From a virus (taxonomy: Duplodnaviria; Caudoviricetes): a DNA stretch of 64,000 nt. Each line of letters begins with the position of its first letter. Within the stretch, counting starts at the first letter, position 1. This document shows positions 1-64,000 of the stretch, piece after piece. Under the pieces are notes generated by a model, which was given only the letters and a program-made list of their open reading frames with translations, was not told the DNA's origin and did not search any database. Made by a program: the position numbers and the translations under genes. The stretch covers positions 20,620-84,619 of the IMG/VR virus record IMGVR_UViG_2883068021_000001; one strand, given 5' to 3'.

Positions 1-421
1 CTCCATCGCTCAACTTCCCGTAGTCCACGTTTATCTTTTCTCCCTGCGTGGTAACATCGGTACGCTCCACCAGGCCGTTCAATCGTTGCGTGATGCTGGG
101 GTTATAAATTCCCGCCATGCCGCCCTCGATTTGATCCTGCCTGATTTCGCGGCGTATACGCGCGCAGATACTTACGAAGGCTTCGTAACGCCCTTCGTAG
201 TTCATGAAATAGTGCGCTAGTGTGCCAATCACACCTAATCCTTCTACGTAGTTCTCAAACCCTTCGAGGGTAAGTGGCTTTTCACGACGCTTATGAACCT
301 CTACGGCATCCTTTCCGACGTAGTCATGTACCTCAAAAGGCGAAGTCTTTACCAGCTGCTTATATGCTTCAAACAGCTGGTAAAGGCGTTCGGGACTACT
401 GATGCTTTTCGGTCGTCCCAT
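1..421 (-). CDS. Terminase small subunit / DNA-packaging protein gp3-like (3' end runs off the window; absent from ORF track)
   Basis: Manual translation from ATG at 421: MGRPKSISSPERLYQLFEAYK...KPLTLEGF...QIEGGMAGIYNPSITQRLNGL, open to base 1; motifs resemble P22 gp3-type small terminases. Confidence 0.75.
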   Translation of the reverse strand, partial: MGRPKSISSPERLYQLFEAYKQLVKTSPFEVHDYVGKDAVEVHKRREKPLTLEGFENYVEGLGVIGTLAHYFMNYEGRYEAFVSICARIRREIRQDQIEGGMAGIYNPSITQRLNGLVERTDVTTQGEKINVDYGKLSDG

Positions 422-611
422 GCTTTTTAGGTTTTTGTGGTCTTACGGTGTGCGTGTAGCCCTTCGAAACCGGGGCGCGCAACGGGGAGATGATGAGGTT
501 TACCCATCCATCTTTGTCGGGAAGGGAATTGATCTGGGCAATGAATTGCTCGCGCTTGATGCCGATAAGCAATTCGCCACTGCTCTCTTTCACGTTAATT
601 CCTTGGATCAT
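396..611 (-). CDS. Hypothetical phage protein
   Basis: ORF MIQGINVKES... between the helicase and the small terminase; start chosen at the internal ATG 611. Confidence 0.45.
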   Translation of the reverse strand: MIQGINVKESSGELLIGIKREQFIAQINSLPDKDGWVNLIISPLRAPVSKGYTHTVRPQKPKKHGTTEKHQ

Positions 612-699
612 TGCCGAGTGTTTGTGAGTTACACCGGCTATAAACTGTGTGGGTAATCGGGTAGCCTGATGTAACAAAAATAGTAAAAATTTGAATTCG

Positions 700-2112
700 T
701 TATACTTTTTGCGCCACGCCGAAATATTTTTTTACCCGTGCCTTTACCGCACGCATCAACGCGTCCTGGGAATCGGCTTTATCCCCCAGCGTCACCATCA
801 CATCCTCGTCCATGGTGCCGGTGGCGACCAGGTGATGAACGATCACTGCGTTGTCCTGGCCGAGCCGATGCAGTCGGGCGTTGGCCTGCTGGTAAAGTTC
901 CAGGCTCCACGTTAACGAGAACCATACAATGATATTACCGCCAGCTTGCAGGTTGAGTCCGTGCCCCGCGCTGGCAGGATGCGCCAGGAGAACGCGGGTT
1001 TTGCCTTCGTTCCACTTACGGATGTCGTCAGAACCCTTCAACTCCTGAGGCTTATAGGCTGCCAGGTGCCTGTGAAGGCGCTGCAGGTCGTGCTTGAACC
1101 AGTAGAATACCAACACCGGCGCACCATTGGCCGACTCGATGATCTCCTCCAGTGCTTCCAGCTTTTCGGTGTGGAACTCGTGCGCCATCTTCTCCTCGTC
1201 GTATACCGCGCCGTTGGCGAACTGCAGGAGCTTGCCGGACAATGCCGCCGCATTAACCGCGGTGATCTCGTTGTTGTCAGCCAGTGCCAGCACCTGCCGA
1301 CGTTCGAACTCCTGGTACTGGTCCATGATCTTCGCCGGGAGACGCACCTGCACGAAACGATCAATGCGCTCCGGGAGTTGCAGGTAGTCCGCAGCCTTCA
1401 TGGAAATGCAGATATCGCCAATCTTGTCGTAGATCTCCTTCTCCATGATCCCAGCACCCATGATGCCGTCGTCCTTCTGGCCGTTCAGCACGTAGTCGTA
1501 CACCACGTGACCATTGCGGCGGCCAGCTGAGAAATACTCCGTTCGGAACCCGGTGATGGTTTTGCCCAGGCGCTTGCCCTGGTCCAGCAAGTATAGCTGC
1601 GGCCACAGGTCGATAATGTTATTGGGCGCCGGTGTGCCGGTCAGGATCACCACGCGGTTGATCTTCGGACGGACGGATCGTAGCACTTTGAACCGCGCCG
1701 CCTTCGGTGACTTGAAGCTGCTGGACTCGTCAATGACCAGCATATCAAACGGCCACGCTCCCCCCAGCTGGGCCACCAGCCATACAACGTTGTCGCGGTT
1801 GATGACATAGATATCGGCGGAGGCCTTCAGCGCCTGCAGGCGTTGCTTTTCTGTGCCCAGTACCCGAGAGATCCGCAGGTGTCGGAGGTGGTCCCATTTG
1901 GCACATTCGGTCGTCCAGGTATCCTCCGCCACGCGCTTCGGGGCGATCACCAGCACCCTACCGACCTCCATGTACTGCCGCATCAAACGGTCAATCGCGG
2001 TCAACGTGGACACCGTTTTGCCGAGACCCATTTCCAGGAACAACCCTGCGGCTGGGTGTTCGATGATGTGCTCGGTGGCGTGTTCCTGATAGGGGAAAGG
2101 GGCGTACTTCAT
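700..2112 (-). CDS. SNF2-family (SF2) phage helicase
   Basis: LEMGLGKT (motif I), DESS (II), LTGTP (III), HPASAGHGLNLQ (V), QANARLHRLGQ (VI). Confidence 0.92.
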   Translation of the reverse strand: MKYAPFPYQEHATEHIIEHPAAGLFLEMGLGKTVSTLTAIDRLMRQYMEVGRVLVIAPKRVAEDTWTTECAKWDHLRHLRISRVLGTEKQRLQALKASADIYVINRDNVVWLVAQLGGAWPFDMLVIDESSSFKSPKAARFKVLRSVRPKINRVVILTGTPAPNNIIDLWPQLYLLDQGKRLGKTITGFRTEYFSAGRRNGHVVYDYVLNGQKDDGIMGAGIMEKEIYDKIGDICISMKAADYLQLPERIDRFVQVRLPAKIMDQYQEFERRQVLALADNNEITAVNAAALSGKLLQFANGAVYDEEKMAHEFHTEKLEALEEIIESANGAPVLVFYWFKHDLQRLHRHLAAYKPQELKGSDDIRKWNEGKTRVLLAHPASAGHGLNLQAGGNIIVWFSLTWSLELYQQANARLHRLGQDNAVIVHHLVATGTMDEDVMVTLGDKADSQDALMRAVKARVKKYFGVAQKV

Positions 2113-2339
2113 GGCTTTTCGAAATTTACCATGTTCATTCTTTCCAAATAATCCATGACATCCGAGTCACGATCAAAACCGCCCCCGCTCCTTCCGTCTT
2201 TATGCTTGTACCCCCAATGCTCCCCATCATATCCGCCCTTTGCGATCCTGTAAATGGTAAATCCTTGTTTTTGAAAGGCGGATATTCTCCTAGCATGTGC
2301 CTTTCTTCCTTCTTCTTGTTTCTCCCTTTTACTACTCAT
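2109..2339 (-). CDS. Hypothetical phage protein
   Basis: 76-aa ORF with 4-bp overlaps to both neighbours. Confidence 0.6.
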   Translation of the reverse strand: MSSKREKQEEGRKAHARRISAFQKQGFTIYRIAKGGYDGEHWGYKHKDGRSGGGFDRDSDVMDYLERMNMVNFEKP

Positions 2340-2617
2340 AACTCAATGATTTTAAAAAAGTTCTGTAATGTTTCTTCATCCCATATCACCGTCACTTCAA
2401 AGCCCATCCGGCGGAGTTTGCGATGAACCGTCTGCTGGCGTGGGCTCAGTGATCCGCCTGGCGCCTTCATCTCTACGATCCAGAACCGGCCGCCGGGCAT
2501 CAGGACAATCCGGTCAGGAAAGCCGGTGAACATCAGGATGAAAATTTTGATCGCCAGTCCGCCCAGTTTCTTCACACGTTCACGGAGTCGGGTTTCGAGT
2601 TTTGATTCTTGTGCCAT
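2336..2617 (-). CDS. VRR-NUC domain nuclease
   Basis: GFPDRIVL...VEMKAPGG..SPRQ PD-(D/E)xK motif; likely start MAQESK at 2617, because the longer track start runs through the iterons. Confidence 0.88.
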   Translation of the reverse strand: MAQESKLETRLRERVKKLGGLAIKIFILMFTGFPDRIVLMPGGRFWIVEMKAPGGSLSPRQQTVHRKLRRMGFEVTVIWDEETLQNFFKIIEL

Positions 2618-2626
2618 TTTCAGGTT

Positions 2627-2860
2627 TGTTGCCACTGTTCCACTGTTACCACAAATTCCCATACATTCTATTACGCGTGTTTAGGCGAGTGTTATTCTTA
2701 TCTACATCCCCTAATTAACCTTTTCGATAAGTTATAGTATTTCGTGGTAACAGTGGTAACAATTGGTTAGGATTCCTTACTGTATTGTCTTTCGATGTTA
2801 CCACGACTTATTTTTCGTGGTAACATTCGTGGTAACAGTGGTAACATCATCTGTTACCAC
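2627..2860. repeat. Iteron cluster TGTTACCAC/GTGGTAACA, candidate phage replication origin
   Basis: Exact 9-mers start at 2644, 2744, 2753, 2796, 2817, 2829, 2838 and 2852, in both orientations; degenerate copies at 2627 and 2636; AT-rich spacer 2653-2743. Confidence 0.75.
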
Positions 2861-5272
2861 GAAATCAGTTCTCACGTAGCCTTTTTGTAAACCATAGAAG
2901 CCAAATCGTGACTTCGCCGACCTACATTCATCCCACCCCTTCATTGCCCGCATCATGTCGTGTACTTCCTTCGTGTTGTATTTGTTCATCTCCTTCTGCT
3001 GCCCTCCCAGCACCTCGCACCATATCTCCGCCACGCAGACACGGGTGCGTTGGTGAGTGCCTGGCGCCGCCAGTTCATCGCCAGCCAGGAACGCGCGGCG
3101 CTGGTAGATGTCCATTTGCTCCCAGTTGTCCGGCAGCAGGGTGTCCAGGTACCGGGCGATCATACCGGCGCGCTCGTCGTGCTCGGCGTGTTCCGCCTGC
3201 ACGGCAGTGGCCATGTCTTCGATCTCCTTGGGAAGGAATAACGGCTCCCCGGCCCTGTACAACTCCATCGCCTCTGCCCATACCTGCCCTCTCTCCTCTT
3301 CGGTAAGGTGAACGAATACGTCTTTGGTTGGCGGCGTGACGTGGATATCGACAGGCCAGAACCGGCGGTTACCCGTCGGGTCACGCAGGAAGTTGCGGTT
3401 GTTGCTGGTGCCCCACAGGATGCACTGCCGAGGGAAGTCCTCCACGCGCCGGCCATAGGCTACCCGGTAGCGGTCTACCCGCTTGCTGATGAAGTGCTTT
3501 ACGATTTCCACCTCCGCGCGTTTAAGCCCGGCGAGCTCCGCCATTTCAAGGATCCATACACCCTGTACGGCTTCATAAGCATCTTTTCCCTGCACCGTGG
3601 TGAGCGAATCGGAATACCATGCGCCGCCGAGGGCATCGATCAGTGAGGATTTCTTCTTTCCCTGTGGGCCAACAGTTACGATCATGTAGTCGAACTTGGC
3701 GCCGGGGCGGAAAATGCGGGTGACTGCGGCAACCAGCACTTTACGGATTACAGTGCGTACATAGATATTATCCTCGGCGCCCAGGTAGTCGATCAGCAGC
3801 TGGTCCACACGAGGCACGCCGTCCCATTTCAACCCCTCCAGGTATTGCCGTACCGGGTGGAAGCCGTTGGCGGCGGTAACCAGGTTCATACCGTCCTGCA
3901 CCTTCTGCACGCCGGTGATATTGTACACGCTTTCCAGGTAGTGCCTCACGCCGGCGTCGTCCACATCCGTGAGGTAGGCGGTCTGCGGGGTGACTTTGCG
4001 CCACGGCAGGTTCTTCAGCGCCACCTCGCGGCGCTCGAACTGGTTAAGGGCGAAGCGGCCTTTGAGTGCCGGGTCGTTCTGCAGCACCCGCATGATGTTG
4101 TCGATGGTGGAGTAGTAATTACCCTTCTTGTCCACGTCCATATCCGCCAACCATTCATCACTGGCAGGCTCGGCATCCAACTCCTGCAGGTCGTCGGAAA
4201 AGTCGGCATGCGCCTCCCCAAGCCGTTCGGCACCTAATTGCCGGCGCACCTGGGGGTCTTTGGCCGCGAGCTCCTGCATGGCGAGGAACGACGGTAGCTT
4301 ATTGGACGGGGTGTCTTCCCGTGCATCTTCATCCTGCAGGCCGAACCGGTGCAGGCGCACCAGGTCGAACGCGTTGCATAGCTTGCCGCTGGTCGGGTCA
4401 GTCCCGTGGTGACTGTAGGCGTATTTATCATCATACACCACCAGCCCGGCGCTGGTGCTTCCTTCCTTGTAGGTAAAGCGGTCGGCTACGTCGCAGGTAT
4501 CGTACACATCCGACAGGTAAACCTCAATAGCCTCGCCGATGGAGTACGTCCGGCAGAATGCACCAATAATGCCCGGCTTCAGCAACGGGTCGCCCTGCTT
4601 GCGCAGTTCGCGGAGCGTAATATCCGATTCGCGGCTGCTGGTCGGCCATTCGCTGCTGTCGCGCCAGTCGCGGTACGACGCCAGCACATCGTCGGCACAA
4701 AGCCAGGGGCCGTCCTGGTGCTCGAAGCGGTAAACCCCATCCTTCGCCGTGGAGGGCCAGTACATGAGCCGCTCCGGTTGGTAAGTAGTGGGATCGAATA
4801 ACTCGATGCCGACCATCCCGGCCACCCGCCGCGCGATCGCAACATATTCGTCCGGGCCGACTTCACGATCCAGCGGCAGGATAAGCCGTAGGCGCGGCGC
4901 TTCCGGGGAATGCTTGTGCGTGCTGTAGAGCGCCGCAGCATTGTCGTGCAGCAGGGTGAATTCGTCCCACACCCCCTGTGTAGCAAAGTCCAGGTCGAGA
5001 GTAAGCAACTGGCGGTGCACGACCGTGCCGGCCTTACGCCGGCCACCAGCCAGGTAGCCGCCAACGAATCCCCCGATATCTTTTATTTCATCTTGCCGCG
5101 ACTTCTTCGCCTTCAGGTACTCCTGGTAGGTCTCCGTTGTTCGGTGGGTGGCGGAGAGCTTCGCCACCAGGTCAGACCATAGCACCTGCTTGTTCTTCCA
5201 ATTCCGCTCCATCCGGTAGCGGCCAGTGGCGATATCCAGCTGGCCGTCATATTGCATAGTCTGTGATGTCAT
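2798..5272 (-). CDS. Primase-like/VapE (virulence-associated E) helicase
   Basis: N-terminal LDLD/YSTHKH primase-like motifs; GPQGKKKS Walker A; WILEMAEL; RRFWPV. Confidence 0.88.
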   Translation of the reverse strand: MTSQTMQYDGQLDIATGRYRMERNWKNKQVLWSDLVAKLSATHRTTETYQEYLKAKKSRQDEIKDIGGFVGGYLAGGRRKAGTVVHRQLLTLDLDFATQGVWDEFTLLHDNAAALYSTHKHSPEAPRLRLILPLDREVGPDEYVAIARRVAGMVGIELFDPTTYQPERLMYWPSTAKDGVYRFEHQDGPWLCADDVLASYRDWRDSSEWPTSSRESDITLRELRKQGDPLLKPGIIGAFCRTYSIGEAIEVYLSDVYDTCDVADRFTYKEGSTSAGLVVYDDKYAYSHHGTDPTSGKLCNAFDLVRLHRFGLQDEDAREDTPSNKLPSFLAMQELAAKDPQVRRQLGAERLGEAHADFSDDLQELDAEPASDEWLADMDVDKKGNYYSTIDNIMRVLQNDPALKGRFALNQFERREVALKNLPWRKVTPQTAYLTDVDDAGVRHYLESVYNITGVQKVQDGMNLVTAANGFHPVRQYLEGLKWDGVPRVDQLLIDYLGAEDNIYVRTVIRKVLVAAVTRIFRPGAKFDYMIVTVGPQGKKKSSLIDALGGAWYSDSLTTVQGKDAYEAVQGVWILEMAELAGLKRAEVEIVKHFISKRVDRYRVAYGRRVEDFPRQCILWGTSNNRNFLRDPTGNRRFWPVDIHVTPPTKDVFVHLTEEERGQVWAEAMELYRAGEPLFLPKEIEDMATAVQAEHAEHDERAGMIARYLDTLLPDNWEQMDIYQRRAFLAGDELAAPGTHQRTRVCVAEIWCEVLGGQQKEMNKYNTKEVHDMMRAMKGWDECRSAKSRFGFYGLQKGYVRTDFVVTDDVTTVTTNVTTKNKSW

Positions 5273-5284
5273 GTTTGTTTGGGT

Positions 5285-5590
5285 TTATTCCTCGCTGCCG
5301 GCAATTCCCATAGGCGATTTATTGCTGTAGGTTCCTGCAGGACGTTCGATTTTACGAATGCCATCCTCGTCAAGCTGCAGGAACTTCGTGGGCGCCTCGT
5401 GGCGTTGCCCGGTCAGCTTGGCGTATAGAACCTCTGTCTTTGCGGACTCCACGATAACCTTGCCTACGTCTGAAATCGCTTTGGAGCGCTCGATCTCGGT
5501 GTTGAGCTCCTCTGGGGTCATGTTCTCGTTGGCAAGCCGTTCGAGCGCGGCGAACATGTGATCACGCAGGTCACTGATTTTGTTTTTCAT
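5285..5590 (-). CDS. Hypothetical phage protein (partner of the HNH protein)
   Basis: 101-aa ORF overlapping the end of the HNH gene. Confidence 0.65.
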   Translation of the reverse strand: MKNKISDLRDHMFAALERLANENMTPEELNTEIERSKAISDVGKVIVESAKTEVLYAKLTGQRHEAPTKFLQLDEDGIRKIERPAGTYSNKSPMGIAGSEE

Positions 5591-6206
5591 CTTTCAACTG
5601 TTTAATGCGTTTGTTAATCTGACGGTTGAGTACGCCGCGAAGCTGTACGGTCTGCACAATCGGTTTCGGAAGGTTGTGAACGGAGTTGCGTTGCATGAGC
5701 TCGCGGCAGGAAACGGCTTCCAGGTTCTCAGGGCGGTAATCCATCGTATCGCCGTTCTTGAAGATCACTTTCAGTCCTCTGGCCAACGGGCCGTTTTCTT
5801 TCTCCCATACGTACCGCTGAAGGGGTATCCATACGGATTGCGAGACCCGGATGAATTTATATGGCACGCCACGCTTATCGTTTCGTACAGTAATTGCCAT
5901 ATCATACAAGGTATTCGGGGGCAGTTGGCCCTTTTTGAAGCGGTTTTTCGCTGACCGTGCGATACCTTCCGGGCTGCAGTACTCCGATTGCTTCCGTCCT
6001 TTATTGAATGAGACCTGCCCTTTCTTGAACTGACTTTCTTTCCGAAATCGCTCAATCACTTCCGGCGGAGCCACCAGCCCCAGCAACGCCATTCGCTGCC
6101 GCGCAGCGCTTTCCGATCGCCCCAAAAGGATCGACATCCGTTTTGCCGGCACGGTCAGGTAATTCTTACGTAAAAAATCGTCTTCCTCTGGCGTGAACTT
6201 TCTCAT
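5571..6206 (-). CDS. HNH endonuclease-like protein (degenerate HNH_3 motif)
   Basis: QRYVWEKENG...VIFKNGDTMDYRPENLEAVS; N-terminal FTPEED HTH and FKKG repeats. Confidence 0.75.
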   Translation of the reverse strand: MRKFTPEEDDFLRKNYLTVPAKRMSILLGRSESAARQRMALLGLVAPPEVIERFRKESQFKKGQVSFNKGRKQSEYCSPEGIARSAKNRFKKGQLPPNTLYDMAITVRNDKRGVPYKFIRVSQSVWIPLQRYVWEKENGPLARGLKVIFKNGDTMDYRPENLEAVSCRELMQRNSVHNLPKPIVQTVQLRGVLNRQINKRIKQLKDEKQNQ

Positions 6207-6517
6207 GGCTTATCCTTTTCCAGTGTCTGAATCTCCCGGTTGATGTACCAGATCGCTTTCTGCAGATCCTCGACATGCTTCGCAGGATCTTTACGCCCGG
6301 CACGGCACAGGTACTTCACCGCATTGCCGATGCGGTAATTGAACCCCTGGTCTTCGATGAAGTCGATGACTTCAATGGCGCCGGCCGTATAATGACCGGG
6401 GCGGTTGACGAAGTCATTTTCCGGGCTACACTGTTTTCCCTGCGCGTCTCTTTGCGCAGCGCGTTCAATGGCGCGCTGAAGATTCTCTAACCCCGTATCT
6501 TTAAAAAATATTTTCAT
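6203..6517 (-). CDS. DUF3310 (nucleotide-kinase-like) phage protein
   Basis: VNRPGHYTAGAIEVIDFI...GNAVKYLCRAGRK...EDLQKAIWY. Confidence 0.85.
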   Translation of the reverse strand: MKIFFKDTGLENLQRAIERAAQRDAQGKQCSPENDFVNRPGHYTAGAIEVIDFIEDQGFNYRIGNAVKYLCRAGRKDPAKHVEDLQKAIWYINREIQTLEKDKP

Positions 6518-6518
6518 G

Positions 6519-8468
6519 TCAATCCTTTTTATAAAATGAAGTTTCAAAGCTCTCCGCTTTCAGCGGCAGTCCGGGCGCCCAGTCGATGGGCATGCCCATA
6601 ATTTCGTTTACTTTCTCCGTGGAGCTGGCAGTGTCGGGAACCTCCAGCACGACCTCATCATGAACGTGCATTACGATCCGGTACCCGGCGTCCGATAGCC
6701 GCAGCATAGCTACGGCGAGGCAGTCGCGGGCTACGGCCTGCACGATGTTCTCGACCAGCTTGCCGCCATAGGTCTCCTGCATGCCCCACTTCTTTGTGGT
6801 CTGATCCATCCCCTCGTAAGCGAGCACGGTACCACCGTACTTTCCCGGGCGAAGCTGCGGGTGTACATACGCCAGGCGCCGGCCACTGGGCAGCTGGATG
6901 AAAAGGATATTGCGTTCCATACGGAGGACGATGCCATGACTGATGGTTACAGGCTGGCCGAACTCAACAGCCTCGATCGCGGCGTTCCCCACACAGTCCC
7001 AGTACCGCACGATCGCCTTATTGGCCTGGCGCCACATAGCCACCAGCCGTGGCAGCTCTTCCTCGACAATGCCCATTTTCAGTGCTCCCATCTTGATAAG
7101 CGCGTTCGGCCCTCCCTGGTAGCCCAGCGCCAACTCGGACACTTTTCCCTTCTGGCGCAGGTCGGAGCCCTTCGTAACACTCTCCAGCGGCACGCCGAAC
7201 ATCTGGGCGGCGGAGGCCTCGTAAATTTTCCCGTGGGTGGCAAAAACGCCCAGCCGCCACTTCTCCCCTGCCAGCCATGCGATAACGCGCGCTTCGATGG
7301 CGGAGAAATCGGCTACCAGCAGTTTGTGGCCTTTCGGCGCGATAAAGGCGGTGCGGATAAGTTGCGAAAGCGCGTCCGGCACGTTCCCGAAAAGCAGCTC
7401 CAACCCGCCAAGGTTATCTTGTCGCACCATCTCGCGGGCCAGCTCCAGATCGGACATTTCGTTACGCGGCAGGTTATGCACCTGCACCAGGCGCCCGGCC
7501 CACCGACCCGTTCGGTTCGCCCCACCGAACTGCAGCAGCCCCCGCACGCGGCGGTCAGCGCACACGCATGCTGCGATAGCCTTGTACTTTTTCACAGATG
7601 TCTTTGCCATTTCCTGCCGAATCTGCAGCACGCGCTGCACGGCTTCTTTATCGGTCGCCTGCAGCAGAGCGGGGATATCATCCTTACGGAGGGTTTCCAC
7701 TTCGCTGTCCATCTCCTTCCCTAACCAGTCTTTGAGCTGGGTGGCGCTGTTGGGATTATCGAGCCCCGTGATCCGCACCGCCTCCTCGGTCAGCGTCTCT
7801 TTGTAGGCAAGATCCTGCCGGATGGCGTTGCGCACCAGCAGGGTGTCCACCAGGATCCCGTTGTCGTTGATGTACTGGTCCAGTTGCCAGAGGCGGCGTT
7901 CCTGATCGGGGATCTGGAAAGCAGACAGCTTGCCGCGGATTGCCAGCTCGACGCGAACGTCCTGCAGGTTGTAAGACTTGTATTTTTCCCACCGCTCAGG
8001 GTCGTGCTCCGGGAGGTTACGGGTGCGGCCACCATTGGTTTTGGTCGGTTTGCAGGGTAGCGAGAAGTAGCGGATAAGCGCTTTGCCGGCCGCGTCTTTC
8101 TCTGCATCCAGCTTCAACGCTTTTGCTGCAGCATCCAGCGATAGCGGCAGGCCGAGCATGGCGACCTTCACCATTGTACACTCCCACTGCTCCGGCGGCA
8201 TTGGCAGGCCGAAATATTTGGCCATACATGTGCGTTCGAAAACCGCGTTATGGGCGGTTTTCAGCACCGCAGGTGAGGTAAGCGCATCAAGGATGTCGAC
8301 TGGCAGCGTGTCGCCTGCCAGCAGATCAACGCACATAGGTTCGCCGCCATCGATGGCGTAGGAAAGCAGCAGGATCTCAAAGTCCAGAGCCTCCACGTAC
8401 TTGTGAACGCCTGACTTTGTCAGATCGGTAGAGGAAAAGGTTTCTATATCTATGGCCAGCGTACGCAT
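6519..8468 (-). CDS. Phage DNA polymerase, family A
   Basis: DIET exonuclease motif; ADFSAIEAR motif A; RQKGKVSELALGY motif B; MHVHDE motif C. Confidence 0.95.
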   Translation of the reverse strand: MRTLAIDIETFSSTDLTKSGVHKYVEALDFEILLLSYAIDGGEPMCVDLLAGDTLPVDILDALTSPAVLKTAHNAVFERTCMAKYFGLPMPPEQWECTMVKVAMLGLPLSLDAAAKALKLDAEKDAAGKALIRYFSLPCKPTKTNGGRTRNLPEHDPERWEKYKSYNLQDVRVELAIRGKLSAFQIPDQERRLWQLDQYINDNGILVDTLLVRNAIRQDLAYKETLTEEAVRITGLDNPNSATQLKDWLGKEMDSEVETLRKDDIPALLQATDKEAVQRVLQIRQEMAKTSVKKYKAIAACVCADRRVRGLLQFGGANRTGRWAGRLVQVHNLPRNEMSDLELAREMVRQDNLGGLELLFGNVPDALSQLIRTAFIAPKGHKLLVADFSAIEARVIAWLAGEKWRLGVFATHGKIYEASAAQMFGVPLESVTKGSDLRQKGKVSELALGYQGGPNALIKMGALKMGIVEEELPRLVAMWRQANKAIVRYWDCVGNAAIEAVEFGQPVTISHGIVLRMERNILFIQLPSGRRLAYVHPQLRPGKYGGTVLAYEGMDQTTKKWGMQETYGGKLVENIVQAVARDCLAVAMLRLSDAGYRIVMHVHDEVVLEVPDTASSTEKVNEIMGMPIDWAPGLPLKAESFETSFYKKD

Positions 8469-8656
8469 CAGCGTTTTACTTTTGCGGCTTCCTTGTTCAG
8501 GATATCCAGGTTATCGAGGATGTACCCTTTTACACCCGGGTGATCGATTCCGGCATTGAGCAAGTAAAGCAGGTACGGTGCGGGCACATTGGCCATGGCT
8601 TTGCCCCGATGTTTGCCAAATGGCATCAGGTCACGGTCGGTGAAAGCGTTTTGCAT
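8468..8656 (-). CDS. DUF3820/QSregVF_b-like small protein
   Basis: MPFGKHRGKAMANVPAPYL motif. Confidence 0.7.
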   Translation of the reverse strand: MQNAFTDRDLMPFGKHRGKAMANVPAPYLLYLLNAGIDHPGVKGYILDNLDILNKEAAKVKR

Positions 8657-8666
8657 ATCAATAGAT

Positions 8667-9041
8667 TTAAAGAGAAATGGAGATGCCGGCGTCTGCCAGC
8701 TGTTTAATATGGTGCATCCGCGCAGCCTCCTTATGGGCTACGATCACACCGAGGATCTGGAGAGCTTCTACCTCCGTGATATTGAAGTGGAAATCTTCGG
8801 AAGGCGGGGCTTTTCGTATAAAGGTTGACATGAGACCTTCCATAAGCCCGCCGATAGGGAATGCCATAGGGTTGGCTGCTCCATCAAAATGTTCGACAGG
8901 CGCTGCTTTTGGAAGAACTAACTTCAAACCGATTACAGCATCCAGATCTTTCAACCTGGTGGCGCAACGTTGCAGTTTGCGGATATCAGTATCCAATCCG
9001 CTAATCTGTTGCATAAGTCTTTGAATATCTTCGAATTGCAT
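8667..9041 (-). CDS. Hypothetical phage protein
   Basis: 124-aa ORF in the operon. Confidence 0.6.
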   Translation of the reverse strand: MQFEDIQRLMQQISGLDTDIRKLQRCATRLKDLDAVIGLKLVLPKAAPVEHFDGAANPMAFPIGGLMEGLMSTFIRKAPPSEDFHFNITEVEALQILGVIVAHKEAARMHHIKQLADAGISISL

Positions 9042-9080
9042 ACGAGGAGGTTTTAAGGCTGGGGCCGAAGCCCCAGCAGG

Positions 9081-9656
9081 TTAATCAAGCAAGTCTCCGT
9101 CATCCATTGGGAGATCATCAGAAAAATCGTCTTCCGCACGGCTACGACCACCCAGGTGCTCCCCGTCGCGGAGCTTCTGCAGGTTGTTCAGGCCGCAGGC
9201 GATGCCCTTATTCCCTTTGGTATCAAAAGCGTAAAAATTGATACTGGCACGACCATAACAGCCACTGTAGAGTTGCGCGGGATCCGTGATCGGCAACGGT
9301 TTACCGTCCTTATCCTTCAGCGGCCCCACGACACCAGGCTGCGGTTTGCAGTTGGCGTTGAGGAAATAACTGTTGGCATACGCTTCGTCGTCAGGGCGTT
9401 CTTCATCGCCATCGCGCAGCGGTAGCTTAAATTTGGCCGGCAGTTTGCCGCCGTTCTTTGCCTTCACCTGCGCTTTAATGGCTTCCACCGCCGCGTTGAT
9501 CTTGTCAACTGTCTCGTTGTCCGATTTGGGGATGATGAGGGAAACAGAAAACTTCTTCTCCTGCCCTTCTTCCAGGGCGACGGCTTCAAATACATGTACG
9601 TAGCTGAAGCGCACAAGGCCGGTAATCACTTTGCCGGGATTGGTTGTAGTTGTCAT
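9081..9656 (-). CDS. DUF2815 single-stranded DNA-binding protein
   Basis: VRFSYVHVFE, LPLRDGDEER, YSGCYGR, NKGIACGLNNLQKLRDGE, acidic tail. Confidence 0.9.
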   Translation of the reverse strand: MTTTTNPGKVITGLVRFSYVHVFEAVALEEGQEKKFSVSLIIPKSDNETVDKINAAVEAIKAQVKAKNGGKLPAKFKLPLRDGDEERPDDEAYANSYFLNANCKPQPGVVGPLKDKDGKPLPITDPAQLYSGCYGRASINFYAFDTKGNKGIACGLNNLQKLRDGEHLGGRSRAEDDFSDDLPMDDGDLLD

Positions 9657-9680
9657 TGTTAAATATTGGTTTTGAATCAA

Positions 9681-10841
9681 TTAAGAAAAATCGTTTTGAG
9701 CACTTTCAATGCTGTTCAGCTCTGGCCGTTTATCGGAAACTGGCACAAGCGCAGGTTTACCGGGCGGTTTGTCGATGAGATCGGACAGTAGCACCGAAAA
9801 CGCTTTCTTCCCGATGGCTTTCTCCATGGCGGTGATGCTGAGTAAAGTTTGAGGCTCGTATATCTGCGTGTCGGAGAAGCCACCAGCCTTCAGCGCATCC
9901 GCAGCTTTTTCCCTGTCGGAATACACCCGATTGCTGCGGCCCTCTACCAGCTTATAACCAGGCCAGCGTTTGCCTTTCTGGACAGCCGATTCGAGCGCAA
10001 ACTCTTCCACAGCAGTGAGCCATTTCTGGAACTGGTCGGCGCGGGAAAGGATGTCCGCCACCTCCTGGTCAGAGAGCAAATGCCCGTCACGGAAATCGTA
10101 TTGGGCGATTTCGAGGTTCTTTTCCGCATTGGCCCGGCATACCGCTTTACCGCGGCAAAAGTGGCAGTGCTCTCCGGGAACGAACTCGCCCTTTCCCTCA
10201 AAAGCGAGTTTCGCACGAGGTTTCACCACCTCTTCGGCCCATTTGCGCAGTTCGGTAGTCGGCAACTCCCAATCAGAGATGTTATCGCGCCTCGGCTGAT
10301 ATATGGTCATCTCAACGACATCTATGTCGTAAAGGATTCCATACTTTCGGATAGCCCCCAGCGCATATAACATCATTTGTTCGTTACGTTCCGCCGACAC
10401 TAACACGCCCTTACCATACTTCAAATCGATGTTCCGCATGCGGCCGTCGCCGATAATGGTGACGTCGCCGGTGCCGAAGCCTTCAGGAACATACTCCGTC
10501 ATATCCAACTTAACCTCGATGAAAATAGCTGCATCAGGGGTCGCCGCCTGGATAGTCTCAAAAGTCTCAACCACGTAGGCCACATAGTCTTCCATGTAGA
10601 CCTGCATGGCGTCATCGTACAATGGCGAGAGCTTACATTCCTTCAGGATAGCAGCAGATTCTGTAGTAGAGATGAGCCCGTATTTCTCCTTTAGCATCGT
10701 CTCAGCGAGCAGGTGAGCGAGGGTACCCCGTTTTGCCTCTATACCGGCTCTATCCTCGAATTGAGCTTCCAAATGAGCGGAGAGAGTGCATGCGATCCAT
10801 CTTTTAGCACTGGAGGGAGGGAGGAATGCATGAGAACTCAT
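9681..10841 (-). CDS. DUF2800 PD-(D/E)xK (Cas4-like) phage nuclease
   Basis: HAFLPPSSAKRW, FGTGD, DLKYGKG, PGEHCHFC...C, KLVEGRSNR. Confidence 0.9.
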   Translation of the reverse strand: MSSHAFLPPSSAKRWIACTLSAHLEAQFEDRAGIEAKRGTLAHLLAETMLKEKYGLISTTESAAILKECKLSPLYDDAMQVYMEDYVAYVVETFETIQAATPDAAIFIEVKLDMTEYVPEGFGTGDVTIIGDGRMRNIDLKYGKGVLVSAERNEQMMLYALGAIRKYGILYDIDVVEMTIYQPRRDNISDWELPTTELRKWAEEVVKPRAKLAFEGKGEFVPGEHCHFCRGKAVCRANAEKNLEIAQYDFRDGHLLSDQEVADILSRADQFQKWLTAVEEFALESAVQKGKRWPGYKLVEGRSNRVYSDREKAADALKAGGFSDTQIYEPQTLLSITAMEKAIGKKAFSVLLSDLIDKPPGKPALVPVSDKRPELNSIESAQNDFS

Positions 10842-11227
10842 AACTTATCCAGTTCGGCCATGAATGCGGAGTAATCAGCCTTTTCCAGCGCGGTGAGTCG
10901 ATTTGCACCGAATTTCTCCAGCGTCTCTTTAACCTGGTCCTGTTTGCCTTCATCGATCTTAGCTTTGGAGGCTTTCCTGACATCCTCAAGCGAGAGAGTT
11001 TTGCCTTCTGTTTCAACAGCAGCGGGTGCTAGTGTCTGTTTCTCGGCAACGTTGCCGGATGATAAAGGTGCTGCAACCTTTGAGGTTGTTGGGGCGGCTA
11101 AAGCCTTAGCAGAATCGCCAGATTTGACACCGGGCGCGCACGAGCTGTCTGCCAGGGCCGAAAAGACCAAAGCCAGCTTTTCAAAATCTGCCGCTTTATC
11201 AGCGGTCAAAGTCATACTGATGTTCAT
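10838..11227 (-). CDS. Hypothetical phage protein (low-complexity linker plus C-terminal helical domain)
   Basis: Likely start MNISMTL at 11227; C-terminal LSLEDVR...LEKFGANRLT; usual position upstream of DUF2800. Confidence 0.6.
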   Translation of the reverse strand: MNISMTLTADKAADFEKLALVFSALADSSCAPGVKSGDSAKALAAPTTSKVAAPLSSGNVAEKQTLAPAAVETEGKTLSLEDVRKASKAKIDEGKQDQVKETLEKFGANRLTALEKADYSAFMAELDKL

Positions 11228-11229
11228 AC

Positions 11230-11490
11230 CTATATTGCTTTTTTGATGTTTACGTTTGACGATGCACCAGATCGCAGTGCAGATAAGGGCGAGAGTGAAA
11301 ACTGCACCTGCAATTTCGACCAGTGCAGTACTTCGATTTCTTCGGACACGTCCGGCATAATGATGATTTCGTACGGCGGTTCGAATTCTTCCGAAATCCT
11401 TGACAAGATGCGCCTGCGATCGTCGATGAAGCTGTACCGTTCCTGGAACCACACGCGGCCGGACGCCACTATCGTTATTACTCCGGTCAT
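11230..11490 (-). CDS. Hypothetical phage protein
   Basis: MTGVITIVASGRVWF..., 86 aa, packed between its neighbours. Confidence 0.5.
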   Translation of the reverse strand: MTGVITIVASGRVWFQERYSFIDDRRRILSRISEEFEPPYEIIIMPDVSEEIEVLHWSKLQVQFSLSPLSALRSGASSNVNIKKAI

Positions 11491-11501
11491 GCGATGGTTC
11501 T

Positions 11502-11675
11502 TTAAAGACCTTCCGCATTGCGGCATACAGGACAATGAACATCGTCATCGTCACAATGTGAGCAAAAAGTGGTGTCATCTCCCAGGGCTTTAAAAAGTTT
11601 ACCGAGAAAGTAAGCGAACAGACACAGTAGTGCCAGGCACAGCATACCGCCGAGTACGAGTGTGATCGGGCTCAT
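11502..11675 (-). CDS. 57-aa membrane protein with C-terminal CxxC-x6-CxxC (not in ORF track)
   Basis: Manual translation MSPITLVLGGMLCLALLCLFAYFLGKLFKALGDDTTFCSHCDDDDVHCPVCRNAEGL*; ATGA overlap with the upstream ORF. Confidence 0.55.
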   Translation of the reverse strand: MSPITLVLGGMLCLALLCLFAYFLGKLFKALGDDTTFCSHCDDDDVHCPVCRNAEGL

Positions 11676-11770
11676 GATTTACCGGTTTTATTGTACAGGT
11701 AAAAAGCGATGGTGCAAAGCAGGTAGTAAGCCGCAATTATGGCCCCTGCGAGGATGGTATTGTTGTCCAT
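11672..11770 (-). CDS. 32-aa single-TM peptide (not in ORF track)
   Basis: Manual translation MDNNTILAGAIIAAYYLLCTIAFYLYNKTGKS*. Confidence 0.45.
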   Translation of the reverse strand: MDNNTILAGAIIAAYYLLCTIAFYLYNKTGKS

Positions 11771-11843
11771 AGTTTATTGAATTAAAAGGGTGAGAAAATT
11801 CCAGATTTAGAAAAACCCGGACTACTCTTCCAATGTTTCACAT

Positions 11844-12689
11844 TCAAATCGCGTCTGCAATCAGTTCCAGTTCCTTTTTATCGCTCAGTTTGTACCATTT
11901 CCCTGACTCAATGCCGTTCTCGCCGGCGTAGCCAACAACGTGACGGTTGCGGGTACCATCCCAGTAAGTCAGGATCAGCGCCCCGTTTTCTCCGCAACAT
12001 GCTCTTCCGTTAAGCCCGAGTACTACAGCGTGCCCGCCATAGCCAGCAGCGGATGCGTGCCCGCCATAGCCAGCAGCGGATGCGTGCCCGCCATAGCCAG
12101 CAGCGGATGCGTGCCCGCCATCGCCAGCAGCGGATGCGTGCCCGCCATCGCCAGCAGCGGATGCGTGCCCGCCATAGCCAGCAGCGGATGCGTGCCCGTA
12201 CTTGCCAGCAGCGGATGCGTGCCCGCCATCGCCAGCAGCGGATGCTGAGGCTTTAAATTCAGTGGTCACTACACTGACACCTTCTTCGTCAGAATATTTT
12301 GCGGTAGGGTCCTGCACTACTTGGAGGCGCAACTCGGCGGCATGCTTCAGCCAGAAATACTTCATAACGAAATCATACGCCAGGCGGAATGTACCGGTTA
12401 CAAGAACAGTGCAGGCGGGGAACTTGACCTTACCGCTCAATTCGCGGATATCCTTCTCGTCTACTTCCAGTGCAAGCCATTTTGCCTGCGGACTTTTAAA
12501 TTTGAGGTCAAAATTACCTTGTGCCCAGAGCCAGCCATGTAGCCCATTGCCACATTCGGTGTTGTCTTTCCAGTCAGGACAGGTAACGGGGCCGGATTCA
12601 GGCCATTTGAAGCCTCCGTGGCTGGTCATATCCGGCTCACATGAACGCAATACGAGGACTTTCCCCGTGGGAAGAGTGTAATTTTCCAT
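11844..12689 (-). CDS. Phage protein with Gly/Ala 9-aa repeats (DUF7666-like N-terminus)
   Basis: CGNGLHG motif; 8 x ASAAG(D/Y/K)(G/Y)GH; C-terminal VVGYAGENGIESGKWY. Confidence 0.75.
   Translation of the reverse strand: MENYTLPTGKVLVLRSCEPDMTSHGGFKWPESGPVTCPDWKDNTECGNGLHGWLWAQGNFDLKFKSPQAKWLALEVDEKDIRELSGKVKFPACTVLVTGTFRLAYDFVMKYFWLKHAAELRLQVVQDPTAKYSDEEGVSVVTTEFKASASAAGDGGHASAAGKYGHASAAGYGGHASAAGDGGHASAAGDGGHASAAGYGGHASAAGYGGHASAAGYGGHAVVLGLNGRACCGENGALILTYWDGTRNRHVVGYAGENGIESGKWYKLSDKKELELIADAI
12028..12243. repeat. 27-bp tandem repeat, 8 units
   Basis: Unit gcgtgcccgccat(a/c)gccagcagcggat read directly; one unit carries gtactt. Confidence 0.97.
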
Positions 12690-12737
12690 AATTGTATTGG
12701 TAAAATTTGTGTTATGAATTACCTCCGGAAGAGGCGG

Positions 12738-13025
12738 TTATACCTGTTTAAGTTGTTCCTGTAAAAGATTGATGCACATCTGATCGCTGAGCTCGTCGCG
12801 GAGGAAGGATTGGAGATCCGTCCAGTATTTGAAGCCGTCGATCAACACTGCTACATCCGCGCCGTTATGCTGGTGGTAATCGCAGATGTAACCGGCTTGC
12901 AGTAACAATTCCAGCAACTCCCCGTTCTCCAATTCGCGATCCTCCTGCGGAATGCAGTCGCGATCCCAGGCGATGAAAAGGCCGAGACCATCGGCGCCGA
13001 CGATATAATCGATGATGTGGATCAT
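12738..13025 (-). CDS. Hypothetical phage early protein
   Basis: 95-aa ORF with a 4-bp overlap upstream. Confidence 0.6.
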   Translation of the reverse strand: MIHIIDYIVGADGLGLFIAWDRDCIPQEDRELENGELLELLLQAGYICDYHQHNGADVAVLIDGFKYWTDLQSFLRDELSDQMCINLLQEQLKQV

Positions 13026-13237
13026 GCTTTCTTGGTTTTAGGGGTGCGCAAGTGGTCTGGCTTCAGTCTGCCACAGAGAATGCGCGTTTTAAGATCGACC
13101 ACCCGAGCCTGCCTTTTATTCTGCCGCCGGGCGGGTGAGGCGGATTTCTCCGCCCGCACCTCTTCCAGCAGCCAGTCAGCGATCTTCCGGAGCGCCAATA
13201 AGTTTTGTTCAAGTTTGTCGATACGTTCGGGGCTCAT
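13022..13237 (-). CDS. Hypothetical phage early protein
   Basis: 71-aa basic ORF following the cro-like gene. Confidence 0.6.
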   Translation of the reverse strand: MSPERIDKLEQNLLALRKIADWLLEEVRAEKSASPARRQNKRQARVVDLKTRILCGRLKPDHLRTPKTKKA

Positions 13238-13249
13238 GGCGAGGGTAGT

Positions 13250-13456
13250 TTAAAGGTTATCGATTTCCGCGGCCTGTTGTGCTACGATCTTCCTTGCCTC
13301 CCTCACCACAACCTTTAAAGCGGTATGATCCCGGCGCCGGTCGCCCAGCGATTCCGACACCGAAGCGGGTCTCAGGCCATGCTGGCGGCAGATATCCGCC
13401 ACGTTCACCTGCTTCAACAATTCCTTTATTTCTTCTTTCTTATCTGCCGGAATCAT
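13250..13456 (-). CDS. Cro-like HTH regulator
   Basis: VADICRQHGLRPASVSESL HTH-like pattern; first gene of the leftward operon, divergent from the repressor. Confidence 0.6.
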   Translation of the reverse strand: MIPADKKEEIKELLKQVNVADICRQHGLRPASVSESLGDRRRDHTALKVVVREARKIVAQQAAEIDNL

Positions 13457-13517
13457 ACGTATTACGATTTTTGCGTACTTTCACGTGTAATTTTTCAGTA
13501 ACCACAGTGTAACTTTG

Positions 13518-13613
13518 CTGTGCGATTACAGTACAAATCTATGTGCGATTATCGAACATTCCAAGAGATAAATGTTCGATTGTAAAACTTTCGATGTTAT
13601 TCAATCGAACATA
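13518..13613. promoter_or_regulatory. Four operator-like 19-mers, consensus ATGT(T/G)CGAT-N-ATCGAACAT
   Basis: CTGTGCGATTACAGTACAA (13518), ATGTGCGATTATCGAACAT (13541), ATGTTCGATTGTAAAACTT (13573), ATGTTATTCAATCGAACAT (13595). Confidence 0.6.
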
Positions 13614-13624
13614 ATTTTTATTAA

Positions 13625-14005
13625 ATGGATTTCAAAATAGAGCTTCAAAAGCTGGTAGATATTGTAAAAAATAACAGCAAAATGGCCGGTGCGCCTTTAA
13701 CCAACGAAGCAATTGCGAAACGGTTAGGGTATACCAGAACACACTTTTCCACCTTATTGGGCTCTAACGGGAAAGTATATCAGGAACATCTAGATAACTT
13801 TAAAGCTCATTTTCGCACTGAACTGGTTGGAATAGGGAAGCCCGCTTTACCTGGAGACGAACTTAACCGGGAGCGTGCTCTGTTGAAGGTGCTGGTTCAG
13901 CGGGTGGCGAAACAGGAAGCGGAGCGCCTGGGGATTTCGGTGGAAAAGGCGCTGGAGGAAATTGAGCGAGATACCATGATAGCATGGCGGGATTTGGAGA
14001 AATAG
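13625..14005 (+). CDS. CI-like HTH repressor
   Basis: LTNEAIAKRLGYTRTHFSTLL HTH; divergent from the cro-like gene; no S24 peptidase domain seen. Confidence 0.7.
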   Translation: MDFKIELQKLVDIVKNNSKMAGAPLTNEAIAKRLGYTRTHFSTLLGSNGKVYQEHLDNFKAHFRTELVGIGKPALPGDELNRERALLKVLVQRVAKQEAERLGISVEKALEEIERDTMIAWRDLEK

Positions 14006-14143
14006 CTGCGCCCGGCCCCAGTCTTCTTTTCTTGCGGCTCATGTCGTACAGTTTTGGAGGTTAACTCAGTTAATAGGTAGTAGGTTCAACAAACATAATA
14101 CCGCAGTACGCATTGTATATGCGCATTATAAATAAAGAATACC

Positions 14144-14698
14144 ATGAAGTACATCTCATTTACTGTTTGTTTTAGTTTGATATTATTTTCAGCATGTGCG
14201 CCTGGAGGAAAAATAATTAAACAGAATTACCCCAGTCCGTTTGAATTCTCAATTACCGAATCTTCAGCAGATAAAAAGGATGAATTATTTGTTCGCGCAT
14301 TTGAGTGGGTTTCGAAATCTTACGGATCCGCTAAAGCAGTTGTTGATATGCACGATAAAGAAGCAGGTAAGATTATTGGAAAAGCAATGATGTCATTTCC
14401 TAAAAACCCTTTTGGAAATATAGCTTATGTAATGTCTATTGATGTTCGAGATGGTAAGTACCGAATGGTATTGTCAGATTTTAGGCATTCCGGAAGAGAA
14501 CTGACATCCGCATATGGACCATCTACAGGAACCGAATATGGTGATTTGAACCAGCAAGTTTTCATGAGGAGATTTGCTGGCGACGCGAAAAAAACTGAAG
14601 ACAAAGTATTCTATAGTGTGAAAAACTACGCTATGACGGAGGCCCAAGCCATTCTTACTACGTTCAGCGAGAAGATGAAAACTAAAGACTCTTTCTAG
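14144..14698 (+). CDS. Lipoprotein, DUF4468-like (prophage moron)
   Basis: Lipobox LFSAC; KKDELF.RAFEW..KSY.SAKAVV...DKEAGKIIGK. Confidence 0.7.
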   Translation: MKYISFTVCFSLILFSACAPGGKIIKQNYPSPFEFSITESSADKKDELFVRAFEWVSKSYGSAKAVVDMHDKEAGKIIGKAMMSFPKNPFGNIAYVMSIDVRDGKYRMVLSDFRHSGRELTSAYGPSTGTEYGDLNQQVFMRRFAGDAKKTEDKVFYSVKNYAMTEAQAILTTFSEKMKTKDSF

Positions 14699-14752
14699 CC
14701 TATAGCATTTACTTAAAAAAACTTATTGTAAAAGAACAGCCTCGCCATCACT

Positions 14753-15241
14753 ATGAAAAAAGCACTTATTTTGTTCCTGTTTATTGCTCCGACAGTTGCT
14801 TTTGCTCAAACGAAAGCCGTTGGGTTGTCTGCTGGTTTCCATAGCGAGAAATGCTTAAATGTAGACCTCTTTTTTAAACTTAATAAGAGCAGGTTTCATA
14901 TTGGCGCCACTTATCAGTTTACTGACAAAGAAGGAAAGGCCGATAGGACTGAAAACCGGGTTTATCCTCCGGGCTACTCAGACATAAAAGATTTCTTTTA
15001 TACAATTGATTTGGGATACAGCAGATATGTTTGGAAGGGGCTGAATCTACAAATTGTTGCCAGCGGCGGCGAAAAATATGACTACGTGAATCAAGGTGCC
15101 TCACACCACGTTTTTAATGAGAAAGCAACATTTGGCGGCGGCGGATATGTTGGCTATCAATACAAGACGATCGAAGTTTTTGCAGGAGGACATTCGTTGA
15201 GAGGCGTTGGCGGCGGAATAAGATTGAATTTTGGTCTATAA
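14753..15241 (+). CDS. Small outer-membrane beta-barrel protein (prophage moron)
   Basis: Signal peptide ending AFA; alternating Gly/aromatic strands; C-terminal GIRLNFGL. Confidence 0.6.
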   Translation: MKKALILFLFIAPTVAFAQTKAVGLSAGFHSEKCLNVDLFFKLNKSRFHIGATYQFTDKEGKADRTENRVYPPGYSDIKDFFYTIDLGYSRYVWKGLNLQIVASGGEKYDYVNQGASHHVFNEKATFGGGGYVGYQYKTIEVFAGGHSLRGVGGGIRLNFGL

Positions 15242-15400
15242 TTCCCGAAAATGAGAATTGATAGCGCAAACAAGTTTGCGGCACTCTACGTAAAAGTCTA
15301 CGCAAGCCCACAAAACCACATTCATATTAAATAATCAGCGTTTCGTAAATATCAGAAAACCAAGCGATAACACTTTTGGAGGGCTGGAGTAAGAAAATCA

Positions 15401-15426
15401 AGGGTTCGAATCCCTTCTCCTCCGCA
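15401..15426 (+). other. tRNA 3' fragment (probably tRNA-Ser): prophage attR and left end of the next island
   Basis: T-arm AAGGG-TTCGAAT-CCCTT plus acceptor strand CTCCTCC and discriminator G; no D or anticodon arm upstream; Ser identity is inferred. Confidence 0.7.
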
Positions 15427-15468
15427 AGCTTTAAATGCTCATTGACTTCGGTCTTTGGGCATTTTTTG
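15410..15468 (+). repeat. 59-bp direct repeat, copy 1 (attL-like)
   Basis: Identical to 28740-28798; includes the tRNA 3' end and a hairpin followed by a T-tract. Confidence 0.95.
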
Positions 15469-15716
15469 TTTTGGGGGAGTTGCAACCCTTTCCTGTATTA
15501 ACTTCTACAGGTTTTACAGATATAGAATTAAGTAAAAAAGTTATGTGGGCGAACTGAAGAAACAACCTGTTTTTTATAACAGAAGGTATCACTGAAGGTA
15601 GCAGTACATTTCTTTGTAGGTAGCAGTAAAAGCACCTTTAATAACATCTATATCAACCCATTACACATTTACTACTTTTAGCCATGCCTTCCTGGAAGGA
15701 GCGTAAAAACTTCTAC

Positions 15717-16961
15717 ATGGAAAGCAATAGAATCTTCGTCAGTTTCTTTCTCTACAAATCCAGGCAGACGCAAAAGGGAGGCATTCCCATCTTTGCCAGG
15801 ATCACCCATGAAGGGAAAAGGCTCAACCACAATACAGGCTTATTCATCGAAGAAAAATCATGGGATGCGAAGAAGTACCAGGTAAAAGGCAACAAGCCTG
15901 AAGCCCAGGAAATGAATAAACTTTTAGCATCCCTCAGAACTAAAATCCTCTCCATTTACAATTCTCTGCTGGAGCAGGAAACACCCATTTCCCTCGATCT
16001 GATAAAACACAGATTGGCTGGTGCTGATATTGAAAGGAAAACCCTACTGGAAGCCCTAACCTACCACAATGACCTTCTGGCAAAGGGAACAGGGATCAAG
16101 AACGCCAAAGCCACCAATACGAAATACAAGACTTTGGAGCGCAAGGTCAGGAGCTATATCATCCATCAGTATAAACGAAAGGATATTTTCCTGAAGGAGC
16201 TGAATCATCAGTTTGTAGTGAATTTTGAGATTTACCTCAAAACAGTGGAGTTGATTAGCCACAACCCCACCATCAAATATATCCAGTTCCTGAAAAAGAT
16301 CACCAACATGGCCATTGCTCATGGCTGGCTGGATAATAATCCTTTCAGGAATTTTAAATGCTCCTTAAAGCTCGTGGAAAGAGGATTTCTCACCCTGGAT
16401 GAACTTCAGAAACTGGAGAATAAAATTATTCCCAATCTCAGGCTGGCCAGGATTAAGGATATTTTTCTTTTCTCCTGCTACACTGGGTTGGCCTATGCAG
16501 ATGTGAAGCAACTGAAGCCCTCACACATCATCATTGGGGTTGATGGTGGGAAATGGGTGAACACCTTCAGGCAAAAGACCAATGTGCGCACTAGCCTACC
16601 CCTCCTACCCCAAGCATTGGCTATTCTTGAAAAGTACCTGGAGTTGCATTCCCTGGAGGGAAAAAGGGATTTCATCTTCCCTATCCCCAGCAATCAGAAG
16701 GTAAATGCATATCTGAAGGAGATTGGGGATTTGTGCGAAATATCCAGGAAACTGACATTCCACCTAGCCAGGCATACCTTTTCTACGACAATTACACTGA
16801 GTAATGGGGTGCCTATTGAAAGTGTGTCGAAGATGTTGGGGCATACCAATTTGAAGACTACTCAGATTTATGCGAAAGTGGTGGATTCGAAGATTAGCCA
16901 GGATATGCAGGCATTAAGGGTGAAATTATCTGATAACTTAAACACATCTACCAATGGATAA
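15717..16961 (+). CDS. Tyrosine site-specific integrase (Bacteroidetes type)
   Basis: N-terminal arm-binding domain; FSCYTGLAYAD; HLARHTF; LGHTNLKTTQIY. Confidence 0.93.
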   Translation: MESNRIFVSFFLYKSRQTQKGGIPIFARITHEGKRLNHNTGLFIEEKSWDAKKYQVKGNKPEAQEMNKLLASLRTKILSIYNSLLEQETPISLDLIKHRLAGADIERKTLLEALTYHNDLLAKGTGIKNAKATNTKYKTLERKVRSYIIHQYKRKDIFLKELNHQFVVNFEIYLKTVELISHNPTIKYIQFLKKITNMAIAHGWLDNNPFRNFKCSLKLVERGFLTLDELQKLENKIIPNLRLARIKDIFLFSCYTGLAYADVKQLKPSHIIIGVDGGKWVNTFRQKTNVRTSLPLLPQALAILEKYLELHSLEGKRDFIFPIPSNQKVNAYLKEIGDLCEISRKLTFHLARHTFSTTITLSNGVPIESVSKMLGHTNLKTTQIYAKVVDSKISQDMQALRVKLSDNLNTSTNG

Positions 16962-17136
16962 AATCATGTTGATCTGGACGATCCTGGTGATGGGGTTTAT
17001 TTGTTGGGGTATAGGAACTTTTATTGCAAAACAAGTCATTCCTAATAAATACTCCTACCTACAAGAGAATCCAATCATTCAGTTTCTTATGGGTTTCGTC
17101 TTCCTTATTATACTGGTATTTTGGTTCAAATTGTAG
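16954..17136 (+). CDS. 60-aa two-TM membrane protein
   Basis: Two hydrophobic segments; overlaps the integrase stop. Confidence 0.55.
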   Translation: MDKIMLIWTILVMGFICWGIGTFIAKQVIPNKYSYLQENPIIQFLMGFVFLIILVFWFKL

Positions 17137-17191
17137 CTGAAATTCAAACTTTTATTAAATTAGGTGTAGGGAAACAAAACCTACACCTATT

Positions 17192-17932
17192 ATGCAACAC
17201 CCCCTACAATACTTTAAAGACCTTATCCTAAGAAACCATATAGCCAAAGAACGAATGAAATTTTTGCTGGGTGCTGAATTCGCCCCAGTTTTAAATAGGG
17301 ATTTCCAAAATGATACGATCGAGTATGCATCTACGAATGCAGTTGACGAAAACTCCCAAGCCAATGTTGAAAAAATATCTTTTACTCAGATTCTGGAAGA
17401 AAGGGTTGCAGGAGGGATGATTAATGCACTTGATCTCATTGACAATGCTATCCTGGGAATAGATGATGAAAAGAAGCAAATCCTCTACCTAAAAACTATC
17501 TATAAAACCCTTAATCCCCTTATTCTTTATGCAGAGCGATTGGACTATGTGAATAAATACATTTTTATCGCCAATTGTCTTAAAGATTTGAAAGCAGAAC
17601 TTATAGATAAATACAATGTTCCTGATGATACTGAAGCACCCAAAAAATTAAACCTATCCTCGTCCCCCCAATCTTCCCACAAATTACAATGGATGGGGAA
17701 ATCCAAAGTCCTTATAACCTTGTTTTATGACTTATATTCAAATGTTGAGAATGGAGGGGAGCCATTGATCAAGGCCACAAAAGAGCAAATAAAAAATTTC
17801 CTCCTCAATAATTTCATTGAAAAAGATGGGCAACCACTCAGCCCTTCATCAATTGATACACTTTTAACCCCTAGCAAAGAAGATAAAAGAGCCTTAAAAG
17901 GAGATAGAATTAATACTTCAAAGCTGAAATAA
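17192..17932 (+). CDS. Hypothetical island protein
   Basis: 246-aa ORF; C-terminal KLQWMG...LFYDL segment suggests a DNA-binding helix bundle. Confidence 0.7.
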   Translation: MQHPLQYFKDLILRNHIAKERMKFLLGAEFAPVLNRDFQNDTIEYASTNAVDENSQANVEKISFTQILEERVAGGMINALDLIDNAILGIDDEKKQILYLKTIYKTLNPLILYAERLDYVNKYIFIANCLKDLKAELIDKYNVPDDTEAPKKLNLSSSPQSSHKLQWMGKSKVLITLFYDLYSNVENGGEPLIKATKEQIKNFLLNNFIEKDGQPLSPSSIDTLLTPSKEDKRALKGDRINTSKLK

Positions 17933-18080
17933 GGAAAACAAAACCCCTTACCACATTACATTTCAACAACTGATTAGTCCTGACAGTACTTGTTCAGGAC
18001 TAAAGGACATAATCCAATTTGGCACCTTTGAATCGAACAAAACAACAAGATATGATTCAAAGGAACAAGCCACCGCCCTT

Positions 18081-18455
18081 ATGTTATATAAAATAGGAAG
18101 AAATAACTCAAATCACTTAAAACAATTTAAAATATACCACATGCGATTCAAAATAAATGCTGCTAAGGATGAAGCAATCTCTCAAATATCAGAATCAGAT
18201 ATCATCATTTTAAATGAGTATACAGGGGAGTATCAAACAGCCGATTTTGACTATATATTCTTACTGATGGATGATACCAAAATCAGTCATTGTACTGTTT
18301 TAATTCCAGAAACTGTGCTTGTATACATTTTGAAGGAGTTGGCTAGTAATGGGCATAGGAACAATATCTATTTCGACAACGCCATATCATCAGAGAAATA
18401 TTCATTTGGAGGAGTGATATATCACTATGCACATATTGAAAGGAAAGTTGCCTAA
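18081..18455 (+). CDS. Hypothetical protein
   Basis: 124-aa ORF (start uncertain) followed by a hairpin terminator. Confidence 0.55.
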   Translation: MLYKIGRNNSNHLKQFKIYHMRFKINAAKDEAISQISESDIIILNEYTGEYQTADFDYIFLLMDDTKISHCTVLIPETVLVYILKELASNGHRNNIYFDNAISSEKYSFGGVIYHYAHIERKVA

Positions 18456-18507
18456 ATATGGCAAAGCCATTCAAAAAAATACATTTAGGTGTGTAAGACA
18501 GTTTGAG

Positions 18508-18536
18508 CAAAGGCAGGACATAGTTCCTGCCTTTTT
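18508..18536. terminator. Probable bidirectional intrinsic terminator
   Basis: AAAGGCAGGA-catagt-TCCTGCCTTTTT between convergent genes. Confidence 0.65.
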
Positions 18537-18623
18537 GCCTTAACAGTAATACAGAATTATAAGTTACTCTCTAATAGGAATAGACGCACGAGAATGATTC
18601 CTGCGCCTGCTGACATTTCCTGG

Positions 18624-20156
18624 CTATATTGCCATTTTTAGCTTGTTCTCAATCCAGTACTCTCGCTTAAAATGAGGTGTAAATCCAAGACATTTACCAA
18701 ACTCTTCTTTCATTACATTCTCTACATACTCTTCATATCCTTTCAATGTTACGACAGAATCATGGAGTGTAAAAATTGGCAGATATGATTTTTCCTGAGC
18801 AATTCTTGCAACTACACGATGATACATGATGTAGCTTTCAATCCTTTGCAGCAGGATAGGTAAATTTTCAGCTTTCGCTCTTTTGATGGATGCTGTGATC
18901 TCATATATTTGGGGAAATATATCTCTGAAAATTCTTTTAGGTGCAGCTTCTTCTTGTCCAATGAATCTGTTATCTGTAAACAGCACAGTGAATAGCATGG
19001 GTTTTACTTCATCATTTGTCTTAAAATCAAATCCTAGCTTATCTTTTAGCAGATGACGAAATTCAGAATAAAAATTTCCACTACTAACCATTCGATAATA
19101 ATTCCACATTTCATCCCCCTCCATTATTCTATTATTCTGGGCATTTTTGCACAGAGTAATGGTATTGGATAAGTGTTTGTGGTTGGCGAATATTGGAGTA
19201 ATGAATAAGTAAGGAATATCTGAAGAATTCAATTTTCCTCCCTTCGCTTCATTCGTCCAGAATCCATCGTCTAACAGCAAAGTAAGCAAAGTAGGCTGGC
19301 TGTTTGACAAATCTATAGAAACTAATTCTTCGCCATCGTAGGTAACAGCATTTCTTATTTCTCTTTTACAGGAAGTCAGTGCAGAATGATACCTGAATAC
19401 ATTTTGGTCAAAATGTGCGTTAAATAAACCTCTCCTTATCTTCTCAATATTCAAATGGGTACCAAGATACTGTGTATAGGGGTTTTTCCACTCAATCCCT
19501 CTACCACTAATAGTTTTATCCCATTTCGATCTGTCTTTTTTCTTTTGTAAATATATTTCTGCATTGTACGCATGTGCCAGCTTATCATTAATATTCAAGC
19601 CACCAGCTTTATACCATCTTTCTATTGGAGTGTATTTACTGCCAATAGAAGATAGATCAAATTGGCTAGCTGTAGAGGCATTAACTGGCTCCTTTTTTTC
19701 AATCGCCATTCCACTACTGTAAGTAACATTATTGAAAATTTGAGGCTCCTTTGTGCCCTTATTGGGCTGTTTAATGCCTTCCATCTTTTTGAGCAGAATA
19801 GAATTGGTAATAGGAATTGATTTAAGTGATTGCTGGTATCTTTCGCAAAATCTATATCCTTTTGATTTTACGCCAACAATAAACTGGTCATCTGTTTCAA
19901 TAATACCAGCTTCCAGTAGGTAGGTTAAATAGTCAGAATATCCTTTGCCAATCCATTGTTTCAGGATTTCAGCATTAATAGGTACATAACCTTCCTCGTC
20001 TGTTAAATCTTTGTTTCTGGAGGGGATTTCTGCAAGAAGGTGTAAAATGTAGAGTAGCTTATCTCTATTAAAACCATCTATGTGGCTGATTGAATTTTTC
20101 CTGATAATATCATCTATATCTATGTTCTCTGGAATGTAAAAAAGCTGTTGTTCCAT
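18624..20156 (-). CDS. Family-A DNA-polymerase-like protein without exonuclease domain (candidate island replication protein)
   Basis: ELVSIDLSNSQP (motif A-like), NDEVKPMLFTVLF (motif B-like), LLQRIES, IFTLHDSVV (motif C-like); wHTH-like N-terminus. Confidence 0.6.
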   Translation of the reverse strand: MEQQLFYIPENIDIDDIIRKNSISHIDGFNRDKLLYILHLLAEIPSRNKDLTDEEGYVPINAEILKQWIGKGYSDYLTYLLEAGIIETDDQFIVGVKSKGYRFCERYQQSLKSIPITNSILLKKMEGIKQPNKGTKEPQIFNNVTYSSGMAIEKKEPVNASTASQFDLSSIGSKYTPIERWYKAGGLNINDKLAHAYNAEIYLQKKKDRSKWDKTISGRGIEWKNPYTQYLGTHLNIEKIRRGLFNAHFDQNVFRYHSALTSCKREIRNAVTYDGEELVSIDLSNSQPTLLTLLLDDGFWTNEAKGGKLNSSDIPYLFITPIFANHKHLSNTITLCKNAQNNRIMEGDEMWNYYRMVSSGNFYSEFRHLLKDKLGFDFKTNDEVKPMLFTVLFTDNRFIGQEEAAPKRIFRDIFPQIYEITASIKRAKAENLPILLQRIESYIMYHRVVARIAQEKSYLPIFTLHDSVVTLKGYEEYVENVMKEEFGKCLGFTPHFKREYWIENKLKMAI

Positions 20157-20620
20157 CTAAGAATAAATAATTTTCCATCACCTGAATCCAGGCTGATTGC
20201 TCGTTTTGTAATTTTTCATATTTTATTTTTTTGTGAATTAATTTTTATATCACCTGACCAAAATATCCCAAGGAAACTTTGGCCATTTTAAAACTGAATT
20301 GTAAAATTATTATGGTTCGATTTATTTGCCAATAGCATTAAAAAAAATTATTGACACCAATTGAAAGTATCAATTTCAACATCTTACAGAATCTACTTTC
20401 TGCACTGTTATCAGCTAATTTTAAGCAGCATTCTCTTTCCTATCTTCTCAATACTCTGGACTGGATTTTAAAATGCAAACATGATTGAACGAACAGGGTA
20501 TCAATAACAAACTGTTAACTTACAATTACATTATATTGTCGTGTATATTGAGTTGGCTTATCCACTTTTTAGGACTTTCTCTATTTTTCGAATAGTTGTG
20601 ACACCAAAAATCTCTTACTT

Positions 20621-22912
20621 ATGATTAAAAGCATCAACAAAATCCATGGATTTCGCATATTTCAAGATTTCACAAGGTCTTCATCATTGTCAGACTTTTC
20701 AAAATATAATTTATTCTATGGTTGGAATGGAAGTGGGAAAAGCACATTTTCTAATCTGCTTCAGTATGTTGAAGAAAAATCTATTCCAGACGAACACCTG
20801 GATGCTAAATTTGAAATTGAATTAGCAGATAAGCAAAAGCTGACAAATGGGGCATCATTGTCAAGTAATTCATTGAAATTAAAAGTATTTAATAAATACT
20901 TCGTTGCAGAGAATATAAATTTTGAGGAACAAGGCGCCAAAAGCATTCTTTTGGTATCAAAAGAAAGGATTGAAGAAAAGGCAAAACTCAAAGAACTAAA
21001 TAAAGAGAAAAAGAGTCTTGTTGACAGATTGCTGAATGCTGAAAATGGAGCCAGGGATAAAAGAAAAGTAAATGAGAAGTTCCTTTCAGATATTGCAAAA
21101 GGGATTAAAAATTCTTTTAAGGTCATTGACACAAAAGATACTTACTATTTTAACTATGATAGAAATAAACTATCAGCATTTATCGATAGGCATAAACAAC
21201 AAGTAAATGCAACTTCGATTCTTACTGATGCAGATCTAAGCAAAGTCATTATGGCAGTTAAGCCAGAGGTAAAAGAAATTATTCCCCTGGAGTTTGAATT
21301 GCCTAATTCAAATAACTTAATTGAATTTGAAGCCAGGTTGAATCTAGTTTTACAAACCAATATTGTGTCTAATCAAATAGAGCAATTAGTTAATGACGAA
21401 CTACTCAATAGATGGGTAGAAGAGGGCTTGAAATTGCATTCAAAAATAGGTAGTGAAGTTTGTGGATATTGTGGAAATGCAATAGCAAAAGAGAGAATTA
21501 ATGCACTAAATGCACATTTTAGTGCAGACTATATTTCATTAAAAACAAAAATAGAAGATGGCATTAAATTCATTGAAAGTATAAAACAGGGATTTCACCT
21601 TTCAGTGCCACTGGAAGATCACTTATATGATGAATATAAGGAAGGATACAAAGATGCAGTTAATGAATTTAAGAGCGTCCTTATAGAAATTGATACTAAG
21701 TTGAAATATTGGTCTGACACCATGAATACTAAACTTGGAAATCCATTTGAAATACTATCTCTAGATACACAAAATACAACTTCTATTTTTACTGCATTTA
21801 GTAGTAGCGTAAATAAGGTGATCTCTGTCCTCGAATTATGCAATAGCAAAACTGATAATTATTCAAAAATACTTAAAGAAAGCCAAGAAAAGCTGGAGCT
21901 ACACTATGTCAGCGAAGCACTTTCTAACAATGAATATTTTAGAAGCTTGATTGAAATCGAAGAGCTGGACAAAGAATCCAATGAAGTGCGACAACAACTA
22001 AATGTGATAGCCAAGGAAATATTAGAATTAGAAAAGGTATTAGTCAATGCTGTTATGGGCGCTGAACAATTTAATGAGAACCTATATAAGTTTCTGGGAA
22101 GAAATGATATTTTGTTAGAATATATTGCAGATGAAGGTGGATATAAAATTATCAGGTCAGGAAAAAAAGAATTGGCAAAGCATTTGAGTGAGGGCGAAAG
22201 AACAGCCATTGCGTTTGTCTATTTCATATCAAAATTACAGGAGATGGAGATAGCTGATTTGCAGGAGTCAATTATTGTTTTGGATGATCCTATTTCAAGC
22301 TTTGATAGCAATCATCTGTTCAATGCAGCTCATTTCATTAAAGAAGAGTTCTTTTCAGAAAAAGACATGCCAAGTAAGATTGGACAGCTCTTTATTCTTA
22401 CACATAATTTCAATTTTTTCTCCCTTATCAATGAATGGTTTGAGGCAAAGGATTTAAAAAAAGTGTTCTGCATAAAGAACATTAATCATAATGGTAGTAG
22501 AGCTGCGATATTTGAAGATGCTGAATATGTTTTAAAGCAATTTGGTTCTGAGTATCACTTTATTTTTTCAGAAATTAAGAAATACAATGAATCGAACGAC
22601 AAATCTTATTATCATACGCACACTATAGCTAATTTATGCAGACAGCTCTTAGAATCTTTTCTAACTTTCAAGTTTGGTCGAAAGAAACTGGATAAATGCT
22701 TTGACGAAATAGTGGGATTCAGCGAACTTGCAAAAGTTAGAAAATTTGTAAATCATTATTCGCATAGAGCAGATCATGGAACCAGCATAAGGGGATATAA
22801 TGACAATCTTTTTGGCGAGACTGAAAAACTAGTTCCAATTGTACTAGAGTTGGTAAAATATGTGGATAATGTTCATTATACCTCCATGTTGGCAAGAATA
22901 AATGGGAATTGA
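20621..22912 (+). CDS. RloC-like AAA_13 ABC-ATPase with zinc hook and C-terminal HEPN-like domain
   Basis: GWNGSGKS Walker A; CGYC hook (21461-21472) in the coiled coil; LSEGE; LDDPISSFD; LTHN; RQLLESFL...RKFVNHYSH. Confidence 0.8.
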   Translation: MIKSINKIHGFRIFQDFTRSSSLSDFSKYNLFYGWNGSGKSTFSNLLQYVEEKSIPDEHLDAKFEIELADKQKLTNGASLSSNSLKLKVFNKYFVAENINFEEQGAKSILLVSKERIEEKAKLKELNKEKKSLVDRLLNAENGARDKRKVNEKFLSDIAKGIKNSFKVIDTKDTYYFNYDRNKLSAFIDRHKQQVNATSILTDADLSKVIMAVKPEVKEIIPLEFELPNSNNLIEFEARLNLVLQTNIVSNQIEQLVNDELLNRWVEEGLKLHSKIGSEVCGYCGNAIAKERINALNAHFSADYISLKTKIEDGIKFIESIKQGFHLSVPLEDHLYDEYKEGYKDAVNEFKSVLIEIDTKLKYWSDTMNTKLGNPFEILSLDTQNTTSIFTAFSSSVNKVISVLELCNSKTDNYSKILKESQEKLELHYVSEALSNNEYFRSLIEIEELDKESNEVRQQLNVIAKEILELEKVLVNAVMGAEQFNENLYKFLGRNDILLEYIADEGGYKIIRSGKKELAKHLSEGERTAIAFVYFISKLQEMEIADLQESIIVLDDPISSFDSNHLFNAAHFIKEEFFSEKDMPSKIGQLFILTHNFNFFSLINEWFEAKDLKKVFCIKNINHNGSRAAIFEDAEYVLKQFGSEYHFIFSEIKKYNESNDKSYYHTHTIANLCRQLLESFLTFKFGRKKLDKCFDEIVGFSELAKVRKFVNHYSHRADHGTSIRGYNDNLFGETEKLVPIVLELVKYVDNVHYTSMLARINGN

Positions 22913-22961
22913 TTTATTAATCGTGTAAGATAAGATAGCTACGATTTAATCTGACAGTTGG

Positions 22962-23135
22962 CTACTTCTTTAACTTAAAGCCAATAAATCCAACTATCCC
23001 TAAAATATACAACCACCAGGGAATTTTGAACAGGGAATAAATTAGTCCATTCCATAGGCCATCAATAATAAATGCTGCAATACAAGCAATTGCAAGAATG
23101 CCTATGCCCCAAAGACACCCTTTGATATTTTCCAT
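22962..23135 (-). CDS. 57-aa membrane protein (not in ORF track)
   Basis: Manual translation MENIKGCLWGIGILAIACIAAFIIDGLWNGLIYSLFKIPWWLYILGIVGFIGFKLKK*. Confidence 0.55.
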   Translation of the reverse strand: MENIKGCLWGIGILAIACIAAFIIDGLWNGLIYSLFKIPWWLYILGIVGFIGFKLKK

Positions 23136-23144
23136 AGGTAGATG

Positions 23145-23585
23145 TTATTTTAATTTTAATATAAGTACAACTATTGCCAATGTGGAAATGATGACAATTG
23201 AGAATACTACCAAAGTACCCTGATTATTATTATTCTCGTTAGAAGATTTGAATATCTCATCATCAAAATTAATCTTGCTGGTATCAGAAGTATTATATAT
23301 ACCAGTTGGTGCTATAGGAGTGGTGGCTGGATTAGAACTTGCATGAGGGCCATTGCCTGGCTCCAGACTTTCAATAAGTTGATCCAATTCAGTTTTTTCT
23401 TTCGAGGTAGAATAGTCTTGTATTGTTGGCCCTGTATTACTTCTCTCAATTGAGGCTTTAATTTTTTCTAAATCATCCTTGTTTTTCTCCAAGGTCATTG
23501 GGTCTAAAGCATCAACAGGTTGTTGAGAATAAGCTGATGAATTTAAACAAAGAAAAAGTAGACCAAATAGAGTGAAACTTTTCAT
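23145..23585 (-). CDS. Secreted, C-terminally membrane-anchored hypothetical protein
   Basis: Signal peptide from MKSFTLFG; C-terminal TM followed by KLK. Confidence 0.6.
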   Translation of the reverse strand: MKSFTLFGLLFLCLNSSAYSQQPVDALDPMTLEKNKDDLEKIKASIERSNTGPTIQDYSTSKEKTELDQLIESLEPGNGPHASSNPATTPIAPTGIYNTSDTSKINFDDEIFKSSNENNNNQGTLVVFSIVIISTLAIVVLILKLK

Positions 23586-23677
23586 AATATGTGGTTTTGA
23601 AGTAAAAATACCTGTTTTGCAGTAAATAACGCAAATTTGCTCTAACAATTCTATATCACAAGGTTTCTCTTTGCCTT

Positions 23678-23917
23678 GTGGCTAATAACTACTATAGGGA
23701 TGAGGATTTTATCAAAAAATTTGGGCTAAGGCTCAAAGAAATAAGGAAGTTCAAGAAGATGAGCCAGGAAGAACTTGCCTTTAAGTGTGGGTTTGAATTA
23801 TCTCAAATAGGTAGGATTGAAAGGGGAACTATCAACACATCTATATCTCATGTAGCTGCAATTGCTAGAGCACTAGAAGTCGCTCCTTACAAGTTGTTTG
23901 AATTTGAGCCTGATTGA
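23678..23917 (+). CDS. XRE-family HTH regulator
   Basis: LKEIRKFKKMSQEELA...IGRIERG. Confidence 0.9.
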   Translation: MANNYYRDEDFIKKFGLRLKEIRKFKKMSQEELAFKCGFELSQIGRIERGTINTSISHVAAIARALEVAPYKLFEFEPD

Positions 23918-23922
23918 TTCAT

Positions 23923-25107
23923 CTATATTTTCTGTAAAATATCTGGAGGACACATTTCGTAACCTGCACTTTGCCAAATGATATGGAACAATGATTCCAT
24001 TGCCTTATAATAATCTTGTTTGAAATCTTGAATGACAACTATTGGGAACAATAGACTTTCCTTTTTGAAGCCTTTTTTATGATTCCAAAGTCCAGAAATT
24101 GGCATCCCTTTTATGTTATTAAATGCTAAAGAAATACAATATGGGGATTCTATCGATGCTGTGATGTAGAACTCTATTGTCTGCTTTACTTGCTGCAAAA
24201 CTTCAGCTGCTAAATTCTCTCCAGATAGAAAATACTTATTACTAGCATCCTGCATATATATTCCTGTTGTAAAAACCTCAATGCAGCCATCTCTAAATAT
24301 TGAATTATACGAATACATATCAGAATATGGGTTTGTATGGATAACAAAACCCTCAAAAGTATGATTATAGCTGTAGCCACTTGACATGATTGGAGGTAAT
24401 TTTCTAATCATATTCTCATGAAATGAGCTAGGCAAAAAATCCAAAGAAGTATAGCCCATTTTTGACAAAGGAATAATATGAAGTATCATATTGGGAATAT
24501 CAACAATAGCATCCCAAAAAGGGTTTGTCTGTATTGATTTTATCCTATCCTGAATAAACTGTTTGGCCCTATCTCTCATTTCCATGTTCTTTATGAATAA
24601 ATTATACAACTCATGGGTATCCAACAAATACTTGCCAGTATTCCTTCTCCTGTAGAATTTACTTGAGTTCTTAAAACTTATTCTGGTAGGTAACGATAAA
24701 TTTTTAGGAATTGATATTGCAAAAACATTGCAGCCATTTACAGGTATTAAACTACTAAAAGACAAATGACTTAATTGGGGATCTGTATTATTCTTAACAA
24801 TTTCCTCAATTTGAGATATGACTTTATCATAATTGTCTATGGCCACTCTATTGCCACTAGGCAATTGGGGGATTCCTGTACTTTGATTTAATTCATCTTT
24901 CTCATCCTCCAATCCAAATATTATAATACCACCTTCTGTATTATGAAATGCTGTTATATCAGCCAGCAATTCTGATCTATCACCATCATCTTTGAGTTTA
25001 AAGTCCCTTTTATAATCCAGGGTTATTGATTCAGGAACTCTTCGTTCAATCAAGGACAAAATGTCCTCATTAGAGAGTTCTACAACACTCTTTCCACTAA
25101 GTCGCAT
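23923..25107 (-). CDS. Schlafen/AlbA_2 domain protein
   Basis: PESITLDYKRD...ITAFHNTEGGIIIFGLED...FYRR. Confidence 0.85.
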   Translation of the reverse strand: MRLSGKSVVELSNEDILSLIERRVPESITLDYKRDFKLKDDGDRSELLADITAFHNTEGGIIIFGLEDEKDELNQSTGIPQLPSGNRVAIDNYDKVISQIEEIVKNNTDPQLSHLSFSSLIPVNGCNVFAISIPKNLSLPTRISFKNSSKFYRRRNTGKYLLDTHELYNLFIKNMEMRDRAKQFIQDRIKSIQTNPFWDAIVDIPNMILHIIPLSKMGYTSLDFLPSSFHENMIRKLPPIMSSGYSYNHTFEGFVIHTNPYSDMYSYNSIFRDGCIEVFTTGIYMQDASNKYFLSGENLAAEVLQQVKQTIEFYITASIESPYCISLAFNNIKGMPISGLWNHKKGFKKESLLFPIVVIQDFKQDYYKAMESLFHIIWQSAGYEMCPPDILQKI

Positions 25108-25118
25108 ACAACTTTTCC

Positions 25119-25289
25119 TTATTGGTTATTAGATGTACTATTATTATTGTTATCGCCAGATGAAGTTGTCGTAGCTTGACTACTATTACTATTGTTTGTC
25201 GAAGCCTTGGGAGGTGGAGGAACCACTCTTCCCAACTTTTCTTGGACTAATTCTCTAGGCATCACCTTTGTTTCTTTCTCTTTGCTCAT
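25119..25289 (-). CDS. 56-aa Pro/Asn/Ser-rich micropeptide (not in ORF track)
   Basis: Manual translation MSKEKETKVMPRELVQEKLGRVVPPPPKASTNNSNSSQATTTSSGDNNNNSTSNNQ*; starts 3 bp after the upstream stop. Confidence 0.5.
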   Translation of the reverse strand: MSKEKETKVMPRELVQEKLGRVVPPPPKASTNNSNSSQATTTSSGDNNNNSTSNNQ

Positions 25290-25292
25290 ACA

Positions 25293-25682
25293 TTATATAT
25301 TTATTGATGAAAAAATTAAAATTGAAAGAATCCCTAAAATCAATGTAATGATTGTACCTACATTTATTAAAGTAATCCATCTTGTCCTCTTCGCATGTTT
25401 CGTCTCGGAGCCACATTGATATTCAATAAGAGTTTTGTAATTATATTGGGCAGAAAGGAAATGAGAAAAAAGATTGGAAAAAAGAGTTATGGCTAAAAGA
25501 ATCCAACCAGATTTAAGTAACCACTTATTGCAGGCAGTGCTAAGTGGGACTATTTTCTCTATAAAAAGCATGGATAATCCCAATGCACCAGCACTGATAA
25601 AACTTAACTGTTTCTCAAAATCATCCTGGCTTTTAGTCAGTGTATCTGATAAACTTTTTTGATAATCCTTATCTAAATCCAT
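25293..25682 (-). CDS. Three-TM membrane protein
   Basis: SQDDFEKQLSFISAGALGLS followed by three hydrophobic helices. Confidence 0.75.
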   Translation of the reverse strand: MDLDKDYQKSLSDTLTKSQDDFEKQLSFISAGALGLSMLFIEKIVPLSTACNKWLLKSGWILLAITLFSNLFSHFLSAQYNYKTLIEYQCGSETKHAKRTRWITLINVGTIITLILGILSILIFSSINI

Positions 25683-26016
25683 AGGTTGATATTACATTAT
25701 ATCAAATATACTAAATTATTTAGTAAATAAACCTTACATGATTTTCCACAATTATGTTTGAGTAAATGTTTATCTGCACTATGTTTGAATAAATACCTAT
25801 CTAGTCCAATCTCCCTATTTTTAGCTAAATTTTTCCAGCCCCAAATTTTTCGATGTTTAATTAATATATAGCATAATTGAAATTCCTTCCTGCCCTCCCC
25901 CTCATATAAATGTAAGTAGCGACCACCCCATTTAATACACCCCCTCTTAATATCAGGTTCAGGGTATACCCCACCTTTTTTATCAACTAGTTATATAATT
26001 CCTAATCCTTACAACT

Positions 26017-26310
26017 ATGGTTACTATTAAGAATTTTAAAGTGCATGCTGATGCACAGGGGAAATCATTTGTCTCCCTGGAGCTGATAGGTGATATTGAA
26101 ATGATCCAATCCAAACAATCAGGGAGATTTTACGCTACAGTCAGGAAATGCTTTATTTCTTCAACTTTTGATGAAACCACAGCCAGGCTGATGGTTGGAA
26201 AATCCATCGAAGGAAACATTGTAAAACAGGAATGTGAACCCTACGACTTTATTATGCACGAAACTGGGGAAGCAGTAAAGCTGACCCATCAATATGCATA
26301 TGTACCTTAA
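26017..26310 (+). CDS. Conserved hypothetical island protein (beta-rich, possibly OB-fold)
   Basis: 97 aa; SKQSGRFYAT..KCFISSTFDE; typical neighbour of DUF3871. Confidence 0.7.
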   Translation: MVTIKNFKVHADAQGKSFVSLELIGDIEMIQSKQSGRFYATVRKCFISSTFDETTARLMVGKSIEGNIVKQECEPYDFIMHETGEAVKLTHQYAYVP

Positions 26311-26405
26311 TCACATAATCCCATCCAATTAATTCATTCACCCAATCAGATGAAGGGCAGGACTACAAAGGTTTTGCCCTTTTTCTTTTCCTAAAAGTTC
26401 AAAAA

Positions 26406-27389
26406 ATGGAACAAGCTATTTTGCAAACTCCCTCTCACCAGGGAACTTATATTGATTTTGAGGAAACTTCTACCTCCAAACCTTTCCTACAAGCCAATAC
26501 AGAGGAATTTCCTCTGGCACACATCAGGAAAGACCACACAATCCCCTGTTTCGCGAAGGACAATGAGCCTTTAATCAGCCATTATGATTTTATCGAACTG
26601 ACCTCCCAGGTAGCAGTAGAAGTATTTTCCCAGGAATCCATTTTAAGCCCTTCCATCAGGCTAAGCCATCCTATTAAAGGCAGAATCCCTGAAGCCAAAG
26701 AAAAGGCAGCAAAAGACCTATTGGATCACGAAAAGACCCTGTATTTCGAAAGGATGGCTTTTATCATTGAAATCCCCAGCATCTCAGATTCCATCGAAGG
26801 GAATAACCTCACCCTTACCCTGGGAGGAGTAAAAGCCTACAACCTGGAGAACTTATACACCAAGAAAGGTGCTGATGAGCATTTCAAGGTATTTATTGGG
26901 TTCCAGAATAAGGTTTGCACAAACTTATGTGTAAGGACTGATGGCTATATGGCAGATTTGAAGGTGAAGAATATGGCGCAGCTCAAAAATGCTATATACT
27001 CTCTGTTCAGCCAATACAATGCATCCCAGCACATTCAAAAACTCAGGAATTTCACCAACTATGATATTTCTGAGCAGCAGTTTGTCCACCTCATTGGGAA
27101 ATGTAAGTTGTTCAATTATCTGCCTCCTGCCATGAAAGCAGGCATTTCCCCTCTTCTGTTTGGTGACACCCAGCTCAGCACTGTTTGCAGGGATTATTAC
27201 AGGGACGATAGCTTTTGTAGAAATGAGGATGGTAGCATCAACCTCTGGAGGTTATATAACCTATTCACTGGAGCCAATAAAAGTTCCTACATCGACACAT
27301 TCCTGGACAGATCACTGAATGCCTTCCAGTTTACTGAGGAAATCAGGCGAGCCCTGGACAACCACCAATCCAGTTGGTTCCTGACCTAA
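26406..27389 (+). CDS. DUF3871 family protein
   Basis: FLQANT, IPCFAKDNE..ISH, SHPIKGRIPEA, VCTNLC, INLWRLYNLFTGANKSSYID. Confidence 0.85.
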   Translation: MEQAILQTPSHQGTYIDFEETSTSKPFLQANTEEFPLAHIRKDHTIPCFAKDNEPLISHYDFIELTSQVAVEVFSQESILSPSIRLSHPIKGRIPEAKEKAAKDLLDHEKTLYFERMAFIIEIPSISDSIEGNNLTLTLGGVKAYNLENLYTKKGADEHFKVFIGFQNKVCTNLCVRTDGYMADLKVKNMAQLKNAIYSLFSQYNASQHIQKLRNFTNYDISEQQFVHLIGKCKLFNYLPPAMKAGISPLLFGDTQLSTVCRDYYRDDSFCRNEDGSINLWRLYNLFTGANKSSYIDTFLDRSLNAFQFTEEIRRALDNHQSSWFLT

Positions 27390-27414
27390 CATCTATTCTT
27401 TAAAATTTATTTAC

Positions 27415-27756
27415 ATGAACGACATTGGCAGAAAAATTTACCTGCTGCGACTGATCCATAATTACACCCAGGCTTATGTTGCAGAGGAATTGGGCATAGG
27501 GCATTCCACTTATTTAGCTCTGGAACAAGATGCTTCCAGAATACCCATCACCAGACTGCAAAAGCTGGTTGGAATATATGGCCTGACCCTGGGAGATTTC
27601 TTCTCTTTTGATGTGGATGGCCTGATGAAAGTAATTACTGGACAAAAGGAGGCTGCTACGAACCAAGTGAGTATTTCTCCAAAATGCCTGATTCACCAGC
27701 TCCAATCCCTTAACAAACTACTCTTTCAGCTCTTGGAAGAATCCACAGCAGCCTGA
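27415..27756 (+). CDS. XRE-family HTH regulator
   Basis: YTQAYVAEELGIGHSTYLALE. Confidence 0.8.
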   Translation: MNDIGRKIYLLRLIHNYTQAYVAEELGIGHSTYLALEQDASRIPITRLQKLVGIYGLTLGDFFSFDVDGLMKVITGQKEAATNQVSISPKCLIHQLQSLNKLLFQLLEESTAA

Positions 27757-27776
27757 TACTTTTTCAAAATTTCACC

Positions 27777-27816
27777 TTACCCATCTTACCTCCTGGTAGG
27801 GTGGGTAACTTTTTTT
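27777..27816 (+). terminator. Intrinsic terminator
   Basis: TTACCCATCTTACC-tcct-GGTAGGGTGGGTAA plus T-tract. Confidence 0.6.
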
Positions 27817-27837
27817 AAACCAATAAATGTTTTAACG

Positions 27838-28356
27838 ATGGCAGAAGATCAATTAGCCAAATTCCAGGATTTCTGCAAAGCAGCCATCCTGGCAGATCAA
27901 ACTTATCTTGTAAACAGTTTCCTGCTGAGTAATGATGAATCCCTCCACTCCTTCATCCACAACCCACTTGTGTATGATGTGCTGATAGATGGCCATGTCC
28001 ATAGAGGAACCTGCCTCCTGGTAAAAGACCTCCTGATGCGCAAGGACAGGGAAATTTCCATTCTCCAGAAAGAAATCCTCCACACCCTGGACGATGAAAA
28101 AGTCAAACAACTCCAGGACAGGGTTGAAAAAGTCAAACTGGAAAGGGAAGTCCTCGACAAAGCAGCCCCCAAGGAAAGGTACATTTACGAATGGCTCCTG
28201 GTGCCTCACTGGATGGGGGATGAACTGATTCTCTTGGGAGAGGTAGTTTTCAGGGGTTATGGCTGCAACTTTTGGGGTACAACCTCCATCCTGAGGGAAA
28301 ATTACAGGAAGGAAGATACCCTCCTGGGCATTTTCGAGGAATTGCATAATCATTAA
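27838..28356 (+). CDS. Hypothetical island protein
   Basis: 172 aa; C-terminal IYEWLLV...GCNFWGTT. Confidence 0.7.
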   Translation: MAEDQLAKFQDFCKAAILADQTYLVNSFLLSNDESLHSFIHNPLVYDVLIDGHVHRGTCLLVKDLLMRKDREISILQKEILHTLDDEKVKQLQDRVEKVKLEREVLDKAAPKERYIYEWLLVPHWMGDELILLGEVVFRGYGCNFWGTTSILRENYRKEDTLLGIFEELHNH

Positions 28357-28366
28357 TACTAATATC

Positions 28367-28612
28367 ATGGATCTTCCTGAAGAACCCAACAGCATGAGCA
28401 TGCTCGAAAATTTGCATAAGCACTTCGATAATGCAGGTAAAGCCTTTAAAGACAGGGTTTGCCTGGACTGTGATTTCTCAAATGCCACCTATTACAGGAA
28501 AGTATCTACCTCCAAATATGCCACTATCACCAGGGCAGAAAGGGACAGAATACTGGAGATAGCAGAATATATCGTAGGCAAGCTCAATGACTGTATCAGC
28601 CTCTATAAGTAA
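28367..28612 (+). CDS. Hypothetical HTH-like protein
   Basis: 81 aa; CDFSNATYYRKV. Confidence 0.6.
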   Translation: MDLPEEPNSMSMLENLHKHFDNAGKAFKDRVCLDCDFSNATYYRKVSTSKYATITRAERDRILEIAEYIVGKLNDCISLYK

Positions 28613-28739
28613 CAAAAAAGCAGTAATTTGACTGCATCTTCAAACCAGCTCCTTTCACTGGAAGGTATGGCCTAAGGTATCAAAAATGTATTATGATCGT
28701 AGAATCAAGCACTGTTAAGGCTTTCCAGGATGGGTTTTC

Positions 28740-28798
28740 ATCCCTTCTCCTCCGCAAGCTTTAAATGCTCATTGACTTCGGTCTTTGGGCATTTTTTG
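28740..28798 (+). repeat. 59-bp direct repeat, copy 2 (attR-like)
   Basis: Identical to 15410-15468. Confidence 0.95.
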
Positions 28799-28982
28799 GT
28801 TTTTAGCGCTTCCGCAACGGCCAATCGTATTACCGCTCACCTGCCCGCCCAAAAACAGGAATGCCCTACCAGGGATCGCCTACCTCGGATCCCCCTTTAT
28901 CATTCCGGCATTAATCCATACAATTCGTACCTCAACATACTTTGTTGTATATTGAGTTTCCAAACATCCATAAACAATACCT

Positions 28983-29927
28983 ATGAGACAATTTCTCTTA
29001 ACCCTGGCTGTGGCCGTTTCAATCCCCGTTTCCCTTTCCGCCCAAAGCAACACTTTTCCCGCAACAGGCAACGCCGGCATCGGCACTACTTCGCCTCAGG
29101 CGCCGTTGCAGATTGTATCTACAGGGCGGACGTATGTCGTTAACAAATTCATCGCCAACAATTCGGAAGACTCCCAGGGCACCAATTATATTCTACTGCA
29201 TCCCATTTATGTTGGCACGCTTATCCAGGATTACCAGGTGTCAGGGAAGATCAGTGCTGTAAGAGGAAGCGCGGGGTCCTACAATCGCAAATGGACGATG
29301 GAGGTCAATACTTCCAGCGCCTACAACGGCAACATCGGGACCCTGCTTTGTTACAACGAACCTACGACAATCGTTATTGTTACTTATAACAGCGTCAAAT
29401 ATATGGCGCTCGAAATAACCAATAATTATTCCTTGTACTATTTCACCTTCACCGGCTATACTACCAATGCAACTTTAACATTGGTCAAAGACGAGGAAGT
29501 AACTTTAGTTGAGCCTTTCATGGCCAACTATATCCAGACACCCGGAGGGTTCAAGGCCAATACGCTCATCATTCCAGGCAGCGCCACCATTGGCACCCAT
29601 ACTATGGCGACAGGCACCGCCAAACTAGCTGTGGAAGGCACGATCGCCGCGCGGAAGGTGAAAGTCCAGGCTACAGGCTGGCCAGATTTCGTGTTTGCGG
29701 ATGACTATGCTTTACAGCCGTTGGATTCGGTAGCCGCGTTCGTCCGCGCCAACAAGCACTTGCCCGGCATTCCCAGCGAGGCGGAAGTGAAAAAGGACGG
29801 GCACGATCTCGGAGATATGAATGCCCGGCTTTTGCAGAAGGTGGAGGAACTGACGCTTTATCTTATCGAAATGAAAAAAGAGAATGCCGATATGAAAAAA
29901 CGGCTGGAAAAGCTGGAAGGGAAATAA
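28983..29927 (+). CDS. Secreted protein with tail-fibre-chaperone-like C-terminus
   Basis: Signal peptide; GNAGIGTTSP; KLAVEGTIAARKVKV..WPDFVF...LLQKVEELTLYLI. Confidence 0.75.
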   Translation: MRQFLLTLAVAVSIPVSLSAQSNTFPATGNAGIGTTSPQAPLQIVSTGRTYVVNKFIANNSEDSQGTNYILLHPIYVGTLIQDYQVSGKISAVRGSAGSYNRKWTMEVNTSSAYNGNIGTLLCYNEPTTIVIVTYNSVKYMALEITNNYSLYYFTFTGYTTNATLTLVKDEEVTLVEPFMANYIQTPGGFKANTLIIPGSATIGTHTMATGTAKLAVEGTIAARKVKVQATGWPDFVFADDYALQPLDSVAAFVRANKHLPGIPSEAEVKKDGHDLGDMNARLLQKVEELTLYLIEMKKENADMKKRLEKLEGK

Positions 29928-29931
29928 ATTC

Positions 29932-29965
29932 AAAAGGCCTGCAACTCAACACTGCAGGCCTTTTT
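29932..29965. terminator. Bidirectional intrinsic terminator
   Basis: 12-bp inverted repeat AAAAGGCCTGCA/TGCAGGCCTTTT between convergent genes. Confidence 0.75.
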
Positions 29966-29989
29966 GCTGTAATAATATGCGAAGCCCGG

Positions 29990-30325
29990 TTACGCCGCCG
30001 ACTGATCATCCACCTCTCCTTCAGGTGCATTTTTCTTCACCGAATCGATCCCGCCGTCGCGGGTCGTTTCCGAGGAATATTGCTGGCTGGTGCCGATGAT
30101 CTGGCCGTTGGCAGCTTTCAGGTTGAAGTAGAATTTCCCGCCGGCGTTCGATTTCCGCTCGAAACGCTCGTCTTGCCGGGCATTGTTGCGAACGGAATCG
30201 ATCCCGTTCTGACAGGCTGCTTTGGAAGAATATCCTTCGCTGGTGAGGATAACTTCGCCGTTACCGGCTTTCAGATTGAACTGAAATTCTCCGTTCGATC
30301 TTTTGGTGATGACAAATTTACTCAT
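29990..30325 (-). CDS. YegP family (tandem DUF1508) protein
   Basis: Two repeats of F.FNLKA.NG.(V/I)I.TS..YSS...GI.SV..NA. Confidence 0.92.
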   Translation of the reverse strand: MSKFVITKRSNGEFQFNLKAGNGEVILTSEGYSSKAACQNGIDSVRNNARQDERFERKSNAGGKFYFNLKAANGQIIGTSQQYSSETTRDGGIDSVKKNAPEGEVDDQSAA

Positions 30326-30430
30326 AGGATGCTATTTTAGTTGATTCGAAAGTTAACAAAAATAAACAACCATTGCTACTGACATAAGGCTGTCACGCCT
30401 CATTATTTATTTGCATCAAAATTAGACCCA

Positions 30431-31051
30431 ATGGAAAAACTGGACCTCGCAAAAAAGTACAAAACCTATTACAGCGCCGCATCCAAGCCGGAAATCGTAG
30501 ACATCGGCCCGGCGCACTACCTTTCCCTGACCGGTTCCGGCGACCCTTCCGGAGAAGCGTTCGCGGCCAACATCGCCACCCTCTACCCTGTGGCCTATGC
30601 CATTAAATTCCGCTGCAAAGCGCGCGAAAACGACTTTACCGTAGCCAAGCTCGAAGGCCAGTGGTGGTTCGACATGGACGCCTATCCCGGCCTTACGATG
30701 GCCGACGCGCCGGCCAGGGTTCCGCGGAGTGAATGGTCGTACCGGTTGCTCATCCGGCTTCCCGATTTCGTAACGGAAGAAGACGTAGCCGCCGGCATTG
30801 CCGCGGCGTCGAAAAAAGGGGTGGAAAAGGCGAAAGACGTACGGTTGTTTTCCATGCATGAAGGAAAATCGCTGCAGATGCTGCATAAAGGGCCGTTTAG
30901 CCGCGAAGGTGAGTCCCTGCAGGTGATGCATGAGTACATGGTCGCCCAAAACCTTTCCCACAACGGGCTACATCACGAGATCTACCTTTCCGACTTCCGG
31001 AAAACCGCTCCGGAGAAATTGAAAACGATATTGCGGGAACCGGTTAAGTAA
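30431..31051 (+). CDS. GyrI-like small-molecule-binding protein
   Basis: GSGDP, KLEGQWW, LHKGPFSRE, HHEIYLSDFRK...LKTILREPV. Confidence 0.85.
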   Translation: MEKLDLAKKYKTYYSAASKPEIVDIGPAHYLSLTGSGDPSGEAFAANIATLYPVAYAIKFRCKARENDFTVAKLEGQWWFDMDAYPGLTMADAPARVPRSEWSYRLLIRLPDFVTEEDVAAGIAAASKKGVEKAKDVRLFSMHEGKSLQMLHKGPFSREGESLQVMHEYMVAQNLSHNGLHHEIYLSDFRKTAPEKLKTILREPVK

Positions 31052-31052
31052 T

Positions 31053-31967
31053 TCACATATCCGCTCCTTCCCGCTGCAGGAGCCAATTTCCCAGTTCCAT
31101 GACATCCTTCGGCCGCGCGCCGGGGTCGATCATGCGGGCCGCTGCGGCACAGATGTCCGCCGGCGACATTCCCTGTTCGCGCATGAACCGGATGGAGGTA
31201 TCTCCTACGGATTTGGAGAGTTTGTGGCCCGAGGGGCTTTCCAGCAGGGGGTGATGCCAGAAAACGGTCTGCGCGAACGGGTTGGGCGGCAACAGGGACG
31301 CGAGATAGAGTTGACCGAGGGTCGAAGGCAAAAGATCTTCGCCCCTCACTACCAGGTTTACCCCGAATTGAAGATCGTCTGCCACGGAAGCCAGCTGGTA
31401 GGCGGGCTCTCCGTTTTTCTTGCGTACCACGAAGTCGTACATGGAAGGCGGTAAGCGCATGGGCGGGGGCTTCATCCCGATGGATTGCATGGGAATGATC
31501 GCGTCCGGGTCGGTGAAGATCCGCCAGGCCACGCCAGGTTGATCGAGCGGTATATTTTTATGGCGGCAGGTACCGGGATAGTTTCCGTCTACCAGTTGCG
31601 TACGCGAGCAATCGCAGGCGAAGAGGTGGCCTTCAGCGCGAAGGTTATCCAGGAATTCGGCGTAGCGCGCCATCCGCAGGGATTGCGACCAATTGCCGGT
31701 GAAATCGTCCGGATCGCGGGGGCCCTGGTGCCAGGGGATGTGCATATGATGAAGGGTATCGAATATGTCCTGGAGGTACGCGGGGCGGAGGCGGTCGCGG
31801 TCGAGGTCGTCGATACGGAGGAGGACCTTGGCCTGGAAGCGGTCTGCAAGTGCGATGGTGGCGGCAAACGACAGCAGGTTGCCCACATGCAGGAAACCGC
31901 TGGGCGTGGGGGCCAGTCGGGTGAGGCGGGGTGCCTGGGCTGTGGGAGAATGCTCGTTTTGCGACAT
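31053..31967 (-). CDS. gluQ: Glutamyl-Q tRNA(Asp) synthetase-like protein (truncated GluRS paralogue)
   Basis: RLAPTPSGFLHVGN (HIGH), LRIDDLD, CDCSR, YQLASVADD, RGEDL, KLSKS; no anticodon-binding domain. Confidence 0.75.
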   Translation of the reverse strand: MSQNEHSPTAQAPRLTRLAPTPSGFLHVGNLLSFAATIALADRFQAKVLLRIDDLDRDRLRPAYLQDIFDTLHHMHIPWHQGPRDPDDFTGNWSQSLRMARYAEFLDNLRAEGHLFACDCSRTQLVDGNYPGTCRHKNIPLDQPGVAWRIFTDPDAIIPMQSIGMKPPPMRLPPSMYDFVVRKKNGEPAYQLASVADDLQFGVNLVVRGEDLLPSTLGQLYLASLLPPNPFAQTVFWHHPLLESPSGHKLSKSVGDTSIRFMREQGMSPADICAAAARMIDPGARPKDVMELGNWLLQREGADM

Positions 31968-31979
31968 CGTAAAAAATGA

Positions 31980-32012
31980 TTTGTAAAATTACGGGACTTG
32001 TCGCTATATTTG
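31980..32012 (+). promoter_or_regulatory. Bacteroidetes sigma-A promoter for tRNA-Asp
   Basis: TTTG (31980-83), 21-bp spacer, TATATTTG (32005-12). Confidence 0.7.
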
Positions 32013-32030
32013 CAACCCGGTTAACGGAAT

Positions 32031-32104
32031 GGATCGGTAGTTCAGTCGGTTAGAATGCCGCCCTGTCACGGCGGAGGTCGCGGGTTCGAGTCCCGTCCGG
32101 TCCG
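32031..32104 (+). tRNA. tRNA-Asp(GTC), CCA not encoded
   Basis: Complete cloverleaf: GGATCGG/CCGGTCC acceptor, CCGCC-CTGTCAC-GGCGG anticodon arm (GTC at 32065-67), GCGGG-TTCGAGT-CCCGT T-arm. Confidence 0.97.
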
Positions 32105-32207
32105 CACGATTTAGAAGAGACCCGCGCTAGGCGCGGGTTTTCTGTTTTTAGTCGAGTATTTGGTCGAGTTCCCTTTTGTTTTCAATGATCTTTACGGAGG
32201 TTAACAT
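32102..32207 (+). repeat. att-like repeat copy 1 (fused to the tRNA-Asp 3' end)
   Basis: ccgcacgatttagaagag, hairpin acccgcgc/gcgcgggt, T-tract, tandem (T/G)GTCGAG-type arm sites, extension to ggaggttaacat. Confidence 0.92.
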
Positions 32208-32482
32208 ACTTTAAGTTACGAAAAGTGACTTAAAAAGATGGGCGATTCAGTTTTCTCGTAAAAAAAACATGATCGCCCTCAATCGCAGCTTAATCAAAAA
32301 AATCTTGATTAAACGACTATTCGAAATTGGGAATTTAGTTCATGAGTATGCTTAGTTAATAGCCTTAATTATTTTGAGCATAGCAAGAAATTTACGCGAT
32401 AACACATAATGGAATTACTTATGTATATTTGAGTGTTAAGCGCATTTAAAACCGGTTATCCGACAAAATTGAACTTATACCC

Positions 32483-34033
32483 ATGACTAAAGTTTTAGAC
32501 CTCAATTATACAGAAGCAAGGCAATATTTTCTAAAGAGAGAAAGCTATATCAACTTTGATCTTCCTACTTATTTTGAATTTGGAAACCTATTGCAGGCTG
32601 TTTCAACACATATGCGAGGCCGGGAACTTAAAACTTTTCACTCTACTTATGTTGATGAAGATGGAGAAATTAAGCCTCATTTTCCAGCAAATTTTGAAGG
32701 AGTAAATTATAAGTTTCTTAATAACAAAGATGGGAAATTTGCATGGCGCCCTTTTCAATTGATTCATCCAGCCCTGTATGTTTCATTAGTTAATAAAATT
32801 ACTGAACAGGCAAACTGGAATCTAATTGTAGCTCGATTCAATCAATTTCAGGCAAATCCTCAAATCAGATGTTATAGCATTCCATTACGTTCAGATAATC
32901 AACAATCAGATAAAGCAACTACAATTAGTCAGTGGTGGCAAGCAATTGAACAGCAATCGTTGGAGCTGGCATTGAAGTTTGAATATGTTTTGCATACTGA
33001 TATTTCTGATTGTTATGGATCAATGTATACTCATTCTGTTCCATGGGCAATACATACAAAAGCAACCGCCAAGGACCGTAGAAAAGACAAAGGGTTGGTC
33101 GGCAATATTATCGATAGACACTTACAGAGTATGTCCTATGGGCAGACCAATGGAATTCCACAAGGGAGCGTATTGATGGATTTTATCGCTGAAATGGTTC
33201 TTGGTTTTGCCGATCTAGAACTGTCTACCAAAATTCAACAAGCAAACATTCAAGATTATGAAATAATAAGGTATCGAGATGATTATCGAATTTTTTCGAA
33301 CAATCCACAAACTGCTGAACATATTACCAAGTTACTGACGGAGATTTTGATTGAGCTTGGAATGCGTTTGAACGCACAGAAAACAATCGTATCAAATAAC
33401 GTCATAAAGAACTCAATAAAATCGGATAAATTATACTGGATTTCATCAAAGAAGGGTGCGAAAGGTATTCAAGAACATTTATTGATTATTCATAAGCTTT
33501 CGGAAGAACATCCAAATTCGGGCAGTTTATCGAAAGCATTAGGCAAATTCTATAACAGAATTAAAGATGTAACTGAAACTCATCAAAGCATAATTGTTTT
33601 AGTTAGCATTTTGGTAGACATAATGTATAAAAACCCAAGAGTTTATCCAATTGCTTCTGCGGTTCTAAGCAAACTCTTGTCGCTCGTTCCCGACCATAAA
33701 AAGAATGAAATACTAATTCTAATTCACAATAGATTCGAAAAGATACCCAATACAGGGCATATTAAAATTTGGCTTCAAAGGGTTACTATTAAACTTGATA
33801 GAGAAAAAGTATACTCTGAAAAACTTTGCGAAAAAATAAATAATCCTAGGTTGCAGATTTGGAATTCTGACTGGATAGAGAATAACTTAAGAACTGTTAT
33901 TGAAGCTACTGAAATTATAGATGAAGATGTAATCAATAACATAGATGTAGTCATTTCTAGTAAAGAAATTGAATTGTTTAAAACTGAATATGACTATGCT
34001 GAGCAGACTGAAGAAGTGGAGGTGACTTTGTAA
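32483..34033 (+). CDS. Abi-P2-like (UG/Abi) reverse transcriptase
   Basis: DGKFAWRPFQLIHP, TDISDCYGSMYTH, NGIPQGS, RYRDDYRIF, helical C-terminal domain; recalled similarity to Abi-P2 from the N-terminus onward. Confidence 0.85.
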   Translation: MTKVLDLNYTEARQYFLKRESYINFDLPTYFEFGNLLQAVSTHMRGRELKTFHSTYVDEDGEIKPHFPANFEGVNYKFLNNKDGKFAWRPFQLIHPALYVSLVNKITEQANWNLIVARFNQFQANPQIRCYSIPLRSDNQQSDKATTISQWWQAIEQQSLELALKFEYVLHTDISDCYGSMYTHSVPWAIHTKATAKDRRKDKGLVGNIIDRHLQSMSYGQTNGIPQGSVLMDFIAEMVLGFADLELSTKIQQANIQDYEIIRYRDDYRIFSNNPQTAEHITKLLTEILIELGMRLNAQKTIVSNNVIKNSIKSDKLYWISSKKGAKGIQEHLLIIHKLSEEHPNSGSLSKALGKFYNRIKDVTETHQSIIVLVSILVDIMYKNPRVYPIASAVLSKLLSLVPDHKKNEILILIHNRFEKIPNTGHIKIWLQRVTIKLDREKVYSEKLCEKINNPRLQIWNSDWIENNLRTVIEATEIIDEDVINNIDVVISSKEIELFKTEYDYAEQTEEVEVTL

Positions 34034-34189
34034 TTTTGGCGGATAGAATACTGATCAGCGTGCATTATAAATAAATGCAAGTATTAGTTTCAATTTTCTA
34101 TTGAAAATACAATAGAAACGCGATTTAAGGGCTTTGGGTAAAGGCGATTAATTGTTTTTTTAGTAATTTGATAGAAATCAAATTAAGAT

Positions 34190-34912
34190 ATGCAATTGTT
34201 TCCTTTTCATAGATTGAAATCATTCATCTTATTTGAACAGCCTTTTAATTTTCAATACTTGACCCTTCACTTCCGTCGAACCCATGAAAAGCATCAGGAG
34301 CATTTTGATAGCTGGCCGATAGCTGCGACGCGACGGAAATTAATCAACGACTTTTGGTTTTGGGCCTTGTGCCATTATGCAGCTTTGGTGGCCATTTGCG
34401 GAATAGTATTCCTGGGCGTACTGGCCACCTTTAATATATCTTATCTCTTGCTGGTACTAGTCGTAGGTATTTTACTTTACTTACCCTTATATGTTCTTTT
34501 ATATCGTCCAGCTTTTACCGGTGATTTTCTCCCGAAACTGGAAACTGTAATATCCGAGTTCGAAGGGAATCAGCGAATTTGGGCCGAAAAGTGCAAACAA
34601 GAGCAACTTTCCACGCGGGGGCTTGTATTGCTTTACTACATTTTGGATAAATGTGCTGAAATTAACTTTCTTACCCCAAGTGATAAATCTGCAAGCCTGC
34701 TGCTTAAAATCTTCGGTGTAAGCCAGAAGGGCCTAAAGAACGAACTCGATTTACTATTCAAGAAGGAAAAGCGGGCAAAGATTGAGCAAAGAAAGCAAAC
34801 CGAGATTACGAAGAGTTTCGAGGAAGTGTACGCTATTTTTGAGGAAATGCAGTTTCCAAAGGGTGTGCAAATGTTAAAAGAGCTGGAAATCCGATATAAT
34901 CGGCCCGAATAA
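34190..34912 (+). CDS. Hypothetical membrane protein of Bacteroidetes mobilizable elements
   Basis: Two TM segments followed by a helical domain; upstream of the xis-like gene. Confidence 0.65.
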   Translation: MQLFPFHRLKSFILFEQPFNFQYLTLHFRRTHEKHQEHFDSWPIAATRRKLINDFWFWALCHYAALVAICGIVFLGVLATFNISYLLLVLVVGILLYLPLYVLLYRPAFTGDFLPKLETVISEFEGNQRIWAEKCKQEQLSTRGLVLLYYILDKCAEINFLTPSDKSASLLLKIFGVSQKGLKNELDLLFKKEKRAKIEQRKQTEITKSFEEVYAIFEEMQFPKGVQMLKELEIRYNRPE

Positions 34913-35004
34913 CTGTCAATCCCGCCGTTTTAACTAAATACAAGTATACTTAACCCGATTCCGGGCCTCCCCAACCCCATATTTACAGCCTAAATCTGTA
35001 AACT

Positions 35005-35358
35005 ATGGAAAGTGCGAAGAATGAACTGCCCACCACTCCAATGCTGTTTCCTTTGGAGCCGGAGGTATTCTGGCAGAAGCTGCGTTTACTGGTGCGGGAG
35101 GAAGTCGGCCGATTGGAAGTGCAACCGGCGGCTGGTAGTTCCACGTTTGTTACACCCGGCCTCAACTACAAACCCCTGCTAAAGATTGCCGAGGTTTGCC
35201 AGCTTTTTCAAGTCACCCGCCCCACGATCTACGACTGGATTAAGTGCGGCAAGCTGAAACGTTATAAAGTTCGGTCGCGGGCTTACTTCCTCTGGAACGA
35301 TATCCAGCAATTGCTCTACCCGGACGGTTCGCCCGGCCAGTCGTCCCCCGTCATTTGA
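35005..35358 (+). CDS. HTH_17 excisionase-like protein
   Basis: LLKIAEVCQLFQVTRPTIYDWIKCGKL. Confidence 0.85.
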   Translation: MESAKNELPTTPMLFPLEPEVFWQKLRLLVREEVGRLEVQPAAGSSTFVTPGLNYKPLLKIAEVCQLFQVTRPTIYDWIKCGKLKRYKVRSRAYFLWNDIQQLLYPDGSPGQSSPVI

Positions 35359-35367
35359 TTTTGTATT

Positions 35368-35448
35368 AGCGAGCGGTGTTTTTGCTTCGCAAAAACTCGC
35401 TCGCTTTTGCTCCCGCTGGTCGCAAAAGGTTGCCCGCCAGCGGGCAAT
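35368..35448. other. Candidate oriT (nested inverted repeats)
   Basis: AGCGAGC..GTTTTTGC-ttc-GCAAAAAC..GCTCGCT and TTGCCCGC-ca-GCGGGCAA directly upstream of mobC. Confidence 0.45.
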
Positions 35449-35465
35449 CATTGAATTTTTGGCTT

Positions 35466-35810
35466 ATGTGTGCAAAGAAAGGTGGGCGACCTCCCAGCCC
35501 AAAGAAACGCCAGCACCAGGTCGGCATCAGGTTGAACACGGAAGAACTGGCCCAGCTAAAGGAGCAGGCGGCCAAGGCCGGGATAAAACTAATGCCCTTC
35601 ATGCGGGGAATTATCCTCCGGGGCAAGGTGATCGCGCGGCTGGATGAGGACGGCCGTCAGTACCGGCAAGCCCTCATTGGTATGGCGAACAACATTAACC
35701 AGATGGCAAAGGTCTGCAACGCTACCGGCTATATTGACGTCTGTAGGGGCTTCTATCATACCTATCAGGAGTTAGCCTCTATCCTTAAAAAGTTAAGTAG
35801 TGATAAGTAA
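35466..35810 (+). CDS. mobC: MobC relaxosome accessory protein
   Basis: GGRP...IRLNTEE...IGMANNINQMAK; likely start at ATG 35466. Confidence 0.8.
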   Translation: MCAKKGGRPPSPKKRQHQVGIRLNTEELAQLKEQAAKAGIKLMPFMRGIILRGKVIARLDEDGRQYRQALIGMANNINQMAKVCNATGYIDVCRGFYHTYQELASILKKLSSDK

Positions 35811-36570
35811 AGTAATTACCGGCAAATCCTTTGCGGGATGCTGCCGATACGTATGCAGGAAGGAAGACCATGTGAAGATCCTCCACGTCAATGGCGTTAG
35901 AGAAGCCAACCCCAAGGATATGGCTGCTGACTTTGAAGACAACCGCCGGAGGCTACCCAATAAGCACCGCGCCGTCTTTCATGGGATATTGAGTTTTCAC
36001 CCATCGGATAGGGTTACAGAATCCCGAATGACATTAATCGCTTGCCAATACCTTGACCGCCTTAAAATTACTGACACCCAGTTTACCATCGTTAAGCACT
36101 CCGACAAGGCCCATCAGCACCTGCATATAATAGCCAATCTGGTAAACATGAAGGGAATAGCGATTTCGGATAGCTGGCTAGGGCTTCGGGGGAAAAAGGT
36201 AGCCCAGGCACTTACTTTGGAACACGGACTGAAAATAGCCCAAGGGCGCACGCCGAAGCTAACGCCTCCGGCGCGTGGAAGTGAGGAAGCCGTAAAGGAG
36301 GAAATCTTCTCCACCATAGCCACCGCGCTGGTACTATGCAAGAGTTTCGCACATCTTGAAAATGTCCTCGCCCATTGCCGGATCGATATCATGTATAAGC
36401 GGAACGGAAAAGGAGAAGCGGCCGGAATTAGCTTCCGGAAGGGTAAGTATGCTTTCAAGGGAAGCGATATCCACCGGAATTTCTCATTTGCAGGCTTCCA
36501 GAAGCGATTTGGTGGGGAGCGGGTAGATGTGGTCCGGAGGGTGAAGAGGAGCCGTGGATTGGGCCTGTAG
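35800..36570 (+). CDS. Relaxase/mobilization nuclease (MOBP-type)
   Basis: MISKVITGKSFAGCCRY, FHGILSFHP, HSDKAHQHLHIIAN. Confidence 0.9.
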   Translation: MISKVITGKSFAGCCRYVCRKEDHVKILHVNGVREANPKDMAADFEDNRRRLPNKHRAVFHGILSFHPSDRVTESRMTLIACQYLDRLKITDTQFTIVKHSDKAHQHLHIIANLVNMKGIAISDSWLGLRGKKVAQALTLEHGLKIAQGRTPKLTPPARGSEEAVKEEIFSTIATALVLCKSFAHLENVLAHCRIDIMYKRNGKGEAAGISFRKGKYAFKGSDIHRNFSFAGFQKRFGGERVDVVRRVKRSRGLGL

Positions 36571-36598
36571 TATTAAAGATATCTGAGTAATTAAGTGA

Positions 36599-38347
36599 TC
36601 AAACCTCCCTCCAATTCGCTGTATCTACCTTGATCTGTTCAATAAGTTCCGTTCGATTTTTAGTTGGGTATCGCTTTGCATACTCAAATAGTACATGTCG
36701 AATTCTAGCAAAAATAAAAGGCAAAATACTATTTAATTTAGTTACTGCTGCCTCACAGCTAATTCCTTGATGCTGGATAAGGTTACGTTGTTCGTAGGTC
36801 TCGTTCATTATCTCTATATAAAAGCGATATTGCTCCCTTCTACTCTCCGACGACGCGAGGTTCGATTGATTCATCATTTTGGAAAATCCATATTGAAATA
36901 GGTCACTTTGGGTCAGTGGTCCATACTCCTTAAATTTATCCAGATCATTCAACATTGCCTGCTGTTGATCAATATCCAATCCAATTCTCTTGCAGTTAGT
37001 ATTCATCGAATCAATAGTATTGCGGAGATAATGCAAATTCGACCAAAATTGAAATTCAGTTTCGTCAAGAACCAATATGGCCGCGGCAACTTCTGCTGGA
37101 ACCAATGATGTAGATGGATTAGAAAGCACGAACTCTAAATACGCCCACAAATTAGATATGTTTTGGTCAATTTGTGCCTGAATATAATATTGTTCATGTT
37201 TAACGAATTCCCATCCGGAATGGCAAGTGTCATCTTTAAATCGATCAAAAGCGTTATCTTCTAATTGCAAGCGCTCGTTTTCATGAATTACAGCCTTGCC
37301 ATTGATAAACCTAATATTCCACCCAAAATTTACCTTGTTTTCGGTATGTAAATAGCTCTCAATATCTACGTGAATACTTTTATCAAGCACGGCGCCAATA
37401 TATCTTGTTGTATTGAGAATATTATTTTTTGCCAACTTGTATGCACCTTTTACGGTCGCACTTTTGACTTTTACTTCACCTATTGAAATTATTTTCCCTT
37501 CGAAAAAGTTCTTTATGTCTGGGTCTGTTAAGGTAGATAACCATTCTAACATCCCTTTAACATCAGGATGACTTTTGGGGTATATTTTGGTATTGTTATG
37601 TTCGTAAGCGGAATTGTCGGCTAATTCCAGCCCTGGAATTCTAAAGTAAATATATTGTTCAAGTACTGGCGCATGAGCAAAGTTTTTAATTGCGTCTAAA
37701 ATTACTACAATATTCTTCGCATTAAAGAATCGCCTTTTTTCCTCCGAAGTATTTATGTGTGCAGGATAAGGAAACTTCCGGTAGTCATTTGTCATAATTT
37801 CTGAGAATAATTCCCGGGCTTCATTTCTACTACGGCGTCCAATTATTGTTTCTGCTACTAATATCTTAGTAAAGAAAGAAAGGCCTTCTTTAAGGGTTTC
37901 AAGAGATTCATTTGTTAAAAGATGCTCTTTAATGCGCTCTACAGTATGACTGATTAGGTTCGCTTCTAATTGTGTGTGCAGTGCTTTAGATAAGCTAGTG
38001 AATTCGCTCAGGTTATCACGTAAGAAGGTATAATTTCCGTCTGCTTGAATCCAACGTTCCCAAATGTGCATTAAGGGCTGAAATTCCGCGAATGAACTGG
38101 CATATATGTTACTATATACAGCTAAACGTTTCAAATGATTTTTAACAAACTTTACTCCTCTTTTATCCTTGTTGTTTTCAAGTTGAAAAATGAGTTTTGC
38201 ACAAATGCTGGTTGGTGTGTCTAGATCATGATTATTAATTTTTCCAGCAAAGTGATTGCAGTACTGATAAAAATCGACAAAGAAATTCACCTTCCTTTCT
38301 TCAATTGGGAAGTTGCTAAAGGTTACAGAGTTGAGTCCATTGAACAT
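36599..38347 (-). CDS. Large AT-rich protein with C-terminal HEPN-like motif
   Basis: LWAYLEFV...YEQRNLIQHQG (R-x4-H). Confidence 0.6.
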   Translation of the reverse strand: MFNGLNSVTFSNFPIEERKVNFFVDFYQYCNHFAGKINNHDLDTPTSICAKLIFQLENNKDKRGVKFVKNHLKRLAVYSNIYASSFAEFQPLMHIWERWIQADGNYTFLRDNLSEFTSLSKALHTQLEANLISHTVERIKEHLLTNESLETLKEGLSFFTKILVAETIIGRRSRNEARELFSEIMTNDYRKFPYPAHINTSEEKRRFFNAKNIVVILDAIKNFAHAPVLEQYIYFRIPGLELADNSAYEHNNTKIYPKSHPDVKGMLEWLSTLTDPDIKNFFEGKIISIGEVKVKSATVKGAYKLAKNNILNTTRYIGAVLDKSIHVDIESYLHTENKVNFGWNIRFINGKAVIHENERLQLEDNAFDRFKDDTCHSGWEFVKHEQYYIQAQIDQNISNLWAYLEFVLSNPSTSLVPAEVAAAILVLDETEFQFWSNLHYLRNTIDSMNTNCKRIGLDIDQQQAMLNDLDKFKEYGPLTQSDLFQYGFSKMMNQSNLASSESRREQYRFYIEIMNETYEQRNLIQHQGISCEAAVTKLNSILPFIFARIRHVLFEYAKRYPTKNRTELIEQIKVDTANWREV

Positions 38348-38535
38348 TTTATTAATGGAAATTTATAAGTGTAATGCATTGCAAATATAATAGGTATCAC
38401 GGTTGGGCTCAAAAATGGCTTTTGTTTCGAAATTTGTTCGCCTGCCGCGGGCTTGCGCCCTTTGGGCAAGGGCCAGTCGGCGTTGGTTCAGGTCATCGGT
38501 GTTAGATCGGCCCTTGCCCAAAGGGCGCGACTCGC

Positions 38536-38760
38536 CTATTTTTTGCCGGTGAGCGTGTTCATGTCAATCTCCAGCGCTTCCGCCAGCTTTACGAGGGTGG
38601 TCAGCGTCGGATTGGTTTCACCGGCTTCCAGCCTCCCCACTGAGCTATGGGAAATCTCCGCCTTATAGGCGAACTCGCGGGTGCTAAGTTTCTTTGCCGT
38701 CCGCAGTTTCTGCAGGCGCGCGCCAAACTCAATCAGGAATTTATCATCGGAAGTGGGCAT
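38536..38760 (-). CDS. XRE-family HTH regulator
   Basis: FGARLQKLRTAKKLSTREFA...LEAGETNPTLTTL; start MPTSDD at 38760. Confidence 0.88.
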   Translation of the reverse strand: MPTSDDKFLIEFGARLQKLRTAKKLSTREFAYKAEISHSSVGRLEAGETNPTLTTLVKLAEALEIDMNTLTGKK

Positions 38761-39102
38761 AATTCCCGGAAATTCCGACACTTCCCAAAAAATAATGTAC
38801 CCAAGCATGGGTACAGTGAATTATTTCACCTATATTGCATTAAGAATTAATAGCCGTCCACCTTATACAAGCGGGCGGGAAATCATTAATTTTGTTGCTT
38901 TCAAGTAATTGAGGCAATCGCTTTTGATTCTAGTCCAGGGTCTGGAAAACTAAGGATACTAGAGACAAGGGTGGTGCTCACGCTACGGCGTGGGTGCTCG
39001 CTTACGTCATCCGGTATTCCAGACCCTGGGGCGGCAAGTAGAGGCTCACGCTTTTTTTATTTCCTCCCCCGCCTGCCGCCTTCACCGTATAAAACAACCA
39101 CT

Positions 39103-39423
39103 ATGGCGAAGCAAGCGAAGTTCCGTTACAATCTTCCTAAAGTCGTTGCCGTCCTCAACCTGATCGGTGACATATTTCAAACCCGGATTTGCATTGAATG
39201 CGGATGGGAGGAAGATACCCTCGATTTCTACATGAAACATCCGGAGCTGATCTCCCGTACTGATAGGGCAAAGATTAACCAAATCCTGAAAGAGCATCTT
39301 TCCAACCTCGCGCAAAATCCTCCACAAATTCCCGCGCGGAAGCCTTTTCCCGTTCACCTTACCCGTTCCGTCAATTCAAAAACCAACCATAAACCCATTT
39401 ATCATAGAACAGAACCAACCTGA
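39103..39423 (+). CDS. Hypothetical protein
   Basis: ATG at 39103, MAKQAKFRYNLPK... Confidence 0.5.
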   Translation: MAKQAKFRYNLPKVVAVLNLIGDIFQTRICIECGWEEDTLDFYMKHPELISRTDRAKINQILKEHLSNLAQNPPQIPARKPFPVHLTRSVNSKTNHKPIYHRTEPT

Positions 39424-39469
39424 AACACTGGAACTACACGCCCTGCAAACGTTCGGGCAAATCAAGCTA

Positions 39470-39847
39470 TTGCATCCTTTAACCTTCGAGAGAGCGGCGG
39501 AAATCATTCAATCCGGCCTTACCATCAATATGGTAGAAGATTTCCTGATTGTAACTGAAATGGATATTACTGATTTGTGCTTTGTCCTGAATATTACCGG
39601 CGATGGCTTCCGGGAATGGAGGGACGCAAGGATTTTCCCGGTGGAGGCCAGTAATACGATTCTACAGTTGGCCAATATCTATGCGTTCGGATATGATCTA
39701 TTCGGCCAAAGGAGAACGTTTAACGGTTGGATGAAGGAGTGCAATCAATCGCTGGGAGACATCCCTCCATTTTCGCTTCTATGCAACGCCCACGGATTGA
39801 AGGAAGTATTGTCCGTATTAAAGCGGATCGACCACTTTATGCTGTAG
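39470..39847 (+). CDS. Xre/MbcA/ParS-type antitoxin (DUF2384)
   Basis: LANIYAFGYDLFG...FNGWMKECNQSLGDIPPFSLL...G...V..L.RI. Confidence 0.7.
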   Translation: MHPLTFERAAEIIQSGLTINMVEDFLIVTEMDITDLCFVLNITGDGFREWRDARIFPVEASNTILQLANIYAFGYDLFGQRRTFNGWMKECNQSLGDIPPFSLLCNAHGLKEVLSVLKRIDHFML

Positions 39848-39909
39848 CGATTTTCTTTACATCGTATATATACTTTTCCATGGAGGGGGCAGTCTTGCCC
39901 CCTCAACTA

Positions 39910-41172
39910 TTATTGAACAGATCCTGCCAATAGGATTTCTCCTCGTTGCTGCCAAATCTCCCTAATCTTACGCCCCGCTTCTTCAGGAGTGATCCGAATA
40001 TACCTGTAGAAATCCCGTAGGCTCTTATGCCCGCTAATCCGCATAATCAATTCAACCGGTGTACCCGCCAAAAACTCATTCGTGCAGAAAGACCGGCGGC
40101 AGGTATGGGAAGTCACCCAGCCCCATTTCGGGCGAACAGTCGCTATATCCCTATTCCCTTTCTTGTGGGTGAACCGTACCGGCTCCACGATCCCCGCCAA
40201 CTTCGCCACCTCCTTTATCAGCCGGTTAAACATCACATTACTGAAGACGGGAACGCCCTCCCGGAACCGTTCCAGAAAAATCTCTTCCGCCTGTTTCCGC
40301 AGAGGCACCACCACCCAATGATCCGACTTCTCCTGCTTTTTATGTAACATCCCTTTCCGAATGTCGCTACCCTTCAGGGAGGTGAAATCCGAGAACCGTA
40401 GCCCCGTTAGGCACCCCAAAACGAACAAATCCCGGCAGGGGGCCAGGTCTGGCCGGTCGGTCAAGTCCAGCCCGTAAATGTGCATGATCTCCACCGAGGT
40501 GAGATAAATAGCGTCTGCGTTCTCGTCCAGTATCTTGAAATCCGATAGGTCAATGGGAGGGATAATCTTCCGGCGCATCCGGTCGCGGAGGAACAGGCGG
40601 AGGTGTTTCACGGTTTTACCGATGGAAGCCAGCCGCAATCCCTTTGTAGGGATTTTCCGGCGGGGCTGGATGTATTCGTATGTCAGGAAGTCTACAAACC
40701 CCTCGTAAAAGGAATAGTCAAAGCTATCAAAGCTGATCGGGGATTCGCGGTAAGTCTCGTAGGCCAGTACATGCTCTTTCATGGTCTTGAATACGTTGAT
40801 CGTGGCCGGAGACACCTTCCCGGTCTTGCATTGGATGTAATGCTCGATCTGGAAATAAATATCGAGGTTGATACCCGGGTTGGTTGTCGCTGCCAACTCC
40901 GCCGCTTCAAACAGACCGGAAGGATCAAAGTCCGGGCGGAAGGTCTGTTTCAGGAATGCGCCTACATTCGGAATCTTCTCTTTCACCGCATAAGAAATAA
41001 TGTCCTCCACCATCCGCAGCAGGGAGGCCAGCCGTGCGCCCAGGTCAGCAGCCCCACCATACCGGGCAGGGAGATCAGGCATTACCCGGAGGAATTTACG
41101 GTTCCAGAATTTGGGAGGGATGGCGATTTCCGTATTCAGCAGCACTTTTTTGTTGTCCGCGCCGCAATACTG
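39910..41172 (-). pseudogene. Tyrosine integrase lacking its first ~24 codons and promoter
   Basis: Catalytic TGLRFSD, SHTCRRSF, SGHKS...YI intact; homology to 59714-59927 continues to QYCG at 41172, then breaks into unrelated AT-rich DNA. Confidence 0.8.
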
Positions 41173-42620
41173 TAACTAATAATGTTTCATTTAATACGGT
41201 CGGCTTTATAAATAATGTAAGTGAAACTGATTATGAAAAGTTTATTAAGTTAAAAAAAGATAACCATTTGCAGTTATCTGAATATACAAACGTTTGGAAA
41301 GTTTTACTGTACTTAATAATATCTCATAGAATAAAGGAACAAGAAAGTGCTAAAGGCTTTTTTAAGTCTTCTGACAAATTCAATGCGATACAGAACGCAA
41401 TCGACGAATACTATCTTAACGCTTTTTCTCCAGAAATTGTACATGCATTAAACTTTGTGGAAAAGACAAAATTCTCTGCCGAAGTGCTGCATAAGTATTT
41501 CAAATTGTTGGGTGAAAATCTAAAAGAAGGAAGTTTTACACATTCAAAATTTCAAACTAATCTACTATATATTCAGAATCATTTCGAAAAAGCAATTGCC
41601 AGCTTAACTTTAAATTCAAATTATACTTTTTTCATAGATGGGATAGATGTTAGACCTGATTCAGTTTCGTACGAGTATTACATAGAGTGTATTAAAGGAC
41701 TCGCACAGGCTACGTGGTCAGTTAACAATGAATTTTTTCCATCTATTAAAGGGGAAGGACGATTAAAAGTAGTTCTTCTAATTCGCCCAGATATTTTTGC
41801 TAATCTTGGCTTGCAAAATCAAAACAATAAGATTAAGGACAACTCTATTCTACTTGATTGGAGAACTAATTACTCCGAATATAGAAATTCAAAACTTTTT
41901 ATACTCGCAGATAGACTGCTTTTAGCCCAACAGGACGAAAATAGTAAGGTTGGCGATTGTTGGAATCACTATTTTCCTTATCAACCGTTTATTGCTAACA
42001 AGCGAGAGTCGTCCTTTATACAATTTCTAAGATATTCTCTCTATCGTCCAAGAGATATAGTCACAATGCTTGACTTTCTTAAGGATATACATGTTAGGAA
42101 CCAAAAGAATGACCCAAGTACGTTCTCTCATCATGATTTTGATAATGGAGAGTTTCAAACACGATATTCGGATTACTTACTTGGAGAAATTAAAGATTAT
42201 CTAGCGTTCTATTTCTCAGAAACTGACTATGAATCATTTAGGAAATTTTTTGACTTTTTGAAAGGGAAAAGTACATTTGGTTATATGGATTTTACAAGGG
42301 CTTATTGTGAGATGATGGAATATTTCGAAAAGACGAATATCAATAAACCTAAATTTTTTGATACTGCAGATACATTTTTACAGTTCCTTTTTGATTTGAA
42401 TGTAATTTGCTACATTGAAGGCCAAGGAAGAAATACTTTTATCAGATGGTGCTTTAGAGAGCGCAACTATGCCAATCTATCCCCCAAGGTTAAAACTGGA
42501 GTAAAGTATGAAATACATTATGGCTTATTAAAAGCATTGAATTTCGGCAAAAGAAGTTTTGGGGGTAACAAAAATTCATTTCATGCTGGAGCATCAGTCA
42601 ATAAATATAGATTCAAATAG
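41173..42620 (+). pseudogene. P-loop ATPase (FunZ-like), 5'-truncated, Walker A lost
   Basis: ETDYEKFIKLK, FFIDGID (Walker B), RPRDIV; no start codon of its own, and the track ORF's first ~46 aa are integrase antisense sequence. Confidence 0.65.
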
Positions 42621-43039
42621 ATTACAATAAACTTCAGACTAGAAACTCAATCGTAATATTATTAATAAACATATGTTTTAAGTGCTCATGTCCGACATTT
42701 TATATTAAGATACTTTGACGTCAATCAAGCAAGTGTCAATCAAAACGGAACGACGTGAAAGGTAGAATTGATTGACATTTTACTTTCGCCATCCATAATG
42801 ATATGCGGTAGTATTTTCTTCATTATATTGCTTATTATTGAATTTGTTGGTTTGTGTTTGTCATTGCTTTCCAATGATATGGAAGTACGAACTCATTCAA
42901 TCAATAGGATTATTCAAATCCTTCACTGAATAGTATTTCAATCGGCCAATGATATACTGCTAATTGGGATGGGTACATTAGATCGGTTCTAGGTGAAGGT
43001 TGTAATTCATCGCGCCATTATTGGATGTTGGCATAAAAA

Positions 43040-43127
43040 AAGTTCGAAAAGCGTCCCTCCCAGCCCCGCACGATTTAGAAGAGCCCCCGTTAGGCGCGGG
43101 TATTTCTGTTTTTTAGTCTAGTATTTA
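43040..43127 (+). repeat. att-like repeat copy 2 (most degenerate)
   Basis: aagttcgaaaagcgtccctcccagccccgcacgatttagaagag...gcgcgggtatttctgttttttagtctagtattt. Confidence 0.88.
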
Positions 43128-43532
43128 ATTGAATTCCTTTTTGTTTATCCGCTTGGTATACAGGTGTTTTGTAAGTACAAATTGAACATAAATTCCAAAG
43201 ATGCACCCAACGGTCCAAATCATGCAAAAAATCAATTGTTGATAGTTTTCGTTAATCGAAAAGAGATTAAAGGTGTGGCGTATATTCAGTATCAGAAGCA
43301 CGAAGTGAATACTACAACAGCCGAGCAAATAGTAAAAGTTGGAGTAGTACTTTTTTATTCCCAGGAACAACAATATTGTAATCCAACAAATTAAGAAATG
43401 GAGCATAAGGCCCATTGATTCTTTATTATTGAATACAAGTTTTCCATGTGAACCTAGCAATGCAAGAAGAAGAATATCAAGCGAATAAATGAAGACCAAT
43501 AGTATGTATACTGTGCGAAAGATTAACTTCAT
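43125..43532 (-). CDS. Four-TM protein, putative immunity protein of the RHS toxin
   Basis: Starts 6 bp after the RHS stop, same strand, strongly hydrophobic. Confidence 0.65.
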   Translation of the reverse strand: MKLIFRTVYILLVFIYSLDILLLALLGSHGKLVFNNKESMGLMLHFLICWITILLFLGIKKYYSNFYYLLGCCSIHFVLLILNIRHTFNLFSINENYQQLIFCMIWTVGCIFGIYVQFVLTKHLYTKRINKKEFN

Positions 43533-43538
43533 AAATAA

Positions 43539-46500
43539 CTATTTGATTGTAAGTTTACCCTTTAATAGGGCACCAAGAAATTGAGATTTTTGTTCTTTGT
43601 TCATGCCGGAAATATCGATTCGTGTTCCACTTCGAATATGGGAGAAATTCCCATTAAGTACTTCAACCACAATCAGTGCAGATTCCGTTATTAATGTGGC
43701 ATCCCTAAGTGCCTTTTTACCGGCTGCTCCTTTACCCAAATCTTTATAGATACTGTGATGCTCCATTTTCGTACCATTATGCGGTTTCGAATCCTGCAAA
43801 GCGTGTAACCCGATACCAAATGCCTTCGCCTCTGCACTTCCAATGTTCCATTTGTCGGGAGTGCCGAATTTCGCGGCTTTGAAAATTTGTCCCCAGCCAA
43901 ATTCCTGACCTCGTCTCGTTGCTTCTGCAGCGCCAATATTCTCATCATCGGCTTCCATGGAATGTCGTTGGCTTTCGGCAGCAGAGCCGGTGTTTTGTGA
44001 ATTTTTCGTCACATCATCATCCCAAAATGGCCCCCTATTCCATCCCAGTTGTTGCATTCCGGGAGACTTAGGCTCAGGTATCCCATAACGCAAGGCTGCC
44101 ATATCATTTAGGTTCATAAAGAAAGCACTTGGTCGATCCGCATAATATGATGAATAGTAGGCTTCACGGTCTGCCGCCCCGGCAGAATAACCAAATCGAA
44201 GCATTACATCGTAAGTAATTTTATAATGGAGTGAGATTATGAAATCGCCATTTACATCTTTTGAAGCAATTGGGTTATTGGCAACATAGTTGTAACCGCT
44301 CAAACTGAAATATTTCTCGGTATATCTGTCTATTGTAAAGAATTTGCCAATCTGCTGATCATACATCCTGGCACCATAATCATACCATTCCAAACCAGGC
44401 CCGGTAGTAAACTCCTTAGTCTGTAATTCTTTCCTGTTGTACTTGAAAGCATTTTCCTTTCCAATAGCTTGCTTGTCGCTCAATCCCGCCATGGCCAATC
44501 CAAACGGATAATAGTGCGTCTCCTCCAGCACAGGCGTCCCCGCCAAAGCCACAGTTACATTGTCAAAGAACACGTCCTGTTGCGTCTCGTTGCTGGTGTA
44601 GACATACAAGAAGCCCGATTGCTCCATAACCACATTGTCCGCGCCAAGAGTCTGAAGCTCATCGGGCTGAGCGGCTACTTGCTTTACGCCACTAGAGCCT
44701 TCCACTAAGTTAAATTGTTCGTCGAATAGTACAAAATTCAAATATGCTTTAGGCCTATCCGGATTGGCTGCGTCTTTGGATTCACGGTTCACGAGTCGCT
44801 GCCAGCCGTCATTTATGAAATCGGCGCCAAAAGGCGTTCCGTTCGCATTCTCTTCGGAACCATGCGGTTGGGATGCAGCGTTCCCCGGGTTACCGAAAGC
44901 CCGAATCAAAGCAGTTGCCATATCGGCTGCCGGTGCGCCAGGCTTTTGGTTTTGCTTGAATGCCTGCGTCTTATAGAATGCTCTCGCGGCCAGACGCACC
45001 GTATCCCCGGTCTTTACCTTCAATACCAGGCTGGGGCCAATGCGCCGGTCGGGGTCGTTGCCGTTTAGCTTAGCTACCGAAGTGTTTTGGTCTGTCTGCG
45101 GGTCGTCCGGGTATCCTACGGGCTTTTCCGTCCGGGAGGCATCGATGTTGCTGAACAGCGCATTTTCCACGGAAGCCTGTTCCGGTTCCATGCTGGCCAT
45201 ATATAGCTGTTGGGGCGGATTGGTTTCCGCCAGCACGATCCGGACGTTACCCAAATGATCTTTCATGAAATAGTCAAACGTGAAGCTTCCTCCAGTAATG
45301 GGACGGATGCGGCCTTCCTCGTGTGAAATCAGTTGCAGCACGTTGTTTTCATAAATCGTGGGGCCGAGATAGTCGGTCCGCGTGGTTTTGTTCGGGGTTA
45401 CCGTCTGATCGAGCACCGTTTTTGCCAATTTGCGCCCGGTCGCGTCGTAAATAAAGCTGATCGTGCCCTTCCCAGTCATTGTAATAGCCTTTGGCAGGTT
45501 TAATAAGTTATACTGTATGGCAGTAATGTTCTTGTTAGCGTCTTTGGTGAGATTCCCGTTTTTGTCGTAAGCATAGTCGAAAGTCGATGTGGCATTTTGA
45601 TCGCTGAAATCCCCTAATGTGGTGGCTGGGTCGTTTGATCCCTCTGCAACTTTATAGAGTTTATTAGTTGCAGAAAGCGCAGTAGAATCATAATAAGTAT
45701 ATGCGAGACTATCGATTCTGACATTCGTGGATGTGCCTTTAGCACCCCATTGTTGCATACGAAGTATGTTTCCGTTTGCATCGTAGGCTGTTGTGTAGTT
45801 GACGCCATCTCCCATCCAGGAATCGTAGTTATGGGCGGTTTCTCCCCAGGTGGTGGCTCCTGTGGATTGGGTAAAGTTGGCTTTCAGAAGTCTGTTGGCG
45901 GCATCGTACACATATCCGTAGGCATTGGGAGTTGTTGTTTTGGTACCTTTCCAGGTAACACCAGCGATGTTCCCGTTATATTCTTTGTTCGTGAACCCCG
46001 CATCGTAATGCAGTTCCTGCCCGAAATACCGGGTCTCCGTTCCTTTCACATAATTACGATTAATGCCTTTCAGCCAGCCCCGGATGTTATAGGTGTACGT
46101 CATGCTCTCGATCACGGTTCCGGCAACATTCTTAAACTCTTTTTTCTGCAATTGCCCTAACTGATCGTAGGTATTGGTAGCAATATCTCGGGTATGAGCG
46201 GCATTGTCGTTGAGCTTTTTGGTGACTTTCAACACGCGGCCCGCATGATCATAGCTGAAATTCGTCAGTAATCGCGTAACTCCTGCTGCGCCGGCGGCCG
46301 GGTTGTTGTAATATTCATAGGTACTGAGCAACTTTCCTGAAAAGTCATATAGGTTCGTGGTTACATCTAAGCCCGCATTTATGTTATCACTTAATATCTG
46401 CAGCGGACGGTTTTTGGCATCGTAATATGTGGTGGTAGTAAGATATTGAGCTGTTTCCAGTACCCTGATTTTCGTTCCGGTGACCAGGCCGCGGGTTTGC

Positions 46501-47843
46501 GTATTGACGGCAATGGTTTCTGGCCATGGGTTACTGCCGGCCTGTGGACTGGTATAATAAGCAGATTGCGCTGCCTTGGCACCGGCGTAAGTATAGTTGT
46601 CGTAGTACGTATACGTCAACGGGTCGAGGCTGGCAGGAAGGATGGTATTAGCTCCAGGCGACGTGCTTTGGTCGCCGATCAGTTCGCTGTGCGTGCGGGG
46701 GCTGGTATAGATACCGGTCATCGTCGGCCGGTTGAGATTGTCGTATAACGTGGCCAGCCATTTGCCGCCAACGGCACGCAGGTTTCCGTCTCTTGTGAGA
46801 ACGAGCCGGTCCCGCTGATCATAGACCATTTCAACGGAATCCGCGCCCGGTACTTTTTTAAGGACCATTCGGTTACGGACATCGTATTCATACCTGAAAC
46901 AAAGCGATTTGCTGGCGGCAGCGCTAAGTACCCAGCCGGCCGCGGCGAGGCCTTCTACCACCTTTGGGGGTAGCACGAAACGGAGGTTGCCCATCAGGTC
47001 ATATATGTAATAAGTGCAAAGCCACCCGGTATGGTTGGCCCCGGGAGTTGCCGCAATTTGTACTTTTTTAAGAATGGTATGGCCTTCCTTATCCACATAT
47101 GCCACCAGTTGCTTGCCGGCCTCGTCAGTTGTCACATTTTTGAGCAGTTCACCGGCGGCATAGGCGCCATTGGAGGTAACCACTGAGTAGGGGACATTGC
47201 CGGTCATTAAGGTACCCACCTGCCATTTGCGCACTTCATCCGTAGTTGCGTTTACGAGGTACTGCTGGGAAGTGCCTCTAGCCGATCCCGCCCAGTTATT
47301 GCCGGCCGGCATGGATTTCAGTACCCGGTTGAGCGGGGAGGATTCGAATTGCGTTTCGGCGTAATAGATTTCTTCTTTGGTATTGTTGGCTGTAGTAAGC
47401 TGGCCATCATAGAATACTTTTTGTTCGGCAAAAGGGGCGAGCTTTAATATACCATCCCCGCTCGTGCTGACGTACGGCAGGTAGTTAAATGGAGTACGGC
47501 CATAGGCGTCGTATTCAACGGGTGTTACGAGATCTTTTTTCGTTACAGGGGAAGCGCCTTTTACGACGGTTTGTAACGGACGTCCCAATCCATCGAAATA
47601 TGCGGTGGACATAGGAGCGTTTCCCGCGTCAGTTGCGGCCGTTATGGCGGTAGGGTCTGTCAGCGGTTGATTGGGCGACCAGGTCCGAACGTAGTTCACC
47701 TTTGCTCCGGCAGGCATGGCGATAGGTACGGCTCGTGCTGTTTTGGTGGCGGGAACACTATTATCCGGTTGTTGGGCAAAGGAAGCGCCGGTATAAGCGA
47801 GGGCGGCAAAAATGGATGCGAGTACGAGAATTCGTTTCATCAA
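43539..47843 (-). CDS. RHS-repeat polymorphic toxin (DUF6443 N-terminus)
   Basis: Signal peptide; YFDGLGRPLQTV; YD repeats; core YDYGARMYD...YNYVANNPIASKDVNG followed by a 235-aa tip. Confidence 0.92.
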   Translation of the reverse strand: MMKRILVLASIFAALAYTGASFAQQPDNSVPATKTARAVPIAMPAGAKVNYVRTWSPNQPLTDPTAITAATDAGNAPMSTAYFDGLGRPLQTVVKGASPVTKKDLVTPVEYDAYGRTPFNYLPYVSTSGDGILKLAPFAEQKVFYDGQLTTANNTKEEIYYAETQFESSPLNRVLKSMPAGNNWAGSARGTSQQYLVNATTDEVRKWQVGTLMTGNVPYSVVTSNGAYAAGELLKNVTTDEAGKQLVAYVDKEGHTILKKVQIAATPGANHTGWLCTYYIYDLMGNLRFVLPPKVVEGLAAAGWVLSAAASKSLCFRYEYDVRNRMVLKKVPGADSVEMVYDQRDRLVLTRDGNLRAVGGKWLATLYDNLNRPTMTGIYTSPRTHSELIGDQSTSPGANTILPASLDPLTYTYYDNYTYAGAKAAQSAYYTSPQAGSNPWPETIAVNTQTRGLVTGTKIRVLETAQYLTTTTYYDAKNRPLQILSDNINAGLDVTTNLYDFSGKLLSTYEYYNNPAAGAAGVTRLLTNFSYDHAGRVLKVTKKLNDNAAHTRDIATNTYDQLGQLQKKEFKNVAGTVIESMTYTYNIRGWLKGINRNYVKGTETRYFGQELHYDAGFTNKEYNGNIAGVTWKGTKTTTPNAYGYVYDAANRLLKANFTQSTGATTWGETAHNYDSWMGDGVNYTTAYDANGNILRMQQWGAKGTSTNVRIDSLAYTYYDSTALSATNKLYKVAEGSNDPATTLGDFSDQNATSTFDYAYDKNGNLTKDANKNITAIQYNLLNLPKAITMTGKGTISFIYDATGRKLAKTVLDQTVTPNKTTRTDYLGPTIYENNVLQLISHEEGRIRPITGGSFTFDYFMKDHLGNVRIVLAETNPPQQLYMASMEPEQASVENALFSNIDASRTEKPVGYPDDPQTDQNTSVAKLNGNDPDRRIGPSLVLKVKTGDTVRLAARAFYKTQAFKQNQKPGAPAADMATALIRAFGNPGNAASQPHGSEENANGTPFGADFINDGWQRLVNRESKDAANPDRPKAYLNFVLFDEQFNLVEGSSGVKQVAAQPDELQTLGADNVVMEQSGFLYVYTSNETQQDVFFDNVTVALAGTPVLEETHYYPFGLAMAGLSDKQAIGKENAFKYNRKELQTKEFTTGPGLEWYDYGARMYDQQIGKFFTIDRYTEKYFSLSGYNYVANNPIASKDVNGDFIISLHYKITYDVMLRFGYSAGAADREAYYSSYYADRPSAFFMNLNDMAALRYGIPEPKSPGMQQLGWNRGPFWDDDVTKNSQNTGSAAESQRHSMEADDENIGAAEATRRGQEFGWGQIFKAAKFGTPDKWNIGSAEAKAFGIGLHALQDSKPHNGTKMEHHSIYKDLGKGAAGKKALRDATLITESALIVVEVLNGNFSHIRSGTRIDISGMNKEQKSQFLGALLKGKLTIK

Positions 47844-48367
47844 AATGCGGTTAGGGTATTAATTTTGAACAGGATTACAGTCAGCAGGAAAGGGGGCAAA
47901 ACTTGAGGCGGTTCACTGCAAACGGGGTAATCGATTAAACTGCGATTCTAATTTCCATATTAAAATAAGTAATTTCTTAACACTGGCAAACAACCATTTG
48001 CGTTACTTTGAAATTAACATGAATTTAACAAAATAGGGGTTTAGAACTTACACCCATATCGTTACTTTCACGTAAACCCCTACCTTATGAATAGAAGGAA
48101 TTTTCTTCATATGTTGTTGCCCACTCCTGTTTGTAACCAGTGCTACTGCTGCATTTTCGCGAGATTTGGCTCCAATTATTCAAGAGTTGTAATTAATGAA
48201 ATCACCCTCTCCAACAGGAATGAACTTCATATAGCTGTCACTACTACTGAACTTTCCTCAGGGGCTTAGAATGTAATATTTACGCTACTTCCTCAATGAG
48301 TTGACTGAAATTTCCCAAAAAGAAACTTACCTCGTCACGTTCGTAGCACCAGCCCTAAAAATGAACA

Positions 48368-51300
48368 ATGATAATAGTTAACGCCATGTTTAGAAAAGTA
48401 CTTACTTGTTTGGCAATCATTTGGGCGAATCTTTCGTTAGCCCAGGAAAAGACAATTATTCCTCCAGCGCCCAATGCTGCTAACCTGGTATTTAATACCG
48501 AAACGCAGATGGGTTTGTATACAGGTACGCCACAAATTTCTGTTCCTATTTGGACAGTGAATGCTGGTGTAATGCAAGTTCCCATTACACTTAGTTATAC
48601 CTCCGGTGGGGTCAAGGTAGCCGATATGGCATCGTGGTGTGGGTTGGGATGGAATCTCAATGCCGGCGGCGTTATAACGCGGTCGGTAGTGGGGATGCCG
48701 GATGAAACACCGACATTTGGTTATATAGATTACACCATACCTCCGTCAACGCCCTATAATCCAGACTTTATTAGCATGGCGGAAGGAACAATTGATTCTC
48801 AGCAAGATTTATTTTTCTATAGCCTTCCCGGTGGCTCAGGCAGATTTGTGTTTGACGCAGCCGGAACTCCCAAGTCAATTCCGAAAAGCAATTATAAGAT
48901 TACGAAGGGGAATATTGCCATTTTTCAGTTTTCAGACGGCAACGCTTCTTGCATTTCGGATTGGCAGATCATTGATGATAAAGGCATCATCTACCGCTTT
49001 AAGGACTATGAAAAAACGTTATCAGCTTCCAGGAATAACGAGCTGACCGGAAGCGGGTTTACTACTAACGGACGAAGCATCAATAGTTGGTACTTGACAG
49101 AAATGGAATCCCCCACCGGAGAAAGGATTGTGTTTAACTATACATCTGTTGATCTGGCTTATGATCTTGCACCAACAAAGACTAGTATTTTACAGCTAGA
49201 GGGCCAAGATGACAATTATCCATCTTCTACATCCGTACCAAGACAATATGTTAATACAAAAAGACTGTCATCCATTGACTTTCCGGAAGGGAAGATCAGG
49301 TTCATCCCAACAACACTGGGACGTGCGGATCTTGTGGGTGATAATGCGCTCGATAAAATTATTGTCGAAGACAAACAGGGCAATATTAAAAGACAATTTA
49401 AACTGGATTATAAGTATTTAGTTGGGAACAGTCTAGTAGATTACACAAGCATCAACCCTGCTGGTACCAATAATTTTTTCGTTTCTTCAACTATTACTCC
49501 TAACGTATCATTTAGCCGGCGGTTAATGTTAATGAAATCGACAGAACAAGACGCAAACGGGGTTGCGTTAAACAATGGCCAGCGTTTTGATTATCATACA
49601 GAGTATGGGTTACCGCACAGGGCTTCTCCATTAGTAGATCATTGGGGATATTCGAATAAAGCGGATAACCCCTCGGCAGAGCTTCCTTTTGTATTGATAG
49701 AGCCCTCTCAAACCGGTAGCCCTAACCCTGTGGTATACGTGGGAGGTAAGAGCCCTGATTTCCTGTATGCCAAACAAGGAAGCTTGTACAAAGTAAACCA
49801 TGCTTCAGGAGGTTTTACGGAGTACGAATTTGAATCAAATGATGCAGCTCCAAGTCCTAACATTCCTCCAAAAGTTACCAAAACCAACGAAATCTATTCC
49901 ATCTCCCTTAGCCACTATAAGTACAATGTAGATGGATGGTATGAGGGCTTGAATTACGAAATACGGCCGGACGGAAATGGCAATATGGTTAGGAACTACT
50001 ATATTGAGTTTGCTGTGTACCATGGAAGTACGGGAACGGCACAGGTACTGCTAACAGATATTCCTTACTACCCAGCAAGCGGTTTGAATTTCTACATAAT
50101 GAATGTTTCTACCGGCAGCGTTATTTGGAGAGGATATAACGACGGAACTTATAATGTCACCCTTCAGCCTGGGGCTTATCGCCTTTACCATTGTCCTTCC
50201 TATGCTTTATTAAACAGTCCGCAGAATCCCGATCATCAAAAATTACATAGTGCCACATTATCTGGCTTCTATACTATAACGAGCGAACAGGGTTCACAAG
50301 GGCAACCTCCAAAAGTAGGGGGTATAAGGGTAAGGAAAAGTAAACAGTATGATTCGGTTTCCCAAAAAACATTATACAAAGAATATAAGTATGAACAGGA
50401 TGGGAGTTCTGGGCAATTGCTGGCTGCACCAATATATCAGTTTGAGTTTACTGTCGAAGCAAGAACAGGGTCGCTTGATAGACATTTAGGCATTTCATAC
50501 AACTCTGTTAATCCATTAAGTACTACTCACAACTCATTTGTAGGATACCGGTATGTTGAAGAAAAGGCTGTGTCTGAAGCCGGGGTTCCTTTAGGAAAAA
50601 CATCATACTCGTATTTGGGACCTTTGGAATCGCCGGACGTGCTTTACAAAGGTAATGCTAGCGCAGATGGATTTACTTTCTATGAAGCCCCGAATCCTCC
50701 GGCCGATCGCAGAGACTGGTTGCGCGGCTTTTTAACGCAGCAAATGGATTACAAGTATGATAATGTAACGCAGATATATACCCAGGTTCGTAAAGTTGAA
50801 AATACTTACAAAAAGACCCTCGAACCAGTCAGCAATGGCTTGCAAGTGAATATAACCAACCGGAATCTCGTGAATGGCCAGCATTTGGTTTCGTTTACAT
50901 ATTATAGCCATCATTCAGGTACTATTTTCCTTGAGAAAACTGAAGAGACGCTTTATCAAGGAAATGGAGAGCAAAAAACTACCACTACGATAGAAAATAG
51001 CGGCAAGAGTTATTTACCGGTCAGTAAATCTATTGCTCAAAGCGATGGCTCCGTATCAAAGGAATATTACACATATCCCAAGGAATATCTGACTGGAAAT
51101 GCCGCTATCGACAATCTGATAAGCAAGAATATCGTATCGGTGCCTTTAGAAACGGTGAAATTGAAGGAATACCCAACAGGGACCTTTTCAATTACCGAAG
51201 GTAGTCTTACGAACTATTATCCTGCCGGATGGGGGAATATTCAATCCGTTAGTGTATTGGAAACTAACATACCTATTCCGGTTTCAGCATTCAAGTTTTC

Positions 51301-51793
51301 TAACGCGCCCGCTGGACAATTACCTACAGCCCTGAATGCTGCCGTATTTGCCGCAGATACCCGTTACAAAACCCGCATATTATTTAATAGCTACGACCCA
51401 GATGGGAATCCAACAGAAAAACAAAAGGTGAACGATGTTAAGGAAGTATACTTATGGGGGTACAACGGCGTTTACCCGGTTGCCAAAGTAGTAGGAAGCG
51501 ATGTTGCTACAGTGTCCGCCCTGATCAATCAAACCATGCTGGATAATGCACATACCTATTCGGATGCGCAGATCCGGACCGAGTTAAATAAGATTCGTAC
51601 CGGGCTCGCCAGTAACAGCCAAGTAAGCGTGTCGACCTATACTTATGCGCCATTAATAGGGATGACGAGCCAGACAGACGCCAACAATGTTACCACTTAC
51701 TACGAATATGATACCTTTGGAAGATTGATTTTGGTGCGTGATCAAAACAGTAAGATCCTTAAGAAGTTTGAATATCGTTATGCCGGACAGTGA
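48368..51793 (+). CDS. YD/RHS-repeat secreted protein (partner of DUF6443 RHS proteins)
   Basis: Signal peptide; PPAPNAA, GLYTGTPQISVP, GLGWNLNAGG, C-terminal YTYAPLIGMTSQTD...YEYDTFGRL. Confidence 0.88.
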   Translation: MIIVNAMFRKVLTCLAIIWANLSLAQEKTIIPPAPNAANLVFNTETQMGLYTGTPQISVPIWTVNAGVMQVPITLSYTSGGVKVADMASWCGLGWNLNAGGVITRSVVGMPDETPTFGYIDYTIPPSTPYNPDFISMAEGTIDSQQDLFFYSLPGGSGRFVFDAAGTPKSIPKSNYKITKGNIAIFQFSDGNASCISDWQIIDDKGIIYRFKDYEKTLSASRNNELTGSGFTTNGRSINSWYLTEMESPTGERIVFNYTSVDLAYDLAPTKTSILQLEGQDDNYPSSTSVPRQYVNTKRLSSIDFPEGKIRFIPTTLGRADLVGDNALDKIIVEDKQGNIKRQFKLDYKYLVGNSLVDYTSINPAGTNNFFVSSTITPNVSFSRRLMLMKSTEQDANGVALNNGQRFDYHTEYGLPHRASPLVDHWGYSNKADNPSAELPFVLIEPSQTGSPNPVVYVGGKSPDFLYAKQGSLYKVNHASGGFTEYEFESNDAAPSPNIPPKVTKTNEIYSISLSHYKYNVDGWYEGLNYEIRPDGNGNMVRNYYIEFAVYHGSTGTAQVLLTDIPYYPASGLNFYIMNVSTGSVIWRGYNDGTYNVTLQPGAYRLYHCPSYALLNSPQNPDHQKLHSATLSGFYTITSEQGSQGQPPKVGGIRVRKSKQYDSVSQKTLYKEYKYEQDGSSGQLLAAPIYQFEFTVEARTGSLDRHLGISYNSVNPLSTTHNSFVGYRYVEEKAVSEAGVPLGKTSYSYLGPLESPDVLYKGNASADGFTFYEAPNPPADRRDWLRGFLTQQMDYKYDNVTQIYTQVRKVENTYKKTLEPVSNGLQVNITNRNLVNGQHLVSFTYYSHHSGTIFLEKTEETLYQGNGEQKTTTTIENSGKSYLPVSKSIAQSDGSVSKEYYTYPKEYLTGNAAIDNLISKNIVSVPLETVKLKEYPTGTFSITEGSLTNYYPAGWGNIQSVSVLETNIPIPVSAFKFSNAPAGQLPTALNAAVFAADTRYKTRILFNSYDPDGNPTEKQKVNDVKEVYLWGYNGVYPVAKVVGSDVATVSALINQTMLDNAHTYSDAQIRTELNKIRTGLASNSQVSVSTYTYAPLIGMTSQTDANNVTTYYEYDTFGRLILVRDQNSKILKKFEYRYAGQ

Positions 51794-51823
51794 GGAATAT
51801 TGCTCTTTTGTTGCCAGCTAAAG

Positions 51824-51946
51824 GTTCGATAATTGTCCCTCCCAGCCCGCACGATTTAGAAGAGACCCGCGCTTGGCGCGGGTTTTCTGTTTTTAGTCGA
51901 GTATTAAGTCGAGTTCTCTTTTTTCAATGAACTTTATGGAGGTTAA
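51824..51946 (+). repeat. att-like repeat copy 3
   Basis: gttcgataattgtccctcccagcccgcacgatttagaagagacccgcgcttggcgcgggttttctgtttttagtcgagtattaagtcgag...ggaggttaa. Confidence 0.92.
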
Positions 51947-52036
51947 TGTTCTATAATTGGGGGGTACTCGAATATCCTGCATTATTAAAGAATCCGAATG
52001 TACAGGCATAATTTTCACTTTTAAAATCCAGTACAA

Positions 52037-52315
52037 ATGTTAACGCCGGAGAAAATAGAAATATTTAAAAAATACAAAGGCTATTATGATGGCTACTACA
52101 TACAGAATAAGGGAAAAGAAGAAGTAATTTCTAGTGATGACTGGTTCTTGCTTAGTAACCTAATGCAAGATATTTGCTTGATTCGAAAGGGTTTAGCTTC
52201 AAAATCTTTTGAAAAGAAAGTAATGGATGAACTGATTAAATATTGTATTAATAAAACCACGTATGATTTGGTTTTTCAATTAGAAAGATATATAAATGAT
52301 CAAGGCTCCGAATAA
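52037..52315 (+). CDS. 92-aa hypothetical protein, sole gene of a 615-bp unit (possible orphan immunity protein)
   Basis: Only credible ORF between repeat copies 3 and 4. Confidence 0.6.
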   Translation: MLTPEKIEIFKKYKGYYDGYYIQNKGKEEVISSDDWFLLSNLMQDICLIRKGLASKSFEKKVMDELIKYCINKTTYDLVFQLERYINDQGSE

Positions 52316-52438
52316 AGTGTCACCAAAAGTTAGATGAGTTATGATTAAGATAACTACGTTTGGTCCGCAGAAGGGATCGGAAAAGGTGGTGTACCTATAC
52401 AGGACTTGCGCATTTTAGCTTTAGTCAATCTGGCCTGC

Positions 52439-52570
52439 AAAGTTCGATAATCGTCCCTCCCAGCCCGCACAATTTAGAAGAGACCCGCGCTAGGCACGGG
52501 TTTTCTGTTTTTAGTCGAGTATTTAGTCGAGTTCCCTTTTGTTTTCAATGATCTTTACGGAGGTTAACAT
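52439..52570 (+). repeat. att-like repeat copy 4
   Basis: Nearly identical to copy 1 over 32102-32207, plus upstream aagttcgataatcgtccctcccagc. Confidence 0.95.
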
Positions 52571-52752
52571 CTTTAATTTACACAAATGATATCTCTATTC
52601 CTTCGATGACGAAAATAAAAACACATTGCAAAGTCATCCTCACTTTTAGCGTTGTTGATATTTAATAAAATTAACCTATATTGTGACGCATAAAGTTTTG
52701 ACCACGTATTGAAATTCCATCCCATCAACCCCTAAATTAAATACTACCCTCG

Positions 52753-53786
52753 ATGGATGAATTAGTCAAAGAAATTGACAGTTGGATCGATCAAATTCCA
52801 AGTGTTGCATCTGATGTTGAGTACTGGCTTATTAGAACACAATCAGGCAAGTATTACGATTCTTTTAAAGAGCATAATTTCATAGCGATAGAACACGAGG
52901 AAATTTCACTCGGGTTACTTCATACGTTGAAAACAATCCACGGTGAAGATACTACTTCGTTTTTTGAAGCCCTAAAAGCAAAGGTAATTGAGTTATATCC
53001 AGATGATAGGTCTCCCGGACTAACTACTAACCAAATAATTAGGTTCGTTTACAAATTGAAAACAAATGATGTAATTATCATTCCGTCGGAAAATTCGAAG
53101 TACCTCACATTTGGAGTGGTGACATCAAATACAATTCCGGAGTTGTCTGAACACCAACTTAATATTACGGGATGCCCGTATAGAAAGAGAAAAAAAGTAA
53201 AGTGGAATAAAACTATCAAACGAAGTGATTTAGATCCTTATCTCTTTAAGATGCTACAGTCTCATCAGGCAATTAGCAACATTAATAACTACGCGGAATT
53301 AATACAACGAAACCTCAGGGACTTTTATCTATTAAATGATGAGATAAATCTGGTGTTGGATGTAAATCCAATGATGAAATCCAAGCAACAGATTTATTTG
53401 GATTTGGTCATAGTCTTTTAACTCTAGTTGATAAATACGCAAAGGCAAATGACATTCTTGTTGATTTATCGTCCGTCCAGGTTAAAACATACTTAAATTC
53501 GCCGGGGAAAGTTAACTTAAAGTCTTATTGTAAACGAACACTGACTATCTCTGCAGTACTTCTTTTTTTGTGTGGGGGCGGTTATGAGAATGGGACGGTT
53601 AAGCTTAAAACTGATGGACTTCCGGGCCTAATAAAGAGCATTTCCGATTTTTTGAACGAGCAGCATGATCGGGAAAAGCAAGACTTAGTTTTGAAGAAAA
53701 CAATGGATTCACTAGAGATTTCAGATTCAAAGGATTTTATTAATGTTATGAAACAAGTTTCTACGAATAAAGATTTGCCTAAGTGA
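52753..53786 (+). pseudogene. EVE/PUA-like N-terminal domain plus membrane-associated C-terminus, split by a 1-nt frameshift
   Basis: YWLIRTQSGKYY...DVIIIPS...RKKVKW; after ~53370 the other frame is open (NDEIQATDLFGFG...LNSPG...GGGYENG...GLIKSI) to the stop at 53786; total 1034 nt = 3n-1. Confidence 0.75.
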
Positions 53787-53809
53787 TATTTTTTTAGTAA
53801 ATTTTATTT

Positions 53810-54034
53810 ATGAAAGATTTGCTCAATTCCATATCGGTATTAGCAACCTTCGTAACCACTACTATGGTATGCTATTATTTGTTCTTGCTTACGGCTGGAC
53901 AAATCAAATCAATACCGAAATCATTTAAACTTTATAAAACGATAGAAACCAAATATCTGTTTTTAGCCATTTCATTTATTATAGTTTTCTTTTTAGTATA
54001 CTTAAGGTTTTTGAATTTTTATAAACCGTGGTAA
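53810..54034 (+). CDS. 74-aa two-TM protein
   Basis: Two hydrophobic helices; 23 bp after the previous gene. Confidence 0.6.
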   Translation: MKDLLNSISVLATFVTTTMVCYYLFLLTAGQIKSIPKSFKLYKTIETKYLFLAISFIIVFFLVYLRFLNFYKPW

Positions 54035-54060
54035 TAAAATAATATCATTATTTTATTCGG

Positions 54061-54790
54061 CTAGTATTGTACCGGCCCAAAACTGATACCGTAAAAGACG
54101 CGATTCAATACAGCTCGGTTTATACAACGTACATGGAGCTTGCCATCTTTAATAGGTCTTCCAAATATTGCCATATTTTGAATTATGTGGCCTTGAGCTC
54201 TATCTTTAAATTCACCGAGCTTTCTTGTTGAAATTCCCAAAACAGTTTCAAAGGGCATTGCTCCCGTCCTTACTAAACTGAAATAAGAGGGGTAAATAAT
54301 TCCGTCATAGCCTGCAGATTTTGCAACTTTGGCAATATCTCTTGATATTTTATAGGAATGTTTGGCTGCTAAAAACAGAAAATGAATAGCTAAATCTAGG
54401 CTTTCAAATTCTGTTCCATCTTCGGATAGTATTTCGGTCAGATCAAGAAAACATAAGTCCTTAGAGGCCTCAATTGTAGCCATGTATATTTCAACTTCTA
54501 CTGAAACTCTACATTCATGAATACATACCTCGGCATCTTGAGAGCCGTACAAAACGGGAAAGTTAGCAGAATCTAATCGACCATGGCCCAAGAATCTATC
54601 TGGTGGAGAATCATACTGTTCTGGTTGATGAGGGTCTTGAGGATTCACTCGGATTCTATAAAATGATTCGCCGCATGTAAACTTCCTGGAAGGATAGCTA
54701 GATATTATTTTATCAATTGATGACTTCCTTTTTGTAGGTTTTATTAATTCTTTAAGAGTGTCTTTAAAAAGTTCAAGTTTAATCTTTATC
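54061..54790 (-). pseudogene. RES-domain protein, 5'-truncated
   Basis: FYRIRVNP...GRLDSANFPVLYGS...CIHECR...YDGIIYPS; frame open to ~54790, then TAG with no ATG. Confidence 0.65.
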
Positions 54791-55690
54791 TTTTTTTCCT
54801 TTAACTATTTTCCAAATAGTTGTCGAAACTTTAGGCTTTTCAACCTCATCAAATTCAATTTTTCTTTCCATTACATTATTGGGTTTGGTGGTAGGGCTAA
54901 TAAGCATACTTTCAACCTCATTCATTCTTACCCACTTCCTGAATTTTCGCTGTAATTCTAGGATTTCAGCTAACTCATAGTCAGAAGTCTCGACATCAAA
55001 GAGATTTACATAGACTGTCTCGTCACATAGCAAATCAATATGTATAGCATCCGGAAAACTCAGCAGCAACTTTCTATCAAAGTAAGGTTGACTTAACGGC
55101 CCAAACCACATCTCCGGCGCTGCCATAAGATCCATTGATAATACAATTGCTTCGTGACCAGGGTTTTCTGTTATATCAATCATGGGTCCATATACCTGAG
55201 CCAATTGGGAAGTTTGTTCTAACTTAAGATGCTGGTAAGGTCTGCCATGGGCAATGTAGTTCTTAATGAATTTCTCATTCTGCCATTTAATTTTAGAACT
55301 GTCAGTTACAAATGCAAAGGTAAATGGCACTTGGAAGACATCTAGTAATGATTGAGCGTTAGGTTTTACATCCTCAGGATATCGGAATGTAAGAATCTTC
55401 ACTTTATTACTTTTATCCCAATTAAATGAAAAAGAATGTGTGGTTGATACTTCTTCAAACGGATCAATTCCCTCTCCTTCTTCCAACCAAAACTTATTTT
55501 CATCGACACTATTCATTGTTTCTATATATTCGTCGATTTTTTTCTTGTTAAATCGTGTATATGAAGGAGCGAATAAAGGACTGAGCATTCTAACTGGTTG
55601 AAATGGCAGGTGCTTAAGCACCAACTTAAGCACTTCACCACTTTGCGGCAGTTGCTCTTCTGGAAATGATATCGTAAAGCGTAAACTCAT
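54779..55690 (-). CDS. Putative immunity protein (intact) for the dead RHS toxin
   Basis: 303-aa open ORF starting 10 bp after the toxin-tip stop. Confidence 0.65.
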   Translation of the reverse strand: MSLRFTISFPEEQLPQSGEVLKLVLKHLPFQPVRMLSPLFAPSYTRFNKKKIDEYIETMNSVDENKFWLEEGEGIDPFEEVSTTHSFSFNWDKSNKVKILTFRYPEDVKPNAQSLLDVFQVPFTFAFVTDSSKIKWQNEKFIKNYIAHGRPYQHLKLEQTSQLAQVYGPMIDITENPGHEAIVLSMDLMAAPEMWFGPLSQPYFDRKLLLSFPDAIHIDLLCDETVYVNLFDVETSDYELAEILELQRKFRKWVRMNEVESMLISPTTKPNNVMERKIEFDEVEKPKVSTTIWKIVKGKKDKD

Positions 55691-55700
55691 AGTTTAAAAA

Positions 55701-57443
55701 CTATAGATGGTCAATTATTACATGTATTCCTAACTTTTCAGCCAGACTTTCAACCTGTTTGACGTTAATTGGTAAGTGTCCTGGCGGGAACACCAAATGT
55801 AGCACTTTCGTTTCATAAGGTAAAGCTGCCATTTCCTGAATGTTTTTCGCAATGCTCAACTTTGCTGCTGCCGAAGTTTTCATGCTAACAACCATGTTTA
55901 TTTCAGGACTTAAAAAGTCAAAAGTCTTGTTGTTTTTTGGGAGTGGAATGTAACCCTTTGAAGGCAGATAAACAGTGCGGGTATACAGATTTTCTATCTC
56001 TAAACCTGATTGCTTGCTTAGGGCCTAATGGCCAGTAAGGATGGTTTTGCAAACGAGCCATGTTTTCGTTGTAAGTGAATGACTTATAAATGCTTGGGAT
56101 GGGCTGTTATTCTTCCATTATAAGGCTTCCATCAAGAAAACTTCGACCCGCCCCCATAGCAATAAAACCGTTGGCTGTACCTTGTATCAAGCCTCCAGTC
56201 AATAACGACATACTTGCTGATTGACCGCCCTGCATTAATGCATCACCAAAATCCATATCATGGAAAGCTATTGCATTACCGGTAGTTTCGATTAAAGATC
56301 CCATTCCAGATCCAATCCCTCCGGCAACGAATCCCTGTGTAAATCCACCTGCGCCAGATATTGCAGATGAAGCCGCCGTTGAACTTACTGCGCCGCTCCA
56401 AAAACCAGTACCCATCATTGCTCCAGACACCGCCCCTGCAGTCATAGTTGTTACCGCGCCGGCAGCAAACCCAATCCCAAAAGCAACAGCAAAATCACCC
56501 GGCCCCTTAATGTTGCCGTTGATGGCTTGCATTACTACGTTAATGCCACCGCCAATAAGTCCGCCAATTATTATATGCCAAACTTTACCGTCAGGATCCC
56601 GTCCAACAATCCAATGGTTGCCCATTCTGGTATAACCACTAAAGAACTGCCATGCTGGATCTACGCTTATGAATCGGCCTGTTTGCGGATCATAAAATCT
56701 TGCTTCAAAGTTATACAACGTAACATCAAGTTCCTCATCCAGCTCCTTTCCTTGATAGAGTTTTTCATTTGGCGCTCGCAGCATCTGCCTGCTACTCAGC
56801 GAGGCAATTTCTAATCCCGTAGGGTAAAGGGTGCTTTCTTGAAGTAACGGCCCCGCTTGGAGCACTACTGCACGTCATCGAACCATACATCTGTTTGCGT
56901 TTCGTTACTTGTATAAACATATAGATAGCCACTTTTTTCGATGTCCATATGCCCGATATATTCCGATAGTTGATCAGCGGGACCATTTATGCGCTTAACT
57001 GCTCCATTAACAAAATTCAAATTTTCATCAAAAAGTACATAGTTTAAATATGCTTTGGGCGCAGCGGACGCTGTATTGTTGTTATTCTGATTATCTGAAA
57101 TGAATTTAGATAAATCAGTGGCGTTAAGGATAGTATTATTGTTTGTAATTAGATTCCCCTTACCAATGTTGATAATATTTGTACTTCCTCCTAAATATGC
57201 ATAAAGGAGACTGTTCAGAATTTCCTGAACCGGAGCCTGCCCTTGAGGCATAGGACCCGCCTTGTAGTAAGCTTTAGTTTTCAGATCGACGACGTCCCCT
57301 GCCATAACTTTTAAAACCAGCGACGCCCCAATCTTTTTATTTGGATCACTGGCATTTAATTTTGACCAGAATTTGTTTGTAGTTGAGTTATACCAAGGAA
57401 GATTGGTCGGAACCACCTCTTTGGTAGATTCAATAGTACCGGC
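55701..57443 (-). pseudogene. RHS toxin 3' fragment with nuclease-like tip, multiply inactivated
   Basis: RHS core (YNFEARFYDPQTGRF...DPDG); 1-nt frameshift at ~56867, in-frame TAA at 56107-09, TTGC duplication at 56010-17; 5' part absent. Confidence 0.8.
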
Positions 57444-58648
57444 TCACCGGCGTGCAGCGCTATCTCGAAAACCTGGTGGAGAATTTCCCCGGCACGAAAG
57501 ACAAACATATTTGCATCATTAATTTTGACGCACCGGGATATGCGGAGGTGACGGTCCGCCAGCACCAGCGCATCACCTATTATTTCATCCCGGAGCAGCG
57601 GGCGGCGAAATACAGCGATGCCTACTGGCGAATGCTGGCGCCAGTTTGCCGGGAAATCTTACTGCAGCTGGGGCCGACGATGCTGCATATCAACCATTAC
57701 GCGTTCCTGGAGTTCGGTCTGCAACTGAAAAAGGCGATGGGTTGCAAGGTGCTGTATACGTACCATTTCTTCAACTGGTTTGGCTATTTTCGGGGGAATT
57801 ACGCACTTTTTCAGGCGTTGCAGGCGCGGAAGTATTCCAGAGAGGAACTGTCTGCTATGGAAATCTTCAAAAAATGCGGGGCGCTTTATCGGGAGCTGGA
57901 CGGCCTCATTTCGATCTGCAACCACGGCCGGCAAGACCTCGCGCATACATACGGTGTTGATGGTCGGCAGATCCGGACCATTTACAACGGGCTCAGGTTC
58001 GATCCCGGGCCGGCAAGACACAACCGGAAAAAGCTGTTCCGGCAAAAACTGGGATTGCCACCGGGCGACCGTATCGTATTATATTCAGGAAGGATCAATG
58101 AAGACAAGGGGATTATGCACCTGATCGACGCTATACGGACCGCCTACCAGCAAATGGGTAACGTGCGGCTGGTAGTGGCCGGTTTCGACAGGCTGGGCAT
58201 ATTGGACAGTTACCTTTCCGAGCCGTGGATGACCTATATCGGCGAACAGAAGAAACCTGGCCTGTTCGATTGGTACCAGGCGGCCGATGTGGGCGTTATC
58301 CCGTCTTTGTACGACCAGTGCAATTTCGTGGCGATAGAAATGATGATGTACCGGTTGCCGATCGTGGCTTCCGGCATCCCCGGGCTTCGGGAGGCGTTTC
58401 ACAATAAGAGGACGGGTCTGCTCGTTAATATAGACTTTCATGAAAACAATTACGAACTCGACCCATCGAAACTGGCGGCTGCCATCATCCGTCTGCTTAC
58501 CGACCCGAAGCTCGCCGGCAGGATGGCACGTAACGCCTACCGGGAATACAGAAAGCGATTTACCGGAAAGCGGATGGCAGCGGAAACCCTTCGACTGTAC
58601 GATCAATTAATGTCAAAACCCGGTACATGCGTTTTACCCTCCTCATAG
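57437..58648 (+). CDS. GT4 glycosyltransferase (TIGR04157-like), probably N-terminally clipped
   Basis: LTGVQRY directly after an in-frame TAG (57434-36); YSGRINEDKG, PSLYDQCNFVAIE; GC-rich. Confidence 0.75.
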   Translation, partial: YRLTGVQRYLENLVENFPGTKDKHICIINFDAPGYAEVTVRQHQRITYYFIPEQRAAKYSDAYWRMLAPVCREILLQLGPTMLHINHYAFLEFGLQLKKAMGCKVLYTYHFFNWFGYFRGNYALFQALQARKYSREELSAMEIFKKCGALYRELDGLISICNHGRQDLAHTYGVDGRQIRTIYNGLRFDPGPARHNRKKLFRQKLGLPPGDRIVLYSGRINEDKGIMHLIDAIRTAYQQMGNVRLVVAGFDRLGILDSYLSEPWMTYIGEQKKPGLFDWYQAADVGVIPSLYDQCNFVAIEMMMYRLPIVASGIPGLREAFHNKRTGLLVNIDFHENNYELDPSKLAAAIIRLLTDPKLAGRMARNAYREYRKRFTGKRMAAETLRLYDQLMSKPGTCVLPSS

Positions 58649-59691
58649 CTTTGGCGATCCCGGCCTGCATTTCCGCATCTGGTCAGAACCTGGTCGTCAA
58701 CGGCAATTTAGAATCCGTCAATATCTGCGAGGTTCAATCTCCGTGCGCGCCAGCCGGCTGGTATACTTCCTTCGATATCGACTGGGCTTATCAACGTATA
58801 AAACATTTGAGCCGGGGCAACGGCGCGCATTGCATTTTCCTGTATGCCGGACCAGATAAGTTCGTTTACTGGCAGAGCGAGCTGATCTTCCCGCTCGAAG
58901 CCGGCCAGACCTACACGCTCGAATATTACGTCGGCCTCAGCGACGCCGGGTCTTCCGTAAACGACATCTCTTTCGCCTTCGCCGGTCAGCGGGAACATAT
59001 GCTGGGCACCGGCCCGCGGACGCTCCGGCCGCCAGCCGCCGCGAAGATGACCGTGGGCAGGCGGGAGAAAGGTGGGTGGACGAAAATATCTGTCCGCTTC
59101 GAAGCCGCCGGCAACGAGCGCTGGCTCATACTGGGGGCGCCTGGTAAGGGGGAGGCGGCTCCCGTAGCGTCTAACCCCATCTTTGCGGTAGACGATGTAT
59201 CGCTCACGCCTGCCGGCAAAATCAGGCTGACGCCCGAAGAATTGCAGACGAGGGCGCGTGCGCTCACATCGAACCGGTTGCGGCACGAGTTGCGGCCGCG
59301 GAAAAATGCTCCTGCAGACACGCCCGTCATAGCCGCCGCACCGCCGCCAGATACGATCCGCATCCCCGACATTTACTTCTCCACAGACAGCTTCCGGATC
59401 GAAAAGCCCGGCGACTTCCAGGTGTTGCGGGAAACGGCGGCGCGTATCGTCGCAAAAGGGTACAAGGCCGTGATCGTAAACGGTTACGCGGACATTACAG
59501 GCTCTCAACAGCACAACCTCGTTCTGTCCGGCAAAAGGGCCGCATCCATCCGGGAATACCTCATACAGTGCGGCATCGATCAGCAGAAGATCTCCGCCGC
59601 AGCCATGGGCGCCGACACGGCTGCCGCCGCGGAACTGAGCAAAGGCAGGCGGGTCGATATCGTGGTGGTGCCCTTGGCAGACGGTGATTAA
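58627..59691 (+). CDS. OmpA-family protein with N-terminal carbohydrate-binding-like domain
   Basis: Signal peptide; NLVVNGNLE; GYADITGSQQHNLVLSGKRA...GRRVDI. Confidence 0.85.
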   Translation: MRFTLLIALAIPACISASGQNLVVNGNLESVNICEVQSPCAPAGWYTSFDIDWAYQRIKHLSRGNGAHCIFLYAGPDKFVYWQSELIFPLEAGQTYTLEYYVGLSDAGSSVNDISFAFAGQREHMLGTGPRTLRPPAAAKMTVGRREKGGWTKISVRFEAAGNERWLILGAPGKGEAAPVASNPIFAVDDVSLTPAGKIRLTPEELQTRARALTSNRLRHELRPRKNAPADTPVIAAAPPPDTIRIPDIYFSTDSFRIEKPGDFQVLRETAARIVAKGYKAVIVNGYADITGSQQHNLVLSGKRAASIREYLIQCGIDQQKISAAAMGADTAAAAELSKGRRVDIVVVPLADGD

Positions 59692-59713
59692 CGCCTCTGG
59701 CCGGAACATTTTA

Positions 59714-59999
59714 CGCCTACATCCGGAATCTTCTCTTTCACCGCATAAGAAATAATGTCCTCCTCCATTCGCAGCATAGAGGTCAGCCGTCCGCCCAATT
59801 CAGCGGCTCTGCCATACCGGGCCGGTAGATCGGGCATTACCCGGAGGAATTTCCGGTTCTAGCATATGGGAGGGATGGCGATTTTCGTATTCAGCAGCAA
59901 CTTTTTGTTGTCGGCGCCACAATACTGGACGAAGACCAGCCCCGTGCCATCCCGACGTACCTTGTTCTTTGGGCAAATCGGTTTGATTGGTAACAACAT
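59714..59999 (-). pseudogene. Tyrosine integrase 5' remnant
   Basis: MLLPIKPICPKNKVRRDGTGLVFVQYCGADNKKLLLNTKIAIPPIC* (TAG where the 41-kb copy has TGG); 59714-59927 is homologous to 40959-41172. Confidence 0.85.
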
Positions 60000-60152
60000 A
60001 GTTTAGTCGATTTTTTAGTCGAGTTCAATGTTGTCAACCTCAATAGAGGTACTACGTAAGAAATGAGATCGGTGTTGTAGAATGTTGAAAATCAACACTG
60101 TTAAAATGGCTTATGTAAGCCCGTGCATACTTCGATTTAATACCCGTGGGTT

Positions 60153-60165
60153 CGTCCAGTCCGCA
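60153..60165 (+). other. Degenerate tRNA-Asp 3' core (attR-like)
   Basis: CGTCCAGTCCGCA vs tRNA end CGTCCGGTCCGCA (12/13); TAGTCGA arm repeats at ~60004-60024. Confidence 0.6.
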
Positions 60166-60717
60166 AAAGGTAAAAAAGTGTCGTTTTTAACCACTTTTTA
60201 CTTCTTTCTTAATAGCTCTCTTTATCAATAATTTAGCTCTTGTTAGATAGGTATTGCTCCTGTGAAAAACCGACTACCCTCATAAAATTCTGCCTGAAGT
60301 GATGGACCTATCGCACTCGATTATGACGCGAGAAAACAGGCCCCGTGAATTTTCTACGTATAAGTTTCGGAATTTGGAAGAATATTATGCCCATATGGAT
60401 AAGCTAGGGCTGGGCAGCAAATTCACCACCATCAAATTGCTGATATCAACCACACCTCCAGACTGCTTCGAAATGAAAGTAGAAGGTGTGTTTATGTCCC
60501 AGGCTTGCTAGGAAGGTTATGAGCGTTCAGGACTGATCGGCCTAGAGAAAAATAAACGAGAAATCGAATGGGTAGAATAGCTCGCAGCATGATAAACGTG
60601 ATTTTAGATTAAAGAGACCGCCACAATCTGGTCTCCTTGACTATCTGAAGGATGGAAATGTATAAACGATTGATACAGAAGTATATGGTCTATTCTTTTA
60701 TTTGAATTCAAACTCAA

Positions 60718-60808
60718 AAGTTCGATAATCGTCCCTCCCAGCCCGCACGATTTAGAAGAGACCCGCGCTTGTCGCGGGTTTTCTGTTTGTAGTCGGGTAT
60801 TTAGTCAA
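60718..60808 (+). repeat. att-like repeat copy 5
   Basis: aagttcgataatcgtccctcccagcccgcacgatttagaagagacccgcgcttgtcgcgggttttctgtttgtagtcgggtatttagtcaa. Confidence 0.92.
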
Positions 60809-60976
60809 GCTTATCCTCCTTTTAATCGATCCTTTCTAAAGATGATTCCAAATTCGTTTAAAAAAGGCCATTGAATGACGTCCGGGCCGTGCCTTTTGCT
60901 TTCCGGACCTACAAGAAAAAAGGTGCCAAAACTGGCACCTACCACATCATATCCCTATTGTCACAGCTCCATTAAA

Positions 60977-61243
60977 TTAAAAGCATTCGGGCAAGGCCAA
61001 TAAATTATCGTTCCATTTACCGTCTGCGTAAGTTCTCAGATATTTCCCGTTGGGGCCTTCCACCACGCCAACCTCTCCCCTGTTCCCGCGCACCAGCGTA
61101 TAAAAGGAGTGCGTACCGTCTTTGATATGCGCTATCGCATCTTCCCTTTTCAGCTTCCATGAATGACCGCCAACATGCGTGATGCCATCATAGGGGTTGT
61201 CGCGCGGCGTTTTGTTAATGCAGGTAATCTGAAGATCAGCCAT
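60977..61243 (-). CDS. DUF3892 domain protein
   Basis: ITCINK...ITHVGG...YLRTYADGKWNDNLLALPEC. Confidence 0.88.
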   Translation of the reverse strand: MADLQITCINKTPRDNPYDGITHVGGHSWKLKREDAIAHIKDGTHSFYTLVRGNRGEVGVVEGPNGKYLRTYADGKWNDNLLALPECF

Positions 61244-61297
61244 AAATTGAATTTTTAGTAGTTATGATGAAATGATTGTACATGCCTTCCATTTGAA

Positions 61298-62392
61298 CTA
61301 TCCGTTCGTCGCCATCTGTACGCGGTCCATATCGTACCACTCTACCGTTTTATGCAACGCTTCCCCGAACATGAAAATATCGTCTACCGTAACGATCTCG
61401 GTCTTCGTTTCCTTCTTCTGTTCGTCGAATGTGCCGATATACTTTCGGGAGCCATGCAAATACAGTCGGCAGATCGTTTTTCGGTTGTTATCGTCCAGCA
61501 GAATGGCAAAATAGGATTGCGCATCGCGGTGCGCTACTCTTGACGGACTAATACGCTGCCGAAGGATGGTCTTTACGATCATGTACGCTTCAAGCTCATC
61601 GTCGGTCGTTTCAATCAAAGCACCTTTCTCCCCGGCGATATCCGTCGTTTCCTTATCCGGAACTGTCTGATCCGGCCCATTTTCCTTCTTCAGGGCAGAG
61701 GTGAGCCTTTCGGTGATCAGGTCGTTGATAAATTGTTGGATCGACCTCCTGGTGAGCCCGCCGAGTTGCTCGACAACTTTGGAAGTCAACATTCCCCGAT
61801 AAATCTGCTTCGCAAATAATTTGACAAGTCCCTCTGATGGGTTCTGGAACTCTCCGGCCAGCAGGATCTTCAATTCATTCATGTACTTCAGGTCGCTGGC
61901 CGTTGTCTGAATACTTTCGATGTTGAAATACGACTTGTGGAATTTCTTCAGTTCTTCGACCTGATTGTCTTTGATGTCCGTCACATTGAACTCGAAGAAT
62001 GGCTTTTCATCCATTTTGTTTGGTTCAACGAGGTCAGTATAAAACCGGTATACGATCCCGTTCGACAATAGCCCGAACTTGGCCTTCGTTGTATGGAAGT
62101 ATCGGAAAAGCTGGGAATTATGCGGATCCAGGTTCTCGCCCCAATGCTTGCATTCGATGAGAATGGAAGGCTGGCCTTCTTTCAGGATAGCATAGTCTAC
62201 CTTTTCTCCTTTCTTTATCCCAATATCCGCGATAAACTCCGGCATCACTTCGAAGGGATCGAATACATCATAACCCAACACCTTGATAAAAGGCATGATG
62301 AAAGCGTTTTTCGTGGCTTCCTCTGTTTGAATCTGGGATTTCAGCTTTTCGACCTTATCTCCGAAAAGCTTGATTTCATCTTTAAAATCCAT
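61298..62392 (-). CDS. HsdR N-terminal-like PD-(D/E)xK restriction-endonuclease-domain protein
   Basis: EEATKNAFIMPFIKVLGYDVFDP.EV.PEF...KKGEKVDYAI...IECK...QLFRYF...LSNG; no helicase domain. Confidence 0.88.
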   Translation of the reverse strand: MDFKDEIKLFGDKVEKLKSQIQTEEATKNAFIMPFIKVLGYDVFDPFEVMPEFIADIGIKKGEKVDYAILKEGQPSILIECKHWGENLDPHNSQLFRYFHTTKAKFGLLSNGIVYRFYTDLVEPNKMDEKPFFEFNVTDIKDNQVEELKKFHKSYFNIESIQTTASDLKYMNELKILLAGEFQNPSEGLVKLFAKQIYRGMLTSKVVEQLGGLTRRSIQQFINDLITERLTSALKKENGPDQTVPDKETTDIAGEKGALIETTDDELEAYMIVKTILRQRISPSRVAHRDAQSYFAILLDDNNRKTICRLYLHGSRKYIGTFDEQKKETKTEIVTVDDIFMFGEALHKTVEWYDMDRVQMATNG

Positions 62393-62430
62393 GGAATACT
62401 TTAATTATAGGTGTGTAATAAATCAGGCCG

Positions 62431-63423
62431 CTACTCAAACCCCTTTCCCAAGGCATCTAGCCTCCGCATCTGGATGTTCATATGATGCAGCACGGCTTTT
62501 TCATAATCGTTGGACTTATCCCCCATTTTACTGAACAACACCAGCATCTCGATAAACAGGAAAAAAAGGATCCATAGGAACCAAAAACCCAAGGCCACAT
62601 AGGAAGCCGAAAGCATCCGCGCCATGATTGTCAGTTCATCCAGGAAACCGGTACTTTCCCTCATCTCCCTTTCCAATGCGGGCTTCATATGCAGCAGCTC
62701 GTTTTCCTTCAGGGACCGTTGCTGGCGTATAGAACCGATCGTGGAATCCAGCGCACGCGTGAGTTCGATCTTGGGGTTCGGCACCAATGTCGTCGAAACG
62801 CTACCTTCGTTTACCCTCGTTAGAATCGTAGTATCTTTTCCGGATAAAGTAACAGTATGCACGGGCACGGTCCTCACCGCCGAACTGGATGATGTAACGG
62901 ATATGGTGGGGCGCTTGGTGATTTCTTCTACATAACTTTCCCTTTCTATTTCCTTCCGGGCGATCACCGTGTCAATGGCTGCGATCTGTCTCCTCAATTC
63001 ACCTGTCCTCGAAGGCAAAATTTTATCCACCTTCTCGGAAACGTAGGAGATTTTCTCTATCTCGATATCCTTCTCGAACAGTATCTGGTCGATGATTACA
63101 GCGCCAAGGATAGACATCATGAATGCCAGGCACCCCCTGAAAAATAGCAGCAATCGATTGGGATTGATGGATAATACGATTTGCTTCTCCACTTGTACAA
63201 TGATCACCATCGACAGTAAACCTGCCAGTAAACAGCCTGGCAGCCCCAGCGACAAATAACGGTGCGCAAAAGTAAACCCGATAAAAAACCAGAGGATACA
63301 AACGATCAGCATCGCCGCCGTATACTTTTTCACAGACTTAAAAGCCCCTTCGCTGCAGTTCCTGAGAATGCCGTAGTTGTACCCGGTCATGAAGCAGCCG
63401 AAGCGAATCCATATATGTCTCAT
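62431..63423 (-). CDS. DUF4407 membrane/coiled-coil protein
   Basis: CFMTGYNYGIL..CSE.A; N-terminal TMs, long coiled coil, C-terminal TM. Confidence 0.8.
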   Translation of the reverse strand: MRHIWIRFGCFMTGYNYGILRNCSEGAFKSVKKYTAAMLIVCILWFFIGFTFAHRYLSLGLPGCLLAGLLSMVIIVQVEKQIVLSINPNRLLLFFRGCLAFMMSILGAVIIDQILFEKDIEIEKISYVSEKVDKILPSRTGELRRQIAAIDTVIARKEIERESYVEEITKRPTISVTSSSSAVRTVPVHTVTLSGKDTTILTRVNEGSVSTTLVPNPKIELTRALDSTIGSIRQQRSLKENELLHMKPALEREMRESTGFLDELTIMARMLSASYVALGFWFLWILFFLFIEMLVLFSKMGDKSNDYEKAVLHHMNIQMRRLDALGKGFE

Positions 63424-63433
63424 AACGCTTGAT

Positions 63434-64000
63434 TTAAAAGTTCTTATTCAGGATCATATGGCTTGAAATAGCGGCCAGTCCATTTCGAAACCCTCTGGTA
63501 TAGCTAATGACGATCCCATGCCCCACGCCTTCGTTCCGCTTCGCCTGCTCTTCAATCTCCTTCACCTGGCCAATATGGCTTTCGGCGATCTCCCTCTTTA
63601 CCGTTAGCTCCTCCACCGTATCTATCATTCCGCTTCGGCTTCTGCTCGTGATGTGGAAATCGATCTGCCGGATAAAGTCTTCGTAAAACGTCTTTACTTT
63701 CCTGATAGATCGTTCAAGGTCATTCTTCAGTGCAGTCACGTTTTGGTCCAGATGCGTGGTGTCGGGATTGATAAGTGCATCGTTGTAACCTTTCGTTTCG
63801 AAATTCCTGTCGAGGAATTCATACAGCAAATGGATCCCACCGCTCTGCTGCGTAGTTGTTTTTTCCTCAGCCGGCTCTTTTCCGGGTGCTTCCATTTCCA
63901 CAAACGTGGATTCCGGAATATCGGGGATAACGCTTTCTATCGCCAAAGCATGACTATGGCCGTTCGGGCGCTGCCGATTGAAAATATTGAATAAGCCCAT
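63434..64000 (-). CDS. Conserved hypothetical protein (helical, precedes DUF4407)
   Basis: 188 aa starting at the window edge; GYNDAL..PD...SYTRGFRNG. Confidence 0.75.
   Translation of the reverse strand: MGLFNIFNRQRPNGHSHALAIESVIPDIPESTFVEMEAPGKEPAEEKTTTQQSGGIHLLYEFLDRNFETKGYNDALINPDTTHLDQNVTALKNDLERSIRKVKTFYEDFIRQIDFHITSRSRSGMIDTVEELTVKREIAESHIGQVKEIEEQAKRNEGVGHGIVISYTRGFRNGLAAISSHMILNKNF

Follow-up and report, generated by a model that had tools for sequence, protein, structure and literature searches.

Alternating, decayed insertions of two unrelated element families as the probable origin of an island array at a tRNA-Asp gene of Chitinophaga

The mobilizable transposons NBU1 and NBU2 of Bacteroides carry a tyrosine integrase of the Bacteroidota type and a relaxase, and integrate at the 3' end of tRNA genes. 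In Streptococcus, ICEs and integrative mobilizable elements (IMEs) accrete in tandem together with decayed cis-mobilizable elements, or CIMEs (Pavlovic 2004; Bellanger 2011; reviewed in PMC5704250). The SCC, pseudo-SCC and ACME islands of staphylococci are located at rlmH (orfX) and are moved by the Ccr large serine recombinases (PMC7029136). In the tycheposon islands of Prochlorococcus, repeated integration at a tRNA shoves older elements inward, and partial tRNAs and integrase fragments are found scattered (bioRxiv 10.1101/2020.12.28.424599). In the attachment sites of serine integrases, the distance of the distal motif from the centre is 5 bp shorter for attB than for attP (PMC3783163), and the enzymes of mycobacteriophages have been reported not to use tRNA 3' ends (PMC9262239).

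The array described here lies in a stretch of 64,000 nucleotides (the window) within a 6.19-Mb Chitinophaga genome, and appears to be a decayed, alternating accretion related to the CIME and SCC composite islands. It was probably built by successive insertions of two unrelated element families at one tRNA-Asp end, followed by decay. As in CIMEs, insertion is serial at one target end, and older elements lose integration and transfer genes, keep their att sites and form composites; derivation by decay from autonomous elements is indicated by recombinase stumps, a truncated integrase and intact counterparts in relatives. Unlike in CIMEs, two recombinase superfamilies would alternate here at the same nucleotides, the inner joints would be chimeras of serine half-sites and tyrosine arms, and the array is known from sequence alone. 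SCC islands share with it a serine-recombinase stack, units without a recombinase and short direct repeats at the 3' end of one gene, whereas here the target is a tRNA, a single large serine recombinase (LSR) has an ORF running into that target, and tyrosine-integrase IMEs are interleaved. Serial tRNA integration, with partial tRNAs and integrase fragments in the island, is also seen in tycheposons, although these involve tyrosine recombinases and true partial-tRNA repeats, while half of the repeats here appear to be serine-integrase half-sites. The phage serine integrases A118/LI, Bxb1 and phiC31 (PMC3783163) are alike in their Resolvase and Recombinase domains and in a dyad-symmetric attP of about 50 bp, but here tRNA 3' ends are the targets and the elements are small cargo islands. 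Likened by description, the IME family resembles NBU1 and NBU2 in kind of integrase, relaxase and tRNA target, and differs in box-pair arm sites and in tRNA-Asp and tRNA-Lys targets specific to the Chitinophaga family.

Integrons, too, consist of units in a row with recombination-site repeats between them, and the sequence-only reading had proposed an integron-like array of cassettes built from a single att-like repeat. Unlike in integrons, most units span 8-11 kb and contain several genes in both orientations, and the array holds no IntI, attI, Pc or attC. An integron was rejected as a candidate, the sole tyrosine recombinase being of the Bacteroidota type, truncated, and placed inside unit 1, 8 kb from the array head; so were cassettes of one promoterless ORF closed by attC, the units having genes on both strands and the repeats being direct copies with a terminator-type hairpin as their sole inverted repeat. 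Judged from its sequence, the array does not behave as a functioning integron-like cassette system.

The repeat module is about 150 bp long and occurs five times in the window. Its 18-nt core is found in exact copies at 32102, 43066, 51847, 52465 and 60743, against 0 expected by chance, with distances of 10964, 8781, 618 and 8278 bp between successive cores; the five repeats and the unit sizes first noticed (about 10.9, 8.8, 0.6 and 8.3 kb) are thus confirmed. The GC hairpin, T-tract and paired boxes described for copies 1-5 also hold up, as does the derived pseudo-tRNA 3' end upstream of copies 2-5, and a sixth box pair indeed adjoins an N-terminal integrase remnant near 60.0 kb. Two further relic joints, at 52369 and 60165, had gone uncounted. 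Predicted hairpin energies for copies 1-5 are -18.4, -8.5, -18.4, -13.0 and -15.2 kcal/mol, and copy 2 is considered decayed because its hairpin reaches only -8.5 kcal/mol. A genome-wide profile search for REP-like scatter returned seven copies, five in the array and two on contig C22, the latter both at other tRNA-Asp loci; no copy lies outside tRNA-Asp loci, and scatter of the REP kind can be rejected. According to the junction catalogue, every joint directly follows the last tRNA-Asp bases (...CCGCA). In the list below, X and Y are the left and right parts of the module, X' is a true copy of the tRNA end, and P' is the LSR-side arm.

32031-32105, + strand: tRNA-Asp(GTC), called by ARAGORN; putative attB for both element kinds
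32106-32214, + strand: joint 1, tRNA/Y, with spacer, hairpin (-18.4 kcal/mol), TAGTCGAG-type pair at 32150-32170 and conserved tail
43038-43150, + strand: joint 2, X/Y, with X at 43038-43070; boxes degenerate, Y ending after about 80 nt
51820-51956, + strand: joint 3, X/Y, with X at 51820-51851
52357-52390, + strand: relic inner joint X'/P' in unit 3, with a tRNA-like end (…GGTCCGCA) that stops at 52369
52438-52574, + strand: joint 4, X/Y, with X at 52438-52469
60002-60034, + strand: P-arm box pair, 4 nt upstream of the start codon of the integrase remnant
60143-60165, + strand: X', the IME's own right end, a copy of the tRNA-Asp 3' end with a 7-nt gap
60716-60820, + strand: joint 5, X/Y', with X at 60716-60747; hairpin kept, boxes degenerate

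Instead of one att repeat, the module appears to be a chimera of two unrelated att systems. Its right part, Y, consists of a 13-nt spacer, the terminator hairpin and the TAGTCGAG pair, and is identified as the left end of IMEs with a Bacteroidota-type tyrosine integrase. Intact IMEs of this kind are found in the genomes G067, G118 and G006, with integrases of 440-447 aa that are 93-96% identical, and follow the order tRNA/Y, then int, box pair, about 145 nt and X', a perfect 17-18-nt copy of the tRNA end. In G067 and G006 the left end seen at joint 1 also adjoins tRNA-Asp, and Y of joint 1 is taken as the left end (the IME's own P' arm) of the newest IME. In 10 of 11 intact relatives, 4 nt separate the box pair from the int start codon downstream of it. 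At tRNA-Lys, a sister clade (63-65% identity) shows an equivalent layout with boxes identical to those of the Asp clade, box pairs occupy fixed positions on both arms in both clades, and one clade member co-varies, with a different repeated box at the equivalent position. The box pairs are probably integrase arm sites; the predicted Arm-DNA-bind_5 domain of the integrase is a weak match (E 0.011). The hairpin, which had been interpreted as a built-in insulating terminator of each cassette, is most simply the tRNA's own terminator, brought along in the att common core.

The spacer and hairpin may belong to the native tRNA flank and not to the element, given that in G064 they are identical at three loci while the boxes differ as locus-specific variants. 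A broader version of this idea, in which Y as a whole is native flank and homologous exchange or segmental duplication among the three tRNA-Asp loci produced the array, with no repeated IME insertions, would also explain why these loci have more than 200 bp of identity in common and why one unit lies at different loci here and in G028. This origin is nevertheless highly improbable, since the tRNA-Asp flanks of G001 and G007 hold other terminators and no boxes, the boxes recur at a fixed distance upstream of int even at tRNA-Lys, the unit interiors show no relatedness to one another, and integrase remains persist within units 1 and 4.

The left part of the module, X, formerly described as a remodelled tRNA end, reads best as the attP half-site of an LSR. 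It is a tRNA end whose TTCGA motif is shifted 5 nt outward: compared with the tRNA half-site, 6-7 of 7 positions match with the shift and 1-2 of 7 without it. X is read as an attP half-site because this shift agrees with the published attP/attB rule for serine integrases. The attP rebuilt from X and P' in five tRNA-Asp elements is dyad-symmetric, with GTCCC/GGGAC at positions 8-12 flanking a central CC, the central dinucleotide being assigned from symmetry; the inferred attB shows only weak symmetry in its right half. LSRs of relatives have 547-562 aa and hold Resolvase (PF00239) and Recombinase (PF07508) domains. Their 3' end overlaps a tRNA (Asp, Ser or Pro) in antisense at 12 of 14 related loci, with no tRNA seen at the remaining two. 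Complete elements are arranged as tRNA-Ser/P', LSR, 4.8 kb and X, followed by the native tRNA-Ser flank, in strain YR627, and as tRNA-Asp/P', LSR, 8.9 kb and X/Y in NPDC101104; in G017, the LSR is the sole recombinase of an 11.3-kb element. With X as an LSR half-site and Y as an IME end, each X/Y joint would be an LSR attR formed at an IME-occupied tRNA.

A single tyrosine-integrase family might instead have left all units; X would then be a left arm that has diverged in a second IME subfamily. X does resemble a tRNA 3' end, like the attP cores of tyrosine elements, and tandem IMEs exist, as shown by an X'/Y joint in G006. However, the recombinase of the complete P'...X elements in G017, G081 and YR627 is an LSR, with no tyrosine integrase present, int-bearing elements all end in X' and not in X, and X with P' forms an inverted repeat with the 5-nt shift. 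Moreover, LSRs that are 94-96% identical occur at either tRNA-Asp or tRNA-Ser, and X is unchanged at both. A one-family origin is therefore very unlikely, and the upstream motif shared by copies 2-5, once taken to go beyond simple stacking, is best explained as an element-borne serine-integrase half-site. Relatives thus hold autonomous full elements with the same ends for both element kinds, a finding that speaks against the cassettes of the sequence-only reading.

Unit 1 carries the following IME genes and an adjoining unrelated piece.

32483-34033, + strand: AbiP2-type defence reverse transcriptase, IME cargo (Pfam RVT_1; PADLOC AbiP2, E 1.5e-209)
35005-36570, + strand: HTH_17 protein, MobC/NikA-like accessory protein and MobA/VirD2-type relaxase, the IME core (Pfam)
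39910-41175, - strand: tyrosine integrase, Phage_int_SAM_5 with an N-domain of the arm-binding type (Pfam)
41181-43037, + strand: unrelated 1.9-kb piece fused to the truncated integrase, with an ORF of about 456-528 aa and ending in X

The presence of a tyrosine integrase, a relaxase and a Mob protein fits an IME, and no type IV secretion genes were found in the unit by Pfam. The core genes are matched at 84-95% in the G006 and G067 IMEs, and the HTH_17 protein is a candidate excisionase. The integrase copy is defective: it retains intact catalytic and SAM-like domains, yet its N-terminal 23 residues have gone, and so have the promoter, the box pair expected upstream and the X' of this element; homology to relatives ends at about 41180. 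The 1.9-kb piece beyond has no family match in Pfam and no homologue in the related loci or the genome; because it ends in X, it is taken for what remains of an LSR-type element. Contrary to the resident integrase previously suggested, the genome holds no intact cognate recombinase: the integrase is 5'-truncated, and the only trace of the cognate LSR is a stump on C22.

Units 2, 3 and 4 sit between att-derived joints with no intact recombinase or relaxase.

43125-51793: unit 2 cargo, with a 135-aa ORF (-), a 1434-aa DUF6443/RHS protein (-) and a divergent 1141-aa RHS/SpvB-like protein (+) (Pfam)
52753-59691: unit 4 cargo, with a 222-aa ORF, a RES-domain toxin at 54061-54648 (-) and a 303-aa ORF (Pfam), then broken RHS C-terminal pieces at 56107-57416 (-), a GT4 glycosyltransferase and an OmpA-domain protein (Pfam; tblastn with the RHS protein)
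59640-59999, - strand: integrase remnant of unit 4, with the true start codon, residues 1 to about 95 and in-frame stops
60166-60715, + strand: 0.55-kb stump of an LSR-type element, ending in X

As had been noticed, Pfam and tblastn find no integrase or mob genes in units 2 and 3; the toxin/immunity cargo ascribed to both is borne out by the two RHS-type proteins of unit 2 and not by the 92-aa ORF of unit 3. These integrase-free units look like eroded composites. In unit 3, the tRNA-like end at 52369 leads directly into the start of the LSR-side arm and divides the 0.6 kb into an IME stump and an LSR-element stump of about 100 bp; the 14-mer spanning this joint is unique in the window (0.01 expected). 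In unit 4, homology to the right ends of the G006 and G067 IMEs stops at X', and past the joint at 60165 comes an LSR-side arm in degenerate form. Over its last 199 bp, X included, the LSR-type stump matches the right end of a G028 unit at 94% identity. Units 3 and 4 are considered composites because of these inner joints and, in unit 4, the integrase stump. For unit 2, the argument is that its gene layout equals that of a unit at C22:622644-630305, which starts with an LSR stump (tblastn). This stump lies directly at tRNA-Asp, is followed by the RHS pair and then X/Y, and is 82% identical to LSR residues 451-562, equivalent to about 110 aa. Three Y...X units, namely the right part of unit 1, unit 2 and a 6.1-kb unit shared with G028, show neither a relic inner joint nor an LSR fragment, and their composite origin is suggested by layout.

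Units of this kind could also be non-autonomous cassettes bounded by one att-like repeat and shuffled by a resident or incoming integrase, as on an integron- or CIME-like platform still in use. Recombinase-free units with conserved joints occur in several genomes, among them G028, where three tRNA-Asp loci bear arrays and int1 has no homologue. The repeats are indeed att-derived and bound units stacked at tRNA-Asp, several of them recombinase-free, and unit content and position do differ among related genomes: the 6.1-kb unit lies directly at the orthologous tRNA in G028 and at a different tRNA-Asp locus here. Any X-ending unit could, in principle, leave with an upstream LSR element. Yet the circle of a Y...X unit would carry X/Y, which is neither the IME attP, as it has no left arm boxes or X', nor the LSR attP, as it has no P'. 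The lack of integron features and of an intact cognate enzyme in the genome, the relic joints and recombinase stumps within units, and the decay of copy 2 likewise make such a platform unlikely.

Under the preferred reading of two alternating families, the first would be an IME of about 8-11 kb that encodes a Bacteroidota-type tyrosine integrase at its right end, as well as a relaxase, a MobC-type protein and an HTH_17 protein. The attP of this IME would join, on the left, a true tRNA 3'-end copy (X') and, on the right, the spacer and tRNA terminator copy followed by an 8-bp box pair (Y), with a second box pair directly ahead of int, at about 145 nt to the left of the core; the boxes may act as arm-type sites for the integrase N-domain. 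The second family would be a small cargo island run by an LSR, with X + P' as attP and the LSR gene at its left end, antisense into the tRNA. Every incoming element would insert at the tRNA and shove its predecessors downstream. X/Y would arise when an LSR element enters a tRNA already occupied by an IME, and X'/P' when an IME enters one occupied by an LSR element. Because both recombinase genes abut X'/P', deletions there would strip out both genes and so produce the Y...X units that contain no recombinase. The array seems to record at least five IME-type and at least four LSR-type insertions. Repeat anatomy, gene content, intact elements in relatives, and the dyad symmetry with its 5-nt shift were computed, whereas event order, the role of the boxes as arm sites and the deletion origin of Y...X units are inferred.

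Among 103 Chitinophaga genomes, tRNA/P' joints were found at 62 sites, tRNA/Y-hairpin joints at 53, X/Y at 18 and X/P' at 10; reversed patterns, used as control, gave 0 matches. The attP-like X/P' joints, spread over 8 genomes, count against two-family accretion, because a strictly unidirectional LSR should not make them directly; their rarity beside tRNA/P', on the other hand, is an indirect hint of recombination that would run one way in the absence of an RDF. A further, tentative idea is that the two enzyme superfamilies form a ratchet and cis gene-capture platform at one tRNA nucleotide. The serine integrase would be unable to reuse a tRNA bearing its own left end (attL), and the landing of an IME would place a fresh attB-like right half beside the tRNA and re-open the site. 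Alternation would then build long arrays, from which X-ending units could leave in cis with an upstream LSR element.

What seemed a single att repeat can thus be read as an insertion record of two enzyme families. Its grammar, with tRNA, X or X' left of a joint and Y or P' right of it, offers a way to take apart the defence and competition islands linked to tRNAs. To our knowledge, the serine integrases of the textbook phage examples avoid tRNA 3' ends; here, natural attP/attB pairs are defined for a family targeting those of tRNA-Asp, tRNA-Ser and tRNA-Pro, and such compact, sequence-defined pairs could interest collectors of serine integrases as tools. In Chitinophaga, the array suggests a route by which RHS toxins, the AbiP2 reverse transcriptase and TA modules end up immobilised beside a tRNA. 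Joint 5 opens an older unit with DUF3892, HSDR_N-domain and DUF4407 genes, which the end of the window cuts short; the array extends for about 14 kb past that end.

The five att-like repeats that the sequence-only reading had described at tRNA-Asp were confirmed. The tRNA-Asp(GTC) gene at 32031-32105 is the sole tRNA that ARAGORN finds in the window, and an 18-nt core is present in five copies, at 32102, 43066, 51847, 52465 and 60743, against a chance expectation of 0 in the window. Alignment and a repeat finder show that every copy continues rightward from the core into the same segment, here called Y, which comprises a spacer, a GC hairpin and T-tract (hairpin folding energies of -18.4, -8.5, -18.4, -13.0 and -15.2 kcal/mol for copies 1 to 5), and two 8-bp boxes. 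In copies 2-5 the core is additionally preceded on its left by X, a pseudo-tRNA 3' end of about 30 nt, and the repeat finder returns a sixth box pair at 60002-60034. A profile search of the 6.19-Mb assembly recovers seven copies: besides the five in the window, contig C22 has two, and these too are associated with tRNA-Asp loci; this confinement to tRNA-Asp loci across the genome excludes a REP-like scatter. Adjoining the tRNA-Asp of the window, at 31053-31967 on the minus strand, is a gene for a 304-aa protein with a tRNA-synt_1c catalytic domain, in size and type as a glutamyl-Q tRNA(Asp) synthetase, which possibly forms a functional neighbourhood with its substrate tRNA.

The repeats separate four units with the following content:
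Unit 1 (32.1-43.0 kb): a mobilizable integrative element, then a 1.9-kb piece with an uncharacterised ORF
Unit 2: a 135-aa ORF, a DUF6443/RHS protein and a divergent RHS/SpvB-like protein
Unit 3: an ORF of 92 aa, without a family match
Unit 4: a RES toxin, broken RHS pieces, a glycosyltransferase, an OmpA-domain protein and an integrase N-terminal stump

Unit 1 encodes an AbiP2-type defence reverse transcriptase (PADLOC E 1.5e-209), an HTH_17 protein, a MobC/NikA-like protein, a MobA/VirD2 relaxase, an Xre/MbcA-type antitoxin-like ORF, several unknown ORFs and, on the minus strand, a tyrosine integrase. Applied to the unknown cargo, PADLOC and Pfam name the AbiP2 reverse transcriptase alone.

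The array is best read as the decayed accretion of two element families with different recombinases, rather than as an active cassette platform. The first family is that of the mobilizable elements with a tyrosine integrase (IMEs). Integrases 93-96% identical to that of unit 1 are found in three related genomes (G067, G118 and G006), and a clade of 62-65% identity in many others. G067 has a complete IME, in which tRNA-Asp and Y are followed by counterparts of the other unit 1 genes and then by the integrase gene. Upstream of this gene the layout is fixed in 10 of 11 relatives: outward from the integrase come the start codon, 4 nt, the box pair (the same 8-bp boxes at 12-bp spacing), about 145 nt, the right end X', and the flank. 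For tRNA-Asp, X' copies 17-18 nt of the 3' end of the target tRNA in the relatives, and in the 62-65% clade it copies the tRNA-Lys end, with a left end beside tRNA-Lys that likewise carries hairpin and boxes. This sister clade lies at tRNA-Lys(TTT) in other Chitinophaga species (L022-L024, L028-L031, L042, L088-L095), where the same box pair adjoins the tRNA and recurs upstream of the integrase.

The presence of the boxes in both arms, their fixed distances and their co-variation with the element fit a role as putative arm-type integrase sites. In L094 a different 9-nt word, twice repeated, takes the position of the box pair, and three tRNA-Asp loci on one contig of G064 (L115-L117) have an identical spacer and hairpin followed by three different 8-nt box words, a pattern which suggests a long common core with element-specific arm sites. 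Located just upstream of the integrase gene, the boxes would also allow autoregulation. The alternative that Y is wholly native flank was rejected for the boxes: the tRNA-Asp flanks of G001 and G007 have other terminators and lack boxes, so the boxes are element-borne, and those of G064 vary by locus. The att common core may have retained a copy of the native terminator in the form of the spacer and hairpin.

The second family is that of elements with a large serine recombinase (LSR). At a third tRNA-Asp gene, at C22:620920, a different flank follows, and the same one is found after tRNA-Asp in many species. Its identification as native attB was rejected, since the flank encodes the C-terminal end of an LSR: in G081, G069, G025, G017 and G079 it is crossed in antisense by an ORF of 547-556 aa, with Resolvase and Recombinase domains, that terminates inside the tRNA. 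The LSR 3' end lies on a tRNA (Asp, Ser-GGA/CGA/TGA or Pro) in 12 of 14 related loci in the genome collection, and a conserved arm, P', always follows the tRNA in those 12. NPDC101104 and C. deserti have intact LSRs of 562 aa, and the LSR stump on C22 shows 82% identity to residues 451-562 of these. The genome's three further serine recombinases, 23-26% identical and located away from tRNAs, were rejected as the cognate enzyme.

Three complete elements show that X is element-borne and independent of the target. In YR627, tRNA-Ser(GGA) is followed by P', the LSR gene, 4.8 kb, X, and then the native tRNA-Ser flank; in NPDC101104, tRNA-Asp is followed by P', a frameshifted LSR gene, 8.9 kb, and an X-Y joint of the type seen in the window; and in G017 the LSR is the sole recombinase of an 11.3-kb element. 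The attP rebuilt as X plus P' from six elements is an inverted repeat centred on CC; the five tRNA-Asp cases all have GTCCC/GGGAC at positions 8-12 to either side of this dinucleotide. With a 5-nt shift, the outer TTCGA motif in the half-site of the tRNA agrees with X at 6-7 of 7 positions, and unshifted at 1-2 of 7. The same shift is what separates attB from attP in published serine-integrase sites, where the ZD motif lies at 11-19 and 16-24, respectively (PMC3783163). LSRs 94-96% identical over residues 1-532 are found at tRNA-Asp (L075 in G081, L079 in G069) and at tRNA-Ser(GGA) (L097 and L098, in Chitinophaga sp. SMAGNO18 and YR627), two tRNAs with TTCGA, TCCC and terminal motifs in common. 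One LSR type thus seems to have two tRNA targets, with the last ~15-25 codons varying with the target.

In the proposed mechanism all insertions would occur at the tRNA, an IME giving tRNA-Y at the left and X' joined to the old flank at the right, and an LSR element giving tRNA-P' and X joined to the old flank. Insertion at the tRNA by either family makes X-Y an LSR attR formed on an IME-occupied site, and X'-P' an IME right end formed on an LSR-occupied site. The genus shows every one of the six possible pairings of a left with a right part. From the tRNA outward, the joints in the window are:
32106: tRNA-Y
43070: X-Y
51851: X-Y
52369: X'-P' relic
52469: X-Y
60165: X' with degenerate P'
60747: X-Y'

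This order, including the joints at 52369 and 60165, makes units 3 and 4 composite: unit 3 would combine the stump of an IME with a 100-bp stump of an LSR element, and unit 4 would be what remains of an IME, with a 0.55-kb stump of an LSR element after it. The 14-mer spanning the joint at 52369 occurs nowhere else in the window, against a chance expectation of 0.01. Unit 1 is read as an IME that is joined at ~41180 to foreign DNA with X at its end. Unit 2 has the layout of a unit on C22 (LSR stump, small ORF, minus-strand RHS, plus-strand RHS-like, X), differing in a truncated Y in place of the LSR stump. Outside the joints, no homologues were found for the interior of unit 3, the 0.55-kb stump or the orf528 piece.

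The integrase copies are decayed. Full-length integrases in relatives have 440-455 aa, and the unit 1 copy is alignable from residue 24 only, its nucleotide homology ending ~35 nt past the GTG start, with start codon, promoter, box pair and X' all missing. The integrase of G067 has a weak Arm-DNA-bind_5 match at residues 8-51. In unit 4 the stump still has the true start and ~95 residues, contains stops, and retains the box pair and, 110 nt further, an X' ending at 60165. No further integrase homologues are present in the genome. Both recombinase genes abut the X'-P' joint, the integrase gene on the left and the LSR gene on the right, and a single deletion there would remove both and leave a recombinase-free unit running from Y to X, which would account for the frequency of such units. 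In L081 of G067 (~16582-16842), a whole LSR element appears to be reduced to ~130 bp between X'-P' and the next X, apparently by deletion between a TTCGA-containing word in the LSR coding end and its copy in X.

Joint patterns were counted in 103 Chitinophaga genomes, a reversed-pattern control giving zero matches:
tRNA-P': 62 sites in 42 genomes
tRNA-Y-hairpin: 53 sites in 32 genomes
X-Y: 18 sites in 12 genomes
X-P': 10 sites in 8 genomes

The present genome has the most X-Y sites among the 103, four by the strict pattern. The scarcity of X-P' is consistent with serine-integrase directionality; this joint could arise by IME excision from between two LSR elements, or by homologous exchange. 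In the related genome G028, each of the three tRNA-Asp loci carries an array, and an int1 homologue is absent. At its orthologous tRNA-Asp, tRNA-Y is followed by a 6.1-kb unit and X-P'; the unit contains a LytS/LytTR pair, cytochrome c, GNAT and unknown ORFs, lacks a recombinase, and is 96% identical to the DNA following the X-Y joint on C22 of the present genome. The sequence-only interpretation is supported in part: the predicted differences between species in unit content and position are seen, and the active, integron-like cassette platform is not upheld. For these differences no integron-like mechanism is needed: they would be explained by elements inserting independently at one or another of three identical tRNA genes, or by arrays exchanging DNA.

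The second array of the present genome (C22:620920-640760; L050, L051) begins with tRNA-Asp, an LSR stump and a 147-aa ORF, continues with a 1517-aa RHS protein (minus strand), a 1171-aa RHS-like protein (plus strand) and X-Y, and then holds the 6.1-kb two-component/cytochrome/GNAT unit and an 80% identical copy of the 1141-aa protein of unit 2; the right side of this array shows no att relic. After the window and this second array, the third tRNA-Asp locus (C22:532144-535012, L049) has tRNA-Y and ~2.8 kb before synteny with G028 returns, and no right-end relic was found there. In G081, a 10-kb unit between two X sites (L075:6866-16821) carries a bacteriocin-type export set (C39-peptidase ABC transporter, HlyD, VKOR/thioredoxin proteins) and no recombinase, and its left end is unlike both Y and P'.

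Tandem accretion with decayed cis-mobilizable elements is known from streptococcal ICEs and IMEs (PMC5704250). Tycheposon islands have been described as stacks at tRNAs that contain partial tRNAs and fragments of integrases (bioRxiv 10.1101/2020.12.28.424599), and SCC, ACME and pseudo-SCC provide serine-recombinase composite islands with some recombinase-less members (PMC7029136). Unlike these systems, here two recombinase superfamilies are interleaved at the same nucleotides, and the interleaving has produced a chimeric repeat. Mycobacteriophage serine integrases reportedly do not use tRNA 3' ends (PMC9262239), whereas the LSR family described here is devoted to them.

The variable region reaches ~14.4 kb past the window, where 95% synteny with G028 returns; no att-like sequence was found at this conserved right island boundary in either genome. 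At 15399-15426 lies a 3' fragment of tRNA-Ser(GGA), and native tRNA-Ser flank comes after it. The full gene lies ~38 kb upstream of the fragment, outside the window (C12:441800-441887), and the present genome has ~52 kb of extra DNA relative to G028 between tRNA-Ser and ~29990. This places the first half of the window within one or two additional islands. A tyrosine-integrase-like match, distant at 21% identity, starts at ~15831.
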